Shown one piece after another: positions 1 to 64,000 of a stretch of 64,000 nucleotides of DNA. Numbering within the stretch: position 1 is the first letter of the stretch; each line of letters begins with the position of its first letter. The position numbers and the translations under genes are program-made. This DNA is from a virus: IMG/VR virus record IMGVR_UViG_3300022917_000010, positions 687 to 64,686 of that record. One strand, given 5' to 3'. The notes under the pieces are model-generated. The model searched no databases. It had not been told where the DNA came from and saw nothing but the letters and a program-made list of their open reading frames with translations.

Positions 1-41
1 ATTGAAACGAGCGGAAGGGCCCCAAAGGGCCCCGCCGGATA

Positions 42-419
42 TTAGCCGCCGGCCTTGGCGATGCAGACGTATGCGACCTTATCGGCCGCCGTCAGCGATG
101 CCAGGGTGATGGAGGCCGCCGTGACTGCCACCGTATAGGCGCGGCTCGGAACCGTCAGGTTCGTGAACACGCACGAGGGAGCGGTCGCATATGCCCGACC
201 GAAGGTCAGGGTGCAGCCGGTGGCGCCCGTCGCGGTGACATCGCCAGCCATATCGCTTGAGCCGGTGCCGAGCGCACCCGAGCCGCAGGCAGAGACCGCC
301 GGGGCGGAAGCGTTGGCGCCGATGATAAGATCGGTCGTGAGCGTGTAGCCCCACGCCAGCCCCGCCGTGACCACCAAAGCGGCCATGCCCGAGAGCATTT
401 TCGTCCAGATATTCTTCAT
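42..419 (-). CDS. Signal-peptide-bearing small beta-rich virion decoration/fibre-like protein
   Basis: MKNIWTKMLSGMAALVVTAGLAWG signal-like N-terminus; Ala/Thr/Gly-rich mature part with 4 Cys; directly downstream of the capsid genes. Confidence 0.65.
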   Translation of the reverse strand: MKNIWTKMLSGMAALVVTAGLAWGYTLTTDLIIGANASAPAVSACGSGALGTGSSDMAGDVTATGATGCTLTFGRAYATAPSCVFTNLTVPSRAYTVAVTAASITLASLTAADKVAYVCIAKAGG

Positions 420-460
420 TTCGAGGTTCCTTATGCAAGAATGGCAGGCGGAGAGGCTGG

Positions 461-880
461 TTAAGACGACCAGCCGCCCTCGAACTCGATCACGATGATG
501 GCCTGGCCAGCCGAGGCCGCGCCGCCGGTCTGCGTATACATCGCATAGGGCAGAACGTCGCCAGCCGCCGTCAGGGCGCGCCCGAGGGCCCGCGTCACGT
601 CATAGACGCCGGTAACCGCCTCGTTCACATCCGCCGCGGCCACGATGTTGTTGTAAGCCGCGCCGACCGTGCCGACGGTGAGGACGTTGGTCGTCACCGC
701 GTTGAACGCCACGACGATTTCGACCAGCACCCGCAGGATAAACGCATTCTGCGGCAGCGGATTGTCGAAGGGCTGGCCGGTCGAAATGCCGGGATCGTTC
801 CAATTGACGATCTTTTTCAGCGTGTTGGCGACTTGGCGCGGATCCTGCCGCGCATTGGTTCCCAGAACACCGGTGGTCAT
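461..880 (-). CDS. Capsid decoration/cement-like structural protein
   Basis: 139 aa, beta-rich, immediately after the major capsid gene, GAGGA-type RBS upstream. Confidence 0.6.
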   Translation of the reverse strand: MTTGVLGTNARQDPRQVANTLKKIVNWNDPGISTGQPFDNPLPQNAFILRVLVEIVVAFNAVTTNVLTVGTVGAAYNNIVAAADVNEAVTGVYDVTRALGRALTAAGDVLPYAMYTQTGGAASAGQAIIVIEFEGGWSS

Positions 881-907
881 ATCGAATTCTCCTCTGTGCT
901 CTGGGCG

Positions 908-2023
908 TTAGAACGTCGAGGCCGCGGCGTAGGTCGAAACGACGACCGTACCGTAGTCCACCGCGTTGTAACGGGTCTTTTTCAGACCGTGGATGGTGAG
1001 GGCGGAGATTTCGAGCCGGCGCTTATGGTCGAAAAGCTCCTCGTTCCAGGTCAGCTTGGTCGGGCCGTTGTCCTGGCCGAACCCCATCATCGCCGCCTGC
1101 GCACCGAGCAGAACCGCCCGCTTGACGGTCGGGACGTCCGCACCCGCGGCCGAGACGCCGTTCGTGACGTCGAAGGCTTGGCGCATGATCACGCCATTGT
1201 AGATGCCGATGGCGCCCGAGAAGATCGGGTTGCCGGTCTGCTTGAGGCCCATATAGGCGGCTTTTTGCAGATCCTGCCACTGCCCCGTCGAGGTATTCCG
1301 GCGCATCGCCGTAACCTGATAGGGATGCAGGTACATGCAGAACATGTCCTCGAGCGTATTGTTGAAGTCGGATCGCCCGCCTTCACGCATCGAGGTGCCC
1401 TTGTACTGGATCGGGCGAATCATCGGCGAGGCCGTGATTGCCAGCTCCTTCGCCGCGTCGATCAGGCCGAGCGTGAAGGTATCCGCCGAGGTCAGCAGAT
1501 CGTCCGACGGCTTGCCGGACTGCCGGATGACGCGCGTGGCCGACGGCGCCGTGACAGCGTTCAGGCCGGTATAGCGCACGTCGGTCTGCGGCGTATATCC
1601 GCACACCTGGTTGAAGAACTCGACCGAATAGCGCTTCGCGTACCAGTCGCGCAGCCGGCCCTTGGCCGTATCGCGCAGATCCCACGGAATACGCTGCTGG
1701 TCGATGGTGCGGCGCGACTTGACGCCGACCACGCCCATGAGCTCGTTGATCACGAGCGCATCGGAATAGGTGGTCAGAGCCTCGCCATTGCCTTCCGCGA
1801 GTTGGTTTTCGGTGAAACCAGCCTGCGCAAGCTGCATGACGATGGCGTAGGTGATCTGGTCACCGGGGCCCTTCGACAGCGCGTTCTGCAGGTGGATGAC
1901 GGAATTCTCGTCGGGCCCGATCAGAGGACGGATAGCGGTATATTTCAGCGCTTCCGTTTCGAGAACCCGCGCCCAGAGTTTTACCGCAAGGGCGTCGTTC
2001 TGCGGGAAATTGGTGGTGGACAT
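908..2023 (-). CDS. Major capsid protein, N4-gp56/DUF4043-like family
   Basis: 371 aa; AVKLWARVLETE, LSKGPGDQITY, GNGEALTTYSDALVINEL and LLGAQAAMMGFG motifs typical of this family; follows the scaffold gene. Confidence 0.9.
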   Translation of the reverse strand: MSTTNFPQNDALAVKLWARVLETEALKYTAIRPLIGPDENSVIHLQNALSKGPGDQITYAIVMQLAQAGFTENQLAEGNGEALTTYSDALVINELMGVVGVKSRRTIDQQRIPWDLRDTAKGRLRDWYAKRYSVEFFNQVCGYTPQTDVRYTGLNAVTAPSATRVIRQSGKPSDDLLTSADTFTLGLIDAAKELAITASPMIRPIQYKGTSMREGGRSDFNNTLEDMFCMYLHPYQVTAMRRNTSTGQWQDLQKAAYMGLKQTGNPIFSGAIGIYNGVIMRQAFDVTNGVSAAGADVPTVKRAVLLGAQAAMMGFGQDNGPTKLTWNEELFDHKRRLEISALTIHGLKKTRYNAVDYGTVVVSTYAAASTF

Positions 2024-2193
2024 ATCGCACCCTGATTTGGGACGGCCGCAAGCCGCGGCCTAGCTCAAATTTTCGGAGTGCTCAGTTAACAGCCTGAGAG
2101 GGCATAGCCGGTTTAACGTCCTGGCGCCGACATAGTGGAAATTGTTTCCGGTGCGAACCCGCCCATCGGTCTATCCATCTCGACCTGATTTGA

Positions 2194-2222
2194 TCTATAG
2201 CGACGGAACTTTGTTGCGTCAA
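2194..2222 (-). promoter_or_regulatory. sigma70-like promoter for the major capsid gene
   Basis: Minus strand TTGACG-17 nt-TATAGA, about 170 nt upstream of the capsid ATG. Confidence 0.55.
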
Positions 2223-2230
2223 CAGACATG

Positions 2231-2254
2231 AAAAAACCGCCCCCGAAGGAGCGG
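2231..2254 (-). terminator. Rho-independent terminator
   Basis: Minus strand CCGCTCC-TTCG-GGGGCGG followed by TTTTTT. Confidence 0.85.
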
Positions 2255-2292
2255 CTGAAGTCTAGGGAGGATTGCCCGGGGTGAACCGAACC
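2231..2292 (-). ncRNA. Candidate small RNA of about 60 nt with a CCUCCC anti-SD motif
   Basis: Lies between a putative promoter (TTGACC-17-CATAGA, 2298-2326) and the terminator; contains AATCCTCCCTAG. Confidence 0.35.
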
Positions 2293-2409
2293 CACCCTCT
2301 ATGCGCGCATCAATAGATTCGGTCAATCAGGCGTAAAACGCCCCACGATCGAATAGGCGCCGCTCCATCGCGAATTTACGAAAGAGCGCGCGCACGAATA
2401 GACGGTGCA

Positions 2410-3729
2410 TCATTGGCCCGGCCCCTTGCCCATCAGCTTGTCCAGCCGGCCCTTGGGCATCGTGGCGACCAATTGCTCGAACTCGTCGTCATCCATCGCG
2501 ACCAGCCGCTCCGGCGTTAGATCGCCACCAGGCGAGCCGCCAGCGTCCGACAGCGACCGCGAGGCCGCGGCGTTCTGCCTGATCTGCTCGAGCTGGTCGC
2601 TCACCGTGCCCTGAGGCGCGGCCTCGACACGCGCAGGGGCCGCAGCCCCGTTGCGGGGCTTGGCCGCACCATTGGCCGGCACGACCGCAGGGACCGCCTC
2701 CGCAGCCGCCTTGGGCACGAAGCCGCGCGCCCGCGCTAGGTTCGCCACCACCTTGGCCGGCGACTTGCCAGCCTTCATGGCGCCGCGCGCGACCATGATC
2801 TGCTCATTATAAAACGCCTGCTTGATATTGTTCGAGAGCGCGGCCTGCTCCTGCCCCGTCAGCGTCGCCACCTGCGCGGTATCGGTTATGTCGATATCCG
2901 CATAGATAAACCCGAGTTCCCGGAACCTAGTTTCCCGCAGATGCACGAAGGCGTCAGCGAATGTCGGATCGGTCGCCGCCTCGCGCTCAATATCGGCCGA
3001 GAACGTGCCGTAGACCTCGCGCTCCTCGCGCTCCGCCTCCGATATCTGCTGTTCCTGCTGCCGGCCGGTGCGCAATTCCTCGACCTGGCGCGCGAGCTTG
3101 CGATTCTGCCACTGCACATGGCCAAGCGGGTCACTATCGACATCCGGCTCCGGATCCTTATCCTCAACCGGCGCCGCGGCCTCCGGCTGCTTGGTATTGA
3201 TCGCCTCGAGCAGCAGCCGCGTCCGCTCGTTGAGCTTGATACGCTCCTCGCGCTCCTTGATCGTCTCGCGGCCAGCCGCCTCCAGCTTCTCCTCAAGAGC
3301 CTTGCGCGCGGCCTCAGCCTTGGCCAGTTCCTTCTGATGCCGACCGTAGTTTATCGTTTTCGGAGGCGGCCGCTTGTCGGCGCCCTCAGCCGGCGCTTCC
3401 TTATCGGCGGCCACAGCCGGATCAGGCTCTCCGCCATCGCCATCGGCCGGGTCCGCATCAGGATCAGCGTCCGGATCAGGATCCCCCTCGCCGCCCGCAG
3501 GGTCGACGTTGCCCTCGTCACCGGCAGGCTTGCCGCCGTTCATCGCGGCGAACTGCGCTTGCTCCTCCGCGCTCAGCCCGTCGAGCATATCGTTGTCGCC
3601 GCCCCCGCCGGCGTTATCGTCGACCCGCTCCGCAAAGCTGGGGATGGTCGCGGCCGGATCCGGCTTGGGCGCAAACGCCGCCATCGCCGCGACCGACGCG
3701 CGGGACATGAGCCTGTCTCGAATATTCAT
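2410..3729 (-). CDS. Capsid scaffolding protein
   Basis: Start MNIRDRL at 3729; acidic disordered N-terminus (DPDPDADPDADP), coiled coil, C-terminal LVAMDDDEFEQL; sits between portal and capsid. Confidence 0.75.
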   Translation of the reverse strand: MNIRDRLMSRASVAAMAAFAPKPDPAATIPSFAERVDDNAGGGGDNDMLDGLSAEEQAQFAAMNGGKPAGDEGNVDPAGGEGDPDPDADPDADPADGDGGEPDPAVAADKEAPAEGADKRPPPKTINYGRHQKELAKAEAARKALEEKLEAAGRETIKEREERIKLNERTRLLLEAINTKQPEAAAPVEDKDPEPDVDSDPLGHVQWQNRKLARQVEELRTGRQQEQQISEAEREEREVYGTFSADIEREAATDPTFADAFVHLRETRFRELGFIYADIDITDTAQVATLTGQEQAALSNNIKQAFYNEQIMVARGAMKAGKSPAKVVANLARARGFVPKAAAEAVPAVVPANGAAKPRNGAAAPARVEAAPQGTVSDQLEQIRQNAAASRSLSDAGGSPGGDLTPERLVAMDDDEFEQLVATMPKGRLDKLMGKGPGQ

Positions 3730-3743
3730 GATGCGATCCTTTG

Positions 3744-3998
3744 TTAAACCCAGCGAATATATAGCCGGTGAAATAGATTGATGACGCGCCAACCACGCTT
3801 GCGATCTTGGGGCATCCACACAAGCCCATGACCGTGTTCACCGCGGCAATACGAGCATGAGCATCCGCGGGTGTGGCGCTCGACAAGAACGAGCCGCCCC
3901 TTGATTTGCGCCTGCAACACATACCAGTGCGTCTTATTGGGCCACTGGTCGCCAAAAGCAAACCGCCGATACCACGGAACCGAATTAGCCCAATTCAT
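3744..3998 (-). CDS. Hypothetical protein
   Basis: 84 aa ORF, translationally coupled to its neighbours. Confidence 0.45.
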   Translation of the reverse strand: MNWANSVPWYRRFAFGDQWPNKTHWYVLQAQIKGRLVLVERHTRGCSCSYCRGEHGHGLVWMPQDRKRGWRVINLFHRLYIRWV

Positions 3999-4384
3999 GA
4001 TGCTTTCCTTTGATGCGAATTAGCGCGTATCCATTCCCCGATCCTCTTCCACGTCGCCGCGTCGATCGGGCCCGACACCAGCACGCCGCCGTTGATATTG
4101 TCCGCCTCGCGCAACGATACCTCGCCCAGCGGCGGCCGCTCATTGGACGAGTAAATCAGCAATTCCCACGGTTTGAAAACAATTCGGGCTTGCTCCACAT
4201 TCCGGCCCATGCCGACCCGGGATTCCATCTGCCGGCGCCGCTCGCGATAGTCGACGTTCGGCGGAATACCTGGCCGGACCTCCGGCGGGGCAATCTGGAC
4301 ATCGCCCCACGAATACAGCCCAACCAGATCGGACAGGAAAAAGTCCTGCGCATGCCGCAGCAGCGCGGAGTCGGAACGGATCAT
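3995..4384 (-). CDS. Hypothetical protein
   Basis: 129 aa, 4-nt overlaps with neighbours. Confidence 0.55.
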   Translation of the reverse strand: MIRSDSALLRHAQDFFLSDLVGLYSWGDVQIAPPEVRPGIPPNVDYRERRRQMESRVGMGRNVEQARIVFKPWELLIYSSNERPPLGEVSLREADNINGGVLVSGPIDAATWKRIGEWIRANSHQRKAS

Positions 4385-4713
4385 TTAGATTCGGCTTTCA
4401 GCTTGGCCAGATGGTCGTGCAGTTCCGTATAATCCGGCGCGCGCAGCCCGATATTGCTCATCGCGTCCTTGAACGCCAGATGATCCATGTTCGCCGGCGA
4501 AAACTTCACGCCGCGCGACCGGAATACCCCGATTCCCACATGCTCGGTCTGCATCTTGACCTTGCAGACCACCACATCCGGCCAGCCGTCACGCAGATAC
4601 ATGACGCTTTCGACGCCTTCGGGGATATCGCTCATTTGACACCACAGCGACGGACAATCAGGCCCGGCAGGTTCAGCCGCCCACCGAGCACCAACCGCAG
4701 CAAATCGCGCCAA
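4381..4713 (-). CDS. Hypothetical protein
   Basis: 110 aa ORF downstream of the portal; start uncertain. Confidence 0.5.
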   Translation of the reverse strand: MARFAAVGARWAAEPAGPDCPSLWCQMSDIPEGVESVMYLRDGWPDVVVCKVKMQTEHVGIGVFRSRGVKFSPANMDHLAFKDAMSNIGLRAPDYTELHDHLAKLKAESK

Positions 4714-4759
4714 CTTAGAGAAAGAGTATCGCTCGCAAAGGCTGACCTATCCAAACGTG

Positions 4760-7114
4760 TCATTTTGCCCCCTTGGGCTGCGCCGGCTGGCGCGCCGCGA
4801 CCATCGCCGCAACCCGCTTCTGGAACGCCGAGGCCAGATCACTCTGCGCGCCGGCCAGCGCCCCGACCCGGTTCGTGTGGATCTTGTCCATCGCCTCGAT
4901 ATGCTTCGTCCGCGCATTGAGGATTTCAGCCGCCGTCGACGTGCTGTCATGGTCGATAGCTGCCAGTTCACGCATAGCCTTAGCCTGCACCAGCGGCGCC
5001 TCAGCGTCAGCCCTCTTGGCATCCGCGATCAACTTGCCGCGCTGCAGCGCGTTGTCGTGGGCCATATTCGCGGCAATAGCCTTGTCGTATTCCGCAGTCG
5101 CGCCTGCCTTGATCGCATTGGCCCGGTTGAGTTCGGCGTGGGTATCCTTGTCGCTGATTTCCGAAAGCAGCTTGGCGACCGCCAGTTCCTTCATCTGCTG
5201 CTGCTCCTGCTGCGCCGCAGGGTCATTCTGCTTCTGCATGATAACCCGCTTCATGCCCGACACCAGTTCCGACGGCAGCGGCGAGTATTCCAGCACCATG
5301 ACCAGCACCTCCGGCGCAGCCATCAGTTGCTCCTTAAACACCGGCAGGAACGTCTGGATAATCGCCCAGTTTGCTTCCTTCTGGTTCGGCGACGTCGGCG
5401 CATCAGCCACCGACACGTCGTATTCGCCCGCGGTCACGTCTTTGGCCAGGCGCACCGCGCCCGTATACTGCTGCCCGACGATCCGGATAATCCGCCCATC
5501 GCTCATGCGGGTCTGGATCACGTTGAGGCGAATCCGCCCCAATATCTTCCGATACCGCCGCAGCGCATCGAATAGCGTCGCCAGCACCGTCATGCCGGCC
5601 TGCTTGCGCATCGCCTCGACCACGCCCGGGTTCTGGATATCCTGCTGCCCGAGCAGCTCGAAATTGACGCCCGTCACCTGCGGAATGGCGTTCACGGCAT
5701 ATTGCAGCAACTGCACATAGGCATCAGCGCTGCCCTGCCCGGGTTTCGGCATGATCTTGGGATTCTGGCCGCTCAGCGCGCCGGATTTCAGCCAAGTGAT
5801 CATATCGGCGAGGGCATAGCTTTCCTCCGCCTCAATCTCGTCGTCGAACGCATCGCGCTCCGCCAGGATGCCGCCCTTGGCCGTCGAGTTCATGATATGC
5901 ATGACCTGCGACATGAACTTGTTCGCCCACATCTGCGGATCGCGCACCACGCGGGTCAGCCCGTACCACTGGCGTTTCTTGGCGTCCCACTCGCCTGTCA
6001 TCACGCCCCAAGAGAACTGCTCACCGCACGGCGCCGGGCCGCAGCCCAGTTCCTCATTGCCGAGGAACGCCTGCTTGAACACCCGCTTGGACATCCGCAC
6101 GCCGTCGAGCTTGGGCATGCCCTGCAGCCGCCGCAGTCGGTCCAGCAGCTTGTATTCCTTGGGCGACATCTCGACCATTTCCTGCGACGCCTCGTCGGCA
6201 ACCAAGTAATACGGCTCCCGCTCCCACCATTGCGTGCAGACGATCGTGACCTCGTTGGTATCGTCCCAATCGAGATATGAATTCTTGCCGTCGCGAATCC
6301 GCTTCTCCTCGATCGACCGCGGGCCGGTATCGTAATAAATCCCAGCATCCGCCCACGTCGCGTCCAACTGCCGGCGCGACTTGCCGGGGAACATCTGCAT
6401 CGCATCCGAGAGCGGCATGCGGCGGACCCGGTGCATCCGGCGCGCGTCGACGAGGTTTTTCTTCTTGGCAGTCCGATCCCAGAAGAATTCCCGGCAATCG
6501 AACATTTCCTCGATATATTTGCCCTTGGGCCCGAATTCATACGTGAAGCGGGATTCTGTGACGCCCAATCCGGTCACCGCGCACTGCTGGAACGCCTCGC
6601 TCTGCTCATCCTCAGCATCGCACTTGTTCCCCATCCACTTCGACGTCCCGGACAGGATCTCAGCCACCTGCGTATCGCTGTTTTCCTCCGGCAAAAACAC
6701 GATTTCGTGCCGGCCGTTGATTTCCATGCCGGCAATGGCCTTGATGATCGTCAGCACCCGGTTGAACACCACATGCGGGCGGTTGGCCTCGTCGAGAATG
6801 GCCTTGTCCGCGTCCGATAGCTGCTCGCCGGCGATAAACCCGAGATCGTCCGTCGCCTGAGAGCGCCACGTCGCGCTCGCCTCCTGGTCGGAGTACCACC
6901 AGCGCTGCAGGATGATGAAACGGTCGCGCGGCCCGAGCTTGCTGACCGGGCGCATCTGGATATCGTCCGGGCCGATGCCGACCGTATTTGACTGACTGTT
7001 CCAATCGTCCGCATCGCGATCAATCGACGCGCCCTCAGCCGTAAAATAATCATCTTTTTTATTGGTGACGTCGTGGTACTCGACATCTTCCAAGGTTTCT
7101 GGATTGCGCGCCAT
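4760..7114 (-). CDS. Portal protein, P22-like
   Basis: 784 aa; DDLGFIAGEQL, VVFNRVLTIIKAIAGME, VVRDPQMWANK, AIPQVTGVNFELLG, YDVSVADAPTSP motifs and a long C-terminal helical barrel. Confidence 0.9.
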   Translation of the reverse strand: MARNPETLEDVEYHDVTNKKDDYFTAEGASIDRDADDWNSQSNTVGIGPDDIQMRPVSKLGPRDRFIILQRWWYSDQEASATWRSQATDDLGFIAGEQLSDADKAILDEANRPHVVFNRVLTIIKAIAGMEINGRHEIVFLPEENSDTQVAEILSGTSKWMGNKCDAEDEQSEAFQQCAVTGLGVTESRFTYEFGPKGKYIEEMFDCREFFWDRTAKKKNLVDARRMHRVRRMPLSDAMQMFPGKSRRQLDATWADAGIYYDTGPRSIEEKRIRDGKNSYLDWDDTNEVTIVCTQWWEREPYYLVADEASQEMVEMSPKEYKLLDRLRRLQGMPKLDGVRMSKRVFKQAFLGNEELGCGPAPCGEQFSWGVMTGEWDAKKRQWYGLTRVVRDPQMWANKFMSQVMHIMNSTAKGGILAERDAFDDEIEAEESYALADMITWLKSGALSGQNPKIMPKPGQGSADAYVQLLQYAVNAIPQVTGVNFELLGQQDIQNPGVVEAMRKQAGMTVLATLFDALRRYRKILGRIRLNVIQTRMSDGRIIRIVGQQYTGAVRLAKDVTAGEYDVSVADAPTSPNQKEANWAIIQTFLPVFKEQLMAAPEVLVMVLEYSPLPSELVSGMKRVIMQKQNDPAAQQEQQQMKELAVAKLLSEISDKDTHAELNRANAIKAGATAEYDKAIAANMAHDNALQRGKLIADAKRADAEAPLVQAKAMRELAAIDHDSTSTAAEILNARTKHIEAMDKIHTNRVGALAGAQSDLASAFQKRVAAMVAARQPAQPKGAK

Positions 7115-7680
7115 CAGAGTAAAAGCCCCCGCGATCGGTTAAAGTCGATCGGATGCTGCGACCGTTTTCGGATATTACACGGTTTGCACAAACCTTGGAA
7201 ATTGCTTGCCTCGGTGCGGCCGCCGAGCGCCAAAGGCAAGATATGGTCCATTTCCAACTTGGCCTTCGCGCCACACGCCGCGCAGCGCCCGGCCTGCCTA
7301 TCAATAATCGCCCGTATTTCCGCGCCCGTGACTTTGCCGCCGACCGACGCAAGCATTGCGCGCCTATTCAGGTTATAGGTCCGATCAGTATCCGGGTTTT
7401 CCCGCCGCCAGCGCTGCTTGCGCATTTTGATGGCCTCCGGGTTATTCTCTCGATACTGCTTCTGCCACTCCAAAACAGCGGGCCGACGTTTCTGGTATGA
7501 CTTCTTGCAGGCTGCGCGATGCTTAGGGAGATCAGCGCGACGCTTCTCGGCGTTACAATCGACGCAACTGCCGCTGCAGGTAAATCGCTCGGATAGGTGC
7601 CCGTTAACACAAGGCTGCCCAGAGAAATATCTGAGCAGCCCGGCACCCGCGGCAGCTTTCCTCGCGCCCGGAAGCGGCAT
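7114..7680 (-). CDS. HNH endonuclease
   Basis: CAACG...EMDHILPLALGGRTEASNFQGLCKPCNIRK; N-terminal CVNGH...CVDC zinc motif. Confidence 0.9.
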   Translation of the reverse strand: MPLPGARKAAAGAGLLRYFSGQPCVNGHLSERFTCSGSCVDCNAEKRRADLPKHRAACKKSYQKRRPAVLEWQKQYRENNPEAIKMRKQRWRRENPDTDRTYNLNRRAMLASVGGKVTGAEIRAIIDRQAGRCAACGAKAKLEMDHILPLALGGRTEASNFQGLCKPCNIRKRSQHPIDFNRSRGLLL

Positions 7681-7688
7681 CTATTCCC

Positions 7689-8168
7689 TCACTTCTTGGA
7701 TTTGCCAACCTTGGCTTCGACTTCCTTCACCCGCTGCTCAAGCTTGGCGAATATCTCAAACACAGCGACCTTAGGGATATCGTAATCGCCGAGGATGATC
7801 TTGCGCATCTGGCGGTTCTCTTCCTCGAGATCGCCCAACCGCTCATGCAGCGCGGCGACCGTGCCGTGGATGCCCGGGACCGCGGTCGGCGACACCCGCT
7901 CCCAACAATGGAACTCGGCACCGGGCCCAGCCTCCTCGACCAGCGATTCGTCGATCATGTCGCCGGCGTCGATGATGACTGTCAGGATAAGCCGCCCGCC
8001 CTGCTCACCCATCACGAGGGCCGGGAAGCGCGTCCGGCCGCTGCGACCGTGGCCGGGGCGCATAGTATAGACCACCATCTCGCCGACGCCTGGCAGCGGC
8101 TGGCGCGGCGCAATCGGTCGAATATTGTCGGAGGCTTCTGGATTCACGGTGCTGAGAAGATGTGACAA
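7689..8168 (-). CDS. Hypothetical protein with C-terminal coiled coil
   Basis: 159 aa ORF in the operon. Confidence 0.6.
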   Translation of the reverse strand: MSHLLSTVNPEASDNIRPIAPRQPLPGVGEMVVYTMRPGHGRSGRTRFPALVMGEQGGRLILTVIIDAGDMIDESLVEEAGPGAEFHCWERVSPTAVPGIHGTVAALHERLGDLEEENRQMRKIILGDYDIPKVAVFEIFAKLEQRVKEVEAKVGKSKK

Positions 8169-8228
8169 TGGGCATGCTCCGGTTGATGCGTTTGGAACCT
8201 ATACCGCAATCGGCCGAGATTTGCCAAC

Positions 8229-8453
8229 CTAGCCGAACTCGCGCGCGAATTCTGCCGCCGTGTAGCAATCCACCCCGCCGTCGAGGCTCCGCACCAGATA
8301 CTCGCCCGGGTACACGACCTGCCGGCCGGACTGGCGCTCATGGATCAACTCGCCGCCCCGCATGAAGCACTCGCGCCTCACCCACCAAGGCGCCTCCGAG
8401 AAGTCCGTGAACCGCCAAGCCTGCGCTGGCTGGGTGCGAGGATGGGCGATCAT
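8229..8453 (-). CDS. Hypothetical phage protein
   Basis: 74 aa; PGEYLVRSLDGGVDCY resembles the PGDWII family at 10420. Confidence 0.5.
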   Translation of the reverse strand: MIAHPRTQPAQAWRFTDFSEAPWWVRRECFMRGGELIHERQSGRQVVYPGEYLVRSLDGGVDCYTAAEFAREFG

Positions 8454-8836
8454 TCAGACGACCCTCCGAACGAACTCCCGCCGCTGTCACACGACCCCGA
8501 TGACGACGACCCGCTGTCATAGGAGGGAGACGAGTCCGGCACGCTGCAGCTTGGCGAGGGATCGGGCACAGGCTCAGACCTGGCCGGATCAGTATGCAGC
8601 GCCGCGCCGATCAATGAACCGGTGCTGATGCCGTGCGAGGGGCTGATCGGAACGCCCGTTATCATGCCGATGGCAAAACCACTGCTGTCGAACCCATCGT
8701 CCCGAGCCGACGCCTGAGAGCGGCCAAGCGTATAGTCCTCAGCCGGGCGCTTGAGCGGCCGGTTACAGTGCGGGCAATTCCGCCGCCCGAGCCAGTTCGT
8801 GAACTCATAGGCGCAATATTCGCATCTGGTAGCCAT
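8450..8836 (-). CDS. Hypothetical protein with zinc-ribbon N-terminus and Ser/Gly-rich tail
   Basis: CEYC...CPHC; ends in SSPSYDSGSSSSGSCDSGGSS. Confidence 0.55.
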   Translation of the reverse strand: MATRCEYCAYEFTNWLGRRNCPHCNRPLKRPAEDYTLGRSQASARDDGFDSSGFAIGMITGVPISPSHGISTGSLIGAALHTDPARSEPVPDPSPSCSVPDSSPSYDSGSSSSGSCDSGGSSFGGSSE

Positions 8837-8850
8837 GTCAGACCTCCGGG

Positions 8851-9042
8851 TTAAGATACTCGCTCAAATATGGTCCGGCGCGATTCCCAGTTGGGCTGGG
8901 CGATGGGCTCGCCCCGAGCAGGCTCTTGGCCGACAGCGCGCCAGCACCCGAGCTGCACATGGCCGTTCTCGACCACAAGACGGAAACACGGATGCTCTGG
9001 GTAATAGCCCTCGTATGCCTTGACCCTACCGATGCGCGTCAT
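8851..9042 (-). CDS. Hypothetical protein
   Basis: Start MTRIGRV at 9042 behind a GAAGGA RBS. Confidence 0.45.
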   Translation of the reverse strand: MTRIGRVKAYEGYYPEHPCFRLVVENGHVQLGCWRAVGQEPARGEPIAQPNWESRRTIFERVS

Positions 9043-9178
9043 TCCTTCACCTCGCGCCAGTGCGGCATATCCTCGCCGCGGCAACCATCCTGCTTCCATG
9101 GACACGTCACGCACCGGCAGCCCTCGCGCCACACCCAGCGATAGCCGGGACGCTTACGCGGCGGGTTGCTGGAGCTGA

Positions 9179-9787
9179 TCATTCGGCCGCGCCCGGGTCA
9201 TGGTCGATATACTGAGGCGGCCGCCCAGCCTCGTCGAGTTCCTTGAACAGCATCGCGACCGCATTCAGCGGGTTCCGATCATCCTGCGGATTCGTGATCA
9301 GTGCGGCGAGCCTGGGGTGAACATACGGCGCCACCTTGTACGCGACGTCGACCGCCTGCGTCAGATATTCCCGCATCCGCATATCGGCCGTGGCGACCGC
9401 AGCCTCGTAAACCGTCTTTTCCTCGACCGTCTTGGCCATGGCCGACTGCAGCAGGTTGGCGCGCTGCACCTCCGCCCACTCGATCGCGTTTTCCTCGAAA
9501 AACCGCATGGCGTCCAACATGACCTCTTTCGGCAGGCGCAGCCGTTTGCCCACTGCCATGAAATACGCCTCGATCTCCTGTTCCTTGCGCGCGACCGGGA
9601 TATGGCGGTTCAGGATCTCGTTGACCCGCTGTTTCATCTTCTCCTCAGTCTTGGGCTTGTTCTTTGAGCCCACCTGGCGACCGCCGCCGGTGCCGAACCC
9701 GCGCTTAGTCGCACCCTCGATCTTGGGCTTGCGCACAATGCGAGGCTTGGCGCCGCCGCGGCGTTCTCCCTTTTTCGATCCACCCAC
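9179..9787 (-). CDS. terS: Probable terminase small subunit
   Basis: GGRQVGSKNK basic motif and VAPYVHPRLAA motif typical of alphaproteobacterial phage small terminases. Confidence 0.65.
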   Translation of the reverse strand: MGGSKKGERRGGAKPRIVRKPKIEGATKRGFGTGGGRQVGSKNKPKTEEKMKQRVNEILNRHIPVARKEQEIEAYFMAVGKRLRLPKEVMLDAMRFFEENAIEWAEVQRANLLQSAMAKTVEEKTVYEAAVATADMRMREYLTQAVDVAYKVAPYVHPRLAALITNPQDDRNPLNAVAMLFKELDEAGRPPQYIDHDPGAAE

Positions 9788-9998
9788 TATTCAGGCTTCC
9801 TATTTTCTCGAACCGCATCATCGAAAACGGGGCAGAAGCGGTACGGCGGCCCGCTAGGACATACCGCGACAGCCGTGGGGAGCCTGCAAGTCGCCGACGG
9901 CACCATCTCGCGCAGCCTTGAGCACTCGGCAGCATCCATGGGGCCCAGCCATGAAACAGACTCAGCAAACACGAGATAGAATATCGTGCTCGGAACGC

Positions 9999-10196
9999 TC
10001 ATCGCTTGCGAGCCTCCAGCATGGCGTCGGCGTCGATATATGCAAGCATGGCCCGGTCCGCCGGCGTCGCCTGACCCGGGTCATAGGCGTCGCGCGATGC
10101 CATCCCCGCAAGCACCTGCGCTGCGAAGTAGTCGCGCAGCGTCATGCCGTCGTGAGCTTCGCATGGGAATGCATGGCCGCCGTCTTTCTCGCTCAT
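9999..10196 (-). CDS. Conserved small phage protein
   Basis: GHAFP...GMTLRDYFAAQVLAG...AYIDADAMLEAR family. Confidence 0.75.
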   Translation of the reverse strand: MSEKDGGHAFPCEAHDGMTLRDYFAAQVLAGMASRDAYDPGQATPADRAMLAYIDADAMLEARKR

Positions 10197-10419
10197 CACA
10201 ACACCTCGAATATGAGTTCCGCGACCTCGCGGTAATAAACAATCATCATGAAGCACAGGGCCATCCAGGCCGCGAACGCCACGCAGGCGAAGGTCTTAAC
10301 CATCTCGAGTCCTTCCATAGTCGGAGCCTCGAATTTATCCCCTCGCCAATCAATCAGGTATCCGTATGAACCCCGTGATGCACACATCGCAAACGCCCGC
10401 AAACGCTAGATGTTACTGT

Positions 10420-11148
10420 TTATTTATCTTCCGCCGGTTTCCGCGCCATCAGCCCGCCCAGCGCGTCATCTGCGCCCACCGTCAGCGATTTGACCACCCG
10501 CGCCGCGGCGTCGCCGATCGGCTCGAACGTCTCAGGCTCATCCTCATGAGCGCGCGACACGCCCTCGTCATATCCGCGCATGAGTGCATTGGCGAACCAA
10601 GATATCATCCAGCCCTCGTCGATCGGCTTTCCCTCCGCATCCTTATAGCCGAGGTTGGTCGCGATCTTGCAGAACGCCTTGGCCCAGTCTTGGGCGTCGA
10701 ATGACGGTAGCGGCCAGTCGGAGCGGTCCTCCGGCTTGGTGTTGATATTCTCGATCTCGTACTGCATCCGATCGCCGCACATCGGGCCCGGGTAAAGGGC
10801 AGCCGGGTCAACGCGCGTCATTTGTATCACGCCCTGGCCATGCAGCATGGCATCAGTCAGCGCGCCCACGATGAATTCGGGCGTATCCACCGCCTCATAG
10901 GTCCGCTCGAATATATCGGGCTTGCAGGGATATATTTCGCCGGCAACGCCTCGGATGATCCAATCGCCAGGATCGCCGCGCATCGTGCCCTCCCGCGTGT
11001 ATACGTCCGCAGAAGCGTCGCCGTGGATTTCGAGCGCCCCGCCGCGCTTCATGGCATCGACCGCCCACCCCGGCCAATCCATCTTCCCGTCGACATAAAC
11101 GAGCTGGAACGCGTCAATCACGACCGGCTTTTTACGATACTGCGCCAT
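10420..11148 (-). CDS. Conserved phage protein (YRKKPVV...PGDWIIRG family) with extra C-terminal domain
   Basis: Start MAQYRKKPVVIDAF at 11148; GDPGDWIIRGVAGEIYPCKPDIFERTYE motif. Confidence 0.75.
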   Translation of the reverse strand: MAQYRKKPVVIDAFQLVYVDGKMDWPGWAVDAMKRGGALEIHGDASADVYTREGTMRGDPGDWIIRGVAGEIYPCKPDIFERTYEAVDTPEFIVGALTDAMLHGQGVIQMTRVDPAALYPGPMCGDRMQYEIENINTKPEDRSDWPLPSFDAQDWAKAFCKIATNLGYKDAEGKPIDEGWMISWFANALMRGYDEGVSRAHEDEPETFEPIGDAAARVVKSLTVGADDALGGLMARKPAEDK

Positions 11149-11938
11149 TCTGCTTCTCCCGCTGTTTCCGAGCCCGAGCCACCGCGTTCTCGACCGACTT
11201 GGATTGATAGATCGTCTCCCGGCCCTCGTCCTGCGCCATCTGCATTCCGACCAGCCGCCAGCTCCCATAGAATTTATACAGCGCCTCCGCCCGGTCTGTG
11301 TCTATCGAGCGGTACGGCATCACTTGCCCGCCCGCTCGAACCGGCACTTATCCGCGTAGGTCGCGATATAGTCCGCGTACCGGGCAAAACCCTCAAGCAC
11401 CAGGCTGTTGACCACGCCCATATCCATGCCCTTCGGCGCCGGGTATTCGTGCCCCATGACCCGCTGATAGAACGGCTTGAACTGCATTCGCGGTTCCGAG
11501 CAGTTCAATTGGATAAACAGGGCCCAAGCTTCCATCACTTCCTCTGAGTCTCGACACAGGAAAACGTCACCTGCCCAGAAAGATCGTTCCTGGCCTTCCT
11601 GCCGGCATCACGGCACTGCGTATCGCTATCAAAGCCGCTAACCTGGCTCAAAGACACCGCGCCCGGATATCCAGTGCCCACTGCCAATAAGACCAATACC
11701 CACATGGAATACCTCCTCAATACCTCTTCACAAGGCACGGCGGGATCGTCAGCGCGTAGACCCCGAACTGGTTGAGGCCCACCTGATACTCGACCAGGAA
11801 CCCATCGCGGCGCGCGGCCTCGCAGGCAACGACCACAGGCCCGAGCACATCGGCCAGCGCCTGCTTGTGGCGCGCAGCCTTGTCTGCGTCCGTTTCCAAC
11901 CGCAGCACGTTATCTCCGAGTTCCTGACCTATTTGCAT
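11132..11938 (-). CDS. Run of four small coupled hypothetical ORFs (11132-11320, 11320-11538, 11535-11705, 11717-11938)
   Basis: Head-to-tail overlaps on the minus strand; 11535-11705 has a hydrophobic N-terminus and 2 Cys. Confidence 0.5.
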
Positions 11939-12255
11939 GCTTGTTCCTCCATGCGTCGCTTGGCTGCGCGGTAGGGCGCGTTATAGGCGACCCGCCGCGC
12001 GTGGATGGCTGGGTTGACGTGATACTGCACCGTCCAGGCCGAGCGGTGTATTGCCTTGCCCGTAAGCACGGAACCGATGCCGTTGGCATTGGCGAAGCGG
12101 CAGAAGTCCCTGCGAGCTATGACCAATTGTGCGTTGCGGGATTTGCTCTGGATATCGGCCACCGTTATCCCTCGCTCCTGACAGAACGCTTCCAGAAGTT
12201 CCCTGCACCTCACCGATTTGAGGAATACGACCTGGCCCGGTTCTTTAGGCATCAT
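11929..12255 (-). CDS. DnaA C-terminal-domain-like HTH protein
   Basis: GITVADIQSKSRNAQLVIARR...TGKAIHRSAWTVQY resembles DnaA domain IV. Confidence 0.6.
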   Translation of the reverse strand: MMPKEPGQVVFLKSVRCRELLEAFCQERGITVADIQSKSRNAQLVIARRDFCRFANANGIGSVLTGKAIHRSAWTVQYHVNPAIHARRVAYNAPYRAAKRRMEEQACK

Positions 12256-12360
12256 CGGAGGGGTTTCCCGGTGCCCGAGGATAGGACAGGCCGATTTACT
12301 AGGGTCGGAGCGGGAGAACTATATTTTGGCACTATTTTATCCCTCTGCGCTGGCGGGCGA

Positions 12361-12747
12361 TTACGCCGCCCGGAATAGATTGATTCCGTGGATGACCGGC
12401 GTCAGATCCCGAGCGGCCCTGACAAACTCCTGCGCTTTCTCAAACGGAGCGCGGTCCTCTACGGGGCCGTCCATAGCTTCCAGCGCCCACCCGCAGAATA
12501 GACGGTTGATATCAGGGTAATTGAACCCACGTTCGCCTCTCAGCTTTTTGAGTTCCTTGTAATACCAATCGAACGTCTCCGCCGTGGCCTTATTGCGCAG
12601 GGTGAGAGGGCGCAGGCGATCAAGCAGGCGACCGCTAATCGATACCGCGCCGTCGGACACCTCCACGAACGGATCAACCTGTTTGATCTGGAAGATGCCC
12701 ATATCCATCACGGCCCAATCGCCAGCCTTCCAATCATATTTAGTCAT
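12361..12747 (-). CDS. Hypothetical protein
   Basis: 128 aa, coupled to the upstream HTH gene. Confidence 0.6.
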   Translation of the reverse strand: MTKYDWKAGDWAVMDMGIFQIKQVDPFVEVSDGAVSISGRLLDRLRPLTLRNKATAETFDWYYKELKKLRGERGFNYPDINRLFCGWALEAMDGPVEDRAPFEKAQEFVRAARDLTPVIHGINLFRAA

Positions 12748-13021
12748 TGCTCATCTCCCATTTCTCAGGAATCCGCAGCGGCCCGCGCGTGCCGGCGTCG
12801 AGATCGGGCAGATGGCCGTGGTCCTCTTTGAACCAGACCAGCAACTGCACCAGGCGGGCGATATTCTCCGGGATGGCCCGTTCGCCAGTTTCCATGCGTT
12901 TCACAGATACCCAAATATGGTTTGGATTGCCGCTGTACCCGATTAGGCGGCCAAAATCTCGGCGACCAAGCCCAAATTCATGACGCGCGGCGTTGAGTTT
13001 TTTAGCGTCCATCCCGCTCAT
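12740..13021 (-). CDS. Small XRE-like HTH regulator (Aca-like)
   Basis: LNAARHEFGLGRRDFGRLIGY...KRMETGERAIPENIARLV. Confidence 0.7.
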   Translation of the reverse strand: MSGMDAKKLNAARHEFGLGRRDFGRLIGYSGNPNHIWVSVKRMETGERAIPENIARLVQLLVWFKEDHGHLPDLDAGTRGPLRIPEKWEMSND

Positions 13022-13536
13022 GTGTGGCTAAACTCCCCGAACGCGGCTGCGTGCGCCTCTGCGTGCGCCGTTTTGGCTTCAGCCAACGTCTCGAATGTTC
13101 CGATGCTTATCAGCCGATAATTTACCCGAATGGCTACGCGGTACTTCCCGTTTGAGCATTTGGAGACACCCTTGGCACCGTTCTTATTTCGCGCGTGCAT
13201 GCACTGGTTGGCCGAATTCTGAGCCTGGGTAGCCTCGCGTAAGTTCTCCCATCTATTGTCGGACTTGTTCCTATTCCTATGATCTACCGTCTCTTTCGGC
13301 CACTCACCCGTCATATACAAAACAGCAAGCCGGTGGGCTTTGTAGAGCCTATCGTCGATTTTGATGACGATATAACCCTTGTCGTTCAGTGAACCTGCAG
13401 GATTCCCAACATTATCACTACGCGCCTTAGCCCATGTAAAAATGCCGGTCGTTGGGTCATATGAAAGGCGAAGCCGCAAGTAATCCGCGGTTAGGTCAAG
13501 CCTGAATCTAGCCCGCCCTTTCCCGATGGCGCTCAT
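13018..13536 (-). CDS. HNH homing endonuclease with AP2-like domain
   Basis: YDPTTGIFTW, YKAHRLAV, VDHRNRNKSDNRWENLREAT, C-terminal GVS...YRVAI...GTFETLAEA. Confidence 0.9.
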   Translation of the reverse strand: MSAIGKGRARFRLDLTADYLRLRLSYDPTTGIFTWAKARSDNVGNPAGSLNDKGYIVIKIDDRLYKAHRLAVLYMTGEWPKETVDHRNRNKSDNRWENLREATQAQNSANQCMHARNKNGAKGVSKCSNGKYRVAIRVNYRLISIGTFETLAEAKTAHAEAHAAAFGEFSHT

Positions 13537-14127
13537 TGAGGCTGACTCCCTCTCAATTGCCCGATCAGCCGCCACGGCAGATGCACCGCCGCCTTTTCCT
13601 TACTCCCGGCGATCAGCAGGATATCGTTCTGCACCTGCCTCGCGGAGCGGATGGCGTTCAGCACCGTGGCGCCAAGCTTGCGCGAGTGGCTGTATTCGCG
13701 GTCGCCGGCGCGGACTGCGATCCAGACGTGGACATGGACGGGATATTCCTTCACTCGTCCTCTCCCGCGTTCCACTTCAAATTGGCGATCGCCTCAGCGG
13801 GCGTCGACCCCGTGCCCTGCGGATCGCCCAGATCCCAATCGCCGTAGGTCGCCACATAGCGATCGAAGGCGGGCGCGTGCATGTCCTCGCGGACTTGGAT
13901 GGGATCGCGGTTCACAGCGTCACCCAACCGGCCGGACGCTGCGGGCACCACGTCTGCCGCTTGTACCAAGGATCAATAACCTGGAACCCGGTGGAGACCG
14001 GCGCCGCGCGCAGGCTCGCGTACACAGCCTTGAGACCTTCCGCCATCGCCTCGCGGTACGACTCGCAATACTTGCGCTCGCGCCGGGCAACTTCATGGGC
14101 GGCTTTGAGGATTTCGGAGCGGGTCAT
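13533..14127 (-). CDS. Three small coupled ORFs (13533-13754, 13751-13915, 13912-14127)
   Basis: Starts VKEYP, VNRDP and MTRSEIL with 4-nt overlaps, directly behind a strong promoter. Confidence 0.55.
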
Positions 14128-14159
14128 CTGGCATCTCCCGAAGGTTGAGGCTGCGCCTC

Positions 14160-14202
14160 GTTTGCGACAGGCATAGAATAGTGCTATCGCAAACAATGTC
14201 AA
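14160..14202 (-). promoter_or_regulatory. sigma70 promoter with overlapping 8-bp inverted repeat (operator)
   Basis: Minus strand TTGACA-16-TATTCT; GTTTGCGA (14160-14167)...TCGCAAAC (14187-14194). Confidence 0.7.
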
Positions 14203-14219
14203 TTTAATTTTAGCGTTTC

Positions 14220-14747
14220 TTACAAATATTGATCCGGCATCAAGCAATCCATCCGCCCCGGTGGCGGCCCCCACTCGGGATTCCACTGCGCGCCCGCCTT
14301 GATCCGCTTGGCGATGGCCTGCCACGTCGCCGCCGTGAACGTCTGCGGCCCTGATACCGGCACCGCGGCGCTTATCGCGTCCGGCTCGATTGGCTGGCGC
14401 CCGGCCCGTTCCAGCATCCGCCGGCACCATGTCTGCCACGTCAAATCCCATTTCAGCTTGAGGCCCTTGGCGCCAGCGCAATTCAGCCAGTAATTCTTGA
14501 AGCTCGTCGCCTCCCGCTGCACCTCGCGCGGCTGTAGGCCGATTCGCAGCGCCCACTGCTTCCATTCCTCCGGCAGCACCCAATCGTCCGGTAACCGCGT
14601 CGCGCGCTCCTGGCGATCGGCCGCACACCCCTTCTTTTTCGGCTTCGCCTCCCTCGCCTCCTCAAATATCTCGAGCACCTTGTCGAACGTGTCCTGATCC
14701 AGATTGAGCGCGCGCAGCTTCCGAATCGTCGTGCTCGTGAACGTCAT
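14220..14747 (-). CDS. Phage replication initiator/organiser-like protein
   Basis: RATRLPDDW...EATSFKNYW...KLKWDLTWQTW motif seen in phage replication proteins; coupled to the helicase. Confidence 0.6.
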   Translation of the reverse strand: MTFTSTTIRKLRALNLDQDTFDKVLEIFEEAREAKPKKKGCAADRQERATRLPDDWVLPEEWKQWALRIGLQPREVQREATSFKNYWLNCAGAKGLKLKWDLTWQTWCRRMLERAGRQPIEPDAISAAVPVSGPQTFTAATWQAIAKRIKAGAQWNPEWGPPPGRMDCLMPDQYL

Positions 14748-16162
14748 GCAAAATCTCCAATCTTTTCGCCGGGGGTCAGCAGGGAATCGTCCATCTCCGA
14801 AATTTCATCGCGCACAGCGTTGCACGCCACATCGCAGTGCAGCCGGACCGTGCCGACCGGGCCGGACCGCTGTTTCTCGATCGCCACATCCAGCCGATGC
14901 TCGAACTTCGCCATCTCATCGGCCCAGATGATGAATTCCGCGCTCGCTGGGTGCGGCTCCTTTTTGGCGTGGTAATAGGCCGGGCGATACAGGATCATCA
15001 CCGTATCCGCATCCTGCTCGATATCGCCCGAGTTGCGCAGGTCCGACAGCGACGGCCGCTTGTCCTCCCGCTGCTCAACCCCGCGGTTGATCTGGCAGAG
15101 CAGGAACACCGGTATCCCGAGTTCCTTGGCCAGCGTCTTGAGGCCCATCGTGATTTCGCCGGTCTCGTTGACCTTGTTGCCGGCATACCGCCCCGAGGCT
15201 TTGATCAGCCCCAGATGGTCGACGAACAGCGCCTTGAGACCGTGCTTGCGCTTCCACTGCCGCGCGCGGGCGCCGATCTGCGCCACCGTCAGCCCGGGCT
15301 GCTGCTCAATCCTGATCGGCAACTCGGCGAGCTCGCGGCCGGCGCGCGTGATATCGTGGAACTTTTCCTCGCGGTATTTGCCCGAGGCGATCTGCCAATA
15401 CGTCAGCCGGTGGCTTGGCGACCATAGCTTATCCGAGATCATGCGAGTGGTCAGATCGACATCACCCATCTCGCCCGACCAGAACAGCACCGGATTGCCA
15501 TCCTCCGCCATGTTCCGCGCGATCCCAAGCGCCATAGCCGATTTGCCCATGCCTGGCCGACCAGCGATCACGATCAACTGCCCCGGCATGGCGCCGAGCG
15601 TTTTCTGATCCAGCCCAGCGAGCCCATAGGCCACACCGCGCACCTTGCCGTCGCGCTGGAACGCATGCGCGGCCGCGTCGATCGCGCGCGCCACGGCCTG
15701 CCGCATGTCGACCGCCGGCGCATCATTCATGGACTGCGCGGCCACGATACCGTCCAGATAATCCACAGCCCAAGCCGATAGCGTCAGGTTATCCCGTTCC
15801 TGCGACTGCTGCAGTTCCATCCCGACCTCGATTATCAGCCGACGGTCAGCCATATCTCGGACGATTCGCGCGAAGTCCGGCGCGTTAACCACGGTCGACG
15901 CACTCGACGCAAGCGCAGCCAAATACTCCGCCAGCGACATATCCCCGATCGTGGCATCCGGAAGGAATATCTTGATCGTGACCGGATTGCAGAGCTTCCC
16001 GGCGCTGATCAGCTGCGAGCACACCTTCCAGATATCTCTGTGGACTGGCTCATAGAAATGGTCCGCCGAAACAATCTCGTCGACGACCGCAAAGGCCGCG
16101 TTGTTCATCAAAACCGCGCCGAGCAGCGACTGCTCGCTTTCGATGGAGTGATATTCGCTCAT
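14744..16162 (-). CDS. dnaB: DnaB-like replicative helicase
   Basis: IESEQSLLGAVL, Walker A IAGRPGMGKS, FVDHLGL, LLCQINRGVEQREDKRPSLSDLRNSGDIEQDAD, KQRSGPVG. Confidence 0.97.
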   Translation of the reverse strand: MSEYHSIESEQSLLGAVLMNNAAFAVVDEIVSADHFYEPVHRDIWKVCSQLISAGKLCNPVTIKIFLPDATIGDMSLAEYLAALASSASTVVNAPDFARIVRDMADRRLIIEVGMELQQSQERDNLTLSAWAVDYLDGIVAAQSMNDAPAVDMRQAVARAIDAAAHAFQRDGKVRGVAYGLAGLDQKTLGAMPGQLIVIAGRPGMGKSAMALGIARNMAEDGNPVLFWSGEMGDVDLTTRMISDKLWSPSHRLTYWQIASGKYREEKFHDITRAGRELAELPIRIEQQPGLTVAQIGARARQWKRKHGLKALFVDHLGLIKASGRYAGNKVNETGEITMGLKTLAKELGIPVFLLCQINRGVEQREDKRPSLSDLRNSGDIEQDADTVMILYRPAYYHAKKEPHPASAEFIIWADEMAKFEHRLDVAIEKQRSGPVGTVRLHCDVACNAVRDEISEMDDSLLTPGEKIGDFA

Positions 16163-16479
16163 TGCTTCTCATCCATCCGATTCAGCGCTGTCATCACCAC
16201 ATCATCGAATATGCGCGGTTTGAACTTGGTTTTAGATTTATATTTTTGCTTCTTTCGAGGGCCGCGCGGCTTATCGTTCAGCGAATTCATCCCCTTACTC
16301 CGCAGCCAGCGATCCTCCGCCGCTTTCGCTCGTTTTGCCAAACTATCCAACGACTTCGAAACCACCTCGCCATTTCCGAGAATAGTTCCCGCATCGTATT
16401 TCATTTCGGTTTCGCGCGGCGTTCTTACTCGGTCCCAGTTCATCCGCTTACCCATCGTCTCCTCCATCTCCGGGCACAA
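16159..16479 (-). CDS. Hypothetical basic protein
   Basis: About 100 aa Lys-rich ORF coupled to dnaB; start uncertain. Confidence 0.5.
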   Translation of the reverse strand: MCPEMEETMGKRMNWDRVRTPRETEMKYDAGTILGNGEVVSKSLDSLAKRAKAAEDRWLRSKGMNSLNDKPRGPRKKQKYKSKTKFKPRIFDDVVMTALNRMDEKQ

Positions 16480-16894
16480 CTATCCCTTTTGCTTCCAATG
16501 ATACCTACCAAGGGCATCACGAAAGCCCGACCAGCTTCATTGGTCAGCGAGCGGCAAAATGGGACAAAACCGGGCAGGATACTGCCATGACCCTCTCGCA
16601 AGGGTATTCCCGCATCGCTAGACTGCGGCCGTCTCGAGTTCGGGAGGCTTCTATGGGCGGGAACAACCGAGCAGACCCCAACAGCTCAACCGAATATTCG
16701 GCCGATCAAAACGGGGTTACGATGGTCGGAAGGGTTGACGACGAACTATAGAATTCGTATTTGTCAATCGCGCCGACCGATCCGCTGCCAAGCTTTAATC
16801 GGTCTTTCAGGCCCCGCATGGTTCACCACCAGCGGGGCCGTCGCATTTGTAGGGCTGAGTCGCCCGCAGAGTCAATCACACAAGCCCTAGAGAA

Positions 16895-17482
16895 TTAGCC
16901 CTTATCCCACGATATGCGGTGCAACTGGGTCGGGCCAACGTGGTTTTTGTCCCAAGCGAACCATGCGAAGGCCATTCCGCTATTCGAATGATTCCCGGTC
17001 CAGCCCGCGCGGTGCATCTGCGGGAGACGCTTGCGGAAAACATGAACGCGCGCCAGCCAGCCCGCATCAAGGATAGGCGACCGCCGCTCGCTCTCGAGGA
17101 ATGCCAAGCGCAGCAGCATCACGACGCGAGGACATAGGTCCAGCGCCTTCTCGACGAACGCGCCAGCGTTCTTAAACGGCGGATTGGTGACGATCGCCTG
17201 CACCCCAATCGGCAACTGTGTTTCCATCATGAAATCCCAGCCGTGCGCATCTTGATCCGGCGAATCGTAGTCGACGAGATCGGTCGCATAAACCTGCCGG
17301 CCGGTGGCGCGCAGCATCCTCACAATGAGGCCAGGCCCGCAGGCTGGCTCCCAAATAACATCCGGCAATTGCTCGACGCGGAGCAGCGCGTTCACCGCGA
17401 CATCGGGAGTTTCATACAAATCATTCCCGCGCTCCTTTACCGGATGCGCGGCATTCCCCATTCCTGAAACAAGACCAGCCAT
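16895..17482 (-). CDS. Phage DNA amino (N6-adenine-type) methyltransferase
   Basis: DLYETP, SAM motif WEPACGPG, catalytic VTNPPF. Confidence 0.85.
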   Translation of the reverse strand: MAGLVSGMGNAAHPVKERGNDLYETPDVAVNALLRVEQLPDVIWEPACGPGLIVRMLRATGRQVYATDLVDYDSPDQDAHGWDFMMETQLPIGVQAIVTNPPFKNAGAFVEKALDLCPRVVMLLRLAFLESERRSPILDAGWLARVHVFRKRLPQMHRAGWTGNHSNSGMAFAWFAWDKNHVGPTQLHRISWDKG

Positions 17483-17959
17483 TTACAGCAACTCCGGTTC
17501 GGTATCCGGCACGTCATCCCAAAGCCAGACCGACACCCGCAGCCGCGGGAAGTCCGAATAGAGCTTGAGACACTGCCACATGATGATTTGTGAGTCGTCG
17601 ACCCAGATAATTTTGTTCAGCGCGTCCCCGACGCATTTCTGGATATTGTCGCCGTCGGGCTTGCCGACCGGGAATATCGAGCCGACCGAGGCTGCGGCTC
17701 GCTTCTTATTCGACCAAGAGGCCGGGATCGGCATAAACGCCTCGACGAAGCACGTCAGGGCCCCGTCCAGCGGTGCCCGACCAGCCCAGCAAGCATTCCC
17801 CTCCTTCGCCAGCGCGGCCTCATAGGCAGCCGTCTCAGCGTCCGTATAGACCGACGCAAACGGCGCGCCGCCACCCTTGGGCCGGATCACACGGAACCGC
17901 GGGCGGCCCTTCCCTCGAGGATCGCCGGGCAGGAGTATCGAAACGAGGGGACCGGCCAT
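17483..17959 (-). CDS. rusA: RusA-like Holliday junction resolvase
   Basis: PGDPRGKGRPRF, KPDGDNIQKCVGDALNKIIWVDDSQI. Confidence 0.9.
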   Translation of the reverse strand: MAGPLVSILLPGDPRGKGRPRFRVIRPKGGGAPFASVYTDAETAAYEAALAKEGNACWAGRAPLDGALTCFVEAFMPIPASWSNKKRAAASVGSIFPVGKPDGDNIQKCVGDALNKIIWVDDSQIIMWQCLKLYSDFPRLRVSVWLWDDVPDTEPELL

Positions 17960-18047
17960 GTTGATTTTCTCGACCACAAATGAGGGAGCAAAAATAAACA
18001 TCGGGAACAAAAACACCAAAACCGACGCTTTTTATTCAAATCCTATT

Positions 18048-18173
18048 CCGAATCGAACGGCCCCGGGTTTCCCCGAGGCCGCATGAGTTGGAAGGGGACG
18101 GGATTCGAACCCGCCATAACCACCCCGGAATCGAACCGGGAACCGGAGCGACCGGCCGCGCCAGCGCCCTCCC
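18048..18173 (-). ncRNA. tRNA-like non-canonical RNA with multiple T-loop hairpins
   Basis: GGGAGGG/CCCTTCC-A acceptor-like stem, GGCGGG-TTCGAAT-CCCGTC, CCCGG-TTCGATT-CCGGG and downstream CCG-TTCGATT-CGG. Confidence 0.55.
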
Positions 18174-18179
18174 GTAGCT

Positions 18180-18965
18180 TTAGGCGTTCCCAGCAGGCTT
18201 GGTTTTGCTGAAATAGCTGTCAGCCTCCTCCTTCGCCGCGGCCTTCTGCGCCGCCAGCGTCGCCCGGGTCACCGGCTGCGCCACAGGCTTCCGCGGCGGG
18301 GCAACAGGGGCAGCAGCTCGCGCGGCAGCCTTGGCGTCCTTCTCAGCCTTCGGGATCAGCGTCCGCTCAGAGCCAGCCGGAGGGTCGGCATTCGGCCCCT
18401 TGGCGGCCTTGGGCGGCCGGCCACGCTTGCCGGCAGGTTTGGCAGCCTTGGCAGGTTTGCCCTTCTTGTTGGCCTTGGCGGCCTTGGCGTCGAGCTTGCC
18501 GATGCCGGCCTTGACCTGGCGCTCCTGCTCGTCGTGATAGCCCTGCATGAACGCCTTGTGCTGCTCCGTCGACGGGTCATAGGGCGGAACCGCCGCCTCG
18601 TTCTTCATGGCCATGGTCTGGCCTTCCTTATAGGCGCGATCGACGGCAGGCGTCCGGTCGCCCTCGAGGAACAGCGATAGCTGCTCGCCGATCGCCGCGT
18701 CCGAATAGGCGGCCGCCAGCATCCGGTTCGCCATCTCCGCCTTGAACTCGGCCTCGCCCTCCGGCGTCTGTAGCAGCAGCGAAATCTTGATCTGCTGCAG
18801 CGAGTATCCGGCTTCCTTCACCTCCGCCAGATACTGGCGCCGCTTGGCCGCCGCACCCTTGGCCCGCTGATCCAGCGTCTGGAAATGGTCGCGCATCTCG
18901 ATAAAGGTGCGCTTGAGTTTCGGATCCACGATATTGTCGTTCTTCGATACACTGAGACGAGCCAC
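18180..18965 (-). CDS. GapR/DUF2312-like nucleoid protein fused to an RMF-like motif and an AT-hook/H1-like tail
   Basis: RRQYLAEVKEAGYSLQQIK; AYKEGQTMAM...PPYDPSTEQHKAFMQGYHD; KRGRPPK within a Lys/Ala/Pro-rich tail. Confidence 0.55.
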   Translation of the reverse strand: MARLSVSKNDNIVDPKLKRTFIEMRDHFQTLDQRAKGAAAKRRQYLAEVKEAGYSLQQIKISLLLQTPEGEAEFKAEMANRMLAAAYSDAAIGEQLSLFLEGDRTPAVDRAYKEGQTMAMKNEAAVPPYDPSTEQHKAFMQGYHDEQERQVKAGIGKLDAKAAKANKKGKPAKAAKPAGKRGRPPKAAKGPNADPPAGSERTLIPKAEKDAKAAARAAAPVAPPRKPVAQPVTRATLAAQKAAAKEEADSYFSKTKPAGNA

Positions 18966-19002
18966 GGAGTTTCCTTTCGGTTGGGGGAGGACGTCTATAA
19001 AC

Positions 19003-19245
19003 CTAATCCAGTACCCGCGCCAATTCCGGCCGCATCTGGCGCCCGTTGAGGCCGGTTAACTCTTTCAGAGCCGGGATATATTTGACCGGGATTCCATTGC
19101 GTTCCCAGCTATCGGCCACCGCGCGGCTCACGCCCAGCGCCTCCGCCATCCGGCTTTTCGCACCGTGCCGTTTGCCGTCGGTCATGAAGTGCGCGAGCAC
19201 CAGGTTGTAGCCGTCGCGATCGGTTGATGGGATTGGCTTTTTCAT
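19003..19245 (-). CDS. Cro/YdaS-like HTH regulator
   Basis: KSRMAEALGVSRAVADSWERNGIPVKYIPALKELTGLNGRQMRPEL. Confidence 0.75.
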   Translation of the reverse strand: MKKPIPSTDRDGYNLVLAHFMTDGKRHGAKSRMAEALGVSRAVADSWERNGIPVKYIPALKELTGLNGRQMRPELARVLD

Positions 19246-19252
19246 GCCGCTG

Positions 19253-19301
19253 ATAATAACCGTAAAATAAAAATTGACAAGATAGGGAAGTGCGGTACTA
19301 T
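19253..19301. promoter_or_regulatory. Overlapping divergent sigma70 promoters
   Basis: Plus strand TTGACA(19274)-16-TACTAT; minus strand TTGTCA-16-TATTAT; both use the same TTGACAA segment. Confidence 0.75.
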
Positions 19302-19343
19302 GTAGGCATCAACCCGAGGCGCAGCCTCAACCCGACCGGGAGA

Positions 19344-19601
19344 ATGACCATGCAAGCGACCTTCATTAAAACCTTCCCCTACGGCGGTTCGGTCCGCACC
19401 CTTTATCGCATCTCCCGCCCGCTGGCCGATCGCACTCCGGTTCGGGAATATATCCTCCGCATCTATCGCGGGTTTGCCAATGAAACGAGCTGGCTGGCCG
19501 CCTATTCCACCGGGGAGATCATGTGTTTCCACCCGATCTGCGCCGCCGATATGGCCGAGATCGAAGCCGCCGTTTCCTCCGCCCACCTCACCGAACAGTG
19601 A
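19344..19601 (+). CDS. Hypothetical early protein
   Basis: First ORF after the rightward promoter, GGGAGA RBS. Confidence 0.55.
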   Translation: MTMQATFIKTFPYGGSVRTLYRISRPLADRTPVREYILRIYRGFANETSWLAAYSTGEIMCFHPICAADMAEIEAAVSSAHLTEQ

Positions 19602-19612
19602 GGTGGTGAAAT

Positions 19613-20740
19613 GACATCCTCCGAACAAATCCAATACTGGATGATCGCCAGCGCGGCGACCGCGATATGCCTCCTCTGGATGGCGGGAGTTTTGCTGTGA
19701 GCCCAATCATAAAAGCCATCCGCCGATTCTTTGGCTTGTGCGTTCACGAGTGGTCAAAGTGGCAGGACATTGGGGAGAAGATCCGGTCCCGAGACGAGGC
19801 ACCTATTGGGCTGATCCAATCCAGAACATGCGCGCTCTGCAATAAAAAGCAGTTCAGGAACGAAAGCTATTTCGGATGAAATACGAACCCACGGCCGCCG
19901 ACGCCGCGCGCCACGTCGCCACCACTCTCGCCCGATGGGGCTGCGGCCTCATTGTCTGCGCCTGCATCGCCCTCGCATGGATAGGGACGCCATGAGCGAC
20001 CGCCAAGCCGCAGAACTGATTATGGCGATTCAGGCCATAGATCGAACTCTGGTTTGCATGATGCTTTTGTTCGCCATTTACTCAGTCACGCGGTTATTCA
20101 AATGAGCAAAGAACCCGGCCCCCGCGAGAAGGCCCTGCGCGAGATGCGCGAGGCCCGCTTCACCGAAAACGCTAAAATTACGGTCGGCATCCGCAAGGCG
20201 GCCGCTGCAGGCAAGGAAGTGCTGGAGCGCGAGGTCGAGGCGACAGCGGCGCGCATGAAGAACAAGCCGGCGAAGAAAAGGAAAAAGTGATGTTCCCAAT
20301 CATGCTTCCGATGCCGATGTTTTTCCCGATGCGGTCCGTTCCGCAGGAGATCACCATTGACGGCGTTCGCTACCGCCTTGTCCGAATAGAAGATGATCCA
20401 CCGCCGCCCGCGTCTATGCCGATTCACATATCGACTGACCCGCGCGCAAAAGAAATTCGCAAGTGGTTACAGGAAAGGCCGGGACTGTGAACCTTAACCG
20501 CCCGTCCCTCCACACCCGCCTGCTGCGCGTGGCGATATTCTTTCTCGTCAACGCCGTGCTGCTGACCTGGCTTTTCAACATAGGCCACCGATGAACGATT
20601 TTGACCGCTCATACATGCTGTTTTTGACCGGCAACATTATCAACTGCTGCTGGAATAACCCGATAGGTGCCGTGGCCGGACTAGCCGCTGTAGCCATTGG
20701 GATTGTCGGGATGATCATCTGGCGGAAGCAGGAGAAATGA
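19613..20740 (+). CDS. Cluster of small early ORFs, several of them single-TM peptides (e.g. 19697-19879, 20102-20290, 20287-20490, 20591-20740)
   Basis: Coupled ATGA/GTGA overlaps; hydrophobic 29-50 aa peptides. Confidence 0.45.
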
Positions 20741-21141
20741 CCCAGCGGGATCCGAGGCTGCTTGACCCAGGCTTTCTGGCGTTCCTGCGCCAGCAGCGGT
20801 GCTGCGTTTGCAGGAAACATCCGCCTGTGCAGGCCGCCCATATTCGGATCGGCCTATTCGCTGGGGCAATGAAGCCGCACGACAAGCACGCGACGCCACT
20901 CTGCCAATGGTGCCACCTCGACAGCCCGATGGCGCAGCACAAAATGAACGAGGCGGAATTCTGGAAACGGCACGGCCTCGACCCGTTCGCGATCGCCGCG
21001 CGCTTCTACGCTGAATACGGCGGCAAGGGCGGGGCACCGAAAAAGAGGCGGACCACAATCAAGCCGCGCTTACCAAAAGAGAAGCGTGCGAAAATTCAAT
21101 CCAGAGGCTTCGGGCCGCAACATAGAAAGTTTGGGCAATGA
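20737..21141 (+). CDS. DUF968-like putative HNH-fold nuclease
   Basis: FLAFLRQQRCCVC...AAHIR...KPHDKHATPLCQWCH...QHKMNEAEFW. Confidence 0.75.
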   Translation: MTQRDPRLLDPGFLAFLRQQRCCVCRKHPPVQAAHIRIGLFAGAMKPHDKHATPLCQWCHLDSPMAQHKMNEAEFWKRHGLDPFAIAARFYAEYGGKGGAPKKRRTTIKPRLPKEKRAKIQSRGFGPQHRKFGQ

Positions 21142-22109
21142 CCGATCAGTACGAATGGTGGCAGAACGCGCTCAAGGGAACGCGCGGGCCGGTCCACGAT
21201 GGCGAGCCACAATCTGGATTCTACCGCCAGCGCAACGCATCCAAACAATACGAAGCGGTCGCGTACTGGAAAGACGAGGCCACCGGCGCGCAGCGGTGCC
21301 ATATCAACGGCCGCGAGGCCAACGAGCAATGGGCGCTGGAGAAATGGCCGTATATTTCAAAAAATCCCATTACCACGGAAGCCTACTGGCATTTCATCGA
21401 CCACCGCAAATGGCTGGACGAGGACGCCAGCGCCGCCGCTACCGCCAAAGGCCCAGAGATCGACCCCGAGACCGACCCGGCCGGCTCACTCGCCGCCGAA
21501 ATCGCCGCCGCCAAGGCTGGCCTGGCCGCCTATGCGTCGATCGACAGCGACGAGCAGTCCGCCAAGGCGCAGACGCTCCGCAGCGCGCTCACCGGCTTGA
21601 GTGGAAAGGCGACGAAGGCATATGAGGCATTGAACCGCCCGCTCCTTGATGAGCAGCAGCGGATTCGCAAGGTCTGGTTCCCGCTCCGCGACGAAGCCGC
21701 CGACGCAGCCGACAAGCTGCGCAAGGCAATGGGCGCATGGGAGGACATCAAGCGCGAGAACGCCAAGCGAGCAGCCGAGGAAACCGCCAAGAAGCAGGCG
21801 GAGGCCGCGCGCGAGGCGGAATGGAAGGGCGCAGAGCCTGGCTCAATCGCGCCGGTAGAGCCGCCAACGGTCGCGCCGGTGGTGCCGAACACCCCGCCGC
21901 CGTCGACCAAGATCAAAGGCGCATCCGGCCGCGCCGCATCAGTCCAACTCAAAAAGGTTGTGACCGCCATCGACATCGACAAGGCGTTCGCACAATTCCG
22001 CGACGACCCCGAACTTTATGCGTTCCTGCTTGACCTATCCCAGAAGGTGGTCACCGCGGGTTTTGTGGCGATCGGCGCCACCGTCGAGGAAAAAGCCGAC
22101 ATTCGATAG
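21138..22109 (+). CDS. Coiled-coil recombination-region protein
   Basis: 323 aa, helical centre, directly upstream of the Bet/RecT gene. Confidence 0.6.
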   Translation: MTDQYEWWQNALKGTRGPVHDGEPQSGFYRQRNASKQYEAVAYWKDEATGAQRCHINGREANEQWALEKWPYISKNPITTEAYWHFIDHRKWLDEDASAAATAKGPEIDPETDPAGSLAAEIAAAKAGLAAYASIDSDEQSAKAQTLRSALTGLSGKATKAYEALNRPLLDEQQRIRKVWFPLRDEAADAADKLRKAMGAWEDIKRENAKRAAEETAKKQAEAAREAEWKGAEPGSIAPVEPPTVAPVVPNTPPPSTKIKGASGRAASVQLKKVVTAIDIDKAFAQFRDDPELYAFLLDLSQKVVTAGFVAIGATVEEKADIR

Positions 22110-22118
22110 GGGAAGAAT

Positions 22119-23507
22119 ATGCCGAGACCAAAGGGTTCAAAAAACAAACCGAAGGACCAGACCATGGCGACGAGATCGACCGAAGTAACCGTTATCGACC
22201 AGCCCCGCGAGGTGAAGTCCGTCATAGCGGACATGGCCGATCGCTTCCACATGGAGCCGCCGGCGTTCGAGGCTGCGCTGCGCGCCACCGTGGTCCCGAA
22301 GGACTGCGCGCCAGCTCAGTTCGCCGCGTTCCTCATGGTCGCGAAGGAATACAACCTCAACCCGCTGACGAAGGAAATCTATGCGTTCCCCTCGCGCGGC
22401 GGCGGCATCGTGCCGATCGTGTCCGTTGACGGCTGGGTAAACCTCGTCAACGCGCAGGGCCAGTGCGACGGGTTCAGCTTCGAAATGGAGCACGATGGCG
22501 ACAAGCTGATTTCCTGCACCTGCAGCATGTACCGGAAGGACCGCACGCATCCCGTCGTGGTCACCGAGTATTACGCGGAGTGCGTCCGCTCGACCGACCC
22601 GTGGAAGATGAAACACCGCATGCTGCGCCACAAGGCGCTCATCCAGGCCGCGCGCTATGCGTTCGGGTTCTCCGGCATTTACGACGAGGACGAGGGCCAG
22701 AAGATTGCCGAGATCGACCCGAACCGCGACGCCGGGCCGCCGCGCCAGATCGCCAAGCCTGCCGAGCCCGCCTCCGAGCAGGCCGAGCCGCCGGCGATCG
22801 AGGCCGAGGACGTCCGCGATGGCGACCCGCCGCCGCGCGAGGCGAAACCCGAGAAGGAGGATCCGATCAGCAGCGGACCGCCGCGCAAGCCTGCCACCAG
22901 AGGCGACAACCCGGTGACCGAGATCAAGATGGCGAAGCCCGCCGCCGAGTCCGGCCCGAAGCCGCACCGCATCCCCGGCGCCGGCCACACATTCGAGAGC
23001 TGGGCCGAGAAGTTTTCCGACCTCGTTAAGACGTCGGAGGATACCGCCACGGTTTTTAAATGGATTGATGAGAACTCAAGAAACTTTACGACCCCCGACG
23101 CCCCGACACCCCAAAAGGGGCCACTCGAAAGATTGAAAGAAAAAAAGCCGTCAGTTTACTCCGACGTGCGGAAAACCATCGAGGCCACGATGGAAAGTCT
23201 GCGCGACGCGCAACAGAAGTCCGCAGAGAAGGCGTCCAAAAAGGCCGCGGCCAAAGGCGACATGGACGACGAGCCGGCAAAGCCCGGCCAATCAGTCTCA
23301 TCGTCCAGCCAGATCACGCCGCAGAATCCAGATGATATTCTCGCTATCATCGAACAAGAACTCGCTGCCGTGGATGACCCCGACAATCTCCAAGAAGTTT
23401 GGGAGCGCGTCTGTGACCCATTGGTAGAAAAACTCGACTTCCCGCCAGACAAAGACCTCGCCCAAGGGATATTTTCGAAACACGAAAAACGCCTCGGAGG
23501 GGACTGA
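22119..23507 (+). CDS. bet: Bet/RecT-family single-strand annealing protein
   Basis: FAAFLMVAKEYNLNPLTKEIYAFP, IVSVDGW, WKMKHRMLRHKALIQAARYAFGFSGIYDEDE. Confidence 0.9.
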   Translation: MPRPKGSKNKPKDQTMATRSTEVTVIDQPREVKSVIADMADRFHMEPPAFEAALRATVVPKDCAPAQFAAFLMVAKEYNLNPLTKEIYAFPSRGGGIVPIVSVDGWVNLVNAQGQCDGFSFEMEHDGDKLISCTCSMYRKDRTHPVVVTEYYAECVRSTDPWKMKHRMLRHKALIQAARYAFGFSGIYDEDEGQKIAEIDPNRDAGPPRQIAKPAEPASEQAEPPAIEAEDVRDGDPPPREAKPEKEDPISSGPPRKPATRGDNPVTEIKMAKPAAESGPKPHRIPGAGHTFESWAEKFSDLVKTSEDTATVFKWIDENSRNFTTPDAPTPQKGPLERLKEKKPSVYSDVRKTIEATMESLRDAQQKSAEKASKKAAAKGDMDDEPAKPGQSVSSSSQITPQNPDDILAIIEQELAAVDDPDNLQEVWERVCDPLVEKLDFPPDKDLAQGIFSKHEKRLGGD

Positions 23508-23508
23508 C

Positions 23509-23964
23509 ATGCCGCGAGTTAAACACGGCCATGCGCGGACGTGGACGCAAGGAAAGGTTTCACCAGAATACGCTGCATGGAACGCCATGCGCCAAAGATG
23601 CCGAGACCCGAACTCGGCAGGCTACCACCATTATGGGGGCCGCGGCATATCAGTCTGCGAGCGTTGGGATGCTAGCTTTGCAAACTTCTTCGCTGACATG
23701 GGTGAGCGGCCGTCCGCCAAACATTCGCTGGACCGCTATCCGAACAACAACGGCAATTATGAACCAGGGAATTGCCGCTGGGCCACTCAAAAACAACAAC
23801 ACCGGAATGAGCGCCGTAATACCGTCGTCAGATTCCGCGGCAAACGAGTGGCGCTATCAGAGGCCGCCGAAATGGCCGGCCTGTCATATCAGGCGGTGTG
23901 GAAAAGAATAAACAGGCTCGGGTGGAGCGCGGCTAAAGCATTATCGGAGCCGATCCGTGGCTGA
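23509..23964 (+). CDS. HNH-like homing endonuclease
   Basis: EYAAWNAMRQRC...YGGRGISVCERW...SLDRYPNNNGNYEPGNCRWAT. Confidence 0.85.
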   Translation: MPRVKHGHARTWTQGKVSPEYAAWNAMRQRCRDPNSAGYHHYGGRGISVCERWDASFANFFADMGERPSAKHSLDRYPNNNGNYEPGNCRWATQKQQHRNERRNTVVRFRGKRVALSEAAEMAGLSYQAVWKRINRLGWSAAKALSEPIRG

Positions 23965-24439
23965 CCTCAACGGGCGCATGTTCGAACGCAAAGGAAACCA
24001 CCTTGTGCCGTCAGACCTGGCGGCGCAGGAGATGGTCGACGCCCTACCGGAAGGCAAGGCGGTGCTGATGGACATGCGCCGGGCCAGGTCACCCAAGAAC
24101 CACGCGCACCTGTTTGCCATCCTGCGCGTGGCGGCCGAGCAGCTTGAGGGCTACCCGGACGAGGAAACGCTGCTCGATGCCGTCAAGATCGCCACGCACC
24201 TAACCCGGCCAGTGACGCTCGCCAGCGGCGAAATCGTCTGGATTCCCAAATCAATCAATTGGGCCGCAATGCCCGAGGACGAGTTCCGCCGATGGAAGGC
24301 GCGCGCGCTGTACGTTCTGGGCCAACTGCTCGGCGTCGACCCGCAGCAACTGCTCGAGGAAGTCGGAACCCGAAACGGACGGAACTATTCGAAAGACGAC
24401 CGCCCCGAGCCACCCGCATCAACCTACGAGGAGCGATAA
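23957..24439 (+). CDS. DUF1367-like phage protein
   Basis: RSPKNHAHLFAIL...WIPKSINWAAMPEDEF. Confidence 0.7.
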   Translation: MADLNGRMFERKGNHLVPSDLAAQEMVDALPEGKAVLMDMRRARSPKNHAHLFAILRVAAEQLEGYPDEETLLDAVKIATHLTRPVTLASGEIVWIPKSINWAAMPEDEFRRWKARALYVLGQLLGVDPQQLLEEVGTRNGRNYSKDDRPEPPASTYEER

Positions 24440-24624
24440 TGCAAGTGACCATGATCCTGCAAACCACAAAAGACCCCGCTACCGTCTATATCACCGGTTC
24501 CATGAACTTCCGAAGCGCGGAAGGACTGGACGAATACATCCGAACCGTCCGAACCGCCCGGAATTGGATGGCAGCCCAGCAGAAGGCCGTAGCCAGCGCG
24601 CAGCAGCAGCCGAAGGCCGTCTGA
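24439..24624 (+). CDS. Hypothetical protein
   Basis: 61 aa, TAATG coupling. Confidence 0.5.
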   Translation: MQVTMILQTTKDPATVYITGSMNFRSAEGLDEYIRTVRTARNWMAAQQKAVASAQQQPKAV

Positions 24625-24666
24625 CACCGGCCAAACAGAACCCCACTCAGCGACCGCCTAAACCCC

Positions 24667-25338
24667 ATGGAGAGCATCATGAGCGACGACTTTGCCAACG
24701 AAGCCCCGGCCACCGCACCACACCCGGGATATGCCGTATTCGACACGGAAGGAACCGGCCTATTTCGGTATGACGAGCCAGCCGACGCGCCAGGCCAACC
24801 CCGCATGGCCTCGCTGGCGATCATCTATGTCGACGAGAACCTGGAAATCGAACGCGAGTGCCAGCTTTTCGTCCGCCCCGACGTCAGCGACTACACCATG
24901 ACCGAGGGCGCCCAGAAGGCGCACGGCCTCACCGTCGAATTCCTCAACGAGCACGGCGTGCCGGTGACCGAAGCGCTCAACGAATACCTGAGCGCCGTCG
25001 ACAACGGCCGCATCATGGTCGCGCACAACGCATCCCACGACATGAAGCAACTACGCGCCGAGCTCCGCCGCGCCGGCATGCAGGACCGTTTCGAGGATTC
25101 CCCGAATATCTGCACCATGCGGGCCATGACCGATATCTGCAAGATCCCACCCAAGGGCAACCGCGGCGGATACAAATGGCCGGCGCTGTCCGAGGCGCTG
25201 CTGTTCATCGGCTCCGAGAATCTTGGCGACCACTCTGCCATCAACGACGCGAAGGGCGCGCTGGAACTCCTGCGCTACCTCAAGCGGACCGGCAACATGC
25301 CGGAGGCAAAGGTCCATTACAAAAAGGACCGCGAGTGA
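24667..25338 (+). CDS. DEDDh 3'-5' exonuclease (DnaQ-like)
   Basis: FDTEGTG, VAHNASHD, CTM, WPALSE, HSAINDA. Confidence 0.9.
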   Translation: MESIMSDDFANEAPATAPHPGYAVFDTEGTGLFRYDEPADAPGQPRMASLAIIYVDENLEIERECQLFVRPDVSDYTMTEGAQKAHGLTVEFLNEHGVPVTEALNEYLSAVDNGRIMVAHNASHDMKQLRAELRRAGMQDRFEDSPNICTMRAMTDICKIPPKGNRGGYKWPALSEALLFIGSENLGDHSAINDAKGALELLRYLKRTGNMPEAKVHYKKDRE

Positions 25339-25955
25339 TGATGAAAGCACCACGAGCACCGAGAGGCGAGAAACCTGCCGTGACGATCCGCTGGCAGCGC
25401 CGCCATATGCTCAATATGGCGCAGACCATTGAATCCTTACGCGGAGAACTTTTGCGGCGCGACAAGCAATTTGTCGACATGGAGGGCGTGATCGCCGGCT
25501 ACGACGCCCAGCTAAACGAAGCCAAAGATGAAATATGTCGATGGCAGCTAACCGCCGAAGGCCAAGCCCAGGAAGTCCGTAAGGTCCAATACGAGTTCCG
25601 CGCCCAATCCAGTCGCCTTGCCTACCTCGAGGGATATTATGCCGCGCATCAAGAAACGAGGCCCGTATCAGCCGCGGGCGCACCTTTCCCCCGCAATCCG
25701 GCCCAAGCTCAAACCGGAGGACGTCAGGGAAATACGGAAAATCTATCGGATCGCCGACAAAGAGGCCAAGGCCCGCGGTCTGACGAAGGTCCGGCAGGGT
25801 TTGGCGCAAGACTTGGCGACCCGCTATGGCGTCAGCCGGGAGGCCATATTCCACATCCGCAAGGGAACTCGGTGGAGCACATTGAGGTGACCGAGAATGG
25901 CGTATCACGAGACCGATCGCAGCGAAGCGATATCTGCCATCACGATTCGCTTTAA
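25338..25955 (+). CDS. Coiled-coil hypothetical protein
   Basis: Start MMKAPRAP coupled to the exonuclease; the C-terminal half overlaps another ORF. Confidence 0.45.
   Translation: MMKAPRAPRGEKPAVTIRWQRRHMLNMAQTIESLRGELLRRDKQFVDMEGVIAGYDAQLNEAKDEICRWQLTAEGQAQEVRKVQYEFRAQSSRLAYLEGYYAAHQETRPVSAAGAPFPRNPAQAQTGGRQGNTENLSDRRQRGQGPRSDEGPAGFGARLGDPLWRQPGGHIPHPQGNSVEHIEVTENGVSRDRSQRSDICHHDSL
25618..25890 (+). CDS. Small HTH DNA-binding protein resembling the C-terminus of HNH endonucleases
   Basis: KLKPEDVREIR...DLATRYGVSREAIFHIRKGTRW. Confidence 0.6.
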   Translation: MPTSRDIMPRIKKRGPYQPRAHLSPAIRPKLKPEDVREIRKIYRIADKEAKARGLTKVRQGLAQDLATRYGVSREAIFHIRKGTRWSTLR

Positions 25956-26070
25956 GGCCGGCGAATTCTCCGAACACGTCCTGCGCGCAAGCCTCTACTG
26001 CCTCCGCCTGCGCGGGGATGAACTCGAGCAAACCGCACGCGATATCATCGCAGAAAAGGCAAAGCCATGA
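25897..26070 (+). CDS. Hypothetical protein
   Basis: 57 aa MAYHETDRSEAI..., coupled to the next gene. Confidence 0.5.
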   Translation: MAYHETDRSEAISAITIRFKAGEFSEHVLRASLYCLRLRGDELEQTARDIIAEKAKP

Positions 26071-26537
26071 ACGATCGAACCACCACCGAAGAACAGTTCC
26101 TCGCCGAGCACAACACCGCGCTCAAGGAGGATTTGAAGCAAGCCCGCCAGGAAATCGCCCTGCTTTCCGAGCAGATCCGCGATGGCAAGTCCGAGCAGGA
26201 AAAACTCGCCTACAAAAACGACTTCCTACTCGCCGAGACTGTCCGTCTGACCGCATCCCGCGAGCAGTATGAGCGCGTGGCGATCCGGTCGACCGCCATT
26301 CTGGACGGCGCCCTCACGTCGCTCATCGCCACCTGCCAGTCGCTGCAGTCCGAAATCCGGGATGCCGCGTTTACCAAGGTGCCAGGCTCCGCCAAGATCG
26401 ACCCGCCGGCGGAACCGGCCAACGCCAACACGGTCGACGTCGAGAAGATCGCCGAGACGTTCGCGTCAGGCTTTGACGAGGCCCAAACTCCGCTGCCGCC
26501 CAAGCCGCGGTTCGGCAACGGCGCCCAGCAGCACTAA
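26067..26537 (+). CDS. Coiled-coil hypothetical protein
   Basis: 156 aa with heptad pattern. Confidence 0.6.
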   Translation: MNDRTTTEEQFLAEHNTALKEDLKQARQEIALLSEQIRDGKSEQEKLAYKNDFLLAETVRLTASREQYERVAIRSTAILDGALTSLIATCQSLQSEIRDAAFTKVPGSAKIDPPAEPANANTVDVEKIAETFASGFDEAQTPLPPKPRFGNGAQQH

Positions 26538-26545
26538 AACGCCAA

Positions 26546-26573
26546 CGGCCCCGAGGGGAACATCTCGGGGCCG
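26546..26573. terminator. Stem-loop, possible terminator
   Basis: CGGCCCCGAG-8 nt-CTCGGGGCCG right after a stop codon. Confidence 0.5.
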
Positions 26574-26938
26574 AGGGGAGGGTCAGTGAGGCCGCGCGTC
26601 CATGGGCTAGGTGCGCGCAAGCAACATAATCCGCACATCAAGATTCGGTCAACGGAAACCAAAGAGCAAATTAATATTTGACAAAGAGCGCACAATGGAT
26701 GAACCTTTCCCAGTCCGGATTGTCCGATATATGTTGATCCTAGCGGCGATCTGCGCAAGCCCGGCATATGTGATCTGGATAGCCGGCGGCGCCTTCTGCG
26801 ACCGGCGCGGGCAACGGAGACAACGATGACCATTAGAAACGCAAAGCTCCTGGCCCTTGGCCTGATCCTGGTTATCGCCGCGTCCTGGTATTTCATCGTT
26901 TATCCGATCGTCTGCTTTCTCGAGCCATGGTGCGGACA

Positions 26939-27643
26939 ATGAGCCGGACTTCTCAGGAAGCATCAAAAGCCAAGCGTGGCGGTGTCCCGAGGATGGTCGG
27001 AGAACCGCTGAGCCGGATCCCGTGGTCTCCCGAACATGTAGCTTTGGCCAAAAAGATGAAGGCCGAAGGAGCCAAATCATCCGAAATTGCGGCGGCGGTA
27101 GGCAGAACGGCTGACCAAGTTCGCAGCCGACTAAACCGTGACAATGATCGCCCGTACCTAACTCGACCCTTGGCCGAAAAAGAAGCCGGCTTGACGGTCA
27201 AGCGCTGCCGGCGGTGCCAAGAAGATCTGCCTCTTGATGCCTTCGCGGTTACCAAGATGAACAAGACGGAATATCGCAGGCCTCGTTGCAGGCCATGCGA
27301 GATTGCCCGACATGCTGACCGTCGTGAACGCGGTCTTCATCTCGTAAAGGCGCGCCGCCATGTGGCGAAAGCTCGGGAAAAGTACCCAGAAAAGGCCGCC
27401 GCTCAGAAGACTTTCAATGAAGCTGTCAGGCGCGGCCGGCTTGTGCGACCCGAGACGTGCGAGACGTGCCGACAGAAGCCGCCGCGAAATCGGTTAGGCA
27501 GATCATCTATCCAGGGCCACCACGACGACTATTCCAAGCCGCTTGAAGTCCGTTGGCTCTGTCAGCCGTGCCACAACCGGCACCACAGAAACTTGGCCGC
27601 CGCAAGTGCAGCCTCTCCTGTCCATACACGCGAAGGGGAATAG
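26939..27643 (+). CDS. GcrA-like HTH fused to a zinc-ribbon/HNH-like domain
   Basis: WSPEHVALAKKMKAEGAKSSEIAAAVG; KRCRRC; PETCETC...IQGHHDDYSKPLEVRWLCQPCH. Confidence 0.65.
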   Translation: MSRTSQEASKAKRGGVPRMVGEPLSRIPWSPEHVALAKKMKAEGAKSSEIAAAVGRTADQVRSRLNRDNDRPYLTRPLAEKEAGLTVKRCRRCQEDLPLDAFAVTKMNKTEYRRPRCRPCEIARHADRRERGLHLVKARRHVAKAREKYPEKAAAQKTFNEAVRRGRLVRPETCETCRQKPPRNRLGRSSIQGHHDDYSKPLEVRWLCQPCHNRHHRNLAAASAASPVHTREGE

Positions 27644-27794
27644 CGATGTTGAACAAAGACGACACCCAGCTCATCGCGAGATTCATAGAGGACGGGACCA
27701 GGCCGCTGCTGGAGCGCATCGAGAAGCTGGAGGCTGATCTGGCAGCGAAGCGCAAGGCTGAGCCGGTCTCGCGCCCAGATCGAAAGTGCGGACC

Positions 27795-28499
27795 ATGAAG
27801 CGGCCTATCGCATACGACCTGTGCTGCAAGGCGGGTGGGGTATCAATGGGGCTTCACCGCGCGGGCTTCCATGTGATCGGTGTCGATATCGAGCCGCAAC
27901 CCCGCTATCCCTTCACGTTTATTCAAGCCGACGCACTGACGACCGATCTTTCGGACGCCGACTTTGTTTGGGCCAGCCCGCACTGCCAGGGTTACACCGC
28001 CTTGCGGCACGCTCCTGGGGCCAAGGGGAAGCCGCGTCAGATAGCGCAGTTCCGGGAACGGATGCCCGCGGACGTTCTGTGGGCAATCGAGAACGTCGAG
28101 GAGGCAGCATGGGACATGCAAAACCCGATCACGCTTTGCGGGTCAATGTTCGGCCTCGGGGCGCAGGGTTGCAGGCTCCAGCGGCACAGGCTCATCGAAA
28201 CCAACTTCCCCATTCGGCAGCCGGAATGCGAACACGACGCCCGTCCCGTGATCGGCGTTTACGGCGGCCATGCCCGGCGCCGGGCGGCATCTGCCGGGGG
28301 ACGGGGTACGCGCGATGTGTGGGAGGGGGGCCATAAGGCGGCAGCCTCGGCAGCCATGAGGATTGATTGGATGACGCTTGCCGAACTCAGCGAGGCAATC
28401 CCGCCGTCCTATGCCGAATTTATCGGGAGCAAAGCGATGGAAATTCTCGACGCCCCGTATGAGAGAACCGGCCGGATCATTCGTGAGGCCGCAGAATGA
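27795..28499 (+). CDS. Phage C5-cytosine DNA methyltransferase
   Basis: DLCCKAGGVSMG (motif I), ASPHCQ (catalytic PC variant), IENV, AIPPSYAEFIG. Confidence 0.8.
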   Translation: MKRPIAYDLCCKAGGVSMGLHRAGFHVIGVDIEPQPRYPFTFIQADALTTDLSDADFVWASPHCQGYTALRHAPGAKGKPRQIAQFRERMPADVLWAIENVEEAAWDMQNPITLCGSMFGLGAQGCRLQRHRLIETNFPIRQPECEHDARPVIGVYGGHARRRAASAGGRGTRDVWEGGHKAAASAAMRIDWMTLAELSEAIPPSYAEFIGSKAMEILDAPYERTGRIIREAAE

Positions 28500-28530
28500 C
28501 CAAGGCCCAGACACCCCAGGAGTCCGAACA

Positions 28531-30248
28531 ATGAGCAGTCTTTTGGATCTAGCCGATCGATGTGAGCGAGCCGAGCAGCCAGATCGCGAGATTGACCTCG
28601 CAATCCATCTTGCTCTTTGGCCGGACAGCGAGTTGGCCAAGATGACCATGCATCGAAGGGGCTTGGATTCGCAACCTGGCTTTGCGTGGACCATCCACCA
28701 GAACGCCGTCGTCTTTGAAAGATGGACGGAGGATGGCCGCTGTCCTTACAACGGCGGATATCCATTGCCAGCGTTCACGGGCTCCGTTGACGCTGCCCTT
28801 TCCCTCAAGGCCGAGGACATCGATCTCGACCTTTCCTACAGCATCATACTGATCGAGGGGAAGGCTTGGTTTGCTGAGCTTACAGCCGGCGGCCCATATC
28901 AAACCGGCTTTTGGCCCAAGCAAGGTCGCGGTTATATCGGTGCGACGGCGATCTGCGCTGCGGCGCTGCGCGCTCATAGTCGCGATCATGTGGGAAGTCC
29001 GGCAGATGAACGGGGTGAGGCATGAGCCGATCTCAGCACCAGCAGATGCGTGATGCCATCGATGCCGTCGAACTGGCACTCAACAACCTAGAGATCAATA
29101 GCGTTGTGAGAATGTGGGAGAACGCCGATGCGTCCATCATGGTGAAGATTCCACTCGGGGCGTTGCGCCGCTTGGCAGACTGCTATCCAGATCTAAACCG
29201 CATAATCAACGACCCGGCTTTCGAACGGCCGGACTCTCCGGCAGACCGCGAGGGCAAATGAACCTACTCCCGAAAGATACTCTCCGCTACGTCGAGCGCT
29301 TTGGCGGCGATTGCCGAGACTGTGCCGACAACCGCGGCGTATGCCCGAACTCCGGGCTGCCGTGCGCAGAGCGAGGCAAGGCCATCAAGTGGGTAATCGA
29401 CGCGATCAACTACGGCGCCGGGATGGGCTACCTCAAAGTCAACACGGACTCTTCTGGTGTCCGGACCTTGAAGGAGATTGATAATGCCTAAGGTTGATAT
29501 GGCCGACGCCATGAGGAAGCTACGAGCACTTAGAATCCGCTGTAAGCCAGAGGGCGAATGCGCCTACTGCGACCAGCACTGCTACGATGAGATGATGCCG
29601 AAGCATGATCCATCGCCGCGCTGCGAGAGTGGCAAGCGACCGCACTGCACCTGCGACATTTGCTTTTGATCGGTCTGGCGGTCTGCCACTTTTGGAGAGA
29701 GAAGATGAAAACTAACCCAACAGATTTTGTCCCCGCTATGCGGGAAAACGAAGAATGCCCTTATTGCAAGGGTCCAACGGTGAACGTCGGATTTGCATAC
29801 ATTACCTGCGGTGCAGCGTGGAATCCCGATTGCTTCGGGCATCGTGTTCGATCGCCCCTGACGTCGGAAGCAATCATGACAAGGTTCGATGCGGCGATCG
29901 ACGCTATCAAGCGCGCATAGCCGGAGTGGCCGGTTGTCCGAAACGCTGGAGGAAGAAGTGATAGCAACTGGAGTACACTGCCTCGCAACGGTTTTTCTCG
30001 CCATCGGCGCCGTTTTAGCCGCTCCGTTTTGGGTCATTGGCTTATGGCTGAATGGTAGAGCCGATGATCTCGACGGTGGTTGGAGGCGTGGGAGGAAGCA
30101 GAATTGGCTTTGGCAGTTTGCCAGATCGTGGCGATAACCGCCAGATGAACAGGAGAGAGCATGACCGAATCTTTCATCGAATGGCTGGACCGCACCAAGA
30201 AAAGATTGGAGGCCATGATGTCTCGAAAGTAGGGCCACTTGACATATA
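28531..30248 (+). CDS. Cluster of small hypothetical ORFs (28531-29025, 29022-29261, 29258-29491, 29484-29669, 29705-29920 and others)
   Basis: Coupled starts and stops; LADRCERAEQPDREIDLAI and PAFTGSVDAALSL resemble conserved alphaproteobacterial phage proteins; two Cys-rich mini-proteins. Confidence 0.55.
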
Positions 30249-30267
30249 GGGCAAATGGCCCTAAGAT
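30230..30267 (+). promoter_or_regulatory. sigma70 promoter with inverted-repeat operator
   Basis: TTGACA(30239)-17-TAAGAT; TAGGGCCA...TGGCCCTA flanking the -35, plus TAGGGC-AAATG-GCCCTA in the spacer. Confidence 0.75.
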
Positions 30268-30310
30268 GGGCAAATCAGCAAGGGCAATCCTGCCCGGCTA
30301 GGAGGTAAAC

Positions 30311-30673
30311 ATGGCCATCAAGATCTGGACTGACTTCAAAACCGGCGACCGCGTGATGGCTTCCGATTGCGAGCGCGACATCGGGACGGTCATCGAGACC
30401 GCTCCCGACGCCACCGTCGCTGGTCGCGCTTTCATTCGTTGGGACGACAATGCGCTGCCCTCTTGGCTCCGCGCGGACATGCTCACCTTCTCGCCGCACG
30501 TCGAGGACGAGACGTGGGAATACATGCTCGACTTGTTGTTGAGCGGCGAGACCAGTCCGGCAGATTTCCGCAGCCAGATGGACTGCGAGGGCTACCACGT
30601 CCAGCAGATCAACAACGCCATTGATTACAACTGGGAGGAAATTCGCCTCCAGATGCTGTCTGAGCCCACATGA
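30311..30673 (+). CDS. Acidic hypothetical protein (anti-defence candidate)
   Basis: 120 aa, about 23 D/E versus 9 K/R by hand count; AGGAGG RBS. Confidence 0.65.
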   Translation: MAIKIWTDFKTGDRVMASDCERDIGTVIETAPDATVAGRAFIRWDDNALPSWLRADMLTFSPHVEDETWEYMLDLLLSGETSPADFRSQMDCEGYHVQQINNAIDYNWEEIRLQMLSEPT

Positions 30674-30870
30674 CCGCCAAACAATTCCAAGCCGCTATCG
30701 ACCGCCTCGGCCTTTCACAGGTCGGGGTGGCTCGCCTTTTGGGGGCCGACCCGCGTACAGCACGCCGCTGGGCCCTTGGCGAGCGCTCCGTGCCTGAGCC
30801 TATTGCGATCCTGCTCAAGCTCATGGTGGCCGGTAAGATAACGGCCAACGACATCGAGAATACGCACTAA
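30670..30870 (+). CDS. Small XRE-like HTH regulator (Aca-like)
   Basis: FQAAIDRLGLSQVGVARLLGADPRTARRWALGERSVPEPIAILL. Confidence 0.85.
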   Translation: MTAKQFQAAIDRLGLSQVGVARLLGADPRTARRWALGERSVPEPIAILLKLMVAGKITANDIENTH

Positions 30871-31056
30871 GGCCCGGACTGGCAAGGTGTCCGCTGAGGT
30901 TAACCCGGTGCGAGATGGCAGAGCCGATAACGCGAATGAAGGCTACGGGTCGCTCCCGATGCAGTCACCGCTGAGGCCGAACAGGGAGCGCGACTCTCCC
31001 GACCGGGGCCACACACAAAGTCCAGACACGAATGGTGTCCGGGCCTTGGAGGGAAA

Positions 31057-31933
31057 ATGAACGACCGCAAACTAGTGACCGGGATGTATCGGAATGTGGA
31101 TTTCAGGGTCGGCAAACGAGGCCCGGCCGATGCCATCGTTTACGAGCGCACATTTCGCCTGAGCAATGCCGAATTTATCCGGGCCGAAAAACGGAAGCGC
31201 GGGCCGTTCAGGCGTGTCACCGAATGGTGGAGCATGATGCACCCCAAGAGGATGCCAGGCGCCTATAAGCCGCGCATGGCCCGGACTTGACCGATGAACG
31301 GACTTGAGAGGGGAAAATGACCGACACCGAACTTGTAGCCGCGGCCAAGGAAATCATTGCCACTGGCTGTGGATGCCACCGGGAATGCGAGGGCGAGGAC
31401 TTCTGCGGTTGCGAAGATGAGGCCCGTAAGATTGTTGAACTGGTGCGCCAGAACGATTCAGCGCTGTAGCGATCTTGAGCAGTGACCGCCAGATTAACAG
31501 AGGCCGAAACAATGGATGAGCTTATCTCGGCTAAGGCGGCGGTTCAGTATCTTAAAGATGCCGCAAGCTATTTCGCAAACCGTGACACGAACGGCGAAGA
31601 TTCCGCCTTCTGGGCAAACATCCAGAATGCGGAGAATTGCCGGCGCATTGCTCGGCTGATCGAAGCACAAGAGAGGATGAAATGACCTACCCGGAAACTT
31701 TTCCGACTGGGTCTCGCGTCGTCGTGAAAGCCGGGCCGCACGAAGGCACTGATCATGACTGGAATGGCCACGCCGGCTCAGTTATCAAATGGCACGGATG
31801 TAGCAGCGCATCCATTAAGATGGATAAGCACAAGCGGCACTGGCCTCGCGGCCCGATCATCATCACGGGACACAACTTGCAGCTTGTGGCCAGCCCCCTA
31901 AGGCCCGGACTTGGCCAAACTCCGAACCTGTAA
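31057..31933 (+). CDS. Four small hypothetical ORFs (31057-31290, 31317-31469, 31482-31685, 31682-31933)
   Basis: The first two have GAGGG(G)AAAATG starts; the last has a KOW/SH3-like FPTGSRVVVKAGPH. Confidence 0.5.
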
Positions 31934-31950
31934 GAGATCCTTACAGGTTC
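31924..31950. terminator. Perfect 11-bp hairpin between convergent ORFs
   Basis: GAACCTGTAAG-AGATC-CTTACAGGTTC. Confidence 0.6.
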
Positions 31951-32162
31951 ATCGGCTCCAGCACGATCCGGTTCGACCGGCGCAGGGCAGCAATCCCCCT
32001 CACCCTCTCACAGGCCTTCTGGTAGGTCATCGCCTCAGGCATGACCACGTACTTGTCCTTGGCCGTAACGCTCGGGGAAACGATCGTGAAGGCCCAGAAC
32101 CGCGTTCCCTTGGGCTTGCCGTGCCGGGCCTCGAAGCGGGTGGTGTCTATTGGAATATCCAT
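31941..32162 (-). CDS. Hypothetical protein
   Basis: 73 aa MDIPIDTTRFEARHGKPKGTRFWAF... Confidence 0.45.
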   Translation of the reverse strand: MDIPIDTTRFEARHGKPKGTRFWAFTIVSPSVTAKDKYVVMPEAMTYQKACERVRGIAALRRSNRIVLEPMNL

Positions 32163-32177
32163 GCCTAAATATATGGG

Positions 32178-32399
32178 ATGGAAAAGCGCGTCCGCATCAT
32201 CAAGCACGAGGTCATCCCGGATTGCGGGAGCTACGAGGTCAGGATTCCAGGGAAACCTAGCGTCTATTTCTATTGGGAAAACAACGCCGGGAGAAGGCTC
32301 AGGCCCGAAGTAATGACCGGAGATCAGGCGTTGGAAAAGGCCAGAGAACTCGCCAGAAACGAGCAAGGCCGTCTTGATGGAGGGGTCTACGTGGGGTAG
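32178..32399 (+). CDS. Small hypothetical protein resembling Bradyrhizobium accessory proteins
   Basis: RIIKHEVIPDCGSYEVR...FYWE...RRLRP...QALEKARELAR (recognised from memory). Confidence 0.6.
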   Translation: MEKRVRIIKHEVIPDCGSYEVRIPGKPSVYFYWENNAGRRLRPEVMTGDQALEKARELARNEQGRLDGGVYVG

Positions 32400-32408
32400 T
32401 GGTGGGGG

Positions 32409-33047
32409 ATGCGAACCGATTACAGCTACGCGAATTACGCTAGTTGCCCAGACCCATCTCACCGACCTATGTATCTGCAGGCAGTTGATCACTACCTGCG
32501 GCGGAACGCAGTACGTACCGTAATTGACGCCGGCTGCGGCGGGGGAGATTTTACTCAAGGGCTGCACGAAAAGGGCTATCAGGTTTTCGGCGTGGACCTG
32601 AACGAGAGCGCGATAGCCGCGGCACGGCAACGCCAAGCTGGCCAATACCACGTTTCATCCGTCTACGAAGATTTGCGCCAACCGTTTGACCTAGGACCTG
32701 TCGATGCCGTCGTGTCGATCGAGGTGATCGAGCACCTGTATTCGCCACGCGTCTTTATGGACCGGGCCCGTGACGCTCTTCGACCTGGCGGCATCCTGGC
32801 TATCAGCACGCCCTATTGGGGCTACCTCAAGAACGTTGTGCTGGCAGTTTCTAACCGGATGGATCGGGCGCTTAACCCCTGCTGGGACGGAGGCCACATC
32901 AAACATTTCTCGCGCGCGAAGCTGACAGAGATGGCGACCGATCAGGGATTTGAGTTTGTTGCATTCGAAGGCTGTGGCGAGGGTGTCAGATCGTCGCCGT
33001 ACCTCTGGAGCGGGATGCTGATGATCTTTAAGAAGCCGACTGGCTAG
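32409..33047 (+). CDS. Class I SAM-dependent small-molecule/polysaccharide methyltransferase
   Basis: VIDAGCGGG, GVDLNESAI, VSIEVIEHLYSP, LRPGGILAISTPYWGYLKN, GHIKHFSR. Confidence 0.9.
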   Translation: MRTDYSYANYASCPDPSHRPMYLQAVDHYLRRNAVRTVIDAGCGGGDFTQGLHEKGYQVFGVDLNESAIAAARQRQAGQYHVSSVYEDLRQPFDLGPVDAVVSIEVIEHLYSPRVFMDRARDALRPGGILAISTPYWGYLKNVVLAVSNRMDRALNPCWDGGHIKHFSRAKLTEMATDQGFEFVAFEGCGEGVRSSPYLWSGMLMIFKKPTG

Positions 33048-33060
33048 ACCCCGAACTGGG

Positions 33061-35973
33061 TCAGCGCACCAGCGCATCCAGTGATGTTTGCTCCGCTCCG
33101 GTCAAGTCTATGTCAAAGGCCGCCTGAAGTCTGACAGAAGATAGAGCCGCACTTCCGCTTGGGCTAAAAGAGCCGGTCGTCCTGTTATACTGCCCCTGAT
33201 CTGACCCTGACATAAGGGCATTAAGATTTGCGCCGAGGCCGATCTGACCGGTTAGCATATCTGGGGGGTTCAAGTTGGGGCTAGGAATCACAAGCCCGGT
33301 CTGAGCGGAGCCGGCGACGGCGTTGGACCATGCCTTCCAGTCAGTGCCGTCGAACGTACATGCCGCAGTGTTGAATGCAGTTGCAGATGCTGGGGTGGCC
33401 GTGGCGGTCTTTTGCTGTGTCGCATCTGAGAGCAGGCAATTGATCGCGCCCGGTGATCCTGATGTATGAGACAGCATCATTCTATTTGAAAACTGCCCGA
33501 TCGCGAACGGGTTGAACGCCGCGGTCCCGGGCTTTTGGTAAGCTGCGAACAAGGTGATCTTCGTCTTACGGCGGATATTATTTAGGTAGGATCGATCACC
33601 ACCGTAGTAGCCGTATGAGCTGCCTGTTCCGTTTACCCACGCCGGTTTGCCGCCAATACCAGTGGCGTTATAAGTCGTGTTCGCTGTGGTTGGCGTGTAG
33701 TCGCCGCCGCGGGGAAGTCGCGTCGTCCCCATGTCGAAAACCTTGGTGATCACGCTACCGCTCTTGGCAACGCAAAACTCTGGCATCGCGGCGAAAAGCA
33801 GGTTGTTTTTCTTCCCATTGGTTGTCAGCCACGCATAGAAGCTGTCCATCATTGCCTGATTGCAGGTCGTCGCGTCAGCACCTTCTGCCAAAGCTCGCGT
33901 GTAATGCGCATTCACTTCGGGATAGATGGAATTTGAACAATAGGTGCTGACGACTCGATTCTTCTGCTCGACGCCACCGTTGAGGTAGACCAGCTTGTAA
34001 TAGCCCACCGCGTTGAGCGCCATGCCCGTGTATGTCGCGGTGCCTCCTGAGAAGTCGCCAACCAATGTGGCTTGCGAGCCAACGGTGGGGCCGTAGTAAA
34101 GCCGCATCGTATCTGTCGGGGTGACGCCCGTATACCAGTTGATCGTTGCTGTAGAGGACGCGCAACTCGCACGGACGCCCACGGGGGCCGCGCCAGCTGC
34201 TGCTGTGGGGTCAATGATCTCCGTATAGTAATCAAGATTTTGTTGCCAAAGCCCCCCGCAAGATGAACCTGTGATAGTGCCAGAGCCAACAGTCGGGCTG
34301 GTCGTTATCGTATAATCACCAACGCCGTTTGGCGTACCATTTACTTGGTTGACGACGGTGACGTTGCTGCCGCTGGATATCCCGTTGCCGTAGATCAACG
34401 ATCCGATTTGGATCGTACCCGTTCCCAAGGACTGGACTGTCAGCGTCGTACCGCCGGTCGTGAACCCCGTGAATTGGAAATAGCCTTGTTGGCCGTTCAC
34501 GGTAGGATTAGCCGCGCATCCTCCATTGTTGGAATAGGTCGATAGATATGCTTGCGCCCAGAGCCCGTTGCTGATCGGCCAGCCCTTGGCCGCGTAGTAG
34601 TGAGCGATGCCGTCTTCAACATATCCGGTGACAGCTTGCAGGTACGAGGGGCCGGGATAAATGCCTGCGTAGGGTGGCGAGACATTCACAGCTGACGGCG
34701 TGTCGATCACACTCTGACTGCTATTAACTGATGCGCGGCCTACCCATTGATTTCCAATACGGGAAGTACCACTAAACGTACTGATCTTCGCCATTATCCA
34801 TGGCGAGCCACCGACAGAAATGGTGTCTGGTGACTGTAATGGCGCTGCTTGCCGACTGGCACCCGTACAGTCAATTGTCGTGCCAACTTGGGAACTGGCG
34901 GGAAGGCACCAATTCAGATTGGTGGTGCCGGCCACCCAGATATTGCCGTCAGTGCTGGTCCACGTCGACCGCGCAAAAGTATTGCCGTTATAGGGATAGC
35001 CGAACTCATACCCGACAGATTGCCAAACCCCAGCACTGACGCGCTGCACACGTTGAAAGCTCGACCAAGTGCCAAAATTAAGGCCAATATGGGTAGGCTG
35101 AGGACTTGTCCAAGTGACCAAATCCGCAGACTTTATCACTCCCATTTCATGCTGGATGCTGGATGCTTGCCCCTCTGCGTAGAGATAGAAAGGGTACGTA
35201 GCATCATCCGGATTGCAGAGAAGCTGAGCATCATAATAAAGAAAATATCCCGACTGTGTGACCGACATAGTTTGCGAAGCAACGAGTTGCGCCGCGCCGC
35301 CGATGACATAGTCTCCAGTCTGTCCTTGCGTTCCGGTCGATTGAGAGGCGATGACCGCCGTAGTAACGCCAGCGCCTGAGACACTGGCCTGCCCGGCATT
35401 GGTGATAAGACCGGTGTAAGCTGTGACCCTCAGTCTGTTGCCGGGAGCAATTCCAGAAGCGTCCGAGATCGACGCGGTGATTGTCGCCACCACTGGAGAG
35501 GCGGTGACGCCGGACCCGCTGGGATCAGCCGCCGCGTATATGAAATTGGCGCGGGACGGCAACACGCCTGGATCATTGCTGTAGCCGATCCGAAAATCAA
35601 AGCTGCCGTTCCAGACAGCCCCGACACCCGCTCCATGATCCGGGGCAAGTGGCCACGCATAGCGACCGCGCGACGCCGCGATGGCAGCGCCGGCAGCGCC
35701 GCATTCAGGGGCTGTCAGGTCATATGGTCTAAATCCCGAAAGCCCGTTTTGATGATACCAGTCATCGGTAGAGACGGCAGGATTTCCGAGACCGGGCGTG
35801 TAGTTGCCAGTGAAATTATCCCACGCCGATCCGGTCAGGCCGAAGAAGTTCTCCTGGCGAAGGTTCGGATTTGATACCGCCCCAGGCGCATAGGTCTGGA
35901 AAATACCGAACGCGGCATGCGCCAGCCCCGAGAGCAGCAGAAGCAAACAGAGCGCGGCTGATATTCTTTTCAT
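33061..35973 (-). CDS. Large signal-peptide-bearing adhesin/tailspike-like protein with a possible propeller-type domain and a LamG-like C-terminus
   Basis: MKRISAALCLLLLLSGLAHA|AFGIFQTYAP; FYLYAEG...MGVIKSADLVTW; ITLFAAY...NTAACTFDGTDWKAW. Confidence 0.6.
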   Translation of the reverse strand: MKRISAALCLLLLLSGLAHAAFGIFQTYAPGAVSNPNLRQENFFGLTGSAWDNFTGNYTPGLGNPAVSTDDWYHQNGLSGFRPYDLTAPECGAAGAAIAASRGRYAWPLAPDHGAGVGAVWNGSFDFRIGYSNDPGVLPSRANFIYAAADPSGSGVTASPVVATITASISDASGIAPGNRLRVTAYTGLITNAGQASVSGAGVTTAVIASQSTGTQGQTGDYVIGGAAQLVASQTMSVTQSGYFLYYDAQLLCNPDDATYPFYLYAEGQASSIQHEMGVIKSADLVTWTSPQPTHIGLNFGTWSSFQRVQRVSAGVWQSVGYEFGYPYNGNTFARSTWTSTDGNIWVAGTTNLNWCLPASSQVGTTIDCTGASRQAAPLQSPDTISVGGSPWIMAKISTFSGTSRIGNQWVGRASVNSSQSVIDTPSAVNVSPPYAGIYPGPSYLQAVTGYVEDGIAHYYAAKGWPISNGLWAQAYLSTYSNNGGCAANPTVNGQQGYFQFTGFTTGGTTLTVQSLGTGTIQIGSLIYGNGISSGSNVTVVNQVNGTPNGVGDYTITTSPTVGSGTITGSSCGGLWQQNLDYYTEIIDPTAAAGAAPVGVRASCASSTATINWYTGVTPTDTMRLYYGPTVGSQATLVGDFSGGTATYTGMALNAVGYYKLVYLNGGVEQKNRVVSTYCSNSIYPEVNAHYTRALAEGADATTCNQAMMDSFYAWLTTNGKKNNLLFAAMPEFCVAKSGSVITKVFDMGTTRLPRGGDYTPTTANTTYNATGIGGKPAWVNGTGSSYGYYGGDRSYLNNIRRKTKITLFAAYQKPGTAAFNPFAIGQFSNRMMLSHTSGSPGAINCLLSDATQQKTATATPASATAFNTAACTFDGTDWKAWSNAVAGSAQTGLVIPSPNLNPPDMLTGQIGLGANLNALMSGSDQGQYNRTTGSFSPSGSAALSSVRLQAAFDIDLTGAEQTSLDALVR

Positions 35974-38870
35974 GGCAGTTGCTGGTCCGTGCGGAGGGTC
36001 ATGGTCACCTGTGGGCTGTCGGAGGGAGTGTTAGCAGTGAAGATCGGCTGACCATTACCGCCGAACCATGCATCGGTAGGCGGCGCCGTGAGGCTGTCCA
36101 GCGACTGCGTTCCAGTGGCACCAGATGGCGTCAATGTGCGTGTGCCGCCAACAGGCGTCGGCAGTTTGGTGTTGATCATGTTGGTAGCGCCGAACGTAGT
36201 CGTAGTCAGATCGGTCTTGAGCACCTGCCAGTTCGCGAAGCGGGTGACCGTCCAACCCAGTGCGCCGCCGCCCGTAAAAGGCACGTTATTAGTGAAGGTG
36301 AAGGTATCCAACACGCCCCAGATTGTCGGGCTGTAGCCGGGCGTCGAGCCACCCGTCGCACTCCCTGTGTACGTGAAATTCTGACAGGAAAACATCGGCG
36401 CTTGAGCGGGGCATCCATTCAGCGCGAGGGCATTGTTGCCCGACCCGCCCGTGAAGCTGACAGTCAGCTTTGGAGCCGGGTGCGGGAAGATTTTCAGAGA
36501 GTTGGTGGTCCACGCCCCGGTCGGGAAACCGCCTGCCTCGCTGGTCTGTACGTAGGTGTTCACCGTGTCTTGGGTAACGTCCAGAACTTTGAAAAATCTT
36601 CCTGCCTGCGCAACGGTGCCGCCTCCGCCGCCGCCCTGCCACGCAACGTAGTGGCCGGGGACAAGGAGTCGGGTCTGTGTTTCGGCATACTGACAGCACC
36701 CGCTTGCGCTAAAGGCATTCGGAATTGTGATGATGCCGCCTGACATACTCCACGGATGCGACGCTTCGTCGACCTGATCAACCGGGGTGTTCCGGGTAAA
36801 ATCAGGCGTGGTGCAATTCGTGCATATGCTTTCATCCGAAACGCCGTAGGCTAGCGTGCCGACTTGGATGGTGGACGTCGCCGTGCTGTTGGTGATGTTG
36901 AGTTTTTTCGGACTTCCGAACCACGACTCCATGGTCGTGCCGTCAATATTGATCGTGTCAATCGAAGAACTCTGGACGTTGATTTTCTTGATCGAACCGC
37001 CGGTGATGTTCCATGTTCCGACTATTTTGTCGGTCTCAATGCTGCACGTCGAAGCATCAACGTTGATCCAGTTGTGCGTCACATTCTGCGTGGGGATCGC
37101 GCAGTGGACCCCGACCATCTTGGCGTCCCGCCATGTGATGTTGCGGCCGTTCGAGGTGGTCTGGCCGTTCGGGGTGACCAGCGACAAGTCCTTAAATTCG
37201 ACTGTGGTCTCCCACGTCGGATCAAGGACGTAGATCGTCGCCGGGCCACCTTGGTCTACCTCGAAAACATTCCGCCCCGTGTTGTATTGCGGCCATGTGT
37301 CCTTGTAGAGATTTGCGAACGGCGCATCGACGCAGACCTGATGCGTCGTGGAGTTTACAGAGACCACCGTTCGATATTCGAACCAGTGCGGATTGCTGGG
37401 ATAGCTGTATGGCGCCCCGTAATATGCCTGATTGGCCCAACCCCCGACCATGATCTTCGATCCAACCGGGAATAGGGCCGTCCGATCGCCGCCGCCCGTT
37501 CCCCCGCTGGTATAGGCCCCGTCGAACGTCATCTGGAATAGATCGACGTCGGTCCCGTTGATGACCTTGATCCAAAACAAGCCGTTTGAGCGCTGGGGAA
37601 GGAGCCCCTGCCCGACGATGTTGTTCAGAAACAGGGTGTCGCCGGTGGTGAGGCCCGTTGTCGAATTGAGGGAGACCCGAATATTGCCCTGAGACTGATA
37701 CTTCCCGCTCCCGCCTGACGTGGTGCGATTGCTAAGTTGATAGGTGCCGGCACCGCCCGGGGTGCCGGCGATCTGCGACACAATGTTCGTCGGCGCGCTG
37801 GTGCTAGCCCCGGTGCCATTCCATGAACCGCCGCCATAGACCACCTGCCCGACCGCAAGAACGCCGTCCTCGACCGAGGTTACGGTTAGAACGCCCGTAT
37901 TGGCCGCGATGCTGCCAGTATAGGACGCTGGCGCGGTGTAAGTGGCCTGCAAGGCGAAAGAGACCGACGCCGACATTGCATAGGTGCCAGTACCCCCAAC
38001 GCCCGTGGTCCCGGCGGTGCCGTATGGCTGCACCGTATTGAACGAACCGGCATTACTGGTTGCGTTGCCGATGATTGCTCCGGGGACGATCGTACCGGAC
38101 GTAATCGAGTTGACCGTCATCGTGGTCCCAGACGATGACGCTGAGAACCGCGCGGTGGAGGCGAAGCTCGGCTGAATGCCCGTCACCGTGACAGCGGGGG
38201 GTGTCTTTAGAGTAATGCAGCTATCGCCCGGATTAATGGTGTCCGTACGATTGCTATGGAAAGCGTCGTTGAACTGCCCGGAGCCGCCCAGCAGCATGCC
38301 ACCGGCAAGGCTCGAAATCCCCGAAGTCGCCGAACCATTCCCGGCCACCACAAGGTCGCCAATCCCCTTGAACGGGAACTGCTGAGCGCTGGTTATCCCA
38401 CAGAACCCAGGCAGATTGAGCTGCACCGGCGTCGTGCCTTGGTAGGCAGCCTTGAACGCCGTGTAGGCCGCCGTGGCGTCCGTTGCCCATACCAAATCAG
38501 CGGCCTGCGCCGTCTTTGGTGTCGAGATATCGCTGCCGACAACGATGTTCTGCGCGTTTGTGAAACTCGCAATCGTGCCCGTGTAGGTGCTGCCACCCGC
38601 GCCGACGCCGCCGATTGCGATTGTCTTACCGACGTCACCGCTGGAAAATATGCTGAGGCTGGAGAAAACGTTCCGGTTGCCGGTCCCGTTCGTGGTTATG
38701 GTGGGGCTGGCGTACTGACCGTCGCATACCGCGCCATAATCAGAGACGAGGTTTTTCTGCACCCGCGATGGAGCGGATGGCGCATAAGTCTGAAAGATGC
38801 CGAACGCCGCGTAGGCGCTCGACGTGATCAGCAGAGCGGCAAGGGCGGATAGGAACCTGCGCATGATCAT
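35970..38870 (-). CDS. Large signal-peptide-bearing tailspike/beta-helix-like protein
   Basis: MRRFLSALAALLITSSAYA|AFGIFQTYAP; KNLVSDYGAVCDG...TDATAAYTAF tailspike-type start; FCCH-like segment GDTLFLNNIVG...GAYTSGG. Confidence 0.65.
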   Translation of the reverse strand: MIMRRFLSALAALLITSSAYAAFGIFQTYAPSAPSRVQKNLVSDYGAVCDGQYASPTITTNGTGNRNVFSSLSIFSSGDVGKTIAIGGVGAGGSTYTGTIASFTNAQNIVVGSDISTPKTAQAADLVWATDATAAYTAFKAAYQGTTPVQLNLPGFCGITSAQQFPFKGIGDLVVAGNGSATSGISSLAGGMLLGGSGQFNDAFHSNRTDTINPGDSCITLKTPPAVTVTGIQPSFASTARFSASSSGTTMTVNSITSGTIVPGAIIGNATSNAGSFNTVQPYGTAGTTGVGGTGTYAMSASVSFALQATYTAPASYTGSIAANTGVLTVTSVEDGVLAVGQVVYGGGSWNGTGASTSAPTNIVSQIAGTPGGAGTYQLSNRTTSGGSGKYQSQGNIRVSLNSTTGLTTGDTLFLNNIVGQGLLPQRSNGLFWIKVINGTDVDLFQMTFDGAYTSGGTGGGDRTALFPVGSKIMVGGWANQAYYGAPYSYPSNPHWFEYRTVVSVNSTTHQVCVDAPFANLYKDTWPQYNTGRNVFEVDQGGPATIYVLDPTWETTVEFKDLSLVTPNGQTTSNGRNITWRDAKMVGVHCAIPTQNVTHNWINVDASTCSIETDKIVGTWNITGGSIKKINVQSSSIDTINIDGTTMESWFGSPKKLNITNSTATSTIQVGTLAYGVSDESICTNCTTPDFTRNTPVDQVDEASHPWSMSGGIITIPNAFSASGCCQYAETQTRLLVPGHYVAWQGGGGGGTVAQAGRFFKVLDVTQDTVNTYVQTSEAGGFPTGAWTTNSLKIFPHPAPKLTVSFTGGSGNNALALNGCPAQAPMFSCQNFTYTGSATGGSTPGYSPTIWGVLDTFTFTNNVPFTGGGALGWTVTRFANWQVLKTDLTTTTFGATNMINTKLPTPVGGTRTLTPSGATGTQSLDSLTAPPTDAWFGGNGQPIFTANTPSDSPQVTMTLRTDQQLP

Positions 38871-39781
38871 CCGCCGATGATCCGGCCGCCACCGCCGCCG
38901 CTAAGAGATGGAGGAGTGATGGTGATGTTGCTCGCGCGACCATAGTCAATAGAATTGGTTGCCGTGATGCCGTTGGTGACCGCCGTCACGTCGCGGAATG
39001 AACAATAATTGCATGTAGCCCCGCCTCCGCTCAGGGTGAGCGTCACGCTATTGTTTGGTGCAGTTGTTGCAAAACCTGTCCAAGCGTTGACGCCCCCACC
39101 TGAAAATACAAGCGACCCCGTGACCGTCCAGTTGGTGGCATTTGAAAAAATGAGATAGTTTGGGGCCTGAATATTGAAGGTGCCAATCGTGGGGCTACTA
39201 CCTTGCATACTAGTAGCGCCGCCTACAGCCGTTCCTTGCAGAGTCACAACATTGTATGTGAAGGTGCCAAGGTTCATTGTTACTGTTTGATTTTGTGCAA
39301 CGCCTGCAATCGAACGAACCGTTGATGTATTCGCGTTAAAGGTGAGGTTGGTGGCTCCATTCTGATTCCAGCCGCTGCCGCCGCCAGTATTGCCGACCGT
39401 CCAAGTGCTGGCGCCAAGATTTAGAGTTCGCGTCCCGGCTCCGGTGTTCGCTAAGTTGCCAATGTCAACTGACGCGGTATCGCCAGAATTACCAAGCGTG
39501 CCGGTAAACAGATTCATTGTGAGCGTGCCAACCGTCCAGTTGACGTTGCGCGTGATTGTGCCGCCGCCAGAGGATGCATCGAACGTGGCCGTGTCCGCTC
39601 CGGAGTTGGGCCAGCCGCCTGCCGCCGCGCAAGTGCTGGCGCTGCCACCCGTAGCATTTGACCATTTCGTGGTGTCGTTGATATTGCCGGTGCCGCCGAC
39701 CCAGAAACATGCAGCAGCATTGGCGACATTCGGCGCCCAGCACGCGAGCGCGAGAAGGAAAAGGCCGAAGAGTTTGTTCAT
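38867..39781 (-). CDS. Signal-peptide-bearing beta-solenoid-like protein
   Basis: MNKLFGLFLLALACWAPNVANA|AACFWVGGTGNINDTTKWS; Thr/Asn/Gly repeats; ends GGGGGRIIGG. Confidence 0.65.
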   Translation of the reverse strand: MNKLFGLFLLALACWAPNVANAAACFWVGGTGNINDTTKWSNATGGSASTCAAAGGWPNSGADTATFDASSGGGTITRNVNWTVGTLTMNLFTGTLGNSGDTASVDIGNLANTGAGTRTLNLGASTWTVGNTGGGSGWNQNGATNLTFNANTSTVRSIAGVAQNQTVTMNLGTFTYNVVTLQGTAVGGATSMQGSSPTIGTFNIQAPNYLIFSNATNWTVTGSLVFSGGGVNAWTGFATTAPNNSVTLTLSGGGATCNYCSFRDVTAVTNGITATNSIDYGRASNITITPPSLSGGGGGRIIGG

Positions 39782-39791
39782 GGCGATGCCC

Positions 39792-40925
39792 TCACGGTGC
39801 CTGGACGTATTTGAGAACGCCAGCGAGCGGCGTTGCAGCGGATGTAATTAGGCATAGACCGACGTTTGTTCCTGCCGTCTGCGCGACGGCGACCTTGCCG
39901 CCGGCCTGCAGAAAGATTCCGCTGTTGGCCGCGAAGTTCGGCCCGTTGGCTGCGGTAGTGCCGCCGATGACACCCGCCGTGCCGGTGCCGCAGGTGCCGC
40001 CCGTGCCCTCGACGATGCCGATGTTGTCCGCCGCCGCCGATGTCAGGAACAGCGAACAAATGTAGGTCTTGTTGCTTGCGGATGCCGCGACAATTTGAGT
40101 CGTGGTTGCCGTCGTAATGCTGATCGGCAACGATGTCTGGAGGTTGGCTTCGCAGGGGTCGATGATGGCATTCCGCGTGCCGTCACCAGATCGAGATGGG
40201 AGCGGAGTTGCCGCCGCGACGCCGACAAGATTGCCGCCAGAGTTGAACCCGAAGTAATTGGCATTGGCTGGAACAGCCGCCGCCGTAGCGCCGAGGCCCC
40301 AGTTCGCCGCGGTGCCCGGATTGCTCAGGAACGGCGTCATGGATGCGATACCCTGCACCGTGACGACTTCCGTCGATGCCGTGCCAGCCGTGCCCACAGC
40401 CGCGCCTGCGACCGTCGAGCCGGTACCGGAGTTCTTGGCAATGGCCACCGGCGACGAGCTGGCGAGAGCCGCCTGCCCGTTCGCGTTGGTATTGCTCACA
40501 ACAACCGTTGGATAGCCATTCGCGCTGCACTGCACCGCGGAACCTTGGCCGTTCGTCAGCGTGATCGGCGTCGAATTATAGATGCACCCCGTAAGCAGCG
40601 AATTGGACGCGGCGGTGCCGGCAGCGACCGTTCCCCTCATTGTGAGGAGATCGACCCAGGAACCCGCAGCGAAGGCCCCGGACAGGAACGACCCGCTGGC
40701 AAACGCGCTGGCCGCCCCCTGAATGAACAGAGGCGATCCGCTAACGCCGATCTGCGTGCCAGTGGCATTGACCAATGCGTGCCCCGGCGCCTGCACCCCC
40801 GACCCGACATCCACCGACCTCATCGTGACCCCGCTACCCGGCGTCAAGACAATTGCGTTGTCGGCCGCGACCGCGGCAGAGGCCCACAAGGAGCCGATCA
40901 GAAGAATTGAGAGAAGCTTTTTCAT
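39792..40925 (-). CDS. Signal-peptide-bearing fibre-like protein
   Basis: MKKLLSILLIGSLWASAAVA|ADN; Ala/Gly/Thr-rich shaft; C-terminal beta-sandwich with 4 Cys. Confidence 0.65.
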   Translation of the reverse strand: MKKLLSILLIGSLWASAAVAADNAIVLTPGSGVTMRSVDVGSGVQAPGHALVNATGTQIGVSGSPLFIQGAASAFASGSFLSGAFAAGSWVDLLTMRGTVAAGTAASNSLLTGCIYNSTPITLTNGQGSAVQCSANGYPTVVVSNTNANGQAALASSSPVAIAKNSGTGSTVAGAAVGTAGTASTEVVTVQGIASMTPFLSNPGTAANWGLGATAAAVPANANYFGFNSGGNLVGVAAATPLPSRSGDGTRNAIIDPCEANLQTSLPISITTATTTQIVAASASNKTYICSLFLTSAAADNIGIVEGTGGTCGTGTAGVIGGTTAANGPNFAANSGIFLQAGGKVAVAQTAGTNVGLCLITSAATPLAGVLKYVQAP

Positions 40926-40935
40926 GACCGTTTTC

Positions 40936-41109
40936 CTAGAGAGCCCCGATATACTGGCTGTTGCAGGCTTGCGAAAAATCGAGAGTGTTGGAGCATCCCC
41001 CACCGCCGCCAGAACCAGACCTGCCGGGGCCGGGGAACGGGAAGAACTGTGCGAGCGCCGCGCCCGCCCACGCCGCCAATGCGAGCGCCAAAACCAACCG
41101 CTTTATCAT
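40936..41109 (-). CDS. Secreted mini-peptide
   Basis: MIKRLVLALALAAWAGAALA|QFFPFPGPGRSGSGGGGGCSNTLDFSQACNSQYIGAL; 4-nt overlap with the upstream gene. Confidence 0.65.
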   Translation of the reverse strand: MIKRLVLALALAAWAGAALAQFFPFPGPGRSGSGGGGGCSNTLDFSQACNSQYIGAL

Positions 41110-41960
41110 CGCGTAACCCTCCAATTGAGGGTGACAGCGCCTGGCGTGATCGAGGATGAGGTCGGGTTGCAAACCTTGAAGTTGACGTTGTTGGCGGTCG
41201 GATATGGATATATCGCCAGCCCGCCCGTCGTCACCGGCGCGTATCCCGTCACCGCGGTAATGTCAGCGTTGGGTGTGAAACTGATCGTGTCGGTCGTGGC
41301 CGTGTTCGTGGCGGTAGCCGTGACCGCCGTGGCGCACGCCCCCGACGTGATCGCGCTGGTCCCAAGGACCGCCGTCCCTGCAGCGATGGTCTGCGTCGAC
41401 CCGCCAGCCGCAGAAACAGCCGCAGCGAGTTGAGCTGCCACACCAGTCCCGAGGCCGGTAATGCCCGCAATCGGCAGTCCCGTGACGTTGGTCAAGGTGC
41501 CACTGGAAGGCGTCCCGAGGGCCCCGTTAAAGAGAACCGGCGCGCCCGCGGACCCGATATTGACCGCCAGCGCCGTCGCGACGCCAGTGCCCAAGCCCGT
41601 GATGCTGCCGATCGCCGGCGTGCAGGTCGCCGCGGAGATCGCCGTCGTGAGCCCCTTCGCGTTCTGCGTGGTGGTGATGCACGACGTTGCGCTGCCGAAG
41701 GTGCCGACGTTCGCGTTCACCGTGGCGAGGGTAAGAGCGCCCAGCCCCGTGGCTGCGGCGTCCCCCGACATCAGGCCGTAGACATAAGCGGCGTTCTGCG
41801 CCGCGGTCCCCTTCCGATCAGCGCCGCCCTGCACCACGTAGAACAGTTCGGTGCCACCAAGCGCGCTGGCCGCAGTCAGCGCCGTGACGGTGCTATCAGC
41901 CGCTTTGGCCGGCGACAGGAGAGCCAAAAGGCCCGCCGCGATCAGTAAATGACGTCGCAT
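41106..41960 (-). CDS. Signal-peptide-bearing fibre-like protein
   Basis: MRRHLLIAAGLLALLSPAKA|ADSTVTALTAASALGGTELFYVVQGG; ITGLGTGVA repeated twice. Confidence 0.7.
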   Translation of the reverse strand: MRRHLLIAAGLLALLSPAKAADSTVTALTAASALGGTELFYVVQGGADRKGTAAQNAAYVYGLMSGDAAATGLGALTLATVNANVGTFGSATSCITTTQNAKGLTTAISAATCTPAIGSITGLGTGVATALAVNIGSAGAPVLFNGALGTPSSGTLTNVTGLPIAGITGLGTGVAAQLAAAVSAAGGSTQTIAAGTAVLGTSAITSGACATAVTATATNTATTDTISFTPNADITAVTGYAPVTTGGLAIYPYPTANNVNFKVCNPTSSSITPGAVTLNWRVTR

Positions 41961-42187
41961 CAGCAGCCTCCCGCGCGGCAAACCTTACTCGCGCCATCGG
42001 TTTGAAGAAGAAAGGAAGTGTCATCGACGAGGAGGATCTTGCCAGTCGGGACTGGAACCGAGCCGCCCGGCGTCGTCACGCCCGGGCCATTGATACCGCC
42101 CGGGCAGAACCCGCGGCCGCATTTGTTGAATTGGGCGAACGCCGCCCCTGAAAGAACCAGCAAAATTAGCACAATGAAAGTTTTCAC
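41960..42187 (-). CDS. Secreted mini-protein
   Basis: GTG start MKTFIVLILLVLSGAAFA|QFNKCGRGFCPGG...KVCRAGGC. Confidence 0.6.
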   Translation of the reverse strand: MKTFIVLILLVLSGAAFAQFNKCGRGFCPGGINGPGVTTPGGSVPVPTGKILLVDDTSFLLQTDGASKVCRAGGC

Positions 42188-42225
42188 TATTGCGCCTTTC
42201 CGCCGTATGAGGCAAAATAGCTTCC

Positions 42226-42804
42226 ATGAAACTTTGCCAAATCGCCGGATGCGGCGGGAAGCACCAGGCGCACGGCCTGTGCGACAAGCATTATCGCCGC
42301 TTCCGCCACCATGGCGATACAAACCTCAGAGCGCCGGCCATCGACCAGTTCTGGTCTAAAGTAGATCAATCTGGCGGCCCCGATTCCTGCTGGCCTTGGC
42401 AGCAGTCCACAGATAGCGGCGGATATGGCGCGGCATGGGATGGCGAAAAGAGGTGGAAATCTCACCGACTGGCTTGGACGCTGACTAATGGAGTCATCCC
42501 CGATGGGGTTGATGTGCTCCACCATTGCGACAACCCGCCATGCTGCAACCCATCCCATCTTTGGCTTGGGAAAGATTTGGACAATATCGTCGATTGCATC
42601 AGCAAGGGCAGATATAACCGACAGCGAGGCGATGATCGGCCAAATAGTAAAATTACCGAGGCACAAGCCCGAGAGATATTGTTTATTTGGGGACAAGATG
42701 GCCGCCCGACGCTGCGCGAGATCGGAGACCGCTACGGCATAGCGATTTCTACCGTACACGGGCTGGTCACGCGGCAAAGGTGGAAGCACCTCGATAATCA
42801 TTGA
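42226..42804 (+). CDS. HNH homing endonuclease inserted in inverted orientation
   Basis: FWSKVD...CWPW...SHRLAW...VLHHCDNPPCCNPSHLWLG...NIVDCISKGR. Confidence 0.92.
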   Translation: MKLCQIAGCGGKHQAHGLCDKHYRRFRHHGDTNLRAPAIDQFWSKVDQSGGPDSCWPWQQSTDSGGYGAAWDGEKRWKSHRLAWTLTNGVIPDGVDVLHHCDNPPCCNPSHLWLGKDLDNIVDCISKGRYNRQRGDDRPNSKITEAQAREILFIWGQDGRPTLREIGDRYGIAISTVHGLVTRQRWKHLDNH

Positions 42805-43154
42805 CGCTCACACGAATACCGATCGCCAGTGCCGGCGGATATAATCGACGCCGTGCTTATCGTGGGCCCGTTGACATCGCTGAAAAAAGAGCCGCCGGCC
42901 GCCGTGCCCGACCCAGGTTGAAGGGTCCAAGATCCCGCCCCGCAATTCGTGCCCGCGATCGTCGCCGCCACTCCGCTGAATGAAACGCACATCAGATTCG
43001 CGGAATTGTTCATCAGCATGAGCTTGCGGACGTTCGAACTCGTAAATATCGTCTGCGCCGTCCCGCCCGTCGTGATCGTCCCCGAGCAATCCGTGGCAAA
43101 TGCCGCGCCGCACCACAAAACCGTAGCCAGAAACGCCGCAATAAATCGCATCAT
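42798..43154 (-). CDS. Signal-peptide-bearing small beta-rich protein
   Basis: MMRFIAAFLATVLWCGAAFA|TDCSGTITTGGTAQ; 4 Cys in the mature part. Confidence 0.7.
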   Translation of the reverse strand: MMRFIAAFLATVLWCGAAFATDCSGTITTGGTAQTIFTSSNVRKLMLMNNSANLMCVSFSGVAATIAGTNCGAGSWTLQPGSGTAAGGSFFSDVNGPTISTASIISAGTGDRYSCERQ

Positions 43155-43157
43155 GAA

Positions 43158-43388
43158 TCACCTTGCCCGGTTCAAGAGTTCCGTTGCCACGACCCGGGAT
43201 GCGAGGACCAGATCAGTGTTCGGCCTTATCTGTTCCGATTGTATAACAAAACCTTCGCCGTTCGCATAGCTTCCCGAGAAATACAGTTTCTGGATACCGC
43301 CCGGCAACGTCTCCATCAGCGCCTTGGTGCAGGTCGCCACCGGCCGCACCACCTCGTTGAACGAATTTTTAAGGTCGGCGACCCCCAT
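43158..43388 (-). CDS. Hypothetical protein
   Basis: 76 aa ORF filling the gap in the operon. Confidence 0.45.
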   Translation of the reverse strand: MGVADLKNSFNEVVRPVATCTKALMETLPGGIQKLYFSGSYANGEGFVIQSEQIRPNTDLVLASRVVATELLNRAR

Positions 43389-43389
43389 C

Positions 43390-44001
43390 CTAGCCTCCCA
43401 AAGCGCGGTCTACCGACCAGCCCCTCTTCAATCGGCCATGGACACACGCATAATGGAGCCCAGCCAGATCAGCCGCCTCCGCCAAACACATATCCCGGCC
43501 TCGAAAGTTGACGATTCTATTCGACCGCCGATTCCTTGCCTGATCTACCCACGTAGCCCACCGGCAATTTGACGGTTCGTAATTCCCATCGTTATCAGGG
43601 AACCTATCAAGCGTGTGCGCCTCAGAGGGGCGGCGTCCCATATCTTCAAGGAAATTGTTAAAATCATCCCACCGCTCACAAACCGTAATGCCACGGCCGC
43701 CGTAGTCGGCATAATGCCTCCCATCAACATTCCGGCAGCGCTCCCGCATCTGCTGCCAAATAACGTGCTCAGTGGACACCGCGCCACCACGGGCGTCGCC
43801 GTGAACGATTTGAGATCGGCAAATCTCAGAATGAGCGCACCCGCACGAGGTCGTGTTGCCGCGCCGCAAATTGCTCCCGATAACAATGCACTCATTACCG
43901 CAATCGCATTTGCAGAGCCATTTCGTATACCGGCCAGCCGGCACTCGCCGCACTACTCGAAGGCGCGAAAATACCTGCCCAACATGATCTTTAACCTCCA
44001 T
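43390..44001 (-). CDS. HNH-like homing endonuclease
   Basis: KWLCKCDCGN...TTSCGC...WQQMRERC...YGGRGITVCERW...TLDRFPDNDGNYEPSNCRWAT. Confidence 0.9.
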   Translation of the reverse strand: MEVKDHVGQVFSRLRVVRRVPAGRYTKWLCKCDCGNECIVIGSNLRRGNTTSCGCAHSEICRSQIVHGDARGGAVSTEHVIWQQMRERCRNVDGRHYADYGGRGITVCERWDDFNNFLEDMGRRPSEAHTLDRFPDNDGNYEPSNCRWATWVDQARNRRSNRIVNFRGRDMCLAEAADLAGLHYACVHGRLKRGWSVDRALGG

Positions 44002-44018
44002 GCATCGCCTCCCGTGCC

Positions 44019-44491
44019 TTAATGACCATCGCCCGCCCTCGCGTTCATCGCATCGACCTCAGCCTGAGAGTGGCCTGTCTCCGCCGCCCATTCGGCTAAA
44101 ATCCTCCGGGCCTCTTCCGGACGCATCGCCAGGACGGCGGCCTCTACGCGGCTCTTAGCCCTGCTGGCGCGCTGATTCGCCCGCCAGTCCAACCCGGCCG
44201 CCTTGGCCCGCGCGCGCCGATCGTGGCGGCTCATAGCATCACTTCCGCGCGGCGCCGGGCCAACTCACCCATATGCCGGGCTTTCTCCGCAATCTTCGAC
44301 GGCCCGCCGCACATCATATCGATATAGCGGGTCACATTCGGCTCACCGGCGATATGATAGGTGGCACGGATCGTTCGAGTTTCGGGCTGGACCACCTCAA
44401 GCTTATCCAGCAAAACCCGATGACCACAGCGGCGCAGAAACGCCAAAGATGCAACTTCCTCGTTGAACCATTCGCTCATCACTGGCTCCAA
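44019..44491 (-). CDS. Two small hypothetical ORFs (44019-44234, 44231-44479/44491)
   Basis: Coupled to the terminase large subunit. Confidence 0.45.
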
Positions 44492-46035
44492 TGCGACCCT
44501 TTGCGCTTCCCGAACTGTTCCCGACGATAAACCACATCAGGCTGCATTCCCATCGCGATCTGCTGGAAGGCGTCCGCGCCGTGGTCGAACCCGTTCTTGG
44601 CCGGCTGCGCCATCCACTGCATCGTCGTCTTGTTCCACGCGCGGGTATAGTTATCGAGACATTCGACCAGATCGCCAGCGTAATCCGAGCAGAACCAGCT
44701 GTTATTGATAAACCGACGCCCAGCCTCAATCGAATCCGCCTTGTCCCCTACCCGGTCGACCACGATAAAGTCGACGCCGTGCTCAGCCGCCACCTCTTTC
44801 CGACTCTGTGCGGTGACGCCGGTCATATTCGACCAGTCCCGGGTATTCAGATCGTGCGGCCCGTAATGCTTGCCGTAGCGCCAGTTCCGCGTCTCCGCCC
44901 GCTGCTTGAGAATGCGAAGCCCATCCGCCAGGCCCGCGCTATCGCCGCGCGCAAAGTCGATATGCCGATGCCGCACGCCGTCTGTCTGCATGAACCCGAT
45001 GGCCAGGTTGCCATCCATCCCGAGATCCCAATAGGTGTGGACCGGTCGGCTATCGTCATACGGAACCGGATACCCCACGCGCTTATCCCGGCGCGCGGCG
45101 TTCATCTCGTTTTTCCAGTAGGCGCCCTCGAGGGAGGCAAAGAAACACTCGTCCGGCGTCGACGGATGCTCGCTTCGCATGTCGTCAGGACCGAGCGTCT
45201 CCCGGACCTTGACGTACCAAGCCTGCTGCTCGCCATCGGTCGCGATGCCGTGCTTGACCCGCAACTCCTCGAAATACTCCCGCATATCACCCGGAATAAA
45301 TACCAAGTTGATCGGCAGCCGATTGGCCGGGTTCATATGCCAGCCGTAGAAATGCAGCCGGAAATCGCGCTGGGTCAGCCGCTGGCGCGACGCCTGCAAC
45401 TGCTCCCCGGCCTTCACCAGATCGAAGAACTCACCCGAGGTGCCCTTGGCGGTCGATTCCACCCATATCTTGCCGTTGATCGGCACCGATTCGATGGTGC
45501 CCGTCTTGATTTCCTTGGCGATCAGCGGGGATTTAGCCGATATCGGCCCGTATTCTGAAATATGCAGCAGCTGCGGAGTATCGCCGCGGTAGGACGTGCC
45601 GGCGACGATCTTGGAGCCGTTCTGCCACTTCAATTCCTCTTGGTTATCAATGACCAGCGGCATCCCCTGCCGCAGCGACGCCGGCATGCGCTCATAGGCA
45701 AACTTGGCCATCGCCAGCTTGGCCTTGGCATCGTCCAGCGTCTGGTCGATGATCCCGGCCGTGGTGTTGGAGGCAAATATGCAGGCGTCCAGCATCCGAA
45801 TGCTGATGAAGGTCGAAAACCCGAGCTTGCGGCTTTTCAGGATCGTATCCCGGAACCACTCCCGGCCGGCATAATGCGCCTGCGCCGCGTTGAGCCGGAA
45901 CGGCACGGGCAAACCGTCCGCATTCTTGATGGCGTAGAGATTGTTGAGGCGGAAATTCCGGTCAGCCAGCTGCGCCTTTGACGCTTTCCATTCCCGGGTA
46001 TCGCGTACCGCCTCGAGCGCTGATGCGTCGCTCAT
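44479..46035 (-). CDS. terL: Terminase large subunit
   Basis: Walker A KSRKLGFST, Walker B LHISEYG, ESTAKG, nuclease YWDLGMD, GPHD, DHGADAF. Confidence 0.95.
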   Translation of the reverse strand: MSDASALEAVRDTREWKASKAQLADRNFRLNNLYAIKNADGLPVPFRLNAAQAHYAGREWFRDTILKSRKLGFSTFISIRMLDACIFASNTTAGIIDQTLDDAKAKLAMAKFAYERMPASLRQGMPLVIDNQEELKWQNGSKIVAGTSYRGDTPQLLHISEYGPISAKSPLIAKEIKTGTIESVPINGKIWVESTAKGTSGEFFDLVKAGEQLQASRQRLTQRDFRLHFYGWHMNPANRLPINLVFIPGDMREYFEELRVKHGIATDGEQQAWYVKVRETLGPDDMRSEHPSTPDECFFASLEGAYWKNEMNAARRDKRVGYPVPYDDSRPVHTYWDLGMDGNLAIGFMQTDGVRHRHIDFARGDSAGLADGLRILKQRAETRNWRYGKHYGPHDLNTRDWSNMTGVTAQSRKEVAAEHGVDFIVVDRVGDKADSIEAGRRFINNSWFCSDYAGDLVECLDNYTRAWNKTTMQWMAQPAKNGFDHGADAFQQIAMGMQPDVVYRREQFGKRKGSHWSQ

Positions 46036-46038
46036 GGC

Positions 46039-46398
46039 TTAGCCCGTCGCGGCCACGTCGACGATCGATATCGTCGCGCCCCGCGCCCATTGGAAAATAT
46101 TCTCGCCCTGCAACTTCGGAGACTGCGCGCTGGCAACCCGCGAATTCGACGCCGATGGGCCGTTGAGATTGATTTCGTACCGGATCGCCTGGCCGACCTC
46201 GACCTCGATCACGCACATCACGGCATCGTCCGGCGACTGCACCACGCTGGGAACGGGCGTGGCGCCGTTCGTGGTCAGCATCTGCTTCCAGAGGTACGGT
46301 TCCTGCCGGACGAACACGGAATCGGCGTTGTGGAATTTGAGCAGCCGCTGCTCGATTTGGACAATCCCGCTGTAACCCCACATGCGAACTAAGGCCAT
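46039..46398 (-). CDS. Hypothetical protein
   Basis: 119 aa directly upstream of terL. Confidence 0.6.
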   Translation of the reverse strand: MALVRMWGYSGIVQIEQRLLKFHNADSVFVRQEPYLWKQMLTTNGATPVPSVVQSPDDAVMCVIEVEVGQAIRYEINLNGPSASNSRVASAQSPKLQGENIFQWARGATISIVDVAATG

Positions 46399-46400
46399 TT

Positions 46401-46919
46401 CTAAACTCCCGAGTATTCGCCATGCATGCAGGCTGCTGCGATGCGATAGGCTGCTGCCGCCATCTCAGCGGTCGGATATAGCCCAAGCTGATATCGCACA
46501 CCGTCAGCGCTGATCCTACACCAATACGCATTCTGCTGCGGATGCTTTGTAACGCCCTTGAACCCGCATTTATTATGCTTCCGAACCGTCTGGTTCATGC
46601 AATTTTTCTTCGTTGTGGTGTCTCGCAGGTTGCCAATCCTGTCATTTGCCTGATCGCGATCGCGGTGATCCACTTCGCCCGATGGCCACATGCCCTTGTG
46701 CATAAGCCACACCACATGAGTCTGAGGGACGCGACCGCCGGGAATCCTGACGGTTTTTCGACCCCTCGTGACGGAATAGGCTCTATCGCCTATTTGGACG
46801 CCCCTCCCAGGCTCAATACGCCAATACAGATCGCCGGTCAGCGTATCGTATCGGAAGCGCGAGCGCGCCATCTCAGCGGTGAATCCGATTCGCAATGATG
46901 TCCGGACAGGGCTCCCCAT
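46401..46919 (-). CDS. HNH homing endonuclease with AP2-like domain
   Basis: YDTLTGDLYW, THVVWLMHKGMWPSGEVDHRDRDQANDRIGNLR, KGVTKH...QLGLYPTAEMAAAAY. Confidence 0.9.
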   Translation of the reverse strand: MGSPVRTSLRIGFTAEMARSRFRYDTLTGDLYWRIEPGRGVQIGDRAYSVTRGRKTVRIPGGRVPQTHVVWLMHKGMWPSGEVDHRDRDQANDRIGNLRDTTTKKNCMNQTVRKHNKCGFKGVTKHPQQNAYWCRISADGVRYQLGLYPTAEMAAAAYRIAAACMHGEYSGV

Positions 46920-46975
46920 GCAAACCTCCTGAAATCTCAGGATCGAAGCGATAGCACAGGAACCGCTAGTCGCAA

Positions 46976-47007
46976 AGAAGCCCCTGCCATGGGGGACAGG
47001 GGCTTCT
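46976..47007. terminator. Stem-loop terminator candidate
   Basis: AGAAGCCCCTG-10 nt-CAGGGGCTTCT. Confidence 0.6.
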
Positions 47008-47046
47008 CACACTCAGTCGGGAGCCGGAGGGCTGTTACCCGCTGAA

Positions 47047-48132
47047 TTACGATGGATTCGCGGCGCGACTTTCATCCGGGAAATCGGACGGCGGCTTGCC
47101 GGAGCCGTCGTCAGCGATGCCCTTCTGCTCAGAGTTGCGCTGCTTCTCCTCGTCTGACTTCTGCTTCGCATCTTCCATGGCTTTGCGCTGGGCCTCCAGC
47201 GCCGCCTCGCGGTTGGCCTTCTCAGCCTCCGGAGAGCCGGCCTGCGCCGTGCCAGGTTCCGCCAGATTGAGCGGATTGTCGCGGCGCCGCTCCATCTCTT
47301 CGTTGATCTTGTCCTGCTGCTTCTGCGCAGCCTCGCGCTCCGCGTCGGTCGGCTCATGCGGCACACCCGGGCCCGAGCCGATCGGCTGGCCATCGTTGCC
47401 GAGCAGCGCGTTCTGGCTGGAATCGCCCAACCCGGACTTGATGACGTCGGCATTGTTCGCCGGCGCCTTGGCGTCGGGATCTGTCGGAACCACCATCGAA
47501 CTCGAGGGCGAGTCGGGCATGGAGCCCGGCGCGCGCTGCGTGGTGCCGCCGCCGCTCACAACGAAACCGCCAGCGGTCTCGATCGCGGCCGGCTGGTTGG
47601 GCTGCGCATCCGTGCCGCGGCCCTTGTTACCCGTCGGATCGGGGTCGAAGGCCATGTTGGGCATCAGCGGCGCGCCGTCGCCACGGGCAGTGCCGGGCAT
47701 CGGATCGGGGCGCTCAGCCTCCGGATCGGTCGGGATTTCCTCCGGCTCAACCCGCTCTGACGCCGGCGCGCCGCCGTTGGACTGCGAAGGGGCCACCACC
47801 GGATCAGCATTGGCCGGAACCGCGTCCTTGAGCTCGTCATGGGTTGCCTGCGCTTGGTCCAGCGCCTCGCCCGCCGAGGTCTGCGCATCGTTCGCCTCGT
47901 CGAAGGCGTGCTGCAGGGCGTCCTTGTCCTCTTGGCTCAGTTCTTGGCGGACCGGGATCGCGTCAAGCTTGGCCTGCAGATCGGCCATCTTGGCCTCAGC
48001 GTCCTGCCGGGCAGCGAGAGCGTCCGCGAGTTGCTTGTCGCGGAGCTTGTCCGCCTCTTTATCGGCCTTGATATAATCCTGCTGCGCGCGGATCTTCGCA
48101 ACAGTCTCTGCGACTTCCTTCGAAACGGCCAT
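47047..48132 (-). CDS. Acidic coiled-coil/intrinsically disordered protein
   Basis: 361 aa; helical N-terminus followed by a Pro/Asp/Gly-rich tail. Confidence 0.7.
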   Translation of the reverse strand: MAVSKEVAETVAKIRAQQDYIKADKEADKLRDKQLADALAARQDAEAKMADLQAKLDAIPVRQELSQEDKDALQHAFDEANDAQTSAGEALDQAQATHDELKDAVPANADPVVAPSQSNGGAPASERVEPEEIPTDPEAERPDPMPGTARGDGAPLMPNMAFDPDPTGNKGRGTDAQPNQPAAIETAGGFVVSGGGTTQRAPGSMPDSPSSSMVVPTDPDAKAPANNADVIKSGLGDSSQNALLGNDGQPIGSGPGVPHEPTDAEREAAQKQQDKINEEMERRRDNPLNLAEPGTAQAGSPEAEKANREAALEAQRKAMEDAKQKSDEEKQRNSEQKGIADDGSGKPPSDFPDESRAANPS

Positions 48133-48204
48133 TTGAGTTTTCCTCGCAAGAGTTAAGCGGATGAATATTCACGATTTAGCATGATGCGAGCACCGCCGAA
48201 AGAT

Positions 48205-48375
48205 TTATAGACGCCCGGCGACAATAAGAATGATCAATATGATCAGCACCAGCCCGAGGCCGCCACCCAAGTACGGGCCGCCACCATAGTATGCACCGCG
48301 GCCGCCCCAACCGAGGCCGCCACCGAGCAACGCCAACACCAGAATGATGATTAGAACTGTCACGAGTAGCGACAT
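48205..48375 (-). CDS. DUF3309-family small membrane protein
   Basis: MSLLVTVLIIILVLALLGGGLGWGGRGAYYGGGPYLGGGLGLVLIILIILIVAGRL; GGAGG RBS; below the ORF-track cutoff. Confidence 0.8.
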   Translation of the reverse strand: MSLLVTVLIIILVLALLGGGLGWGGRGAYYGGGPYLGGGLGLVLIILIILIVAGRL

Positions 48376-48423
48376 GGGACGCCTCCGATAACGAGGGCGA
48401 TGCGCCGCAACAACGCCGCAATG

Positions 48424-48609
48424 CTATTTGGGTTCCATTTCCACCTTGCTGATCGCGATATGATAAACTACGTCGCGCTCAAACTGGCCCAACTCCTTCG
48501 GCAACTCTCCCATCAGATGGCCGGCGTTTGGCGGCTGAAACTTCAGCAGGACATAATGCGACCCGTTTTTCGATACGGAGGCGGAGCACTGCGCATCGAA
48601 CTCTATCAT
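48424..48609 (-). CDS. Hypothetical protein
   Basis: 61 aa from MIEFDAQC, coupled to the upstream gene. Confidence 0.45.
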   Translation of the reverse strand: MIEFDAQCSASVSKNGSHYVLLKFQPPNAGHLMGELPKELGQFERDVVYHIAISKVEMEPK

Positions 48610-49049
48610 GCTGCGGACCGGCGATAAAAGAAGGCGCCGAGCCCGATTATCAAGCCGATCACCGCAGAGATGCCGTTCCACAGCAGCGACGCGCCCTCCG
48701 CCCGGCTCACCACCTGGCTGATCCGCGCATCATTGGTCTGGATCTTGTCCTCCATCGCCTTGATCACGGCGAGCGCTTCCGAGCGCGACATCAGCGTGGC
48801 CTGCTGATCTTTCAGCGTCGATCGGAATTCGTTGACCGAATCGAACCGCTTCTCCGCCGCGGTCTCAGCCTTGGCCACAGCCTCCTTTGCCGCCGCCAGC
48901 GCCGCGGCGACCGCCTTCTCCTGCGCGTCAAACCTTTGATTGTTCGCCACGGACCGCTCGTTGAGGATCGTCATTACCTCTTGAGCCGTGACCTCCGCCC
49001 GCGCCGGCATCGCTACCAGCAGCAGCCCCGCGACAAGCCCCCAACGCAT
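48606..49049 (-). CDS. Signal peptide + coiled coil + C-terminal TM protein of the lysis cassette
   Basis: MRWGLVAGLLLVAMPARA|EVT...; C-terminal LLWNGISAVIGLIIGLGAFFYRR. Confidence 0.65.
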   Translation of the reverse strand: MRWGLVAGLLLVAMPARAEVTAQEVMTILNERSVANNQRFDAQEKAVAAALAAAKEAVAKAETAAEKRFDSVNEFRSTLKDQQATLMSRSEALAVIKAMEDKIQTNDARISQVVSRAEGASLLWNGISAVIGLIIGLGAFFYRRSAA

Positions 49050-49459
49050 CACACCAGCCTCCAAAGCCCCCACCCAGCCGTATAAGCGGCCATGGCCACG
49101 AGCGTCCATATCCACGGACCGTTACCATAAAGCGGTTTGGATATCTCCCGGATTGTGCAGATGAAGCCTATCAACGCGATCGTGCCGCCCAGGATCAGCC
49201 AGAACTGGCTCAAATTTGGCAGATCGCCCCCGCGCATCCGCCATGCCGTGACCTCGACCGACCGGATGGTGACCCCGAGCGCCAACGTCATCACGCCGAG
49301 CATGACCCGCATAGAACCGGTCGCGCGGGACCGCCAGCCGTACCCGAAAACCTTATAGGCGATGGCCTCGTGGACCAGATAGATCGCGCAAATCACCGTC
49401 AGCGACGCCGCGGCGAGGGCCCAGTTGCCATTCAGTATCTCGAGCGTGTAGCCGTGCAC
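49049..49459 (-). CDS. Four-TM membrane protein (holin/antiholin-like)
   Basis: Four hydrophobic segments in 136 aa. Confidence 0.6.
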   Translation of the reverse strand: MHGYTLEILNGNWALAAASLTVICAIYLVHEAIAYKVFGYGWRSRATGSMRVMLGVMTLALGVTIRSVEVTAWRMRGGDLPNLSQFWLILGGTIALIGFICTIREISKPLYGNGPWIWTLVAMAAYTAGWGLWRLV

Positions 49460-49695
49460 TACTGAGGCCCCAAGAATATCCGCTTTTCCTGGTCTCTCTC
49501 GTATTCCTCCGCCTTCTCATTGGCGGCGACGATCGCGGCGAACGGGTTGTCCTCATGGGCATAGGGGCGAATCTGGTCGACCAAGCTGTGCATCTGCGTG
49601 CGGACCTCAGAGCCAAGGCGCATCGCGGCGTCGAATTTCTCATTCGCCATCTCGCTAACCCTCGCCCGCCCCGTGAACCACGCCATGGTACTCAT
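49459..49695 (-). CDS. Hypothetical lysis-cassette protein
   Basis: Coupled ORF. Confidence 0.5.
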   Translation of the reverse strand: MSTMAWFTGRARVSEMANEKFDAAMRLGSEVRTQMHSLVDQIRPYAHEDNPFAAIVAANEKAEEYERDQEKRIFLGPQ

Positions 49696-49934
49696 CGCCG
49701 TTTCACATTCAGCATATCGATCACCATTTGCATCAAGCCCTTGAACTCGGTCATGGTCTGGATGGTGCTCGTCGAGAGCGCTAGAATCTGGGAATCTTTG
49801 GCCGCAATGATTTCATCCTTGTCACTAAGCGCTTTGATCAGACGATTTCTATCAAGAACGAGCCAACCGATCGCAATCAGGAGACACGCTAACACCCCGC
49901 CCTTTTGGATCAGATCAAAGGTTTCCGGGGTCAT
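49692..49934 (-). CDS. Single-TM + coiled-coil protein (holin- or i-spanin-like)
   Basis: GGVLACLLIAIGWLVL followed by a coiled coil. Confidence 0.55.
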   Translation of the reverse strand: MTPETFDLIQKGGVLACLLIAIGWLVLDRNRLIKALSDKDEIIAAKDSQILALSTSTIQTMTEFKGLMQMVIDMLNVKRR

Positions 49935-49988
49935 TTCAGTATGCCAATTGCCGCCTATGTTGCGTGGTCAATTATGACCACCCAGCCG

Positions 49989-50198
49989 TCAAATCGGTCG
50001 GTTAAACCGATCCATCATCGTATCTAGATCAGATTCCGTCTCCGCCAAATCATCATCCGTCACGGTCCCAGCTTCTGCCTTCTTGAGCAGAACGCGGATC
50101 GCCCGGTAGGCCGGCCCGACGCTACCGCCCGAATTGGCTATGACCTGCGCCGCGCCCAGCCCCTTCAGGAGTACCGGAAGAATTTTGCTGAAATCCAT
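49989..50198 (-). CDS. Hypothetical lysis-cassette protein
   Basis: 69 aa amphipathic. Confidence 0.5.
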   Translation of the reverse strand: MDFSKILPVLLKGLGAAQVIANSGGSVGPAYRAIRVLLKKAEAGTVTDDDLAETESDLDTMMDRFNRPI

Positions 50199-50200
50199 GG

Positions 50201-50629
50201 CTATTTCGCCTCCTGTATCGCAACACCATTTTCGGCCGCCTTGCCCTTCACGATGCCGATCAAGTCGACGACTTCGTTAAATACAACGGCCGCGTTCACC
50301 TGATCGTTCCTCTTTACGAACCCGCGCAGCCGCGCCAGGTAAGGCGGTATCTGCCGCGTGTAGACCTGCACCATGCGGATTTGCTCGACACAGCCCGCGT
50401 TCAGCGTCCCAGCCTCGCAGGCGTCGCGCCATGCGTTAAGGCCGGCGAAGACCAGCACCGCGCCGGCCTCGACCTTCCGCAACCGTTCGTTGGTGACGGG
50501 ATTGGCGACCGAAGCCGTGCCGAGTTCGACCAGCGTGGGGAGCTTGCCGAAGAATTGGCAACCGCCCTGCGGCAGCGCGAGAACCGCGAGAAGCGAAAGT
50601 GTGACGGCGATATGGGCGATGCGGCGCAT
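50201..50629 (-). CDS. Lipoprotein (o-spanin candidate)
   Basis: MRRIAHIAVTLSLLAVLALPQGG|C lipobox-like. Confidence 0.6.
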   Translation of the reverse strand: MRRIAHIAVTLSLLAVLALPQGGCQFFGKLPTLVELGTASVANPVTNERLRKVEAGAVLVFAGLNAWRDACEAGTLNAGCVEQIRMVQVYTRQIPPYLARLRGFVKRNDQVNAAVVFNEVVDLIGIVKGKAAENGVAIQEAK

Positions 50630-50637
50630 GGCGGCTC

Positions 50638-51114
50638 CTATGCTGCGGATTTGACTTGAGGGCTCACGGTTGCGGCCGCCAATTCCGGATCGGCCACCTT
50701 GATATCACTCACCACCTCCGGGAGCGACGCCGCGGCGTCCAGTATCGCCACCTTGGCCTCCTTGCTCGTCGGGATGGAGTTATCCTGCGCGACCGCCTTG
50801 GTCGCCTCGATCAGCGCTTTCTGCGCATCGACGGATTCCACACTCTTTTCGCCGGTAGCGATCTGCTGCACCTGAGCGATCTGATTGGACGTCGATGCGC
50901 TGCGCGTAGCCTGGATGCCGCCATAGACGACGCCAATGGCTGCCACGAGCTGAATGAGGGTGTTGATCGTGCTGCCCATGCTTTCGATGACCGTCTTGAC
51001 GGCGGCCATGTCGACCCCCTTGGCCTGTAGCCCGAAAATGGTAACCGCCACGCCGACGGCGGTCCCGACATGCCGCGTGGCCGCGTTAACCTCAGACTGA
51101 GTTGGCAATCTCAT
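50638..51114 (-). CDS. Holin-like membrane protein
   Basis: Two N-terminal hydrophobic segments; directly after the endolysin. Confidence 0.55.
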   Translation of the reverse strand: MRLPTQSEVNAATRHVGTAVGVAVTIFGLQAKGVDMAAVKTVIESMGSTINTLIQLVAAIGVVYGGIQATRSASTSNQIAQVQQIATGEKSVESVDAQKALIEATKAVAQDNSIPTSKEAKVAILDAAASLPEVVSDIKVADPELAAATVSPQVKSAA

Positions 51115-51129
51115 GATGCAAAATCCCTT

Positions 51130-51915
51130 CTAGGACTCGTTGCGTGAAATCTTTCCGTCGCTTTTTACGATAGGCAGGCTCGAAAAGCCAATCTTGGATG
51201 GGAGCGGCACACCAGCCGGCCACCAGAAGCCTTTATTGAGGCGGGATTTGGCAAATGGCTTGATATTCACCGCGTCGGACTGATTCCCACCCAAAAGCAT
51301 GATATTGCCGTGCTGGTCCGCGCCGACCACGATACCGATATGGCCGCCGCCATCCCGCAGCATCGGAGCGAAGGCCCCAACCGCCGGCCCGAGCAACTTG
51401 ACCGAGGGCCACTGACCGGCGAAATCCAGCGCCCACAGTGATTCGGTCCCCTTCAAGCCCGCCTTCGTCAGGCAATGGTTGGCAAAAAGCGCGCACCACG
51501 GGATTGAATCGTGCGTGTAAGTCTTGGCGATATTGCCGCCCTCGTCTTTCGCCCAATCGATAATCAGGGAATTGTCTTTGACGCCGAGCGTTTCCTTGAC
51601 GCCGATCAGTTTGAGGCCGGCCTGGAGCCACAGCGGCCGCTCGACCTCACCCCCCGGCGCCGGAGGCGCGGCCAAATCGCCAGCCAGAGCCTTATCGATC
51701 GCGGTAGCGGTATCATTGCCCACCACCCCATCCACCGGCTCGCAGCCCGCGCGCTTCTGGAAATCCTCCACCGCCGTATCGGTGCCGTTCCCGAAATACC
51801 CGGTGCCGCTCAGCTTGTAGCCGAGCTTTGCGAGCGCGACCTGTATCTCCTTGACGATCGGCCCGGACGAGCCGAGCCGGAAATATGTCCCTTTGGGTAC
51901 GGACTGCGAAAGCAT
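51130..51915 (-). CDS. Endolysin: PG-binding domain + TIGR02594/NlpC-P60-like peptidase
   Basis: LGSSGPIVKEIQVAL...VDGVVGNDT; PWCALFANHCL, GGHIGIV, LGGNQSDAV. Confidence 0.92.
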   Translation of the reverse strand: MLSQSVPKGTYFRLGSSGPIVKEIQVALAKLGYKLSGTGYFGNGTDTAVEDFQKRAGCEPVDGVVGNDTATAIDKALAGDLAAPPAPGGEVERPLWLQAGLKLIGVKETLGVKDNSLIIDWAKDEGGNIAKTYTHDSIPWCALFANHCLTKAGLKGTESLWALDFAGQWPSVKLLGPAVGAFAPMLRDGGGHIGIVVGADQHGNIMLLGGNQSDAVNIKPFAKSRLNKGFWWPAGVPLPSKIGFSSLPIVKSDGKISRNES

Positions 51916-51928
51916 GATGCGCTCCTGT

Positions 51929-53191
51929 TTAGAATTCGATAGCTATGCAAGTAGCGTTGCTAATTATCAGCGTGTTCGCACTCGTTAGTCGCGACAGATC
52001 AAACCAATACTGCGTTGCCAGCGAGAGCCCGGTAACAACAGCCCTTAGAGATATGGGGACAGAACCGCTGGCGACAGCAAAGGCCGTCGCTAACGACGTA
52101 CTCGCCTGAGTGCCAGTAACCGCCACGTTCGCTGCCGGTGCCGCGCCGCTCCCGTATCGCAGATCGAATGTGCCGGTATTCGGCACCGTATTGTTGGATG
52201 CGACAAATTGAATGGTGATATCCATTCGGCCATTGAGGACCGGCGTCAAAGTACATCCGTTTTGACCAAACCCCGACATCACCCCCGTAGCCGATGTGGT
52301 GTTAGCCGGGGAGGCCGGGCTTACCTGCACCACCGCGTTAGTGAATGCCCGCGCTACGGTGCATGTACCCGTCACAGTGATCGTGCAGGTTCCAGTAACC
52401 GTGATGCCATTGCCAGCGGCGACCTGCGCGCTGGTTACCGTTCCGGTTCCAGGCAGCGTCCACGACGGAATACCAGAAGCATCTTCCTGCAGAACCCGCG
52501 TGCCAGAGTTATTGCCAGCAAGGCAGACCCAATTCGTGCCGTTGTAATAGACCAGATCACCGGCGCGCGTCGGTGGGCAGTTATGCGCTGCGTTCTGGAG
52601 CCCCTGCTGCGTACCAGCACCGGAGCCGCCCCGCGCGACCGATAGCGTCCCGGTCCAACCCAGCGTAATCGATGCCGCGTTCACCAGCGCGACCGTCGGG
52701 CTGCCGCCGAGCGTCGCAGTCACGTTCGTATCGTCGGTTTTCGTCAGCGCCGCACCAGTGCCCCATGCCGGGCATGCTCCCACGCCGCCCGAGCGCAGCA
52801 CCTGCCCAGTCGCGACGTCCGCAATTCGGGAAAGCGTCGTGGTGCCGGTCGCGCACAGGATATCGCCTATGGCATAGACGTTCAGGCCAGTCCCGCCTCC
52901 AACGATACCCAAGACCGCATAGCCGGGATCCGCGCCAGCGCCGGAACTCACCCAAGGCAGCCCCGCCGTACCAGGCCCGACGATCGCCCAGCCGGACGCG
53001 CCGCGCTCAATGATGGCTCCGCGGGTCGACCCCAGCGCGCGGTCAAGGATCGCAGTAACGGTCTCCGCGCGCGCCGGCCGTGTCGCCGCTGACGAGTTGC
53101 CCATAACCTGACCAGCAGCAGGCTGTGATTGCGCGTGCGCGCCCCCGGCCAGCGCCAGCCAAGCGACTGCCGCGAATACCGCCCTTCTCAT
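51929..53191 (-). CDS. Signal-peptide-bearing tail fibre
   Basis: MRRAVFAAVAWLALAGGAHA|QSQPAAGQV; fibre repeats GGTG, GDIL, GQVL, GTVTS; 8 Cys. Confidence 0.7.
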   Translation of the reverse strand: MRRAVFAAVAWLALAGGAHAQSQPAAGQVMGNSSAATRPARAETVTAILDRALGSTRGAIIERGASGWAIVGPGTAGLPWVSSGAGADPGYAVLGIVGGGTGLNVYAIGDILCATGTTTLSRIADVATGQVLRSGGVGACPAWGTGAALTKTDDTNVTATLGGSPTVALVNAASITLGWTGTLSVARGGSGAGTQQGLQNAAHNCPPTRAGDLVYYNGTNWVCLAGNNSGTRVLQEDASGIPSWTLPGTGTVTSAQVAAGNGITVTGTCTITVTGTCTVARAFTNAVVQVSPASPANTTSATGVMSGFGQNGCTLTPVLNGRMDITIQFVASNNTVPNTGTFDLRYGSGAAPAANVAVTGTQASTSLATAFAVASGSVPISLRAVVTGLSLATQYWFDLSRLTSANTLIISNATCIAIEF

Positions 53192-53640
53192 GATTCCACC
53201 TCGTAACCATCGCCGGCCAGTTTCGGCTTGAACGTCTTCGCGTCGTAAGCATCGACCATCGGGTAGGACGCCAACCCATCAATCAGTTCAGCCGCCGTCC
53301 GATTGACCGAAATACCGTTTGGATTGGCGTTTATCGCCTTCACGGTGAGCGGCCTATTGGTACGGGATACCGCGGCCGCTGTCTGAATGACCACCGCGCC
53401 GCCTGTCGTATCGACCTCGAGAAGATAATCCGTCGGCAACACCGTATATGGCGACATGGCAAAGTTGACCGCCGTCGGCACGACCGCTGCCGGCGTGACC
53501 GAGGCCGTAACCACGTTGGCCTGCACCGCCTCGATCGCACGCTGGACGTCGATCGCGGCCACGCCGGGCGACGGGCTATAGGAAACATTCCTCGCCGCAG
53601 CGATCGGAGAAACCCGCAGATCGGTTTGAATGACTGACAT
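53188..53640 (-). CDS. Tail fibre adaptor/short structural protein without signal peptide
   Basis: Start MSVIQTD at 53640; ATDVQAAI-like AIDVQRAIE; YTVLPTDYLLEVDTTGGAVVI. Confidence 0.6.
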   Translation of the reverse strand: MSVIQTDLRVSPIAAARNVSYSPSPGVAAIDVQRAIEAVQANVVTASVTPAAVVPTAVNFAMSPYTVLPTDYLLEVDTTGGAVVIQTAAAVSRTNRPLTVKAINANPNGISVNRTAAELIDGLASYPMVDAYDAKTFKPKLAGDGYEVES

Positions 53641-54731
53641 CACAAAATCCGCAGGTAAGGGATAAGCCCGATCGTCGGCATCACAAAAGGTGTTGCCGCC
53701 CCGCTCGTATTGTTCGACGTGACCGCGATTGCGTTTGATCCACTGAAAGACCATGAGTTCGCTAATACACCGCCAGTCGGACCCGACGTGGCGCCAGCAG
53801 TGTTCACACTCGGGTTGATAATTCCATTGCCATACATGAAGCCCGTATTTGGGCCTGAGACCGTGATGCTGTTGGCCCCGTTTGATGTGATCCCAGTCGG
53901 GAGTTGCGCAAGCGTCAGCGCCCTCCCTTCGACACCATTGGCGCAGACAGCGCCCACCAATGTCATGGCTGTTCCGCAGCCAGTCGCCGCATTCGTTAGG
54001 CGGAAAGCGGAATTCCCATTGAGAGTATCCAGCGCTGCCACCACGCGCCCCCGCATGTCGATGATGGCGAACTGCCCGCCGGGGCACCCGCCACTCGCAG
54101 GGAACCCCTGCTGCGCCCAATAGGCTGCGTAAGTCGTCGTCGAAATGCACTGCCCCGACGGCGCCACAAAATTGCTGCTGGGAGGCAGCGTCGACGTTGA
54201 CCACAGAATACCGCCCAGCGGCGTCCCGGTATTGCCATAACCGGCCTCGAGCAGCCACGCGCTATTCGACGCGCTGAATGCCACCCGATAGGGTGAACCA
54301 GAGATCAGCGCCCCGGCCGGAATTGTCGTTCCGCTAAGCCAGAGCGGATACGCAGTTCCACCATCCACCTGCAACGTCGGGGCCGCCCCGCTGGTCACAT
54401 GCGCGATAAAGGACAGCATCTGACCATTGACCGGCGTGGTGTTGACGCCTTCCAGCGTCGCCAGAGCATAAGCGGTAGACGTTCCGGTCGTGGTATTCGC
54501 CCCGCTGATATCCGACCGCCACGCGGCCAGCACCGCCATCATGGCGCGCGCTGAATCATTCACCGCCGACGGCGCCATGCCCTCCGCCCAATTGATCGAC
54601 GGATCGGCAGTCGCGTTCGTTGAGGCCGTAGTCGACCACTGCCAGATCGCCGCTTTCAGGCTGCCTGCGCCCAGCGCCACCGATATCGACAGAACAGCGA
54701 GGACGAGAAATTCAATTGTCCGACGTCGCAT
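53640..54731 (-). CDS. Tail fibre with tail-collar domain, preceded by a signal peptide
   Basis: MRRRTIEFLVLAVLSISVALGAGSLKA|AIWQWSTTASTNATADPSINWAEG; collar-like PLGGILW...PSGQCISTTTYAAYW...FAIIDMRGRV. Confidence 0.75.
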   Translation of the reverse strand: MRRRTIEFLVLAVLSISVALGAGSLKAAIWQWSTTASTNATADPSINWAEGMAPSAVNDSARAMMAVLAAWRSDISGANTTTGTSTAYALATLEGVNTTPVNGQMLSFIAHVTSGAAPTLQVDGGTAYPLWLSGTTIPAGALISGSPYRVAFSASNSAWLLEAGYGNTGTPLGGILWSTSTLPPSSNFVAPSGQCISTTTYAAYWAQQGFPASGGCPGGQFAIIDMRGRVVAALDTLNGNSAFRLTNAATGCGTAMTLVGAVCANGVEGRALTLAQLPTGITSNGANSITVSGPNTGFMYGNGIINPSVNTAGATSGPTGGVLANSWSFSGSNAIAVTSNNTSGAATPFVMPTIGLIPYLRIL

Positions 54732-54732
54732 T

Positions 54733-55455
54733 TTACACCCCAATTCCGTATGCCTTGGCCAGCGCCGCGGCGATCTGTTGACTTTGCCCCATCATCGGCT
54801 GGGGCATCTGGATATTTTGCAGCGGCGCATATTCAGGCTGCTGCGGTGCCGCTGGTTGCCCGCCCTGCGACGGATTCAGCGCCGACGCCAACTTGTCGAG
54901 GGCCGACGGTGCCGGCGCGCCCGACCCGACCGCTGGAACCTCCGTAACCGTCGAGGTTGGGTTGATCGGACTGACCGGATCGACCGGCATGGCCTTGGCC
55001 GCCAGAGCGCCCACCGGTGCATCGACGCCGAGCAGCTTCGCAGCCGTGCTCATGTGGCCGGTCATTTGGGAATTCACCTTGTCGGCGACCGTGCCAGGCA
55101 TGCCGCCGTTCGCCGTGTCGCTGCGGTTATACAGCCCCGGCGCGCCGGCGTTGATCGTCGAATAGATATCCATGAGGCCCATGCCGGGCTTTACGCCGCG
55201 GTCGCGCAGGAAGTTCTCGACCGCCTGCATCTGTTCCGGTGCGGTCTGGCCCTCTTTCACGCCGTATTTCGCGCGCTCAGCCTCGCCGAATTGGATAAGC
55301 CCCAGATGATTGTTATTTTTGCCGCCCCAGAGGTTCGGATCGAACTTCCCGCCCGTCTCATAGGAGATCGCCGTGCCTATATGCAGCGGGTCTACCCCGA
55401 GCCGCTTCGCGGAGGCTATGATGGCCGCAGCCAGTTCCGGGTTCATGGAGGCCAT
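54733..55455 (-). CDS. Virion-associated lytic transglycosylase-like ejection protein
   Basis: ISYETGGKFDP...GLIQFG...DIYSTINAG lysozyme-like fold. Confidence 0.7.
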   Translation of the reverse strand: MASMNPELAAAIIASAKRLGVDPLHIGTAISYETGGKFDPNLWGGKNNNHLGLIQFGEAERAKYGVKEGQTAPEQMQAVENFLRDRGVKPGMGLMDIYSTINAGAPGLYNRSDTANGGMPGTVADKVNSQMTGHMSTAAKLLGVDAPVGALAAKAMPVDPVSPINPTSTVTEVPAVGSGAPAPSALDKLASALNPSQGGQPAAPQQPEYAPLQNIQMPQPMMGQSQQIAAALAKAYGIGV

Positions 55456-55612
55456 CTTGCTGATAATCCTGCTTTTCGCCGTCCTGCTCGTCCTGAAACT
55501 CGCCGCTATTGGCCTTGTATATCATTTTGGGGCCGCCAGCGCCCTTATCGTCATCGCCGCGTGCATCCTAATCGCTCACCGAATCGAACCTACCGCTGGG
55601 AAGCCGGTATAG
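55445..55612 (+). CDS. Antisense-oriented two-TM small membrane protein
   Basis: MEAILLIILLFAVLLVLKLAAIGLVYHFGAASALIVIAACILIAHRIEPTAGKPV fills the gap between two ejection genes. Confidence 0.5.
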   Translation: MEAILLIILLFAVLLVLKLAAIGLVYHFGAASALIVIAACILIAHRIEPTAGKPV

Positions 55613-58600
55613 CCTGCCCGACCAGCGCGGGAACACGCGAAACCGGCGCAGGGGCGCGCTTCGGCTGCGCCCCATAGAATAGCCGGACCGCCTCCCGCTT
55701 CGCTTTCCCCTCTTTTGCCGCCTTCCCGAGTGCGTCCAGGCCATACCCGACAGCCGCGCCAGCCGGCCCATGCGTCGCAAAACCTAGCATCGTCATCAGG
55801 TTGTTCGTCGCGCCCTTCAGTATCTTGGCGCCCATCGTCGCGCTGCCCGACGGGTTCGTGGTTCCAGCCATCGGCACCTGGCGCCGGAAGATAGACGCCA
55901 GCTTGGCCATCTCGGCGCGCTCCGCCGTCGTGTTCGCCACTTTCGACACGCCACTTTCGAGATAATCCGAAAGGCGCTTCGACTTTTGCAGCGCGGTGAA
56001 CTCGTTGTGCCCCGCCGGCGCGTTCAGCAGATCGTCAAAGATGCCCTGCCGGACTTGCGTCCAGCTTTCCGGCTTGAGATTCGTCTTGAGGTGCGCCAGC
56101 AGCCGCTCGGCATCGCCGCCGCCGCTGGTGATCATCTTCGTTACCTCGTCGACCGTGGCCGGAACTGAACCATCGGCGCCCGATATGCGCGCGACCTGCT
56201 TGGCAAGCGTCGTGGCCGGCTTCTCGCCCGGCTCAATGCCGCGCAAGCTCCGCGAATAGGCCGAGATCCCCGCCCGATCGTCCGGCGTCAGGATCGTCTT
56301 GCCCCAGCTTGTATTCAGGAAGTCATCCAGCCGCTTCGCCCGCTTGGCCGGCGACAGGCTGGCATCATCCACATATTTGAATGCCCCAGCCTTCCACTGC
56401 GCATATTCCGGCGACTTCTCACCCAGCACCTTTTGCAGCCGCAGCCCGACCTTGACCGAGTTCCCGGTCCCCGGGTTGGACTTCGGACCATAGGACAGCT
56501 TCAGGATATCCTCCGGCGTCGCTGCGGTATCCTCATATCGGCCGAGTATTTTTTCGACGGCGCGGCCGGTTTCATCGCCGGGCCCGCGGCTCGAGAACGT
56601 CTGCCGATACTCCGCATGCGACTTGCGCGCGGCGTCTTGCAATTCCTTGGCCAGTTTCGCGTCGCCGGTGAACTTGCCCGAGGCCAGCGCATCGCCAATC
56701 ACATTGTCGAATTCGCTCAGGATCTTGCCCATCGCGCGCATGTCGGACTTGTCGCCAGAGCGGATGGCCGCCGATTTGGCGTCGCTAAACATCGTCACGA
56801 GCCGCTTGCGCGCTTCATCCATGGTTCGGAGATCGACCGGCTTGGCCGCCGCTGGCGCCGCCTTCTCCGCCACGCGGTCGCCCGGGAAGTCAGAAACCGC
56901 CGCGCGCGCGCCGCCTACCGCGTCTTCCGGCTCCAACTGCCGGAAAGCGGTCTCAACGGCGTCATCGGCAGACATGCCCTCCTCGCGCATGATCGCCGTC
57001 GCGCGCGCCTTGACGTCCGGACCGAGCCCACTGTGGCCGGCCGCCGCCAGATCCTCCTCAAAGCCGCGGTTGATCTGCTCGTTTGCCGCCTGCTCGCGCG
57101 CACTGGTCGCGCCGATCTCGCGCTTGCTCTTGAACCCCTCATGGCCGGCAGGGAATACCTTCTGCCCGCGCAATTCCGCGTCAATCGCGTCAAGAAACTG
57201 CGCCGGCGTCGACGTGCCGCCATCGGTCCCGCGCAAATAGCCTGCCTCTTCCGCCGCCTCGCGCATGCGGTCGATATCCGAGCCGTTCTTGCGGACAACG
57301 CCGAAAAAACCCTTCTGGCCTGGTATCTGCGCGCGATGGCTCTGGTTGAGGCCGATCGCGTCGAGCTCGCCATGCGGACTAAGCCCACCTTTGGAGGCGA
57401 TGAACTCGACCAGGCTTAGCGGCGGAAGCGCGTTCTGCTTGGCGTAGGCATCCGCAACGCTATCGCCAAACTTCGCCCGCAGCGCCGCCACGGTCTCATC
57501 TTCCGTCGCCTTGGCCGGAACTATCGGCGCGGCCGCCTGCGCCGCAGGAGGCGCTTTCGGCACCACGGCATTCTCGAACATGCCGCTATCTTTGCCCACG
57601 GTCTGGTCGATCAGCTTCAGCGCCTTGTTGGCCACCGATTCATTCGTCGGATCAACCCAGATCGGATTCTCGCCAGCATTCAGCCGCGTCCGGATATCCT
57701 CCGCCATGCCGCGCGGCACGCTTTCATCGAAAGTTCCGGGAACCGCGTCCCGCGCCTTGTAAGCCTCGCGGGTAGCCGCCACCTTAGCGTCACGTCGCGC
57801 GGCGACGGCGGCCCCGACACTCTCCGCCGCATCAAACGGAGAGGCCGGGGCCGCGCCCCCACCAAGGCCGCGAGCCAGGGTCTCCCCCTCTGCCCCGACC
57901 CGGGAGATCGCCGACGCTTCGGCAGCCGCCCGGGCCGCCTCCTGCGCCGCTAATTCGGATTGTACGAGTTGAGCCGCCGCCGGTGGCGCGGTGCGAGGAA
58001 CCGCCCCGGACGGATCAAGCGACTGCGAAATGCCGGCCGACGCCTCAGCCAATGCCTTCTGCGCTTCCTCATCGGCCTGCCGCGCGATCGCCTCCGCAGA
58101 CGCCCCGCGCGCGCCGCGGCGCATGATCTCTTCCTCCGCCTGCGCCACCGGATCGGCCGTAGCCTGCCCCGTCGTCAGCGGAACCTTGACGCCAGCGACC
58201 GTTTCGACGTTCTGCGGAACCACGGGAGGCGGATTCCGATAGTCGCGCACCGCCTGCACGCCCTTGCCGACCGCGCGCGCCGCCAGCGGGGCGACCGCGC
58301 CCACCGCGCCGCCGATCGCCGCCGGAGCCACAATATTCTCGCCGCGCACCGCCGCGTCAGCCGCACCGAGCGCCGCATTGGATGCCGCGCCGCGCATCAC
58401 CATCTGCGGCAGCGGACCGGTCAGCCCGAACGCCGCCGGCGCAGCCATCATCATCGGAATGGAACCAGCCACGCCACCAGCAACCTTGGCCGCGGTATCC
58501 ACGATCGGATGCTGCTCCTCGAAACGCTTGTCCATCCCTTCCTGAATGGCCAGCGATTCCTTGCGCCGCTCAGCGAACGTCTTGCCCTTGAGTTGGTCCT

Positions 58601-58877
58601 TTTCATCGAAAAGCGGGTTCAGCACCGGCGCCAGTGCGGCATTTGTCGCAGCATTGGCCTGGTTGAGTAGGCCGCCCACCACCGGGACGCCCGTGGCGGC
58701 CGCGCGCGCGACCTGGTTCGGCGTCACCGGATCCGCTTCCGCCTCTTTGGGCGCCGCCGCCGTCACGCCGATCGACTTGGCGATATCCGAGACCGCAGCA
58801 TTCTGCTGCTCAGGCGACAGCTTCAAAAAGCTATCGTCGACCGTCACCGATTTGTCGCCAATCGTCAGCGTGGGCAT
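55590..58877 (-). CDS. Large DNA ejection (internal virion) protein
   Basis: 1095 aa, Ala-rich helical, N-terminal PTLTIGDKSVTVDDSF, position matching P22 gp16. Confidence 0.75.
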   Translation of the reverse strand: MPTLTIGDKSVTVDDSFLKLSPEQQNAAVSDIAKSIGVTAAAPKEAEADPVTPNQVARAAATGVPVVGGLLNQANAATNAALAPVLNPLFDEKDQLKGKTFAERRKESLAIQEGMDKRFEEQHPIVDTAAKVAGGVAGSIPMMMAAPAAFGLTGPLPQMVMRGAASNAALGAADAAVRGENIVAPAAIGGAVGAVAPLAARAVGKGVQAVRDYRNPPPVVPQNVETVAGVKVPLTTGQATADPVAQAEEEIMRRGARGASAEAIARQADEEAQKALAEASAGISQSLDPSGAVPRTAPPAAAQLVQSELAAQEAARAAAEASAISRVGAEGETLARGLGGGAAPASPFDAAESVGAAVAARRDAKVAATREAYKARDAVPGTFDESVPRGMAEDIRTRLNAGENPIWVDPTNESVANKALKLIDQTVGKDSGMFENAVVPKAPPAAQAAAPIVPAKATEDETVAALRAKFGDSVADAYAKQNALPPLSLVEFIASKGGLSPHGELDAIGLNQSHRAQIPGQKGFFGVVRKNGSDIDRMREAAEEAGYLRGTDGGTSTPAQFLDAIDAELRGQKVFPAGHEGFKSKREIGATSAREQAANEQINRGFEEDLAAAGHSGLGPDVKARATAIMREEGMSADDAVETAFRQLEPEDAVGGARAAVSDFPGDRVAEKAAPAAAKPVDLRTMDEARKRLVTMFSDAKSAAIRSGDKSDMRAMGKILSEFDNVIGDALASGKFTGDAKLAKELQDAARKSHAEYRQTFSSRGPGDETGRAVEKILGRYEDTAATPEDILKLSYGPKSNPGTGNSVKVGLRLQKVLGEKSPEYAQWKAGAFKYVDDASLSPAKRAKRLDDFLNTSWGKTILTPDDRAGISAYSRSLRGIEPGEKPATTLAKQVARISGADGSVPATVDEVTKMITSGGGDAERLLAHLKTNLKPESWTQVRQGIFDDLLNAPAGHNEFTALQKSKRLSDYLESGVSKVANTTAERAEMAKLASIFRRQVPMAGTTNPSGSATMGAKILKGATNNLMTMLGFATHGPAGAAVGYGLDALGKAAKEGKAKREAVRLFYGAQPKRAPAPVSRVPALVGQAIPASQR

Positions 58878-60370
58878 CAGTTAACGCTCCACTGGATTTT
58901 CTGGCCGCCGACGTCGACAGTTCCAGCGCGACCGCCCGAGGCCGCCGCCGGGCGCTGCTGCGGAATGGGGCTGCGACCCTTCTCGACTTCCGTGATCGTA
59001 TATTGCAACTCGCGCTCCAACTGATCGAGCTTCGACCGCACCGTTTTCGTCGTATCCCACGGCTGCAGCTCATAGCGGCTGACGTAGTTCTGAGCCTCCG
59101 ACTGCGACATGCCGGCGCCCGTGAGGTTGCGCAACAGTGCTTCGGCACCGCTTTTGATCTGCCGGTTCAGTTCGCCAGCCCGCCCGACGCCAGCCTTGGC
59201 CTGAATCGCGTCCCACGGCCCGGTCGCGTCGCCCTTCTCAATATCGCGCCGGATATCCGGCAATTGGCCGAGGAACGACTTGGCGAGCCCGAGTCGCGCC
59301 GAAACCTCCGGCGTGACCTTCTCGCCTGGACCGCCCGGGATCGCGACGAGGCCAGCATCCGGATTCTTCGGATCTACCCAGCGATATCCCGACGGCGCGG
59401 CGTTCTTCTCGCCCTTTTCGCGCAGATAGTCCGGATCCGCAGGCCCGCCCTTGATGAAATGCAGCGTGCCGTCAGCGCGCTTCTCGAACCCGGCCGGCGC
59501 CTTCTCATCCTTGGAGAAGTCGCCCAGCACCTCGAGGCCGCCGCCAGGCTTCTCACGCACGACATGCCCGCCGACGACCAGCGGCTTGCCGGTCTCGAAA
59601 TACTTGCCGATCATGGCCTTGAGCAGATCGGGATTGCGCACCGCCGCGCGGACCTCAGCCACCGGCGCGCCGCGCGCGAGCAGCGCCTGCGCCGTCATAT
59701 TCTGCTGTTCCGCCTGCATCGCCAGCGCCTCGCGCTGTTTCAGCATCGACGCGGCCACGCTGTTATCGCCCTGCAGCGCAGCACCCGCGGCCAGCAGCGC
59801 TGGCGCCATGGACTGCGCGCCCGAATTCAGCCGGCTCATAAACGACGGTTCCGCGGCCGGCGGCGCGGCAATGCTCATCGGCGCGGCCGGAGGAGCCGCA
59901 GGGGCCATGGGCGCGGGAGCGGCTTCGCGGTTGACCGAGCTCATATCGGTGGAGACCGGCCGCGGCCGCGGCGTCGGGATCGCACCAGGCGGCAGCGGCT
60001 CCGGCTCAGCTTTGGGCGCGTTGGCCGTCAGGCTCTTGGCCATCGCCAGCGACGGCGGGACCATGCCGAACGGGGAACTATCGGGCGCGCCCGCAGGCGT
60101 GGCACCGGGGAAGCCAGTCCCGGCAGGCGATTGCTCGAGCGCAAGCTGTACGCCCGCGCTGTTCATGTCCGGCATGCCGAACGGGTCAATCCGGCGCTGG
60201 TTGGCGCGGGTCATCCGCTGCCCAGCCGCCTCGCGCGCAGCCTCAGCCAGCGCGGCCTCATCCGGCGGCCGCGGCGCGTCAGGGAATGGCGAGGCCGGCG
60301 GGGCCATCATCGGCGGCTGCCCGCCAGATTGCAGGTTGGCCAGCAGTTCCTCGAGCCAAGTTCCGGCCAT
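58877..60370 (-). CDS. DNA ejection protein
   Basis: 497 aa; Pro-rich N-terminus; APSGYRW...GLVAIPGGP motif; LTGAGMSQSE. Confidence 0.7.
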   Translation of the reverse strand: MAGTWLEELLANLQSGGQPPMMAPPASPFPDAPRPPDEAALAEAAREAAGQRMTRANQRRIDPFGMPDMNSAGVQLALEQSPAGTGFPGATPAGAPDSSPFGMVPPSLAMAKSLTANAPKAEPEPLPPGAIPTPRPRPVSTDMSSVNREAAPAPMAPAAPPAAPMSIAAPPAAEPSFMSRLNSGAQSMAPALLAAGAALQGDNSVAASMLKQREALAMQAEQQNMTAQALLARGAPVAEVRAAVRNPDLLKAMIGKYFETGKPLVVGGHVVREKPGGGLEVLGDFSKDEKAPAGFEKRADGTLHFIKGGPADPDYLREKGEKNAAPSGYRWVDPKNPDAGLVAIPGGPGEKVTPEVSARLGLAKSFLGQLPDIRRDIEKGDATGPWDAIQAKAGVGRAGELNRQIKSGAEALLRNLTGAGMSQSEAQNYVSRYELQPWDTTKTVRSKLDQLERELQYTITEVEKGRSPIPQQRPAAASGGRAGTVDVGGQKIQWSVN

Positions 60371-61477
60371 TTATGCGGCCTCCGCCAACTTGCCGACGCG
60401 CGCTCCGCGCGTGGCCTTGCCATAATCGACCATCAGGAAGCCCGAGGGATGCCGCGCGACCGCTTCCGGCTTATGCTCGATCACTTCCTGCGCCATCAGG
60501 CCGAGGCGGGGCACCGGATCCCCCTTGTACCGATACGAATAGACATTCTGGCCATCGTTGAGCTTGCCGACCGGCGCAATATCTTCCTTCAGGCGCTCAT
60601 CCGAGAACGCCATCAGCGCGCTCGCTGCGCCGAGACCCTTGCCAAATACACCCATGCCGCCGCTGATCGTATCCAGCCACGACGGGTTGCTCGTCTGTGT
60701 CGACGTGCCCTGGCCTTGGCTGTTGCTCCCGAGGCCGGCCAGCGCCACCGACGGCTGCAGCAGCTGCGCCAGATTCTGATACGGCTGGGAATAGGCCGTG
60801 TTCGCCGCGCCGAGCCGCGCCGCGTCGCCCGAGGCATAGAGTCCAGGCAGCGCGCTCGCGCCTTGCAGTCCTGCGAGCATGTTCGTGAAATCCGACTGCC
60901 GCAGGTTCGTGATCCCCGATGCCGTCGACCCAGCACCGGCGAATAGATCGCGGTTCGCACCCGCCATGTTCGAGTAATTCTGGTTGAACTGGTTCGCGAT
61001 CGTCGGCGCGACGCCCTGCGTAATGCCCCGACCGAGCGAACCGGCGAACGACCCCGCGCCGGACGGATCCCGCCCCGAGCCCGCATAGACGCCCTTCGTG
61101 GTCCGCGTCGCATCGTCGATCGCGGTCCGGATCGCATCGCCGAAACCCGGCGTTTCGTATGGATTGAGATTCGCGCCGCTTGCCGTCGCGCCGAGGTTGG
61201 TTTTCATCGTGTCATAGGCGCCCTGCAGCATTCCCACCTGCGGCGAGCTATCCGAAGAGAACAACTTCGAAATCGCATCGGCACCGCTTGCCCCGAAATT
61301 CGGCAGGTTCGACAGCGAATTCTTGAGGCCAGCCAGCGCGCTCGATTGGTCCCCGGTGACGCCCGTGCTCATCCCGCCATATTGGCCCAGCAACTGGCTG
61401 ACCAGCGGCATCGCCTCTTCCCAAGGGCGCGTCTGGCTGGACTGAGTCTGTTGCGTCTCTTTGCTGCTGCTGCTCAT
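60371..61477 (-). CDS. DNA pilot/ejection protein with C-terminal peptidase S74 chaperone-like domain
   Basis: MSSSSKETQQTQSSQTRPW; FSDERLKEDI...VYSYRYKG...GLMAQEV...MVDYG. Confidence 0.8.
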   Translation of the reverse strand: MSSSSKETQQTQSSQTRPWEEAMPLVSQLLGQYGGMSTGVTGDQSSALAGLKNSLSNLPNFGASGADAISKLFSSDSSPQVGMLQGAYDTMKTNLGATASGANLNPYETPGFGDAIRTAIDDATRTTKGVYAGSGRDPSGAGSFAGSLGRGITQGVAPTIANQFNQNYSNMAGANRDLFAGAGSTASGITNLRQSDFTNMLAGLQGASALPGLYASGDAARLGAANTAYSQPYQNLAQLLQPSVALAGLGSNSQGQGTSTQTSNPSWLDTISGGMGVFGKGLGAASALMAFSDERLKEDIAPVGKLNDGQNVYSYRYKGDPVPRLGLMAQEVIEHKPEAVARHPSGFLMVDYGKATRGARVGKLAEAA

Positions 61478-61887
61478 AGAACCTTCTCCAGCCGGACCGA
61501 TCGCACCCGATAACCCTCGAGAACCCGCTTCCAAGCCTCGCGACCGTCCAAAACGACACTAACACAGCCCTCAGCGCGCGCATATTCTTCGATCTTGACG
61601 TGGAAGCGAGACCAGTCCCGCATCCGATCGCCGCCGCACTGGCACATCCAGCACACCAGCCCCGAGCGATGCTTGACGAGCTCCGTGGTCATAGCCGCGA
61701 TAATGACCCCGTTCGCGTCCTCGATCGCCACCCACAACAGCGTCTTGCCGCTGGCAATCCGGTCAAGAATATCGGCGGGCATCAACTCATCGCAGACCGC
61801 AAGCCCCGATTCGATCATGTCCGAAACCCGGGGCCAGATTTGCACCGCAGTCCCAGGCTCAACCGCTTCGACAAGGACAGCCATCAT
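61474..61887 (-). CDS. GNAT-fold-like virion assembly protein (P22 gp14/T7 gp13 position)
   Basis: IWPRV...LLWVA...CGGDRMRDW...IEEYARAEGC...GREAWKRVL. Confidence 0.65.
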   Translation of the reverse strand: MMAVLVEAVEPGTAVQIWPRVSDMIESGLAVCDELMPADILDRIASGKTLLWVAIEDANGVIIAAMTTELVKHRSGLVCWMCQCGGDRMRDWSRFHVKIEEYARAEGCVSVVLDGREAWKRVLEGYRVRSVRLEKVL

Positions 61888-62216
61888 CCACCCGTGCAAG
61901 TGTAGAAGAACCGCCGCACCGTCGCGCTCGCGGAATGAACGATGACAAAATTTCCCTGATCCACCTGTGTCTCGTCGACATAGCACGTACCCGCGCCGTA
62001 TTCCGCCGCCGCGCCCGCGTTCGCCGGCGTCAGCATCGGGAAACAGTCTTTCGAGCAATTCGGATGGGATACGACCGTGGACGTCGCAGGGCCGGGCGCG
62101 AGCTGCACCACGCCGCCAGCGAGATGCCGCCCTTCTACCAATTGAATGACGGAATCCACCATCCGGCGCCAGCCGGCGATATTAAAACCCAAATCGCGGG
62201 GAAGTTGGATCGCCAT
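61884..62216 (-). CDS. Small tail protein
   Basis: 110 aa directly after the nozzle gene. Confidence 0.6.
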   Translation of the reverse strand: MAIQLPRDLGFNIAGWRRMVDSVIQLVEGRHLAGGVVQLAPGPATSTVVSHPNCSKDCFPMLTPANAGAAAEYGAGTCYVDETQVDQGNFVIVHSASATVRRFFYTCTGG

Positions 62217-63923
62217 TTACATCCGCCCCGCTTCTTGGACATCCGGACGGATGCCGCGCGCGTAGCGCCACGTCGACCCCGCAGGGATGCGCAACCGCGC
62301 CTTGGCGAACCGCGCCTCGATCTGTTGAGGGCAGTCGCCTTCCGTGTTCACCTGAGTTTCGGCAGTGTACGAAATCACATCCATCGGTCGCATGCGGTAG
62401 CCGACCGAGCACATCGCGTCCTGCGAATCCGTCATCGGCCCGAGCCCGGCAATGAACACCAGCGGCCCATCCGCGTCCTGTTCCGCAGTCTCAAGGATCG
62501 CCTCGATATTCGGCCCGGTGAAAAACCCGAGGATATTTGTCGGGCCAAAGGCAGACAGCGCCGCAATCGCCGACGTGGAGATGCTATCCAGCGAGAACGG
62601 CAGGTCATCCAGCGAGCCGCCGATCCGGCCGCCGCTCACCCAAGGCAGTCCGAACGTCGAGCCGGTCAATTCGATATGCGTCGCATCGATGATGATCGGC
62701 ACCCACTGCCCGTTCATATAGGCCGGGTTAATGCCCTGTATCGTGATGAAATTCTGCCCGGCGATCTGATAAAACGAATTCGATATCGCATCCAGCGTCA
62801 GCCGCACCCGACCAGCGGTCCCGGACGCCGCTCCGAGCACCGTCAGCCCGCCAGGCGCGATATAATCCAGCCCCTCAAGCGTCAGCCCCGGCCGCGCCAG
62901 ATACCCGAGGAACTGCCCAGACATCGGCACGATCGACCACGGCCGATCCTTCACCGACCAGTCAAACCAGAGTATTTTGTCGAATAGACCGGTCTGCCCC
63001 TGCTGCGATTTATATGCCCACCCGACGCGCGTAGCCTGTGGGTCAGCCACGCCCTGCACCAATTGCAGATTATTCCGGTCCACATCCTCGAAAAAGAACC
63101 GGTCGACATACTCTTTCCCGATCGATACAGGCTCGCCGCCCGCCACGATGACCTTGAAGCCCTGCGCCGAGATGAAAAACGTCCGCGTCCCGGCGTTCAC
63201 CACGGAATACTCTGCAAACAGAGTATCCTGCGTCGATATACGGGCGATCTGGAACGTCACCGGCGAGCCAGGCGCATACGTCAGGCTGCGGATGGCCTCG
63301 TCCTGGAACACCACCCCATAGGCATCACCGCCGGACAGCGCATGGCACACGCCGCCATCGGGAAAATCCTGAAAATCCGCCAGCCCGACGCCCGCAGTCC
63401 ACGTCTCCGGCGCGTCCAGGTCCGACCACTGCGCGCGCCGCGGGTTGGAGAGCAGTTCCGTCAGCACCACGATCCGGTTGACGATCGCGATCTGCCCAGC
63501 CTGCGGCGGAGAGCCACCGAGATCCACAAACGTACCGCCCGAAGTCAGCACGTATTTCTGCGGAACCGTGTTGATCTGCGCGGCCAGCACGAATTCGTTG
63601 AATTGAGCGAATCGCCAGTTTTTGGCCGGCGTCAGCGACCCATACGCCACGGCGCCCTTGCTGACATCGTTCCATTGGAACGTGGTATTATCCAGCAGGT
63701 ACAGCCGGTCAACCGTCCCGGCGAACACCGCGATCGATCCATCCGACCGCCGAGCGAAGAAGAACCCCCGGCACGCGGCCGGCAGCGCCTGCGTAAACCC
63801 CACGAAGTCCTTGAACGGGCCGTAGCCGTCGCCGCGCGGCACCACGCCGCTGATCAGCGTCGAGCTATCAGTCCCCAATTCGGTGATATCCGGGCGAAAG
63901 GCGGGGAAGGGCGCGACCGGCAT
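62217..63923 (-). CDS. Tail nozzle / packaged-DNA stabilisation protein (P22 gp10-like)
   Basis: 568 aa beta-propeller-like; WRFAQFNE, AQWSDLD, ADFQDFPDGG, FFISAQGF. Confidence 0.8.
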   Translation of the reverse strand: MPVAPFPAFRPDITELGTDSSTLISGVVPRGDGYGPFKDFVGFTQALPAACRGFFFARRSDGSIAVFAGTVDRLYLLDNTTFQWNDVSKGAVAYGSLTPAKNWRFAQFNEFVLAAQINTVPQKYVLTSGGTFVDLGGSPPQAGQIAIVNRIVVLTELLSNPRRAQWSDLDAPETWTAGVGLADFQDFPDGGVCHALSGGDAYGVVFQDEAIRSLTYAPGSPVTFQIARISTQDTLFAEYSVVNAGTRTFFISAQGFKVIVAGGEPVSIGKEYVDRFFFEDVDRNNLQLVQGVADPQATRVGWAYKSQQGQTGLFDKILWFDWSVKDRPWSIVPMSGQFLGYLARPGLTLEGLDYIAPGGLTVLGAASGTAGRVRLTLDAISNSFYQIAGQNFITIQGINPAYMNGQWVPIIIDATHIELTGSTFGLPWVSGGRIGGSLDDLPFSLDSISTSAIAALSAFGPTNILGFFTGPNIEAILETAEQDADGPLVFIAGLGPMTDSQDAMCSVGYRMRPMDVISYTAETQVNTEGDCPQQIEARFAKARLRIPAGSTWRYARGIRPDVQEAGRM

Positions 63924-64000
63924 CAGAACTGCATCGCTCTAACGCGCGACGTCCCCCTGATCTTGTTCGCCTCACTCTTGAGCATGCGGTAAGCCTGATC
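63923..64000 (-). CDS. C-terminus of a head-tail adaptor-like protein (partial, enters from the right edge)
   Basis: DQAYRMLKSEANKIRGTSRVRAMQF*, TGATG coupling to the nozzle gene. Confidence 0.5.
   Translation of the reverse strand, partial: DQAYRMLKSEANKIRGTSRVRAMQF

What the first reader, a model, noticed from the sequence alone, without database searches (positions are those of the whole stretch)
33061..54731. Every signal-peptide protein has an even number of cysteines in its mature chain
Hand counts after the predicted cleavage site: 4 (42), 12 (33061), 12 (35970), 4 (38867), 6 (39792), 2 (40936), 4 (41106), 4 (41960), 4 (42798), 8 (51929) and 4 (53640). Eleven of eleven even would occur about 1 time in 2048 if parity were random. 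The neighbouring structural proteins without signal peptides (461-880, 53188-53640) have no Cys. In 33061, Cys pairs appear to bracket modules (GGC...SSC, ASC...TYC). This is independent support for oxidative DsbA-type folding in the periplasm.
Basis: partly seen in the sequence, partly recalled or inferred. Interest (0 to 1): 0.8.

Follow-up and report, generated by a model that had tools for sequence, protein, structure and literature searches.

The report
Paired cysteines mark exported phage fibres
In this short-tailed soil phage, every late protein with a secretion signal has an even number of cysteines once the signal is removed, and relatives without the signal do not, which indicates that its tail fibre and sugar-cutting proteins are exported and locked by disulfide bonds outside the cytoplasm where the rest of the particle is built.

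Summary
All 11 listed proteins have Sec-type signal peptides (10 of 11 end in A-x-A). Their mature Cys counts are 4, 12, 12, 4, 6, 2, 4, 4, 4, 8 and 4. Other Cys-containing proteins of the window are 32 even to 29 odd.

The rule repeats elsewhere:
- In four related phage genomes, signal-peptide proteins are 35 even to 4 odd, against 133 to 201 for the rest (p = 1e-9).
- In four large homologue families, signal-bearing members are about 92 to 100% even. Signal-less members have random parity.
- In three of those families the signal-less members have other residues at the query's Cys positions.
- Cys are gained and lost as specific pairs, for example 486/572: both in 33 sequences, neither in 29, one alone in none.

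Even-Cys bias is a published signature (Dutton 2008). Cys-Cys distances could not be measured because no model coordinates were available, and DsbA dependence is inferred.

The proteins include the phage's only tail-fibre orthologue and a beta-propeller glycosidase-like enzyme. The host is probably Bradyrhizobium. I found no paper describing this for tailed phages, but this scan noted the same pattern earlier on other DNA, in at least 22 genomes.

The parts
42..419 (-). 125-aa signal-peptide protein directly after the capsid and decoration genes. It has 4 mature Cys (positions 45, 69, 83, 119).
   Evidence: Homologues in G001 and G002 also have 4.
33061..35973 (-). 970-aa exported enzyme-like protein. 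The signal peptide ends AHA|AFGIFQ. There is 1 Cys in the signal peptide and 12 in the mature chain. The fold is a beta-propeller plus beta-sandwich modules.
   Evidence: AF2 model with pLDDT 89 and pTM 0.88. Foldseek hits trans-sialidase, GH43 and GH32 enzymes and the Pan3 tailspike. Pair covariation: 486/572, 704/734, 846/872 and the block 253/356/369.
35970..38870 (-). 966-aa exported beta-helix-type protein with the same mature N-terminal decapeptide as 33061. It has 12 mature Cys, including C683-x2-C686 and C725-C726.
   Evidence: In its family, signal-bearing representatives are 48 even to 2 odd, and signal-less ones are 17 to 19.
38867..39781 (-). 304-aa signal-peptide protein with 1 Cys in the signal peptide and 4 in the mature chain (25, 51, 257, 260).
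   Evidence: The G002 homologue has 2, one pair fewer.
39792..40925 (-). 377-aa signal-peptide protein with 6 mature Cys.
   Evidence: Partial homologues in G001 and G003 have 4. The nearest atlas clusters are viral proteins without a name.
40936..41109 (-). 57-aa signal-peptide mini-protein with 2 mature Cys.
41106..41960 (-). 284-aa signal-peptide protein with 4 mature Cys.
41960..42187 (-). 75-aa signal-peptide mini-protein with 4 mature Cys, arranged as C-x4-C at each end.
   Evidence: Homologues in G001 and G002 also have 4.
42798..43154 (-). 118-aa signal-peptide protein with 1 Cys in the signal peptide and 4 in the mature chain.
   Evidence: Homologues in G001, G002 and G004 all have 4.
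51929..53191 (-). 420-aa mosaic fibre-like signal-peptide protein with 8 mature Cys. The inferred pairs are 113-140, 205-223, 269-277 and 313-415.
53640..54731 (-). 363-aa tail fibre. A signal peptide is followed by the W-x-W-S fibre N-terminus and a collar-like domain. It has 4 invariant Cys (195, 216, 252, 263).
   Evidence: phrog_30879 hit. All 120 top homologues carry the signal peptide and 4 or 6 Cys. The model hits PDB tail fibres. It sits in the same gene slot as the signal-less fibre of Rhizobium phage RHph_Y1_10. It is the only fibre homologue in the genome.
50201..50629 (-). 142-aa lipoprotein-like protein in the lysis cassette (signal plus LPQGGC). It has 3 Cys, read as 1 acylated plus 2.
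   Evidence: Counterparts in G001-G004 (LGGC or LAGC lipobox) also have 1 plus 2.
48606..49049 (-). 147-aa protein with an N-terminal signal peptide, a coiled-coil and a C-terminal hydrophobic segment. It has 0 Cys.
54733..61477 (-). Contrast set of four consecutive signal-less virion or ejection proteins: lysozyme-like (240 aa), 1095 aa, 497 aa, and an S74-domain protein (368 aa). Together they span 2,200 residues with no Cys.
   Evidence: P(0 Cys) is 4e-6 for the 1095-aa protein alone, at the genome's 1.13% Cys frequency.
53188..53640 (-). 150-aa signal-less protein between the two fibre genes, with 0 Cys.
461..880 (-). 139-aa signal-less protein next to the capsid gene, with 0 Cys.

Best explanation
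The eleven proteins are genuine Sec substrates. They are made with a cleavable signal peptide and exported to the periplasm of a Bradyrhizobium-type host. There every cysteine of the mature chain is paired in an intramolecular disulfide, presumably by the host DsbA/DsbB system. The even counts are the footprint of selection against unpaired thiols in an oxidising compartment.

Shown here:
- The counts themselves.
- The signal-peptide features.
- The contrast with signal-less proteins and with signal-less homologues.
- The pairwise gain and loss of Cys.
- The identity of two members: the phage's only tail-fibre orthologue, and a beta-propeller glycosidase-like enzyme.

Inferred:
- Actual export and signal-peptide cleavage.
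- Actual disulfide bonds and their dependence on DsbA.
- That these proteins meet the cytoplasm-built particle only when the envelope is opened at lysis.
For: (1) In the window, 11 of 11 are even after cleavage, against a background of 32 even to 29 odd. Three totals are odd until the signal-peptide Cys is removed.

(2) The pattern replicates in four related complete phage genomes (G001-G004). For strict signal-peptide proteins in the five genomes (this window plus those four) the raw count is 35 even to 4 odd, against 133 to 201 for all others (Fisher p = 1e-9). The four odd cases are one lipoprotein (1 plus 2), one cleavage-site miscall (8 by homology), one twin-arginine-type signal (1 Cys) and one doubtful membrane anchor.

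(3) Fibre family. All 120 best homologues carry the signal peptide and have 4 or 6 mature Cys. The extra Cys appear only as pairs, at 8 or more different column pairs. By contrast, 67 signal-less homologues in Bradyrhizobium-type genomes have 0-4 Cys (counts 15, 29, 14, 4 and 3 for 0-4 in the 65 complete frames). The cultured phage ppBeUSDA76-2 fibre has 1 Cys.

(4) 51929 family. Signal-bearing members are about 61 even to 5 odd. Signal-less mosaic relatives have Y/F/A/T/S at the Cys positions. Pair tallies, as both / neither / one alone: 113-140 is 22/30/3, 205-223 is 10/31/0, 269-277 is 14/8/3. Alternative pairings give many singles.

(5) 33061 family. Pair tallies: 486/572 is 33/29/0, 704/734 is 42/20/0, 846/872 is 30/31/1, and the block 253/356/369 is 51/11/0. 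Signal-less members (a different N-terminus) have F, Y, F, S, A, I/L, G, F/A, G/L at most of these positions, and 1-7 Cys with mixed parity.

(6) 35970 family. Among representatives no more than 50% identical to each other, signal-bearing ones are 48 even to 2 odd, and clearly cytoplasmic ones are 17 to 19.

(7) Likely hosts encode DsbA-family and DsbB proteins.

(8) An even-Cys bias in exported proteins is an accepted indicator of disulfide formation (PMC2823432, citing Dutton et al. 2008).
Against: - No coordinates were available, so no Cys-Cys distance was measured.
- Signal peptides were called with my own heuristic, not a trained predictor.
- Exceptions exist among more distant signal-bearing homologues: a subclade with 5 Cys (P0301-P0305), P0276 (7), P0322 (5), P0140, P0173, P0178, P0209, P0212, P0427 and P0443. 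Some of these may be truncated or mis-started metagenomic calls.
- Signal-less beta-helix homologues keep some of the same core Cys.
- Virion disulfides can form without export, as in Agrobacterium phage Milano (PMC10811340).
- The host is inferred from prophage homologues only.
- Many homologues within a family are related, so the counts are not all independent events.
Confidence: 0.8

Rival explanations
1. The proteins are exported and disulfide-bonded but are not virion parts. They act as free periplasmic or released proteins, for example polysaccharide depolymerases that strip the envelope, or receptor-blocking and superinfection-exclusion factors. This keeps the cysteine explanation and differs only in what the proteins are for.
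For: 33061 models confidently as a monomeric multi-domain beta-propeller enzyme (pTM 0.88). Eight of the genes lie at the very end of the late strand, after the terminase gene, interleaved with an HNH endonuclease gene, and the set varies as cassettes between relatives. No virion proteomics exists.
Against: 53640 sits in the exact tail-fibre slot of related cultured phages and is the only fibre homologue in the genome. Two unrelated 970-aa proteins share a mature N-terminal decapeptide, as docking adaptors do. The same enzyme families also occur without a signal, carrying typical spike or fibre N-termini.
Confidence: 0.25
2. The hydrophobic N-termini are not used for export (or only anchor the proteins to the membrane). 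The proteins fold in the cytoplasm, and the paired Cys oxidise in air after lysis, as in phages with virion disulfide networks.
For: Disulfide networks in cytoplasm-built virions exist (phage Milano, PMC10811340). No experiment here shows export.
Against: - The h-regions are about 10-15 residues long with A-x-A sites, which is signal-peptide geometry rather than a transmembrane anchor.
- The signal is conserved in hundreds of homologues, with the -3/-1 rule kept while the sequence drifts.
- Parity is even only after removing the signal-peptide Cys.
- Signal-less virion proteins of the same phage have no Cys at all across 2,200 residues.
- Signal-less homologues have random parity.
- There is no internal start codon that could give a signal-less fibre.
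Confidence: 0.08
3. The cysteines coordinate metal ions (zinc-knuckle-like C-x2-C pairs) or have other roles, and the parity is a by-product.
For: C-x2-C motifs occur in 38867 (257/260) and 35970 (683/686, followed by 725/726). The core Cys of the 35970 family are partly kept in signal-less homologues.
Against: Most inferred partners are 8-100 residues apart and bracket beta modules. Pairs are lost one at a time, not in fours. The clearly zinc-type Cys-rich proteins of this phage (HNH endonucleases, and 43390-44001 with 12 Cys) have no signal peptide.
Confidence: 0.05
4. The even counts are chance, or an artefact of choosing cleavage sites and start codons.
For: The counts were made by hand. 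Cleavage sites are predictions. 0 and 2 are common counts in any small protein.
Against: The mature count does not depend on start-codon choice. The result is p = 8e-4 in the window, and it was replicated with an automatic rule in four other genomes and four homologue families containing hundreds of sequences.
Confidence: 0.02

Closest known systems
Even-cysteine bias of exported proteomes as a marker of DsbA/DsbB-type disulfide formation (Dutton, Boyd, Berkmen, Beckwith 2008 PNAS; Daniels et al., JBC, PMC2823432)
   Same: The logic is the same. Exported proteins of organisms that make periplasmic disulfides favour even Cys numbers, and cytoplasmic proteins do not.
   Different: That signature was described for whole bacterial proteomes as a statistical tendency (about 60% even). 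Here it holds for 11 of 11 proteins of one tailed phage and for 92-100% of signal-bearing members of four phage protein families, and it concerns fibre and spike-type proteins.
Signal-less tail fibres of related cultured phages: Bradyrhizobium phage ppBeUSDA76-2 tail fibre (OP596614) and the fibre of Rhizobium phage RHph_Y1_10 (MN988487)
   Same: They share the N-terminal W-x-W-S...N...D..I.W.EG motif. The ppBeUSDA76-2 fibre also shares the shaft and the collar-like motif (43% identity over residues 24-235). The RHph_Y1_10 fibre matches residues 27-75 at 57% identity and lies in the same gene slot, after the S74 protein, the injection proteins and the lysozyme.
   Different: These fibres start directly at the motif with no signal peptide. 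They have 1 Cys, and the window fibre's four invariant Cys positions are not Cys (ppBeUSDA76-2 has Ala at position 195).
Bdellovibrio bacteriovorus MAT (mosaic adhesive trimer) fibres (Caulton et al. 2024, PMC10769870)
   Same: They are phage-tail-fibre-like mosaic proteins made with a signal peptide, some with S74 chaperone domains and with disulfides in the tip domains.
   Different: They are cellular proteins of a predator, displayed on its own surface. They are not encoded by a phage and are not thought to join a virion.
Ff filamentous phage coat proteins (pIII, pVIII), from my own knowledge
   Same: They are virion proteins made with signal peptides. pIII has disulfides formed in the periplasm.
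   Different: Inoviruses assemble at the membrane by extrusion. This is a P22-portal, HK97-type capsid podovirus, whose particle is expected to be built in the cytoplasm.
Disulfide network of Agrobacterium phage Milano (PMC10811340)
   Same: It is a phage of an alphaproteobacterium whose virion is stabilised by many disulfide bonds.
   Different: The searched passages of that paper make no mention of export, periplasm or cytoplasm (0 occurrences). I did not examine the Milano proteins for signal peptides.
Lambda-type spanins Rz/Rz1, from my own knowledge
   Same: They are phage-encoded periplasmic proteins (a signal-anchor protein plus a lipoprotein) with functional disulfides. The window's lipoprotein-like 50201-50629 (1 plus 2 Cys) lies in the lysis cassette.
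   Different: Spanins are lysis proteins, not fibres. I did not test whether 50201-50629 belongs to that family.

Membership tests
Sec / signal peptidase I substrates | Basic n-region, uncharged hydrophobic h-region of about 7-15 residues, and small residues at -3 and -1 (A-x-A) | tested here: met
   All 11 pass my von Heijne-type scorer, and 10 of 11 have A-x-A. The feature is conserved in 120 of 120 fibre homologues while the sequence varies. No trained predictor such as SignalP was available.
Sec / signal peptidase I substrates | Actual translocation and cleavage | not testable with these tools
   This needs PhoA or Bla fusions, N-terminal sequencing or mass spectrometry.
Disulfide-bonded exported proteins (DsbA/DsbB substrates) | Even number of Cys in the mature chain, in contrast to cytoplasmic proteins | tested here: met
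   11 of 11 in the window. Across the five genomes, 35 to 4 against 133 to 201. The four homologue families agree.
Disulfide-bonded exported proteins (DsbA/DsbB substrates) | Cys conserved, gained and lost as specific pairs | tested here: met
   For example, 486/572 is both in 33, neither in 29 and one alone in 0; 205/223 is 10/31/0.
Disulfide-bonded exported proteins (DsbA/DsbB substrates) | Partner Cys within bonding distance in a structure | not testable with these tools
   Two AF2 models were made, but no coordinates are returned. Indirect support only: 486 and 572 flank an insertable beta module, whose two ends must lie close together.
Disulfide-bonded exported proteins (DsbA/DsbB substrates) | Host has a periplasmic oxidation system | tested here: met
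   Three Bradyrhizobium genomes that hold fibre homologues have 6-9 DSBA-family hits and 1-2 DsbB hits. The phages encode none. The host assignment itself is inferred.
Phage tail fibre with collar-type domain (for 53640-54731) | Fibre N-terminal attachment motif, fibre gene slot and fibre-like fold | tested here: met
   phrog_30879 covers residues 28-74. Some homologues carry PF07484. Synteny matches RHph_Y1_10. Foldseek hits cyanophage A-1(L), Pa193 and T4 gp12 fibres at modest scores.
Phage tail fibre with collar-type domain (for 53640-54731) | Presence on the virion | not testable with these tools
   There is no cultured member and no proteomics.
Beta-propeller glycoside hydrolases (sialidase / GH43 / GH32-like) (for 33061-35973) | Beta-propeller catalytic domain plus beta-sandwich modules | tested here: inconclusive
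   Foldseek gives probability 1.0 to trans-sialidases and to GH43 and GH32 enzymes, but the global TM-score is only about 0.2 for this multi-domain model. There is no Pfam hit. Catalytic residues were not examined.
Bacterial lipoprotein / outer spanin (for 50201-50629) | Lipobox [LVI][ASTVI][GAS]C after the h-region | tested here: inconclusive
   The window protein has LPQGGC, which is atypical at -3 and -2. Counterparts in relatives have LGGC or LAGC. There is no family hit.

The most novel reading that the evidence does not exclude
A widespread clade of Bradyrhizobium-type podoviruses sends all its host-recognition proteins through the Sec pathway: its single tail fibre, its depolymerase-like spikes and several small accessory proteins. 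These proteins have evolved disulfide-stapled versions of folds that other phages make in the cytoplasm. The infectious particle would then be completed only when periplasm and cytoplasm mix at lysis, a two-compartment assembly route not described for tailed phages.
Probability: 0.45. Interest if true: 0.85.

Novelty: new variant of a known kind. Interest (0 to 1): 0.65.

Why it matters
Tailed phage particles are taken to be finished in the reducing cytoplasm. This finding gives sequence-level evidence that one lineage's fibres and spike-type enzymes are adapted to an oxidising compartment. Within the same protein families, versions with a signal peptide have paired cysteines, and versions without one have few or unpaired cysteines. 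That makes the claim of exported tail fibres hard to dismiss as misannotated N-termini.

The finding also gives concrete disulfide maps to test. It has practical consequences too:
- Such fibres would misfold in ordinary cytoplasmic expression.
- Host dsb or sec functions could act as phage host factors.
- Cys parity combined with a signal peptide is a cheap filter for finding more cases in viromes.

Tried and rejected
- **Cys-Cys distances.** The two AlphaFold2 jobs gave only confidence and secondary structure, and no coordinate file appeared in /data.
- **Family searches.** Pfam and PHROGs gave nothing for 9 of 10 signal-peptide proteins. tblastn of 33061 against cultured phages gave no match. 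The protein atlas gave only unnamed viral clusters for 39792.
- **Literature.** Searches for signal-peptide tail fibres and for DsbA with tail fibres found no paper describing this for tailed phages.
- **Phage-encoded DsbA.** Looked for and absent in all five genomes.
- **Internal start codon.** An internal start could have produced a signal-less fibre isoform, but there is none near the cleavage site.
- **Scorer errors.** My automatic signal-peptide scorer miscalled cleavage in a few cases (for example ...SASCAFG|QGQ, read as 9 Cys instead of 8). It also missed sites ending in G. I corrected these by homology and say so. Low-scoring hits at internal start codons were ignored as false positives.
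- **Unused tools.** Complex prediction and the sequencing-run tools were not used, because nothing in this report rests on a binding or expression claim.

Full report
**What the window is**

The window covers bases 687-64686 of a 65,235-bp IMG/VR viral contig that CheckV rates as complete. It is a short-tailed phage. It has a PF13252 capsid protein (50% identical to that of Rhizobium phage RHph_Y1_10), a P22-type portal, a large terminase subunit, an S74-domain structural protein, injection-type proteins, and an endolysin with PG_binding_1 and CHAP domains. Late genes are on the minus strand.

**The observation**

A von Heijne-type scorer that I wrote and ran on every called gene picks out these proteins. 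Ten of the eleven have an A-x-A cleavage site after an uncharged hydrophobic stretch of 10-15 residues.

Three of them (33061, 38867, 42798) have one extra Cys inside the signal peptide. The count is therefore even only for the mature chain, which serves as a small internal control for cleavage.

The other Cys-containing proteins of the window are 32 even to 29 odd, so 11 of 11 has p of about 8e-4.

- 48606-49049 has 0 Cys.
- 50201-50629 is lipoprotein-like and has one lipobox Cys plus 2.
- 11535-11705 has 2 Cys.

**Replication in relatives**

The terminase protein retrieved four complete related phage genomes, with 72-98% terminase identity. I fetched them whole and ran the same gene caller and scorer.

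Strict signal-peptide proteins in the five genomes are 35 even to 4 odd. All other Cys-containing proteins are 133 even to 201 odd (Fisher p = 1e-9). The four odd cases each have an explanation:
- a lipoprotein (1 plus 2);
- a cleavage site miscalled by my scorer, which gives 8 Cys when aligned with its homologues;
- a protein with a twin-arginine-type signal and a single Cys (Tat substrates fold before export);
- a doubtful membrane anchor.

Between homologues the counts differ in steps of two: 8/8/4/8, 4/2, 12/20/18 and 6/4/4.

**Four homologue families as natural experiments**

(a) Fibre 53640
- The 120 best homologues all carry a signal peptide in front of the W-x-W-S fibre motif. They have 4 mature Cys (107 sequences) or 6 (13 sequences).
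- The four core Cys are invariant.
- Extra Cys appear only as pairs, at eight or more different column pairs.
- In bacterial genomes the family is found almost only in Bradyrhizobium and Xanthobacteraceae. There, 67 homologues start directly at the motif without a signal. They have 0-4 Cys (counts 15, 29, 14, 4 and 3 for 0-4 among the 65 complete frames), mostly odd when any are present.
- The annotated tail fibre of the cultured Bradyrhizobium phage ppBeUSDA76-2 has no signal, has one Cys, and has Ala where the window fibre has Cys195.

(b) 51929
- Signal-bearing homologues are about 61 even to 5 odd, after correcting obvious cleavage miscalls.
- Signal-less mosaic relatives with classical fibre N-termini have 0-7 Cys of mixed parity. 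They carry Y/F, A/L/T, T/S/A and similar residues at the query's Cys positions.
- Co-occurrence tallies (both / neither / one alone) identify the pairs 113-140 (22/30/3), 205-223 (10/31/0), 269-277 (14/8/3) and 313-415. Alternative pairings produce many singles.

(c) 33061
- Close signal-bearing homologues have 12, 10, 8 or 14 core Cys.
- 704/734 (42/20/0) and 846/872 (30/31/1) co-vary, and 253/356/369 form one block (51/11/0).
- Members without a signal carry a different N-terminus. They have F, Y, F, S, A, I/L, G, F/A and G/L at most of these positions, and 1-7 Cys in total.

(d) 35970
- Among representatives no more than 50% identical to each other, signal-bearing ones are 48 even to 2 odd. 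Clearly cytoplasmic ones are 17 to 19.
- In this family the signal-less relatives are also Cys-rich and keep some of the four core Cys (590, 609, 683, 686).

**What the proteins are**

- The fibre model (pLDDT 75) matches solved phage tail fibres. The gene lies in the same slot as the signal-less fibre of RHph_Y1_10, after the S74 protein, two injection proteins and a lysozyme-like protein.
- It is the only fibre homologue in the genome, and no internal start codon could yield a signal-less isoform.
- 33061 folds with high confidence as a monomer (pLDDT 89, pTM 0.88). It resembles beta-propeller glycosidases with beta-sandwich modules (trans-sialidase, GH43, GH32) and a cyanopodophage tailspike.
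- 35970 belongs to a large beta-helix family that also has typical signal-less spike N-termini.
- So these are fibre and spike or depolymerase-type proteins, not unrelated cargo genes.

**The opposite class**

Four consecutive signal-less virion or ejection proteins (54733-61477, 2,200 residues) contain no Cys at all. For the 1095-aa protein alone the probability is 4e-6 at the genome's Cys frequency. Proteins that must work outside the cytoplasm therefore either have paired Cys and a signal peptide, or have no Cys.

**Mechanism**

The best reading runs as follows: Sec export, signal peptidase I cleavage, then oxidative folding in the periplasm with each Cys in an intramolecular disulfide. The phages encode no DsbA. 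Bradyrhizobium genomes that carry fibre homologues encode DsbA-family and DsbB proteins.

Export, cleavage, the bonds themselves and DsbA dependence are all inferred. That the proteins join the particle only at lysis is a further inference. The main open alternative is that some of them act as free exported enzymes.

**Comparison with what is known**

The closest biological parallels are:
- the signal-peptide-bearing, phage-fibre-like MAT fibres of Bdellovibrio (PMC10769870);
- the exported coat proteins of filamentous phages (my own knowledge);
- the disulfide network of phage Milano, although the searched passages of that paper do not discuss export (PMC10811340).

Two literature searches found no description of signal-peptide-bearing tail fibres in tailed phages. 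This scan has noted the same pattern on other DNA in at least 22 genomes. It is therefore a recurrent phenomenon, not a peculiarity of this contig.

**Limits**

- No Cys-Cys distances were measured.
- The signal-peptide calls are heuristic.
- Homologues within a family are related, so not all counts are independent.
- A few signal-bearing relatives have odd counts.
- The host is inferred.

Noticed in passing
window 54733-61477 (minus strand): Four consecutive signal-less virion or ejection proteins (240, 1095, 497 and 368 aa) contain no cysteine in 2,200 residues. This looks like cysteine exclusion in proteins that cross the periplasm at infection.
   Followed up: partly
L001:113-571 (minus strand; contig bases about 209-667, just left of the window): A twelfth signal-peptide protein (152 aa) follows gene 42-419. 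It has one Cys in the signal peptide and none in the mature chain. Its homologues in G001, G002 and G004 have 2.
   Followed up: partly
G003 48616-48879 and G004 35309-35647 (loci L021, L024): These small proteins have twin-arginine-type signals (RRELLFG, SRRNFLRG) and a single Cys. They are the only clear odd-Cys proteins with a signal, as expected if they fold before export.
   Followed up: no
window 33061-38870 and proteins P0241-P0327: After the cleavage site, the 33061 family carries one of several short alternative N-terminal peptides (AFGIFQTYAP, QFAIFQTALP, AYFQAQTYLP, ARFPRGTP, AWFKHGNA) ahead of a conserved NLRQEN core. Signal-less members carry MSLRFSASANGTRN...GGG instead. These look like exchangeable docking adaptors.
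   Followed up: partly
window 42226-42804 (+) and 46401-46919 (-): There are two HNH_3 endonuclease genes. One lies on the opposite strand, inside the run of signal-peptide genes. The other also has an AP2 domain. They are probably homing endonucleases.
   Followed up: partly
window 48205-51915 (minus strand): This is a lysis cassette: an endolysin (PG_binding_1 plus CHAP, no signal), a membrane protein (50638-51114), a lipoprotein-like protein (50201-50629), several small membrane proteins, and a protein with a signal peptide, a coiled-coil and a C-terminal hydrophobic segment (48606-49049). These could be spanin-type components.
   Followed up: no
proteins P0301-P0305 (homologues of 33061): A more distant signal-bearing subclade has 5 Cys: it keeps Cys604 but has Val at position 679. 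It is an exception to the parity rule that I cannot explain.
   Followed up: no
window 18089-18172 (minus strand): A tRNA-Ser (anticodon CGA) gene, found by ARAGORN.
   Followed up: no

Follow-up and report, generated by a model that had tools for sequence, protein, structure and literature searches.

Gene content of the locus

The window, i.e., the whole stretch of 64,000 nucleotides that was analyzed, covers nearly all of a 65-kb phage contig from leaf-litter metagenomes. Its capsid protein was closest to that of Rhizobium phage RHph_Y1_10 (50%), and the host is probably an alphaproteobacterium. Between the terminase gene and the end of the late operon, eight genes were found whose products carry predicted signal peptides and even numbers of cysteines, and these module genes gave no Pfam, PHROG or isolated-phage match. 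Because disulfides are present in the virions of phage 7-7-1 (PMC12796354), even cysteine counts are no proof of periplasmic folding.

All eight genes lie on the minus strand. The first encodes a small exported TDCSG-type protein (42798-43154), the positional equivalent of a head-spike base; it matched only viral protein clusters, and its link to head spikes is by position and through the relative L152 described below. It is followed by adaptor 1 (75 aa, 41960-42187), with a QFNxC N-terminal tag and an LLxD-type C-terminal tag, by an exported extension stalk of 284 aa (41106-41960) that ends in an FKVCN domain, and by adaptor 2 (57 aa, 40936-41109), in which a PGPG-type N-terminal tag, reading QFFPFPGPG, is joined by a glycine linker to a two-cysteine C-terminal tag. 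The exported stalk/hub protein (377 aa, 39792-40925) consists of a putative adaptor-binding N-terminal domain, mosaic fibre repeats and a C-terminal globular domain starting from about 40166; a segment of its stalk (40437-40478) contains the motif SSPVAIA and is a candidate socket on the evidence of covariation. The first tip is an exported beta-solenoid of 304 aa (38867-39781) with a flexible C-terminal linker and an RIIGG tail, for which Foldseek returned nothing at E 0.001.

The two remaining genes encode the large tip proteins B (966 aa, 35970-38870) and A (970 aa, 33061-35973), each with a signal peptide and 12 cysteines. Protein A contains an Fn3-like domain, and no Pfam or PHROG family matched it. 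The model of B is of beta-helix type, and its best Foldseek matches were capsule depolymerases and GH110 (E 2e-5, with TM-scores under 0.2). Binding of glycans by the two tips is a reading of ours, and the label "adhesin" likewise derives from fold and context. A class I SAM methyltransferase gene (32409-33047, plus strand) faces the end of A, where relatives carry acyltransferases or other cargo.

Outside the module, signal peptides also occur on decoration-like and tail-fibre genes of the window (42-419, 51929-53191 and 53640-54743, minus strand) and of L113 (209-667). A signal-less protein of 119 aa (46039-46398, minus strand) resembles by eye the exported bases of L107, L006 and L009, and the genome may hold in it a second, cytoplasmic base-like protein. 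HNH-type endonuclease genes are scattered among the virion genes (42226-42804 on the plus strand; 43390-44001, 46401-46919 and 7114-7680 on the minus strand), one of them sitting between the base and adaptor 1.

An identical N-terminal tag on A and B

The decapeptide AFGIFQTYAP directly follows an AxA-type signal peptide in both A (signal peptide of 20 residues, tag at 35884-35913, minus strand) and B (21 residues, 38778-38807, minus strand), with cleavage sites placed, and export predicted, by a simple heuristic rather than a trained predictor. The alanine at position -1 is also common to both, giving 11 identical residues in all. AlphaFold modelled mature B with a pLDDT of 92, and residues 1-10 were the sole stretch under 50; in this model the tag is a conserved peptide outside the fold of B.

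Synonymous differences between A and B were found in 5 of the 10 tag codons, for which full saturation expects 5.4, and the residues next to the tag were identical at only 4 of 12 positions on the signal-peptide side and 2 of 12 on the linker side. Contigs from a second leaf-litter run, assembled independently, spanned both tag sites with zero differences, which rules out an assembly artefact. Apart from the N-terminus, BLASTP between the two proteins found a single short insert in common (34% over 59 aa, E 4e-5). The preliminary description of two unrelated 970-aa adhesins sharing a mature decapeptide is therefore accurate as to the peptide, the flanks and most of the bodies, but B has 966 aa and the 59-aa insert is common to both. 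Given the saturated codons, the differing flanks and the little similarity of the bodies, the identity of the tag is old and kept by selection.

The peptides encoded at 40936 and 41960 do start with QF, as had been pointed out, but they are no copies of the AFGIFQ tag; the idea that they are the same tag was rejected, since they belong to two other types, PGPG and QFNxC, which form links in the chain and would use other sockets. The gene after an FKVCN domain was PGPG-tagged in 29 of 36 cases versus 0 of 103 background genes, and QFNxC followed a TDCSG domain, this being either a base or a stalk end, in all 5 cases.

Conservation and classes of the tag among relatives

Homologs were collected as 78 A-family and 64 B-family clusters, and the motif was conserved in 25 and 33 of these proteins, respectively. 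AFGIFQ-like motifs behind signal peptides thus recur in related phages, and what the preliminary description had set against its own proposal, an unconserved motif left by a recent local duplication, was not observed, the motif being conserved and its codons saturated. Only AFxIFQT is conserved whereas YAP varies, and this core is invariant within class 1 in part because of how the search pattern was built. Mature N-termini fell into a few classes common to the A and B families, namely class 1 (AFxIFQT, AYFQxQT and kin), class 2 (RFPRG, WFKHG and kin) and a minor third exported class (LGTVGG). Both families swap among these three classes; signal-less homologs of A and B begin with a SASANG-type peptide. 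Two more bodies, again unrelated, are headed by the same tag in L087, and as AFAIFQT it occurs on a 54-aa adaptor of L152, upstream of a tailspike-like gene. Because a profile search with signal peptide plus tag gave 13 representatives that were mostly kin of A and B, the count of unrelated tagged bodies is a lower bound. At the DNA level, the exact pattern of the full decapeptide had no match in viral contigs, and a shorter pattern had 11, of which 5 were real tags.

In 12 B homologs, a pro-segment of 20 residues separates the signal peptide from the tag. Its conserved sequence (HVxxVPF..IGSLxD) precedes all three exported tag classes and ends in a second AxA-like site; carriers are P0012, P0022-P0024, P0044 and P0056 as well as L092, L106 and L155. 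Given these pro-segments and the analogous N-terminal tag of signal-less relatives, a free mature N-terminus may not be required.

Other features of the relatives were noted in passing. Some B, A-like and solenoid homologs (P0018, P0035, P0061 and P0202; L156) carry a C-terminal tag, LLKRDLDP..NDN.P.W, and the A-like tip encoded at L157:7830-10487 combines a signal peptide with a SASxNG-type tag, which is otherwise found on signal-less proteins. The gene at L152:10162-10530, after the AFAIFQT adaptor, encodes a tailspike-like N-terminus and starts with a signal of twin-arginine-like type; frame changes seem to split this gene. Homologs of B also occur on Bradyrhizobium chromosomes in glycosyltransferase/polysaccharide loci (L108/L162, L164-L166), possibly having been captured from phages; the McL0615 copy retains pro-segment and tag, the other chromosomal copies are without a tag, and the tagged homolog stands alone in its polysaccharide locus, without the chain.

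Tag class follows the genome

On the B body tree, which was a quick-search tree, tag class changed 13 times versus a shuffled mean of 12.6, and on the A body tree (FastTree, last 400 residues) it changed 11 times versus 17.4, i.e., with some clustering. The two tags of a genome nevertheless matched in class in 14 of 14 genomes with two tagged tips (1 in 10^6 shuffles), and a 15th such genome, fetched later, matched too (15/15, the shuffle covering the first 14); the pair P0033/P0090 was left out of these counts. Different codons were used at 49 of 90 identical tag residues in 11 gene pairs, and in the signal-less L105 and L158 both large tips again had one common N-terminal tag. As judged from these sequences, tag class tracks the genome and not the protein body. 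Because classes match genome by genome despite changing on the body trees, the most economical explanation is a single partner, encoded in that genome, which both tags have to fit.

A candidate socket in the stalk

The sister phages L104 and L170 differ in tag class. Identity between them is 88-98% for terminase, base, adaptor and the two ends of the hub; differences are confined to the hub middle (28%) and the solenoid (35%). Among hubs, SP[VI][VIA] was present in 11/11 of class 1 and 0/11 of class 2, and PxGxN in 0/11 of class 1 and 10/11 of class 2. Eight later cases fit this pattern, with the motif present in L087, L101 and L048 and absent from L173, L033, L023, L050 and L015. The motif SP[VI][VIA] was, however, tuned by hand and extends across two different fibre repeats, and unbiased searches for motifs in the hubs gave p values of 0.17 and 0.03 under statistics that ignore kinship; the stalk motif is therefore a candidate and not a result. 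We tentatively regard the motif in 39792-40925 as the best socket candidate for AFxIFQT on these comparisons, at somewhat less than an even chance. A complex prediction with three copies of the hub residues, the solenoid tail and the tag returned a score of 0.00, which is no answer and counts neither for nor against.

The tag may instead be a docking plug whose socket lies elsewhere, in the base, the first tip or a capsid protein, or may associate with other tags, which we consider a serious but somewhat unlikely explanation. Its attraction is that the tip tag of the signal-less L105 resembles an adaptor tag expected to bind the base, and that the evidence for the hub motif is correlative. Yet genomes with this tag have at least four types of base and several unrelated first tips, some tag-bearing genomes are without a beta-solenoid, and sisters of different class keep 94-98% identity in base and adaptor. 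Base type, first-tip type, beta-solenoid subtype and the tail-fibre domain varied without regard to tag class. Base and beta-solenoid were rejected as sockets, as was the tail-fibre C-domain, which is absent from other class-1 genomes.

Proposed assembly and its alternatives

The order base, adaptor, stalk, first tip and tagged tips recurs in relatives, and in different genomes the module adjoins P22-portal, E217-like, SU10-portal and HK97-type head genes. The exported base of L152, the AFAIFQT phage, is homologous to RcGTA Rcc01079 (E 2e-6), and the L105 base is a weak match to it. L105 and L158 have the same module layout with zero signal peptides, and a complete 42-kb relative has just five exported module proteins. 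Capsid genes and unknown genes with signal peptides have been reported from Porphyromonas phages (PMC10367356).

From these data, AFxIFQT is probably a selected, portable docking tag, a putative plug, in a chain of separately exported parts. The parts would be exported and cleaved, and the chain would run from the spike base (42798) through an adaptor, the extension stalk and a further adaptor to the stalk/hub (39792) and its three tips, each part being joined to the preceding one by short end peptides. The first tip would probably plug into the C-terminal domain of the hub, and A and B, with their common tag, would both enter one further kind of site, which most likely lies in the fibre segment of the hub. 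With a tag in common, two different glycan-binding tips could use one socket, and a new tip would need only the matching tag. The whole assembly would form a spike on the head, and there is about an even chance that its parts join virions when lysis mixes periplasm and cytoplasm. The original proposal of a plug that would fit interchangeable modules into one socket is partly supported, by the genome-wise matching of tags and by the gene chain. It has to be given up for the QF peptides with their other sockets, and its beta-strand addition is a possible mode of docking.

Tailed virions are built in the cytoplasm, and every part of the module bears an export signal. The tags could therefore join parts of a complex that stays off the virion, such as a periplasmic, surface or released decoy, or an exclusion or capsule-modifying complex of the infected or lysogenic cell, and B homologs do lie in bacterial polysaccharide loci. 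We consider this unlikely, as the module lies within virion gene blocks of several head types, that of L152 starts with a head-spike-base homolog, the counterparts in L105 and L158 have the same layout without signals, and the tail-fibre and decoration-like genes of this genome carry signals as well.

It is more unlikely still that host machinery reads the tag for sorting or processing and that the match within a genome reflects the host. The tag always adjoins the signal peptide, the pro-segment is closed by a second AxA-like site, and a lone chromosomal homolog has retained the tag, all of which would suit such a signal; other exported proteins of the same genomes, however, are without the tag, very close sister phages have different classes, signal-less relatives have an equivalent common tag, and the other chromosomal homologs are tagless. 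That the identity is a relic of gene conversion of the 5' end, or of a local duplication in the recent past, is hardly credible. A and B are adjacent, and new tips may arrive more easily by recombination at the tag, but the saturated synonymous sites and the differing signal peptides and linkers refute such a relic as sole cause, and the tag is conserved over dozens of clusters.

The docking-tag reading can be extended to a more speculative proposal, which we put forward as rather improbable in its full form: a widespread group of soil phages would carry branched head spikes that are wholly Sec-exported and assembled outside the cytoplasm by a small code of tags and sockets. AFxIFQT would dock on the SP[VI] motif of the stalk, phages would exchange a tag along with its socket, and capsids would receive their spikes no earlier than lysis. 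If this is right, tailed phages can draw on a periplasmic pool to complete their outer fibres, and tag-socket pairs predict from sequence where unannotated proteins hang on the particle.

Comparison with known systems

Peptide plugs for receptor-binding proteins are already known from a few cultured phages; we found no description in the literature of the module, of tags behind export signals, or of tag classes that track the genome. In chaperone-usher and type V pili, exported subunits are joined after processing by short terminal peptides in donor-strand assembly. No homology to these pili was found, and the models of B and the beta-solenoid are complete without the tag. Donor-strand assembly relies on an acceptor with an incomplete Ig-like fold that a strand of the neighbour completes.

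Branched receptor-binding complexes have been described for G7C and the KP32/KP34 viruses (PMC6872550), which resemble the present module in their modular branching by conserved peptides and in offering one anchor for several receptor-binding proteins. They differ in that their parts are not exported and have T4 gp10-like tail domains, and no such domains were identified in the window. For a T7 gp17-like adapter with a T4 gp10-like domain, there was no Pfam or PHROG match in hub or stalk, and none in isolated phages.

The tailspikes of K1-5, K1E and SP6 attach to the gp37 adapter by hepta- or undecapeptides, and in K1-5 one tailspike peptide sits on the middle of the adapter and another on its C-terminal part (PMC6872550, citing Leiman 2007). 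There, as in A and B, a short conserved N-terminal peptide heads otherwise unrelated proteins, those of the cultured phages being of depolymerase type, and a socket in the hub middle would parallel the middle site of the K1-5 adapter. Those tailspikes, however, are cytoplasmic, belong to the tail and have a single tag for each spike, whereas the tags of A and B follow signal peptides and the two tips have one tag in common; moreover, the peptide sequences are unrelated and the scaffold here is head-spike-like.

The RcGTA head spike consists of the base Rcc01079 and the fibre Rcc01080 (PMC7296036; PDB 6TB9), and a pentamer of the base at the capsid vertices holds the flexible polysaccharide-binding fibre by its residues 2-10 (PMC7296036). 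That spike has two genes, no export signal and a fibre attached directly to the base, whereas the chain in the window would comprise eight exported parts, adaptors and stalks among them, and use several tags. The alternating Leu-Gly start of the RcGTA fibre is missing from A and B, which start AFGIFQT; tags of alternating hydrophobic residues and glycine do occur on adaptors of relatives, and the likeness to RcGTA lies in the homology of the L152 base to Rcc01079.

Follow-up and report, generated by a model that had tools for sequence, protein, structure and literature searches.

The tail fibre of an uncultured short-tailed phage is, judging from its sequence, an otherwise ordinary fibre that is set apart by a predicted, conserved secretion signal and two additional pairs of cysteines. 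All sequence features expected of a cleavable Sec signal peptide are present in its first 27 residues, and such extensions are conserved across a large clade of homologues, directly ahead of the domain with which related fibres begin. Export and cleavage of the fibre are likely.

The genome of the phage is represented by one 65,235-bp contig; the window, i.e., the whole stretch of 64,000 nucleotides analysed here, corresponds to its bases 687-64686. Besides the tailed-phage markers listed in Table 1, the genome encodes DnaB-type helicase and RecT-type recombination genes. The closest capsid of a cultured phage is that of RHph_Y1_10 (50% identity). The host is probably a Bradyrhizobium-like alphaproteobacterium of soil, because the relatives found in bacterial genomes come mainly from Bradyrhizobium and Xanthobacteraceae. 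The late genes are located on the minus strand, where the portal, scaffold-like and capsid genes are followed, across the window ends, by a gene for a 568-aa structural protein, and then by the genes for the Peptidase_S74 protein, two internal or ejection-type proteins (497 and 1095 aa) and a lysozyme-like protein of 240 aa. The fibre gene comes next; behind it lie the 150-aa gene, the 420-aa gene, and the endolysin (PG_binding_1 and CHAP domains, no export signal) with small membrane proteins. This podovirus-type order of the structural module around the fibre gene is also found in relatives, in agreement with the initial annotation, which had placed the gene behind the ejection genes, where a fibre gene is normally found. 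The internal virion proteins, including the lysozyme-like one, whose gene also precedes the fibre gene in RHph_Y1_10 and in relatives, contain neither a signal nor a cysteine.

Table 1 Features of the phage genome and of the fibre gene, with positions counted from the first base of the window
Feature	Position	Strand	Basis or remark
HK97-type major head protein	908-2023		tailed-phage marker
Portal	4760-7114		tailed-phage marker
Large terminase	44479-46035		tailed-phage marker
Second fibre-like protein, 420 aa	51929..53191	-	own predicted signal peptide, cleavage predicted after AHA; 8 Cys
gp10/gp9-like adaptor-fold protein, 150 aa	53188..53640	-	AF2 model pLDDT 76; no signal, 0 Cys
Tail fibre gene, 363 aa	53640-54731	-	ORF and homology
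Variable distal part, residues 264-363, with conserved C-terminal strand	53643..53942	-	family consensus
Inserted loop with C252 and C263	53943..53978	-	invariant in 120/120 signal-bearing proteins
Modified tail-collar-like domain, residues ~172-230	54042..54218	-	aligns to Collar motif of signal-less relatives
Collar cysteine C216	54084-54086	-	clade-specific
Collar cysteine C195	54147-54149	-	clade-specific
Beta-rich shaft domain, residues ~80-165	54237..54494	-	AF2 pLDDT >90; Foldseek 8kec, 9b45, T4 gp10/gp12
Conserved fibre N-terminal domain, residues 28-75, starting AIWQWS	54507..54650	-	phrog_30879 match
Predicted signal peptide, residues 1-27	54651..54731	-	n-region MRRR, hydrophobic h-region, c-region GAGSLKA
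Lysozyme/transglycosylase-like internal virion protein, 240 aa	54733..55455	-	PHROG: peptidase, baseplate hub, transglycosylase
Peptidase_S74 chaperone-domain protein, 387 aa, signal-less	60371-61534		fibre-like or needle-like; counterpart in both phage groups

The ATG of the fibre gene (54729-54731) lies one base past the TAA of the lysozyme-like gene, and the base A is common to its TGA and to the ATG of the 150-aa gene (ATGA overlap); the latter gene is translationally coupled to the fibre gene. Between codon 1 and the motif that opens the N-terminal domain, the only in-frame ATG, GTG or TTG is a GTG at codon 18. Codons 28-29 read GCG ATC, and in the family no conserved Met or start codon marks the point where the extension meets the motif. 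SD-like motifs precede the ATG of the extension in most relatives with DNA to compare. Differences between codons of the signal region are rarest at the second position, more frequent at the first and most frequent at the third, as in coding sequence; in a region that is near saturation, this is a weak indication. Translation from an internal codon, which the initial annotation had named as a way for its reading to fail, can be rejected as the source of the main product, given the lack of a conserved start at the junction, the conservation of the extension as protein and the SD-like motifs at its ATG. The extension appears to be translated and to constitute a Sec/signal peptidase I (SPase I) signal.

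All signal calls in this analysis are based on a heuristic of our own, and hydropathy is given as Kyte-Doolittle means. In the window fibre, the h-region reaches a best 11-residue mean of 2.86, and the SPase I site is predicted between A27 and A28, so that residues 28-66 are the very peptide quoted in the initial annotation, which correctly placed a signal peptide directly before it. Each of the 120 best homologues (48-75% identical) has an extension as well, with a length of 22-47 aa (median 24). Their h-core, taken over a 10-residue window, has a median of 2.97 and a minimum of 2.29, with a longest uncharged stretch of 11-21 aa, and the n-region is net positive in 117 of them (charge +1 to +3). 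The residues preceding the motif follow a common pattern: Gly at -7 in 109 and Pro at -4 in 106 of the 120 homologues, and, in 115 each, Ala, Val or Leu at -3 and Ala, Ser, Thr or Gly at -1. The site of the window fibre itself, L-K-A/A, contains Leu at -3, which is permitted but less typical. The n/h/c layout and the -3/-1 rule hold throughout the 120 homologues, while mean pairwise identity amounts to 44% in the extension versus 74% in the next 48 residues. As another way for its reading to fail, the initial annotation had named homologues that generally carry the same hydrophobic extension unprocessed; the close homologues do carry it, and all of them with the conserved cleavage motif.

Other kinds of N-terminal signal were considered and rejected. 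An RR pair, as in the Tat consensus S/T-R-R-x-F-L-K, is present in the window fibre, but most homologues start with MKK or MIRN. Cys at +1, expected after the lipobox of a lipoprotein signal, occurs in none of the 120 homologues, and no Gly precedes the h-region as it would in a prepilin signal (Gly at -1 with Glu at +5). The h-core is strongly hydrophobic, whereas SAR anchors are weakly so.

The segment following the predicted site belongs to a widespread family. Fibre residues 28-74 match positions 3-49 of phrog_30879 (64 profile positions, E=1.6e-10); as the alignment begins at profile position 3, the motif starts two residues after Met in this family. When 1.84 billion cluster representatives are searched with residues 28-105, the domain is found in 2551 protein clusters at E<=1e-3. 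Among the best 150 of the 2551 clusters, roughly half have the domain beginning at residue 2-8 and the other half at residue ~20-36. The proteins have lengths of 74-627 aa, and the domain is conserved across fibres of 245-627 aa whose distal parts differ, as would be the case for one anchor combined with a variety of distal ends. Based on its position, conservation and mosaic distribution, the domain is presumed to dock the fibre to the virion. No solved homologue is detected at E<=1 when the family profile is compared with PDB sequences.

In the translated window protein, the domain is not at the extreme N-terminus, since 27 residues lie ahead of it; the same holds clade-wide, and the domain would become terminal only after cleavage. 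Elsewhere, the motif is the extreme N-terminus, as stated in the initial annotation: three cultured phages and approximately 130 more distant prophage or viral loci, predominantly in phages of 42-46 kb and in prophages of Bradyrhizobium, start at the motif. Of 116 signal-less fibres, 86 have a spacing of exactly two residues between Met and the first aromatic residue, and 106 have Thr, Ala, Pro, Ser or Gly as the second residue. Under the MetAP rule, Met is removed when the second residue is small; it should, therefore, be removed from the signal-less fibres. A cut between A27 and A28 yields [A/S]-[I/F/V/M/L]-[W/Y]-x-W-S, and the predicted cleavage would in this way restore the N-terminal register of the Met-excised signal-less fibres.

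The domain itself is under the same constraints in signal-bearing and signal-less proteins. The two sets have the same majority residue in 31 of 46 columns, and 20 columns are at least 90% conserved in both, with the identical residue in all 20. The phage genome contains a single copy of the domain, and no signal-less copy remains. As the same conserved residues are retained in the only genomic copy, the domain presumably still binds the same partner, which may be the tail.

The homologues fall into two groups with respect to the extension, which is found in all of the 120 nearest and is absent from the approximately 130 more distant ones. The 120 nearest come mostly from metagenomic contigs of 62-67 kb. 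Bacterial genomes (mainly Bradyrhizobium and Xanthobacteraceae) contain two signal-bearing loci and 67 full-length signal-less loci; in IMG/VR, there are 16 loci with a total of 18 signal-bearing genes, most of them on contigs of 62-67 kb, and 63 signal-less loci, most of them on contigs of 42-46 kb. The fibres of cultured relatives, i.e., Bradyrhizobium phage ppBeUSDA76-2 (WAX24428.1), Microcystis phage Mae-JY35 (XAI96525.1) and Rhizobium phage RHph_Y1_10 (unannotated ORF), resemble the window fibre in the N-terminal motif, the shaft, the collar region and the strand at the C-terminus, and are encoded at the same place after the injection and lysozyme-like genes. All three start at the motif, 3-4 residues after Met (MTGVFSWS, MSNIYNWD and MSSIFDWS, respectively), and lack the inserted cysteine loop; their collar motif is canonical and their cysteine count is 0-1, whereas the window fibre adds a 27-aa signal and four cysteines. 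A sister phage of 62 kb with the same gene order (L105) constitutes a natural control for both additions: its fibre, whose MAFWQWS start immediately follows the upstream stop codon, lacks the signal, all four cysteines and the inserted loop, and its collar is canonical.

The cysteines follow the signal closely. C195, C216, C252 and C263 are present in 120, 119, 120 and 120 of the 120 signal-bearing proteins, respectively, whereas none of 69 signal-less homologues has any of them. In the latter, position 195 is occupied by Ala (66), Pro (2) or Glu (1) and position 216 by Asp (69), while positions 252 and 263 correspond to alignment gaps in 66 and 69 of the 69 sequences. A lone C-terminal cysteine occurs in 28 of the 69 signal-less homologues versus none of the 120 signal-bearing ones. 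Among IMG/VR fibres, the number of cysteines is always even (2, 4, 6 or 8) in the presence of a signal and mostly 0-1 in its absence (p=9e-11, with kinship among the sequences ignored). The link between signal and even cysteine number was also examined with a sign test on independent pairs from a tree built on the 150 N-terminal residues that the sequences share. Out of 17 state changes on the best tree, only three contrasts lie on supported branches, too few for the test to have power, and the link may rest on few independent events. The pairs 195/216 and 252/263 are likely candidates for oxidation to disulfides, and the co-occurrence of signal and cysteines suggests that export is real. On the other hand, virions can also acquire disulfides after their release, with no export involved. 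Disulfide-rich virions have a precedent in phage Milano (PMC10811340).

Downstream of the N-terminal domain, the protein resembles other fibres. The AF2 model (pLDDT 80) contains a helix at residues 2-20 and a second one at 59-75, followed by beta-rich domains, and its best Foldseek matches are the cyanophage A-1(L) fibre (8kec, 1.4e-4), the Pa193 fibre (9b45, 4.8e-4) and T4 gp10/gp12; the TM-scores are low, as is expected where a monomer model stands for an elongated trimer. The tail-collar domain of the initial annotation is retained by homology and fold, but not as a Pfam match: Collar (PF07484) is not found in the window fibre even at E<=10. The profile does match homologues, e.g., P0087 (55% identical, 4.5e-14), P0121 (5e-15) and P0122 (3e-22), signal-less relatives included. 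The motif GQAIS...GDG..F.LPD of signal-less proteins corresponds to GQCIS...C.GGQF..ID in signal-bearing ones, and its alteration at two cysteine positions is the likely reason for the missed match. Further towards the tip, the consensus of the 120 homologues has no majority residue over positions ~283-340. On its modelled fold and synteny the gene product is a tail fibre, which may still be part of the virion.

In its model, the 150-aa protein has a fold similar to that of gp10/gp9-type adaptors, on which branched receptor-binding complexes are mounted (Foldseek: KP1 baseplate 9f4b, 4e-5; CBA120 TSP4 N-terminus 7rfv, 6e-4; T4 gp10); its gene is found in 11 of 18 signal-bearing loci and also in L105. 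Homologues of the 420-aa fibre-like protein in three further loci (L084, L085 and L088) retain its signal peptide, while a cultured homologue (H31) matches at an internal part of a larger fibre. Signals are predicted on the 420-aa protein and on at least five other cysteine-rich proteins of the genome. Across the signal-bearing loci, exported-looking ORFs make up 1 of 84 upstream versus 16 of 72 downstream. Further signals are predicted on two proteins of ~970 aa and several others encoded at 33061-41981, as well as on a 125-aa protein encoded at 42-419.

Taken together, these features are compatible with the following route. The fibre would be made as a precursor with a cleavable Sec/SPase I signal (residues 1-27), and its chain would cross the inner membrane and be cut between A27 and A28. 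The mature end would read [small]-[hydrophobic]-W-x-W-S, as in signal-less relatives after Met removal. The cysteine pairs of the collar (195/216) and of the inserted loop (252/263) would be oxidised in the periplasm, where, rather than in the cytoplasm, the fibre probably folds. The virus particles would be built in the cytoplasm. In the canonical lysis pathway, a large-hole holin joins the cytoplasm to the periplasm before the outer membrane is breached. As the endolysin carries no export signal, lysis should need a large-hole holin, and fibres should therefore meet particles only once lesions or lysis merge the compartments; docking would then proceed via the unchanged N-terminal domain at or after this event. 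The entire chain of export, cleavage, oxidation and docking on cytoplasm-built particles is put forward tentatively, its likelihood falling somewhat short of even. It is rather doubtful, though possible, that the joining of fibres to fibre-less particles is confined to the lysate or to the seconds that separate holin triggering from the rupture of the outer membrane. We know of no precedent in tailed phages for assembly after the mixing of compartments.

Known systems provide partial parallels. The receptor-binding protein pIII (g3p) of filamentous Ff phages is a virion protein with a cleaved Sec signal and periplasmic disulfides that joins the particle outside the cytoplasm. It differs in its unrelated sequence and fold, in its membrane anchoring and in its assembly during extrusion of a non-lytic, non-tailed phage, whereas the window phage is an HK97-type tailed phage and would be released by lysis. 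P22 tailspikes and T4 fibres attach late and spontaneously to finished particles with no other factors, which is what docking after compartment mixing needs, but in these cases both partners are cytoplasmic. The MAT fibres of Bdellovibrio bacteriovorus are trimeric adhesins resembling phage tail fibres, in which a signal peptide is followed by a conserved N-terminal domain, with variable tips and, in some, disulfides (Caulton et al. 2024, PMC10769870); they are, however, encoded by the bacterium, serve prey recognition, are not parts of virions and contain a non-homologous N-terminal domain. Tailed-phage proteins sent to the periplasm by N-terminal signals include SAR endolysins and the T4 antiholin RI (PMC8385771), which are lysis enzymes or regulators and not virion parts; SAR domains, besides being weakly hydrophobic, stay uncleaved, unlike the window fibre with its strongly hydrophobic h-region and conserved AxA-type site. 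The sole signal mentioned in the JC1 paper is the lipoprotein signal of a spanin. In the literature, no published precedent was found for Sec signals on fibres or tailspikes of tailed phages.

The main rival to this route is a protein that is exported but absent from the virion, i.e., a fibre-derived receptor-binding protein acting on the envelope of the infected cell, where it might mask or modify the receptor against superinfection or keep progeny off debris, with the virion relying on other proteins (e.g., the Peptidase_S74 protein). The evidence from signal and cysteines fits it equally well, a signal-less S74-bearing protein of the fibre-like or needle-like kind exists in both phage groups, and phage-encoded exported proteins of unknown role are on record, namely signal peptides on Porphyromonas phage genes of unknown function (PMC10367356). 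This explanation is nevertheless rather unlikely: the gene occupies the orthologous fibre locus in a genome left with no signal-less copy of the N-terminal domain, and this domain is the best-conserved part of the protein, with the same invariant residues as in virion fibres, which is hard to explain without docking.

Less probable still, and distinctly unlikely, is the existence of two pools, in which export is partial, virions are built from cytoplasmic molecules (uncleaved or internally started) and the exported pool has a side role. Fast-folding trimers can escape post-translational Sec export, and the residue at +2 is Met in 11 and Val in 15 of the 120 homologues, so that internal initiation would be conceivable in a few genes. 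However, the junction is devoid of any conserved start codon, including in the window gene, neither the pairing of cysteines nor the disappearance of the lone one would be under selection in a cytoplasmic pool, and the conserved cleavage motif is left unexplained. The absence of any export signal, with the extension serving as an uncleaved tether or SAR-like anchor, as a helix buried in the tail, or being untranslated sequence ahead of the true start, is very improbable: the helix placed by AF2 at residues 2-20 and the GTG at codon 18, from which a shorter product is possible in principle, are compatible with it, but 120 divergent homologues preserve the reading frame, the place of the start codon and the physico-chemical pattern, SD-like motifs stand ahead of the ATG, the h-core is too hydrophobic for a SAR domain, the -3/-1/-4 pattern has no known reason except SPase I cleavage, and the positive n-region would place the fibre body outside the membrane even if uncleaved.

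If the proposed export route is true, it would represent a two-compartment assembly for a tailed phage, with a fibre that crosses the inner membrane before joining the particle; in the textbook view, tailed-phage assembly is wholly cytoplasmic. The question lends itself to testing, since sister phages bear the same fibre with and without signal and cysteines. It would also matter for the expression of receptor-binding proteins and for host-range engineering, as such fibres would misfold upon cytoplasmic expression. The cysteine richness of some fibres would find an explanation. Fibre maturation would depend on the Sec, signal peptidase and Dsb systems of the host, which would thus constitute new host factors and possible routes to resistance.

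Among the proteins of the window, each signal-bearing protein contains 4–13 cysteines, whereas five signal-less structural-module proteins, namely those of 240, 1095, 497 and 387 aa (54733-61534, minus strand) and the 150-aa protein encoded downstream of the fibre gene, contain none. Further proteins with signal-like starts are listed below together with the 150-aa gene and the lysis region. Both ~970-aa members of the Cys-rich block (970 and 966 aa) share the predicted first mature residues AFGIFQTYAP.

Features of the window discussed together with the fibre
Feature	Window position	Strand	Remark
125-aa protein	42-419	-	located after capsid genes; signal-peptide-like start
Large Cys-rich proteins forming one block (970, 966, 304, ~377, 291 aa)	33061-41981	-	signal-peptide-like starts
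Lysis region	50201-51915	-	endolysin, 158-aa and 142-aa proteins
Fibre-like protein, 420 aa	51929-53191	-	own predicted signal peptide, 8 Cys
150-aa protein	53188-53640	-	coupled translationally to fibre gene

In the 420-aa fibre-like protein, the predicted cleavage site follows AHA, and the signal is retained in its homologs from three related loci (L084, L085, and L088). A more distant signal-bearing subgroup of 421–606 aa (P0127, P0134, P0138, P0140, P0142, and others) has a cysteine directly preceding the W-x-W motif (e.g., ...AAC-W); this residue would lie at or adjoin the predicted mature N-terminus. The sequence around this cysteine is no match for a lipobox. In the lysis region, the endolysin combines PG_binding_1 with a CHAP-like domain and carries no export signal; the 158-aa protein has two hydrophobic segments, and the start of the 142-aa protein resembles that of a lipoprotein (LPQGGC).

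The predicted model of the 150-aa protein resembles adaptor domains of the gp10/gp9 type (KP1 baseplate, 9f4b; CBA120 TSP4 N-terminus; T4 gp10), and the protein may constitute the branching adaptor of the fibre apparatus. Its gene was found in 11 of the 18 signal-bearing loci as well as in the 62-kb sister phage L105.

A 67-kb relative (L089, 8946-12200) encodes three fibre paralogs in tandem; all three bear a signal peptide of their own, and their cysteine counts are 6, 6, and 8. In the cultured Rhizobium phage RHph_Y1_10 (MN988487.1; L002, 2998-3699), the fibre ORF is unannotated: it extends past the end of the circular record, which annotates a short opposite-strand ORF in its place. At the same locus in L105 (9998-11017), the fibre has a canonical collar, no signal, and none of the four cysteines of signal-bearing fibres (C195 and C216 in the collar-like domain, C252 and C263 in the inserted loop). 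As both features are missing together there, the sequence comparison implies that signal and cysteines have been swapped as a single module.
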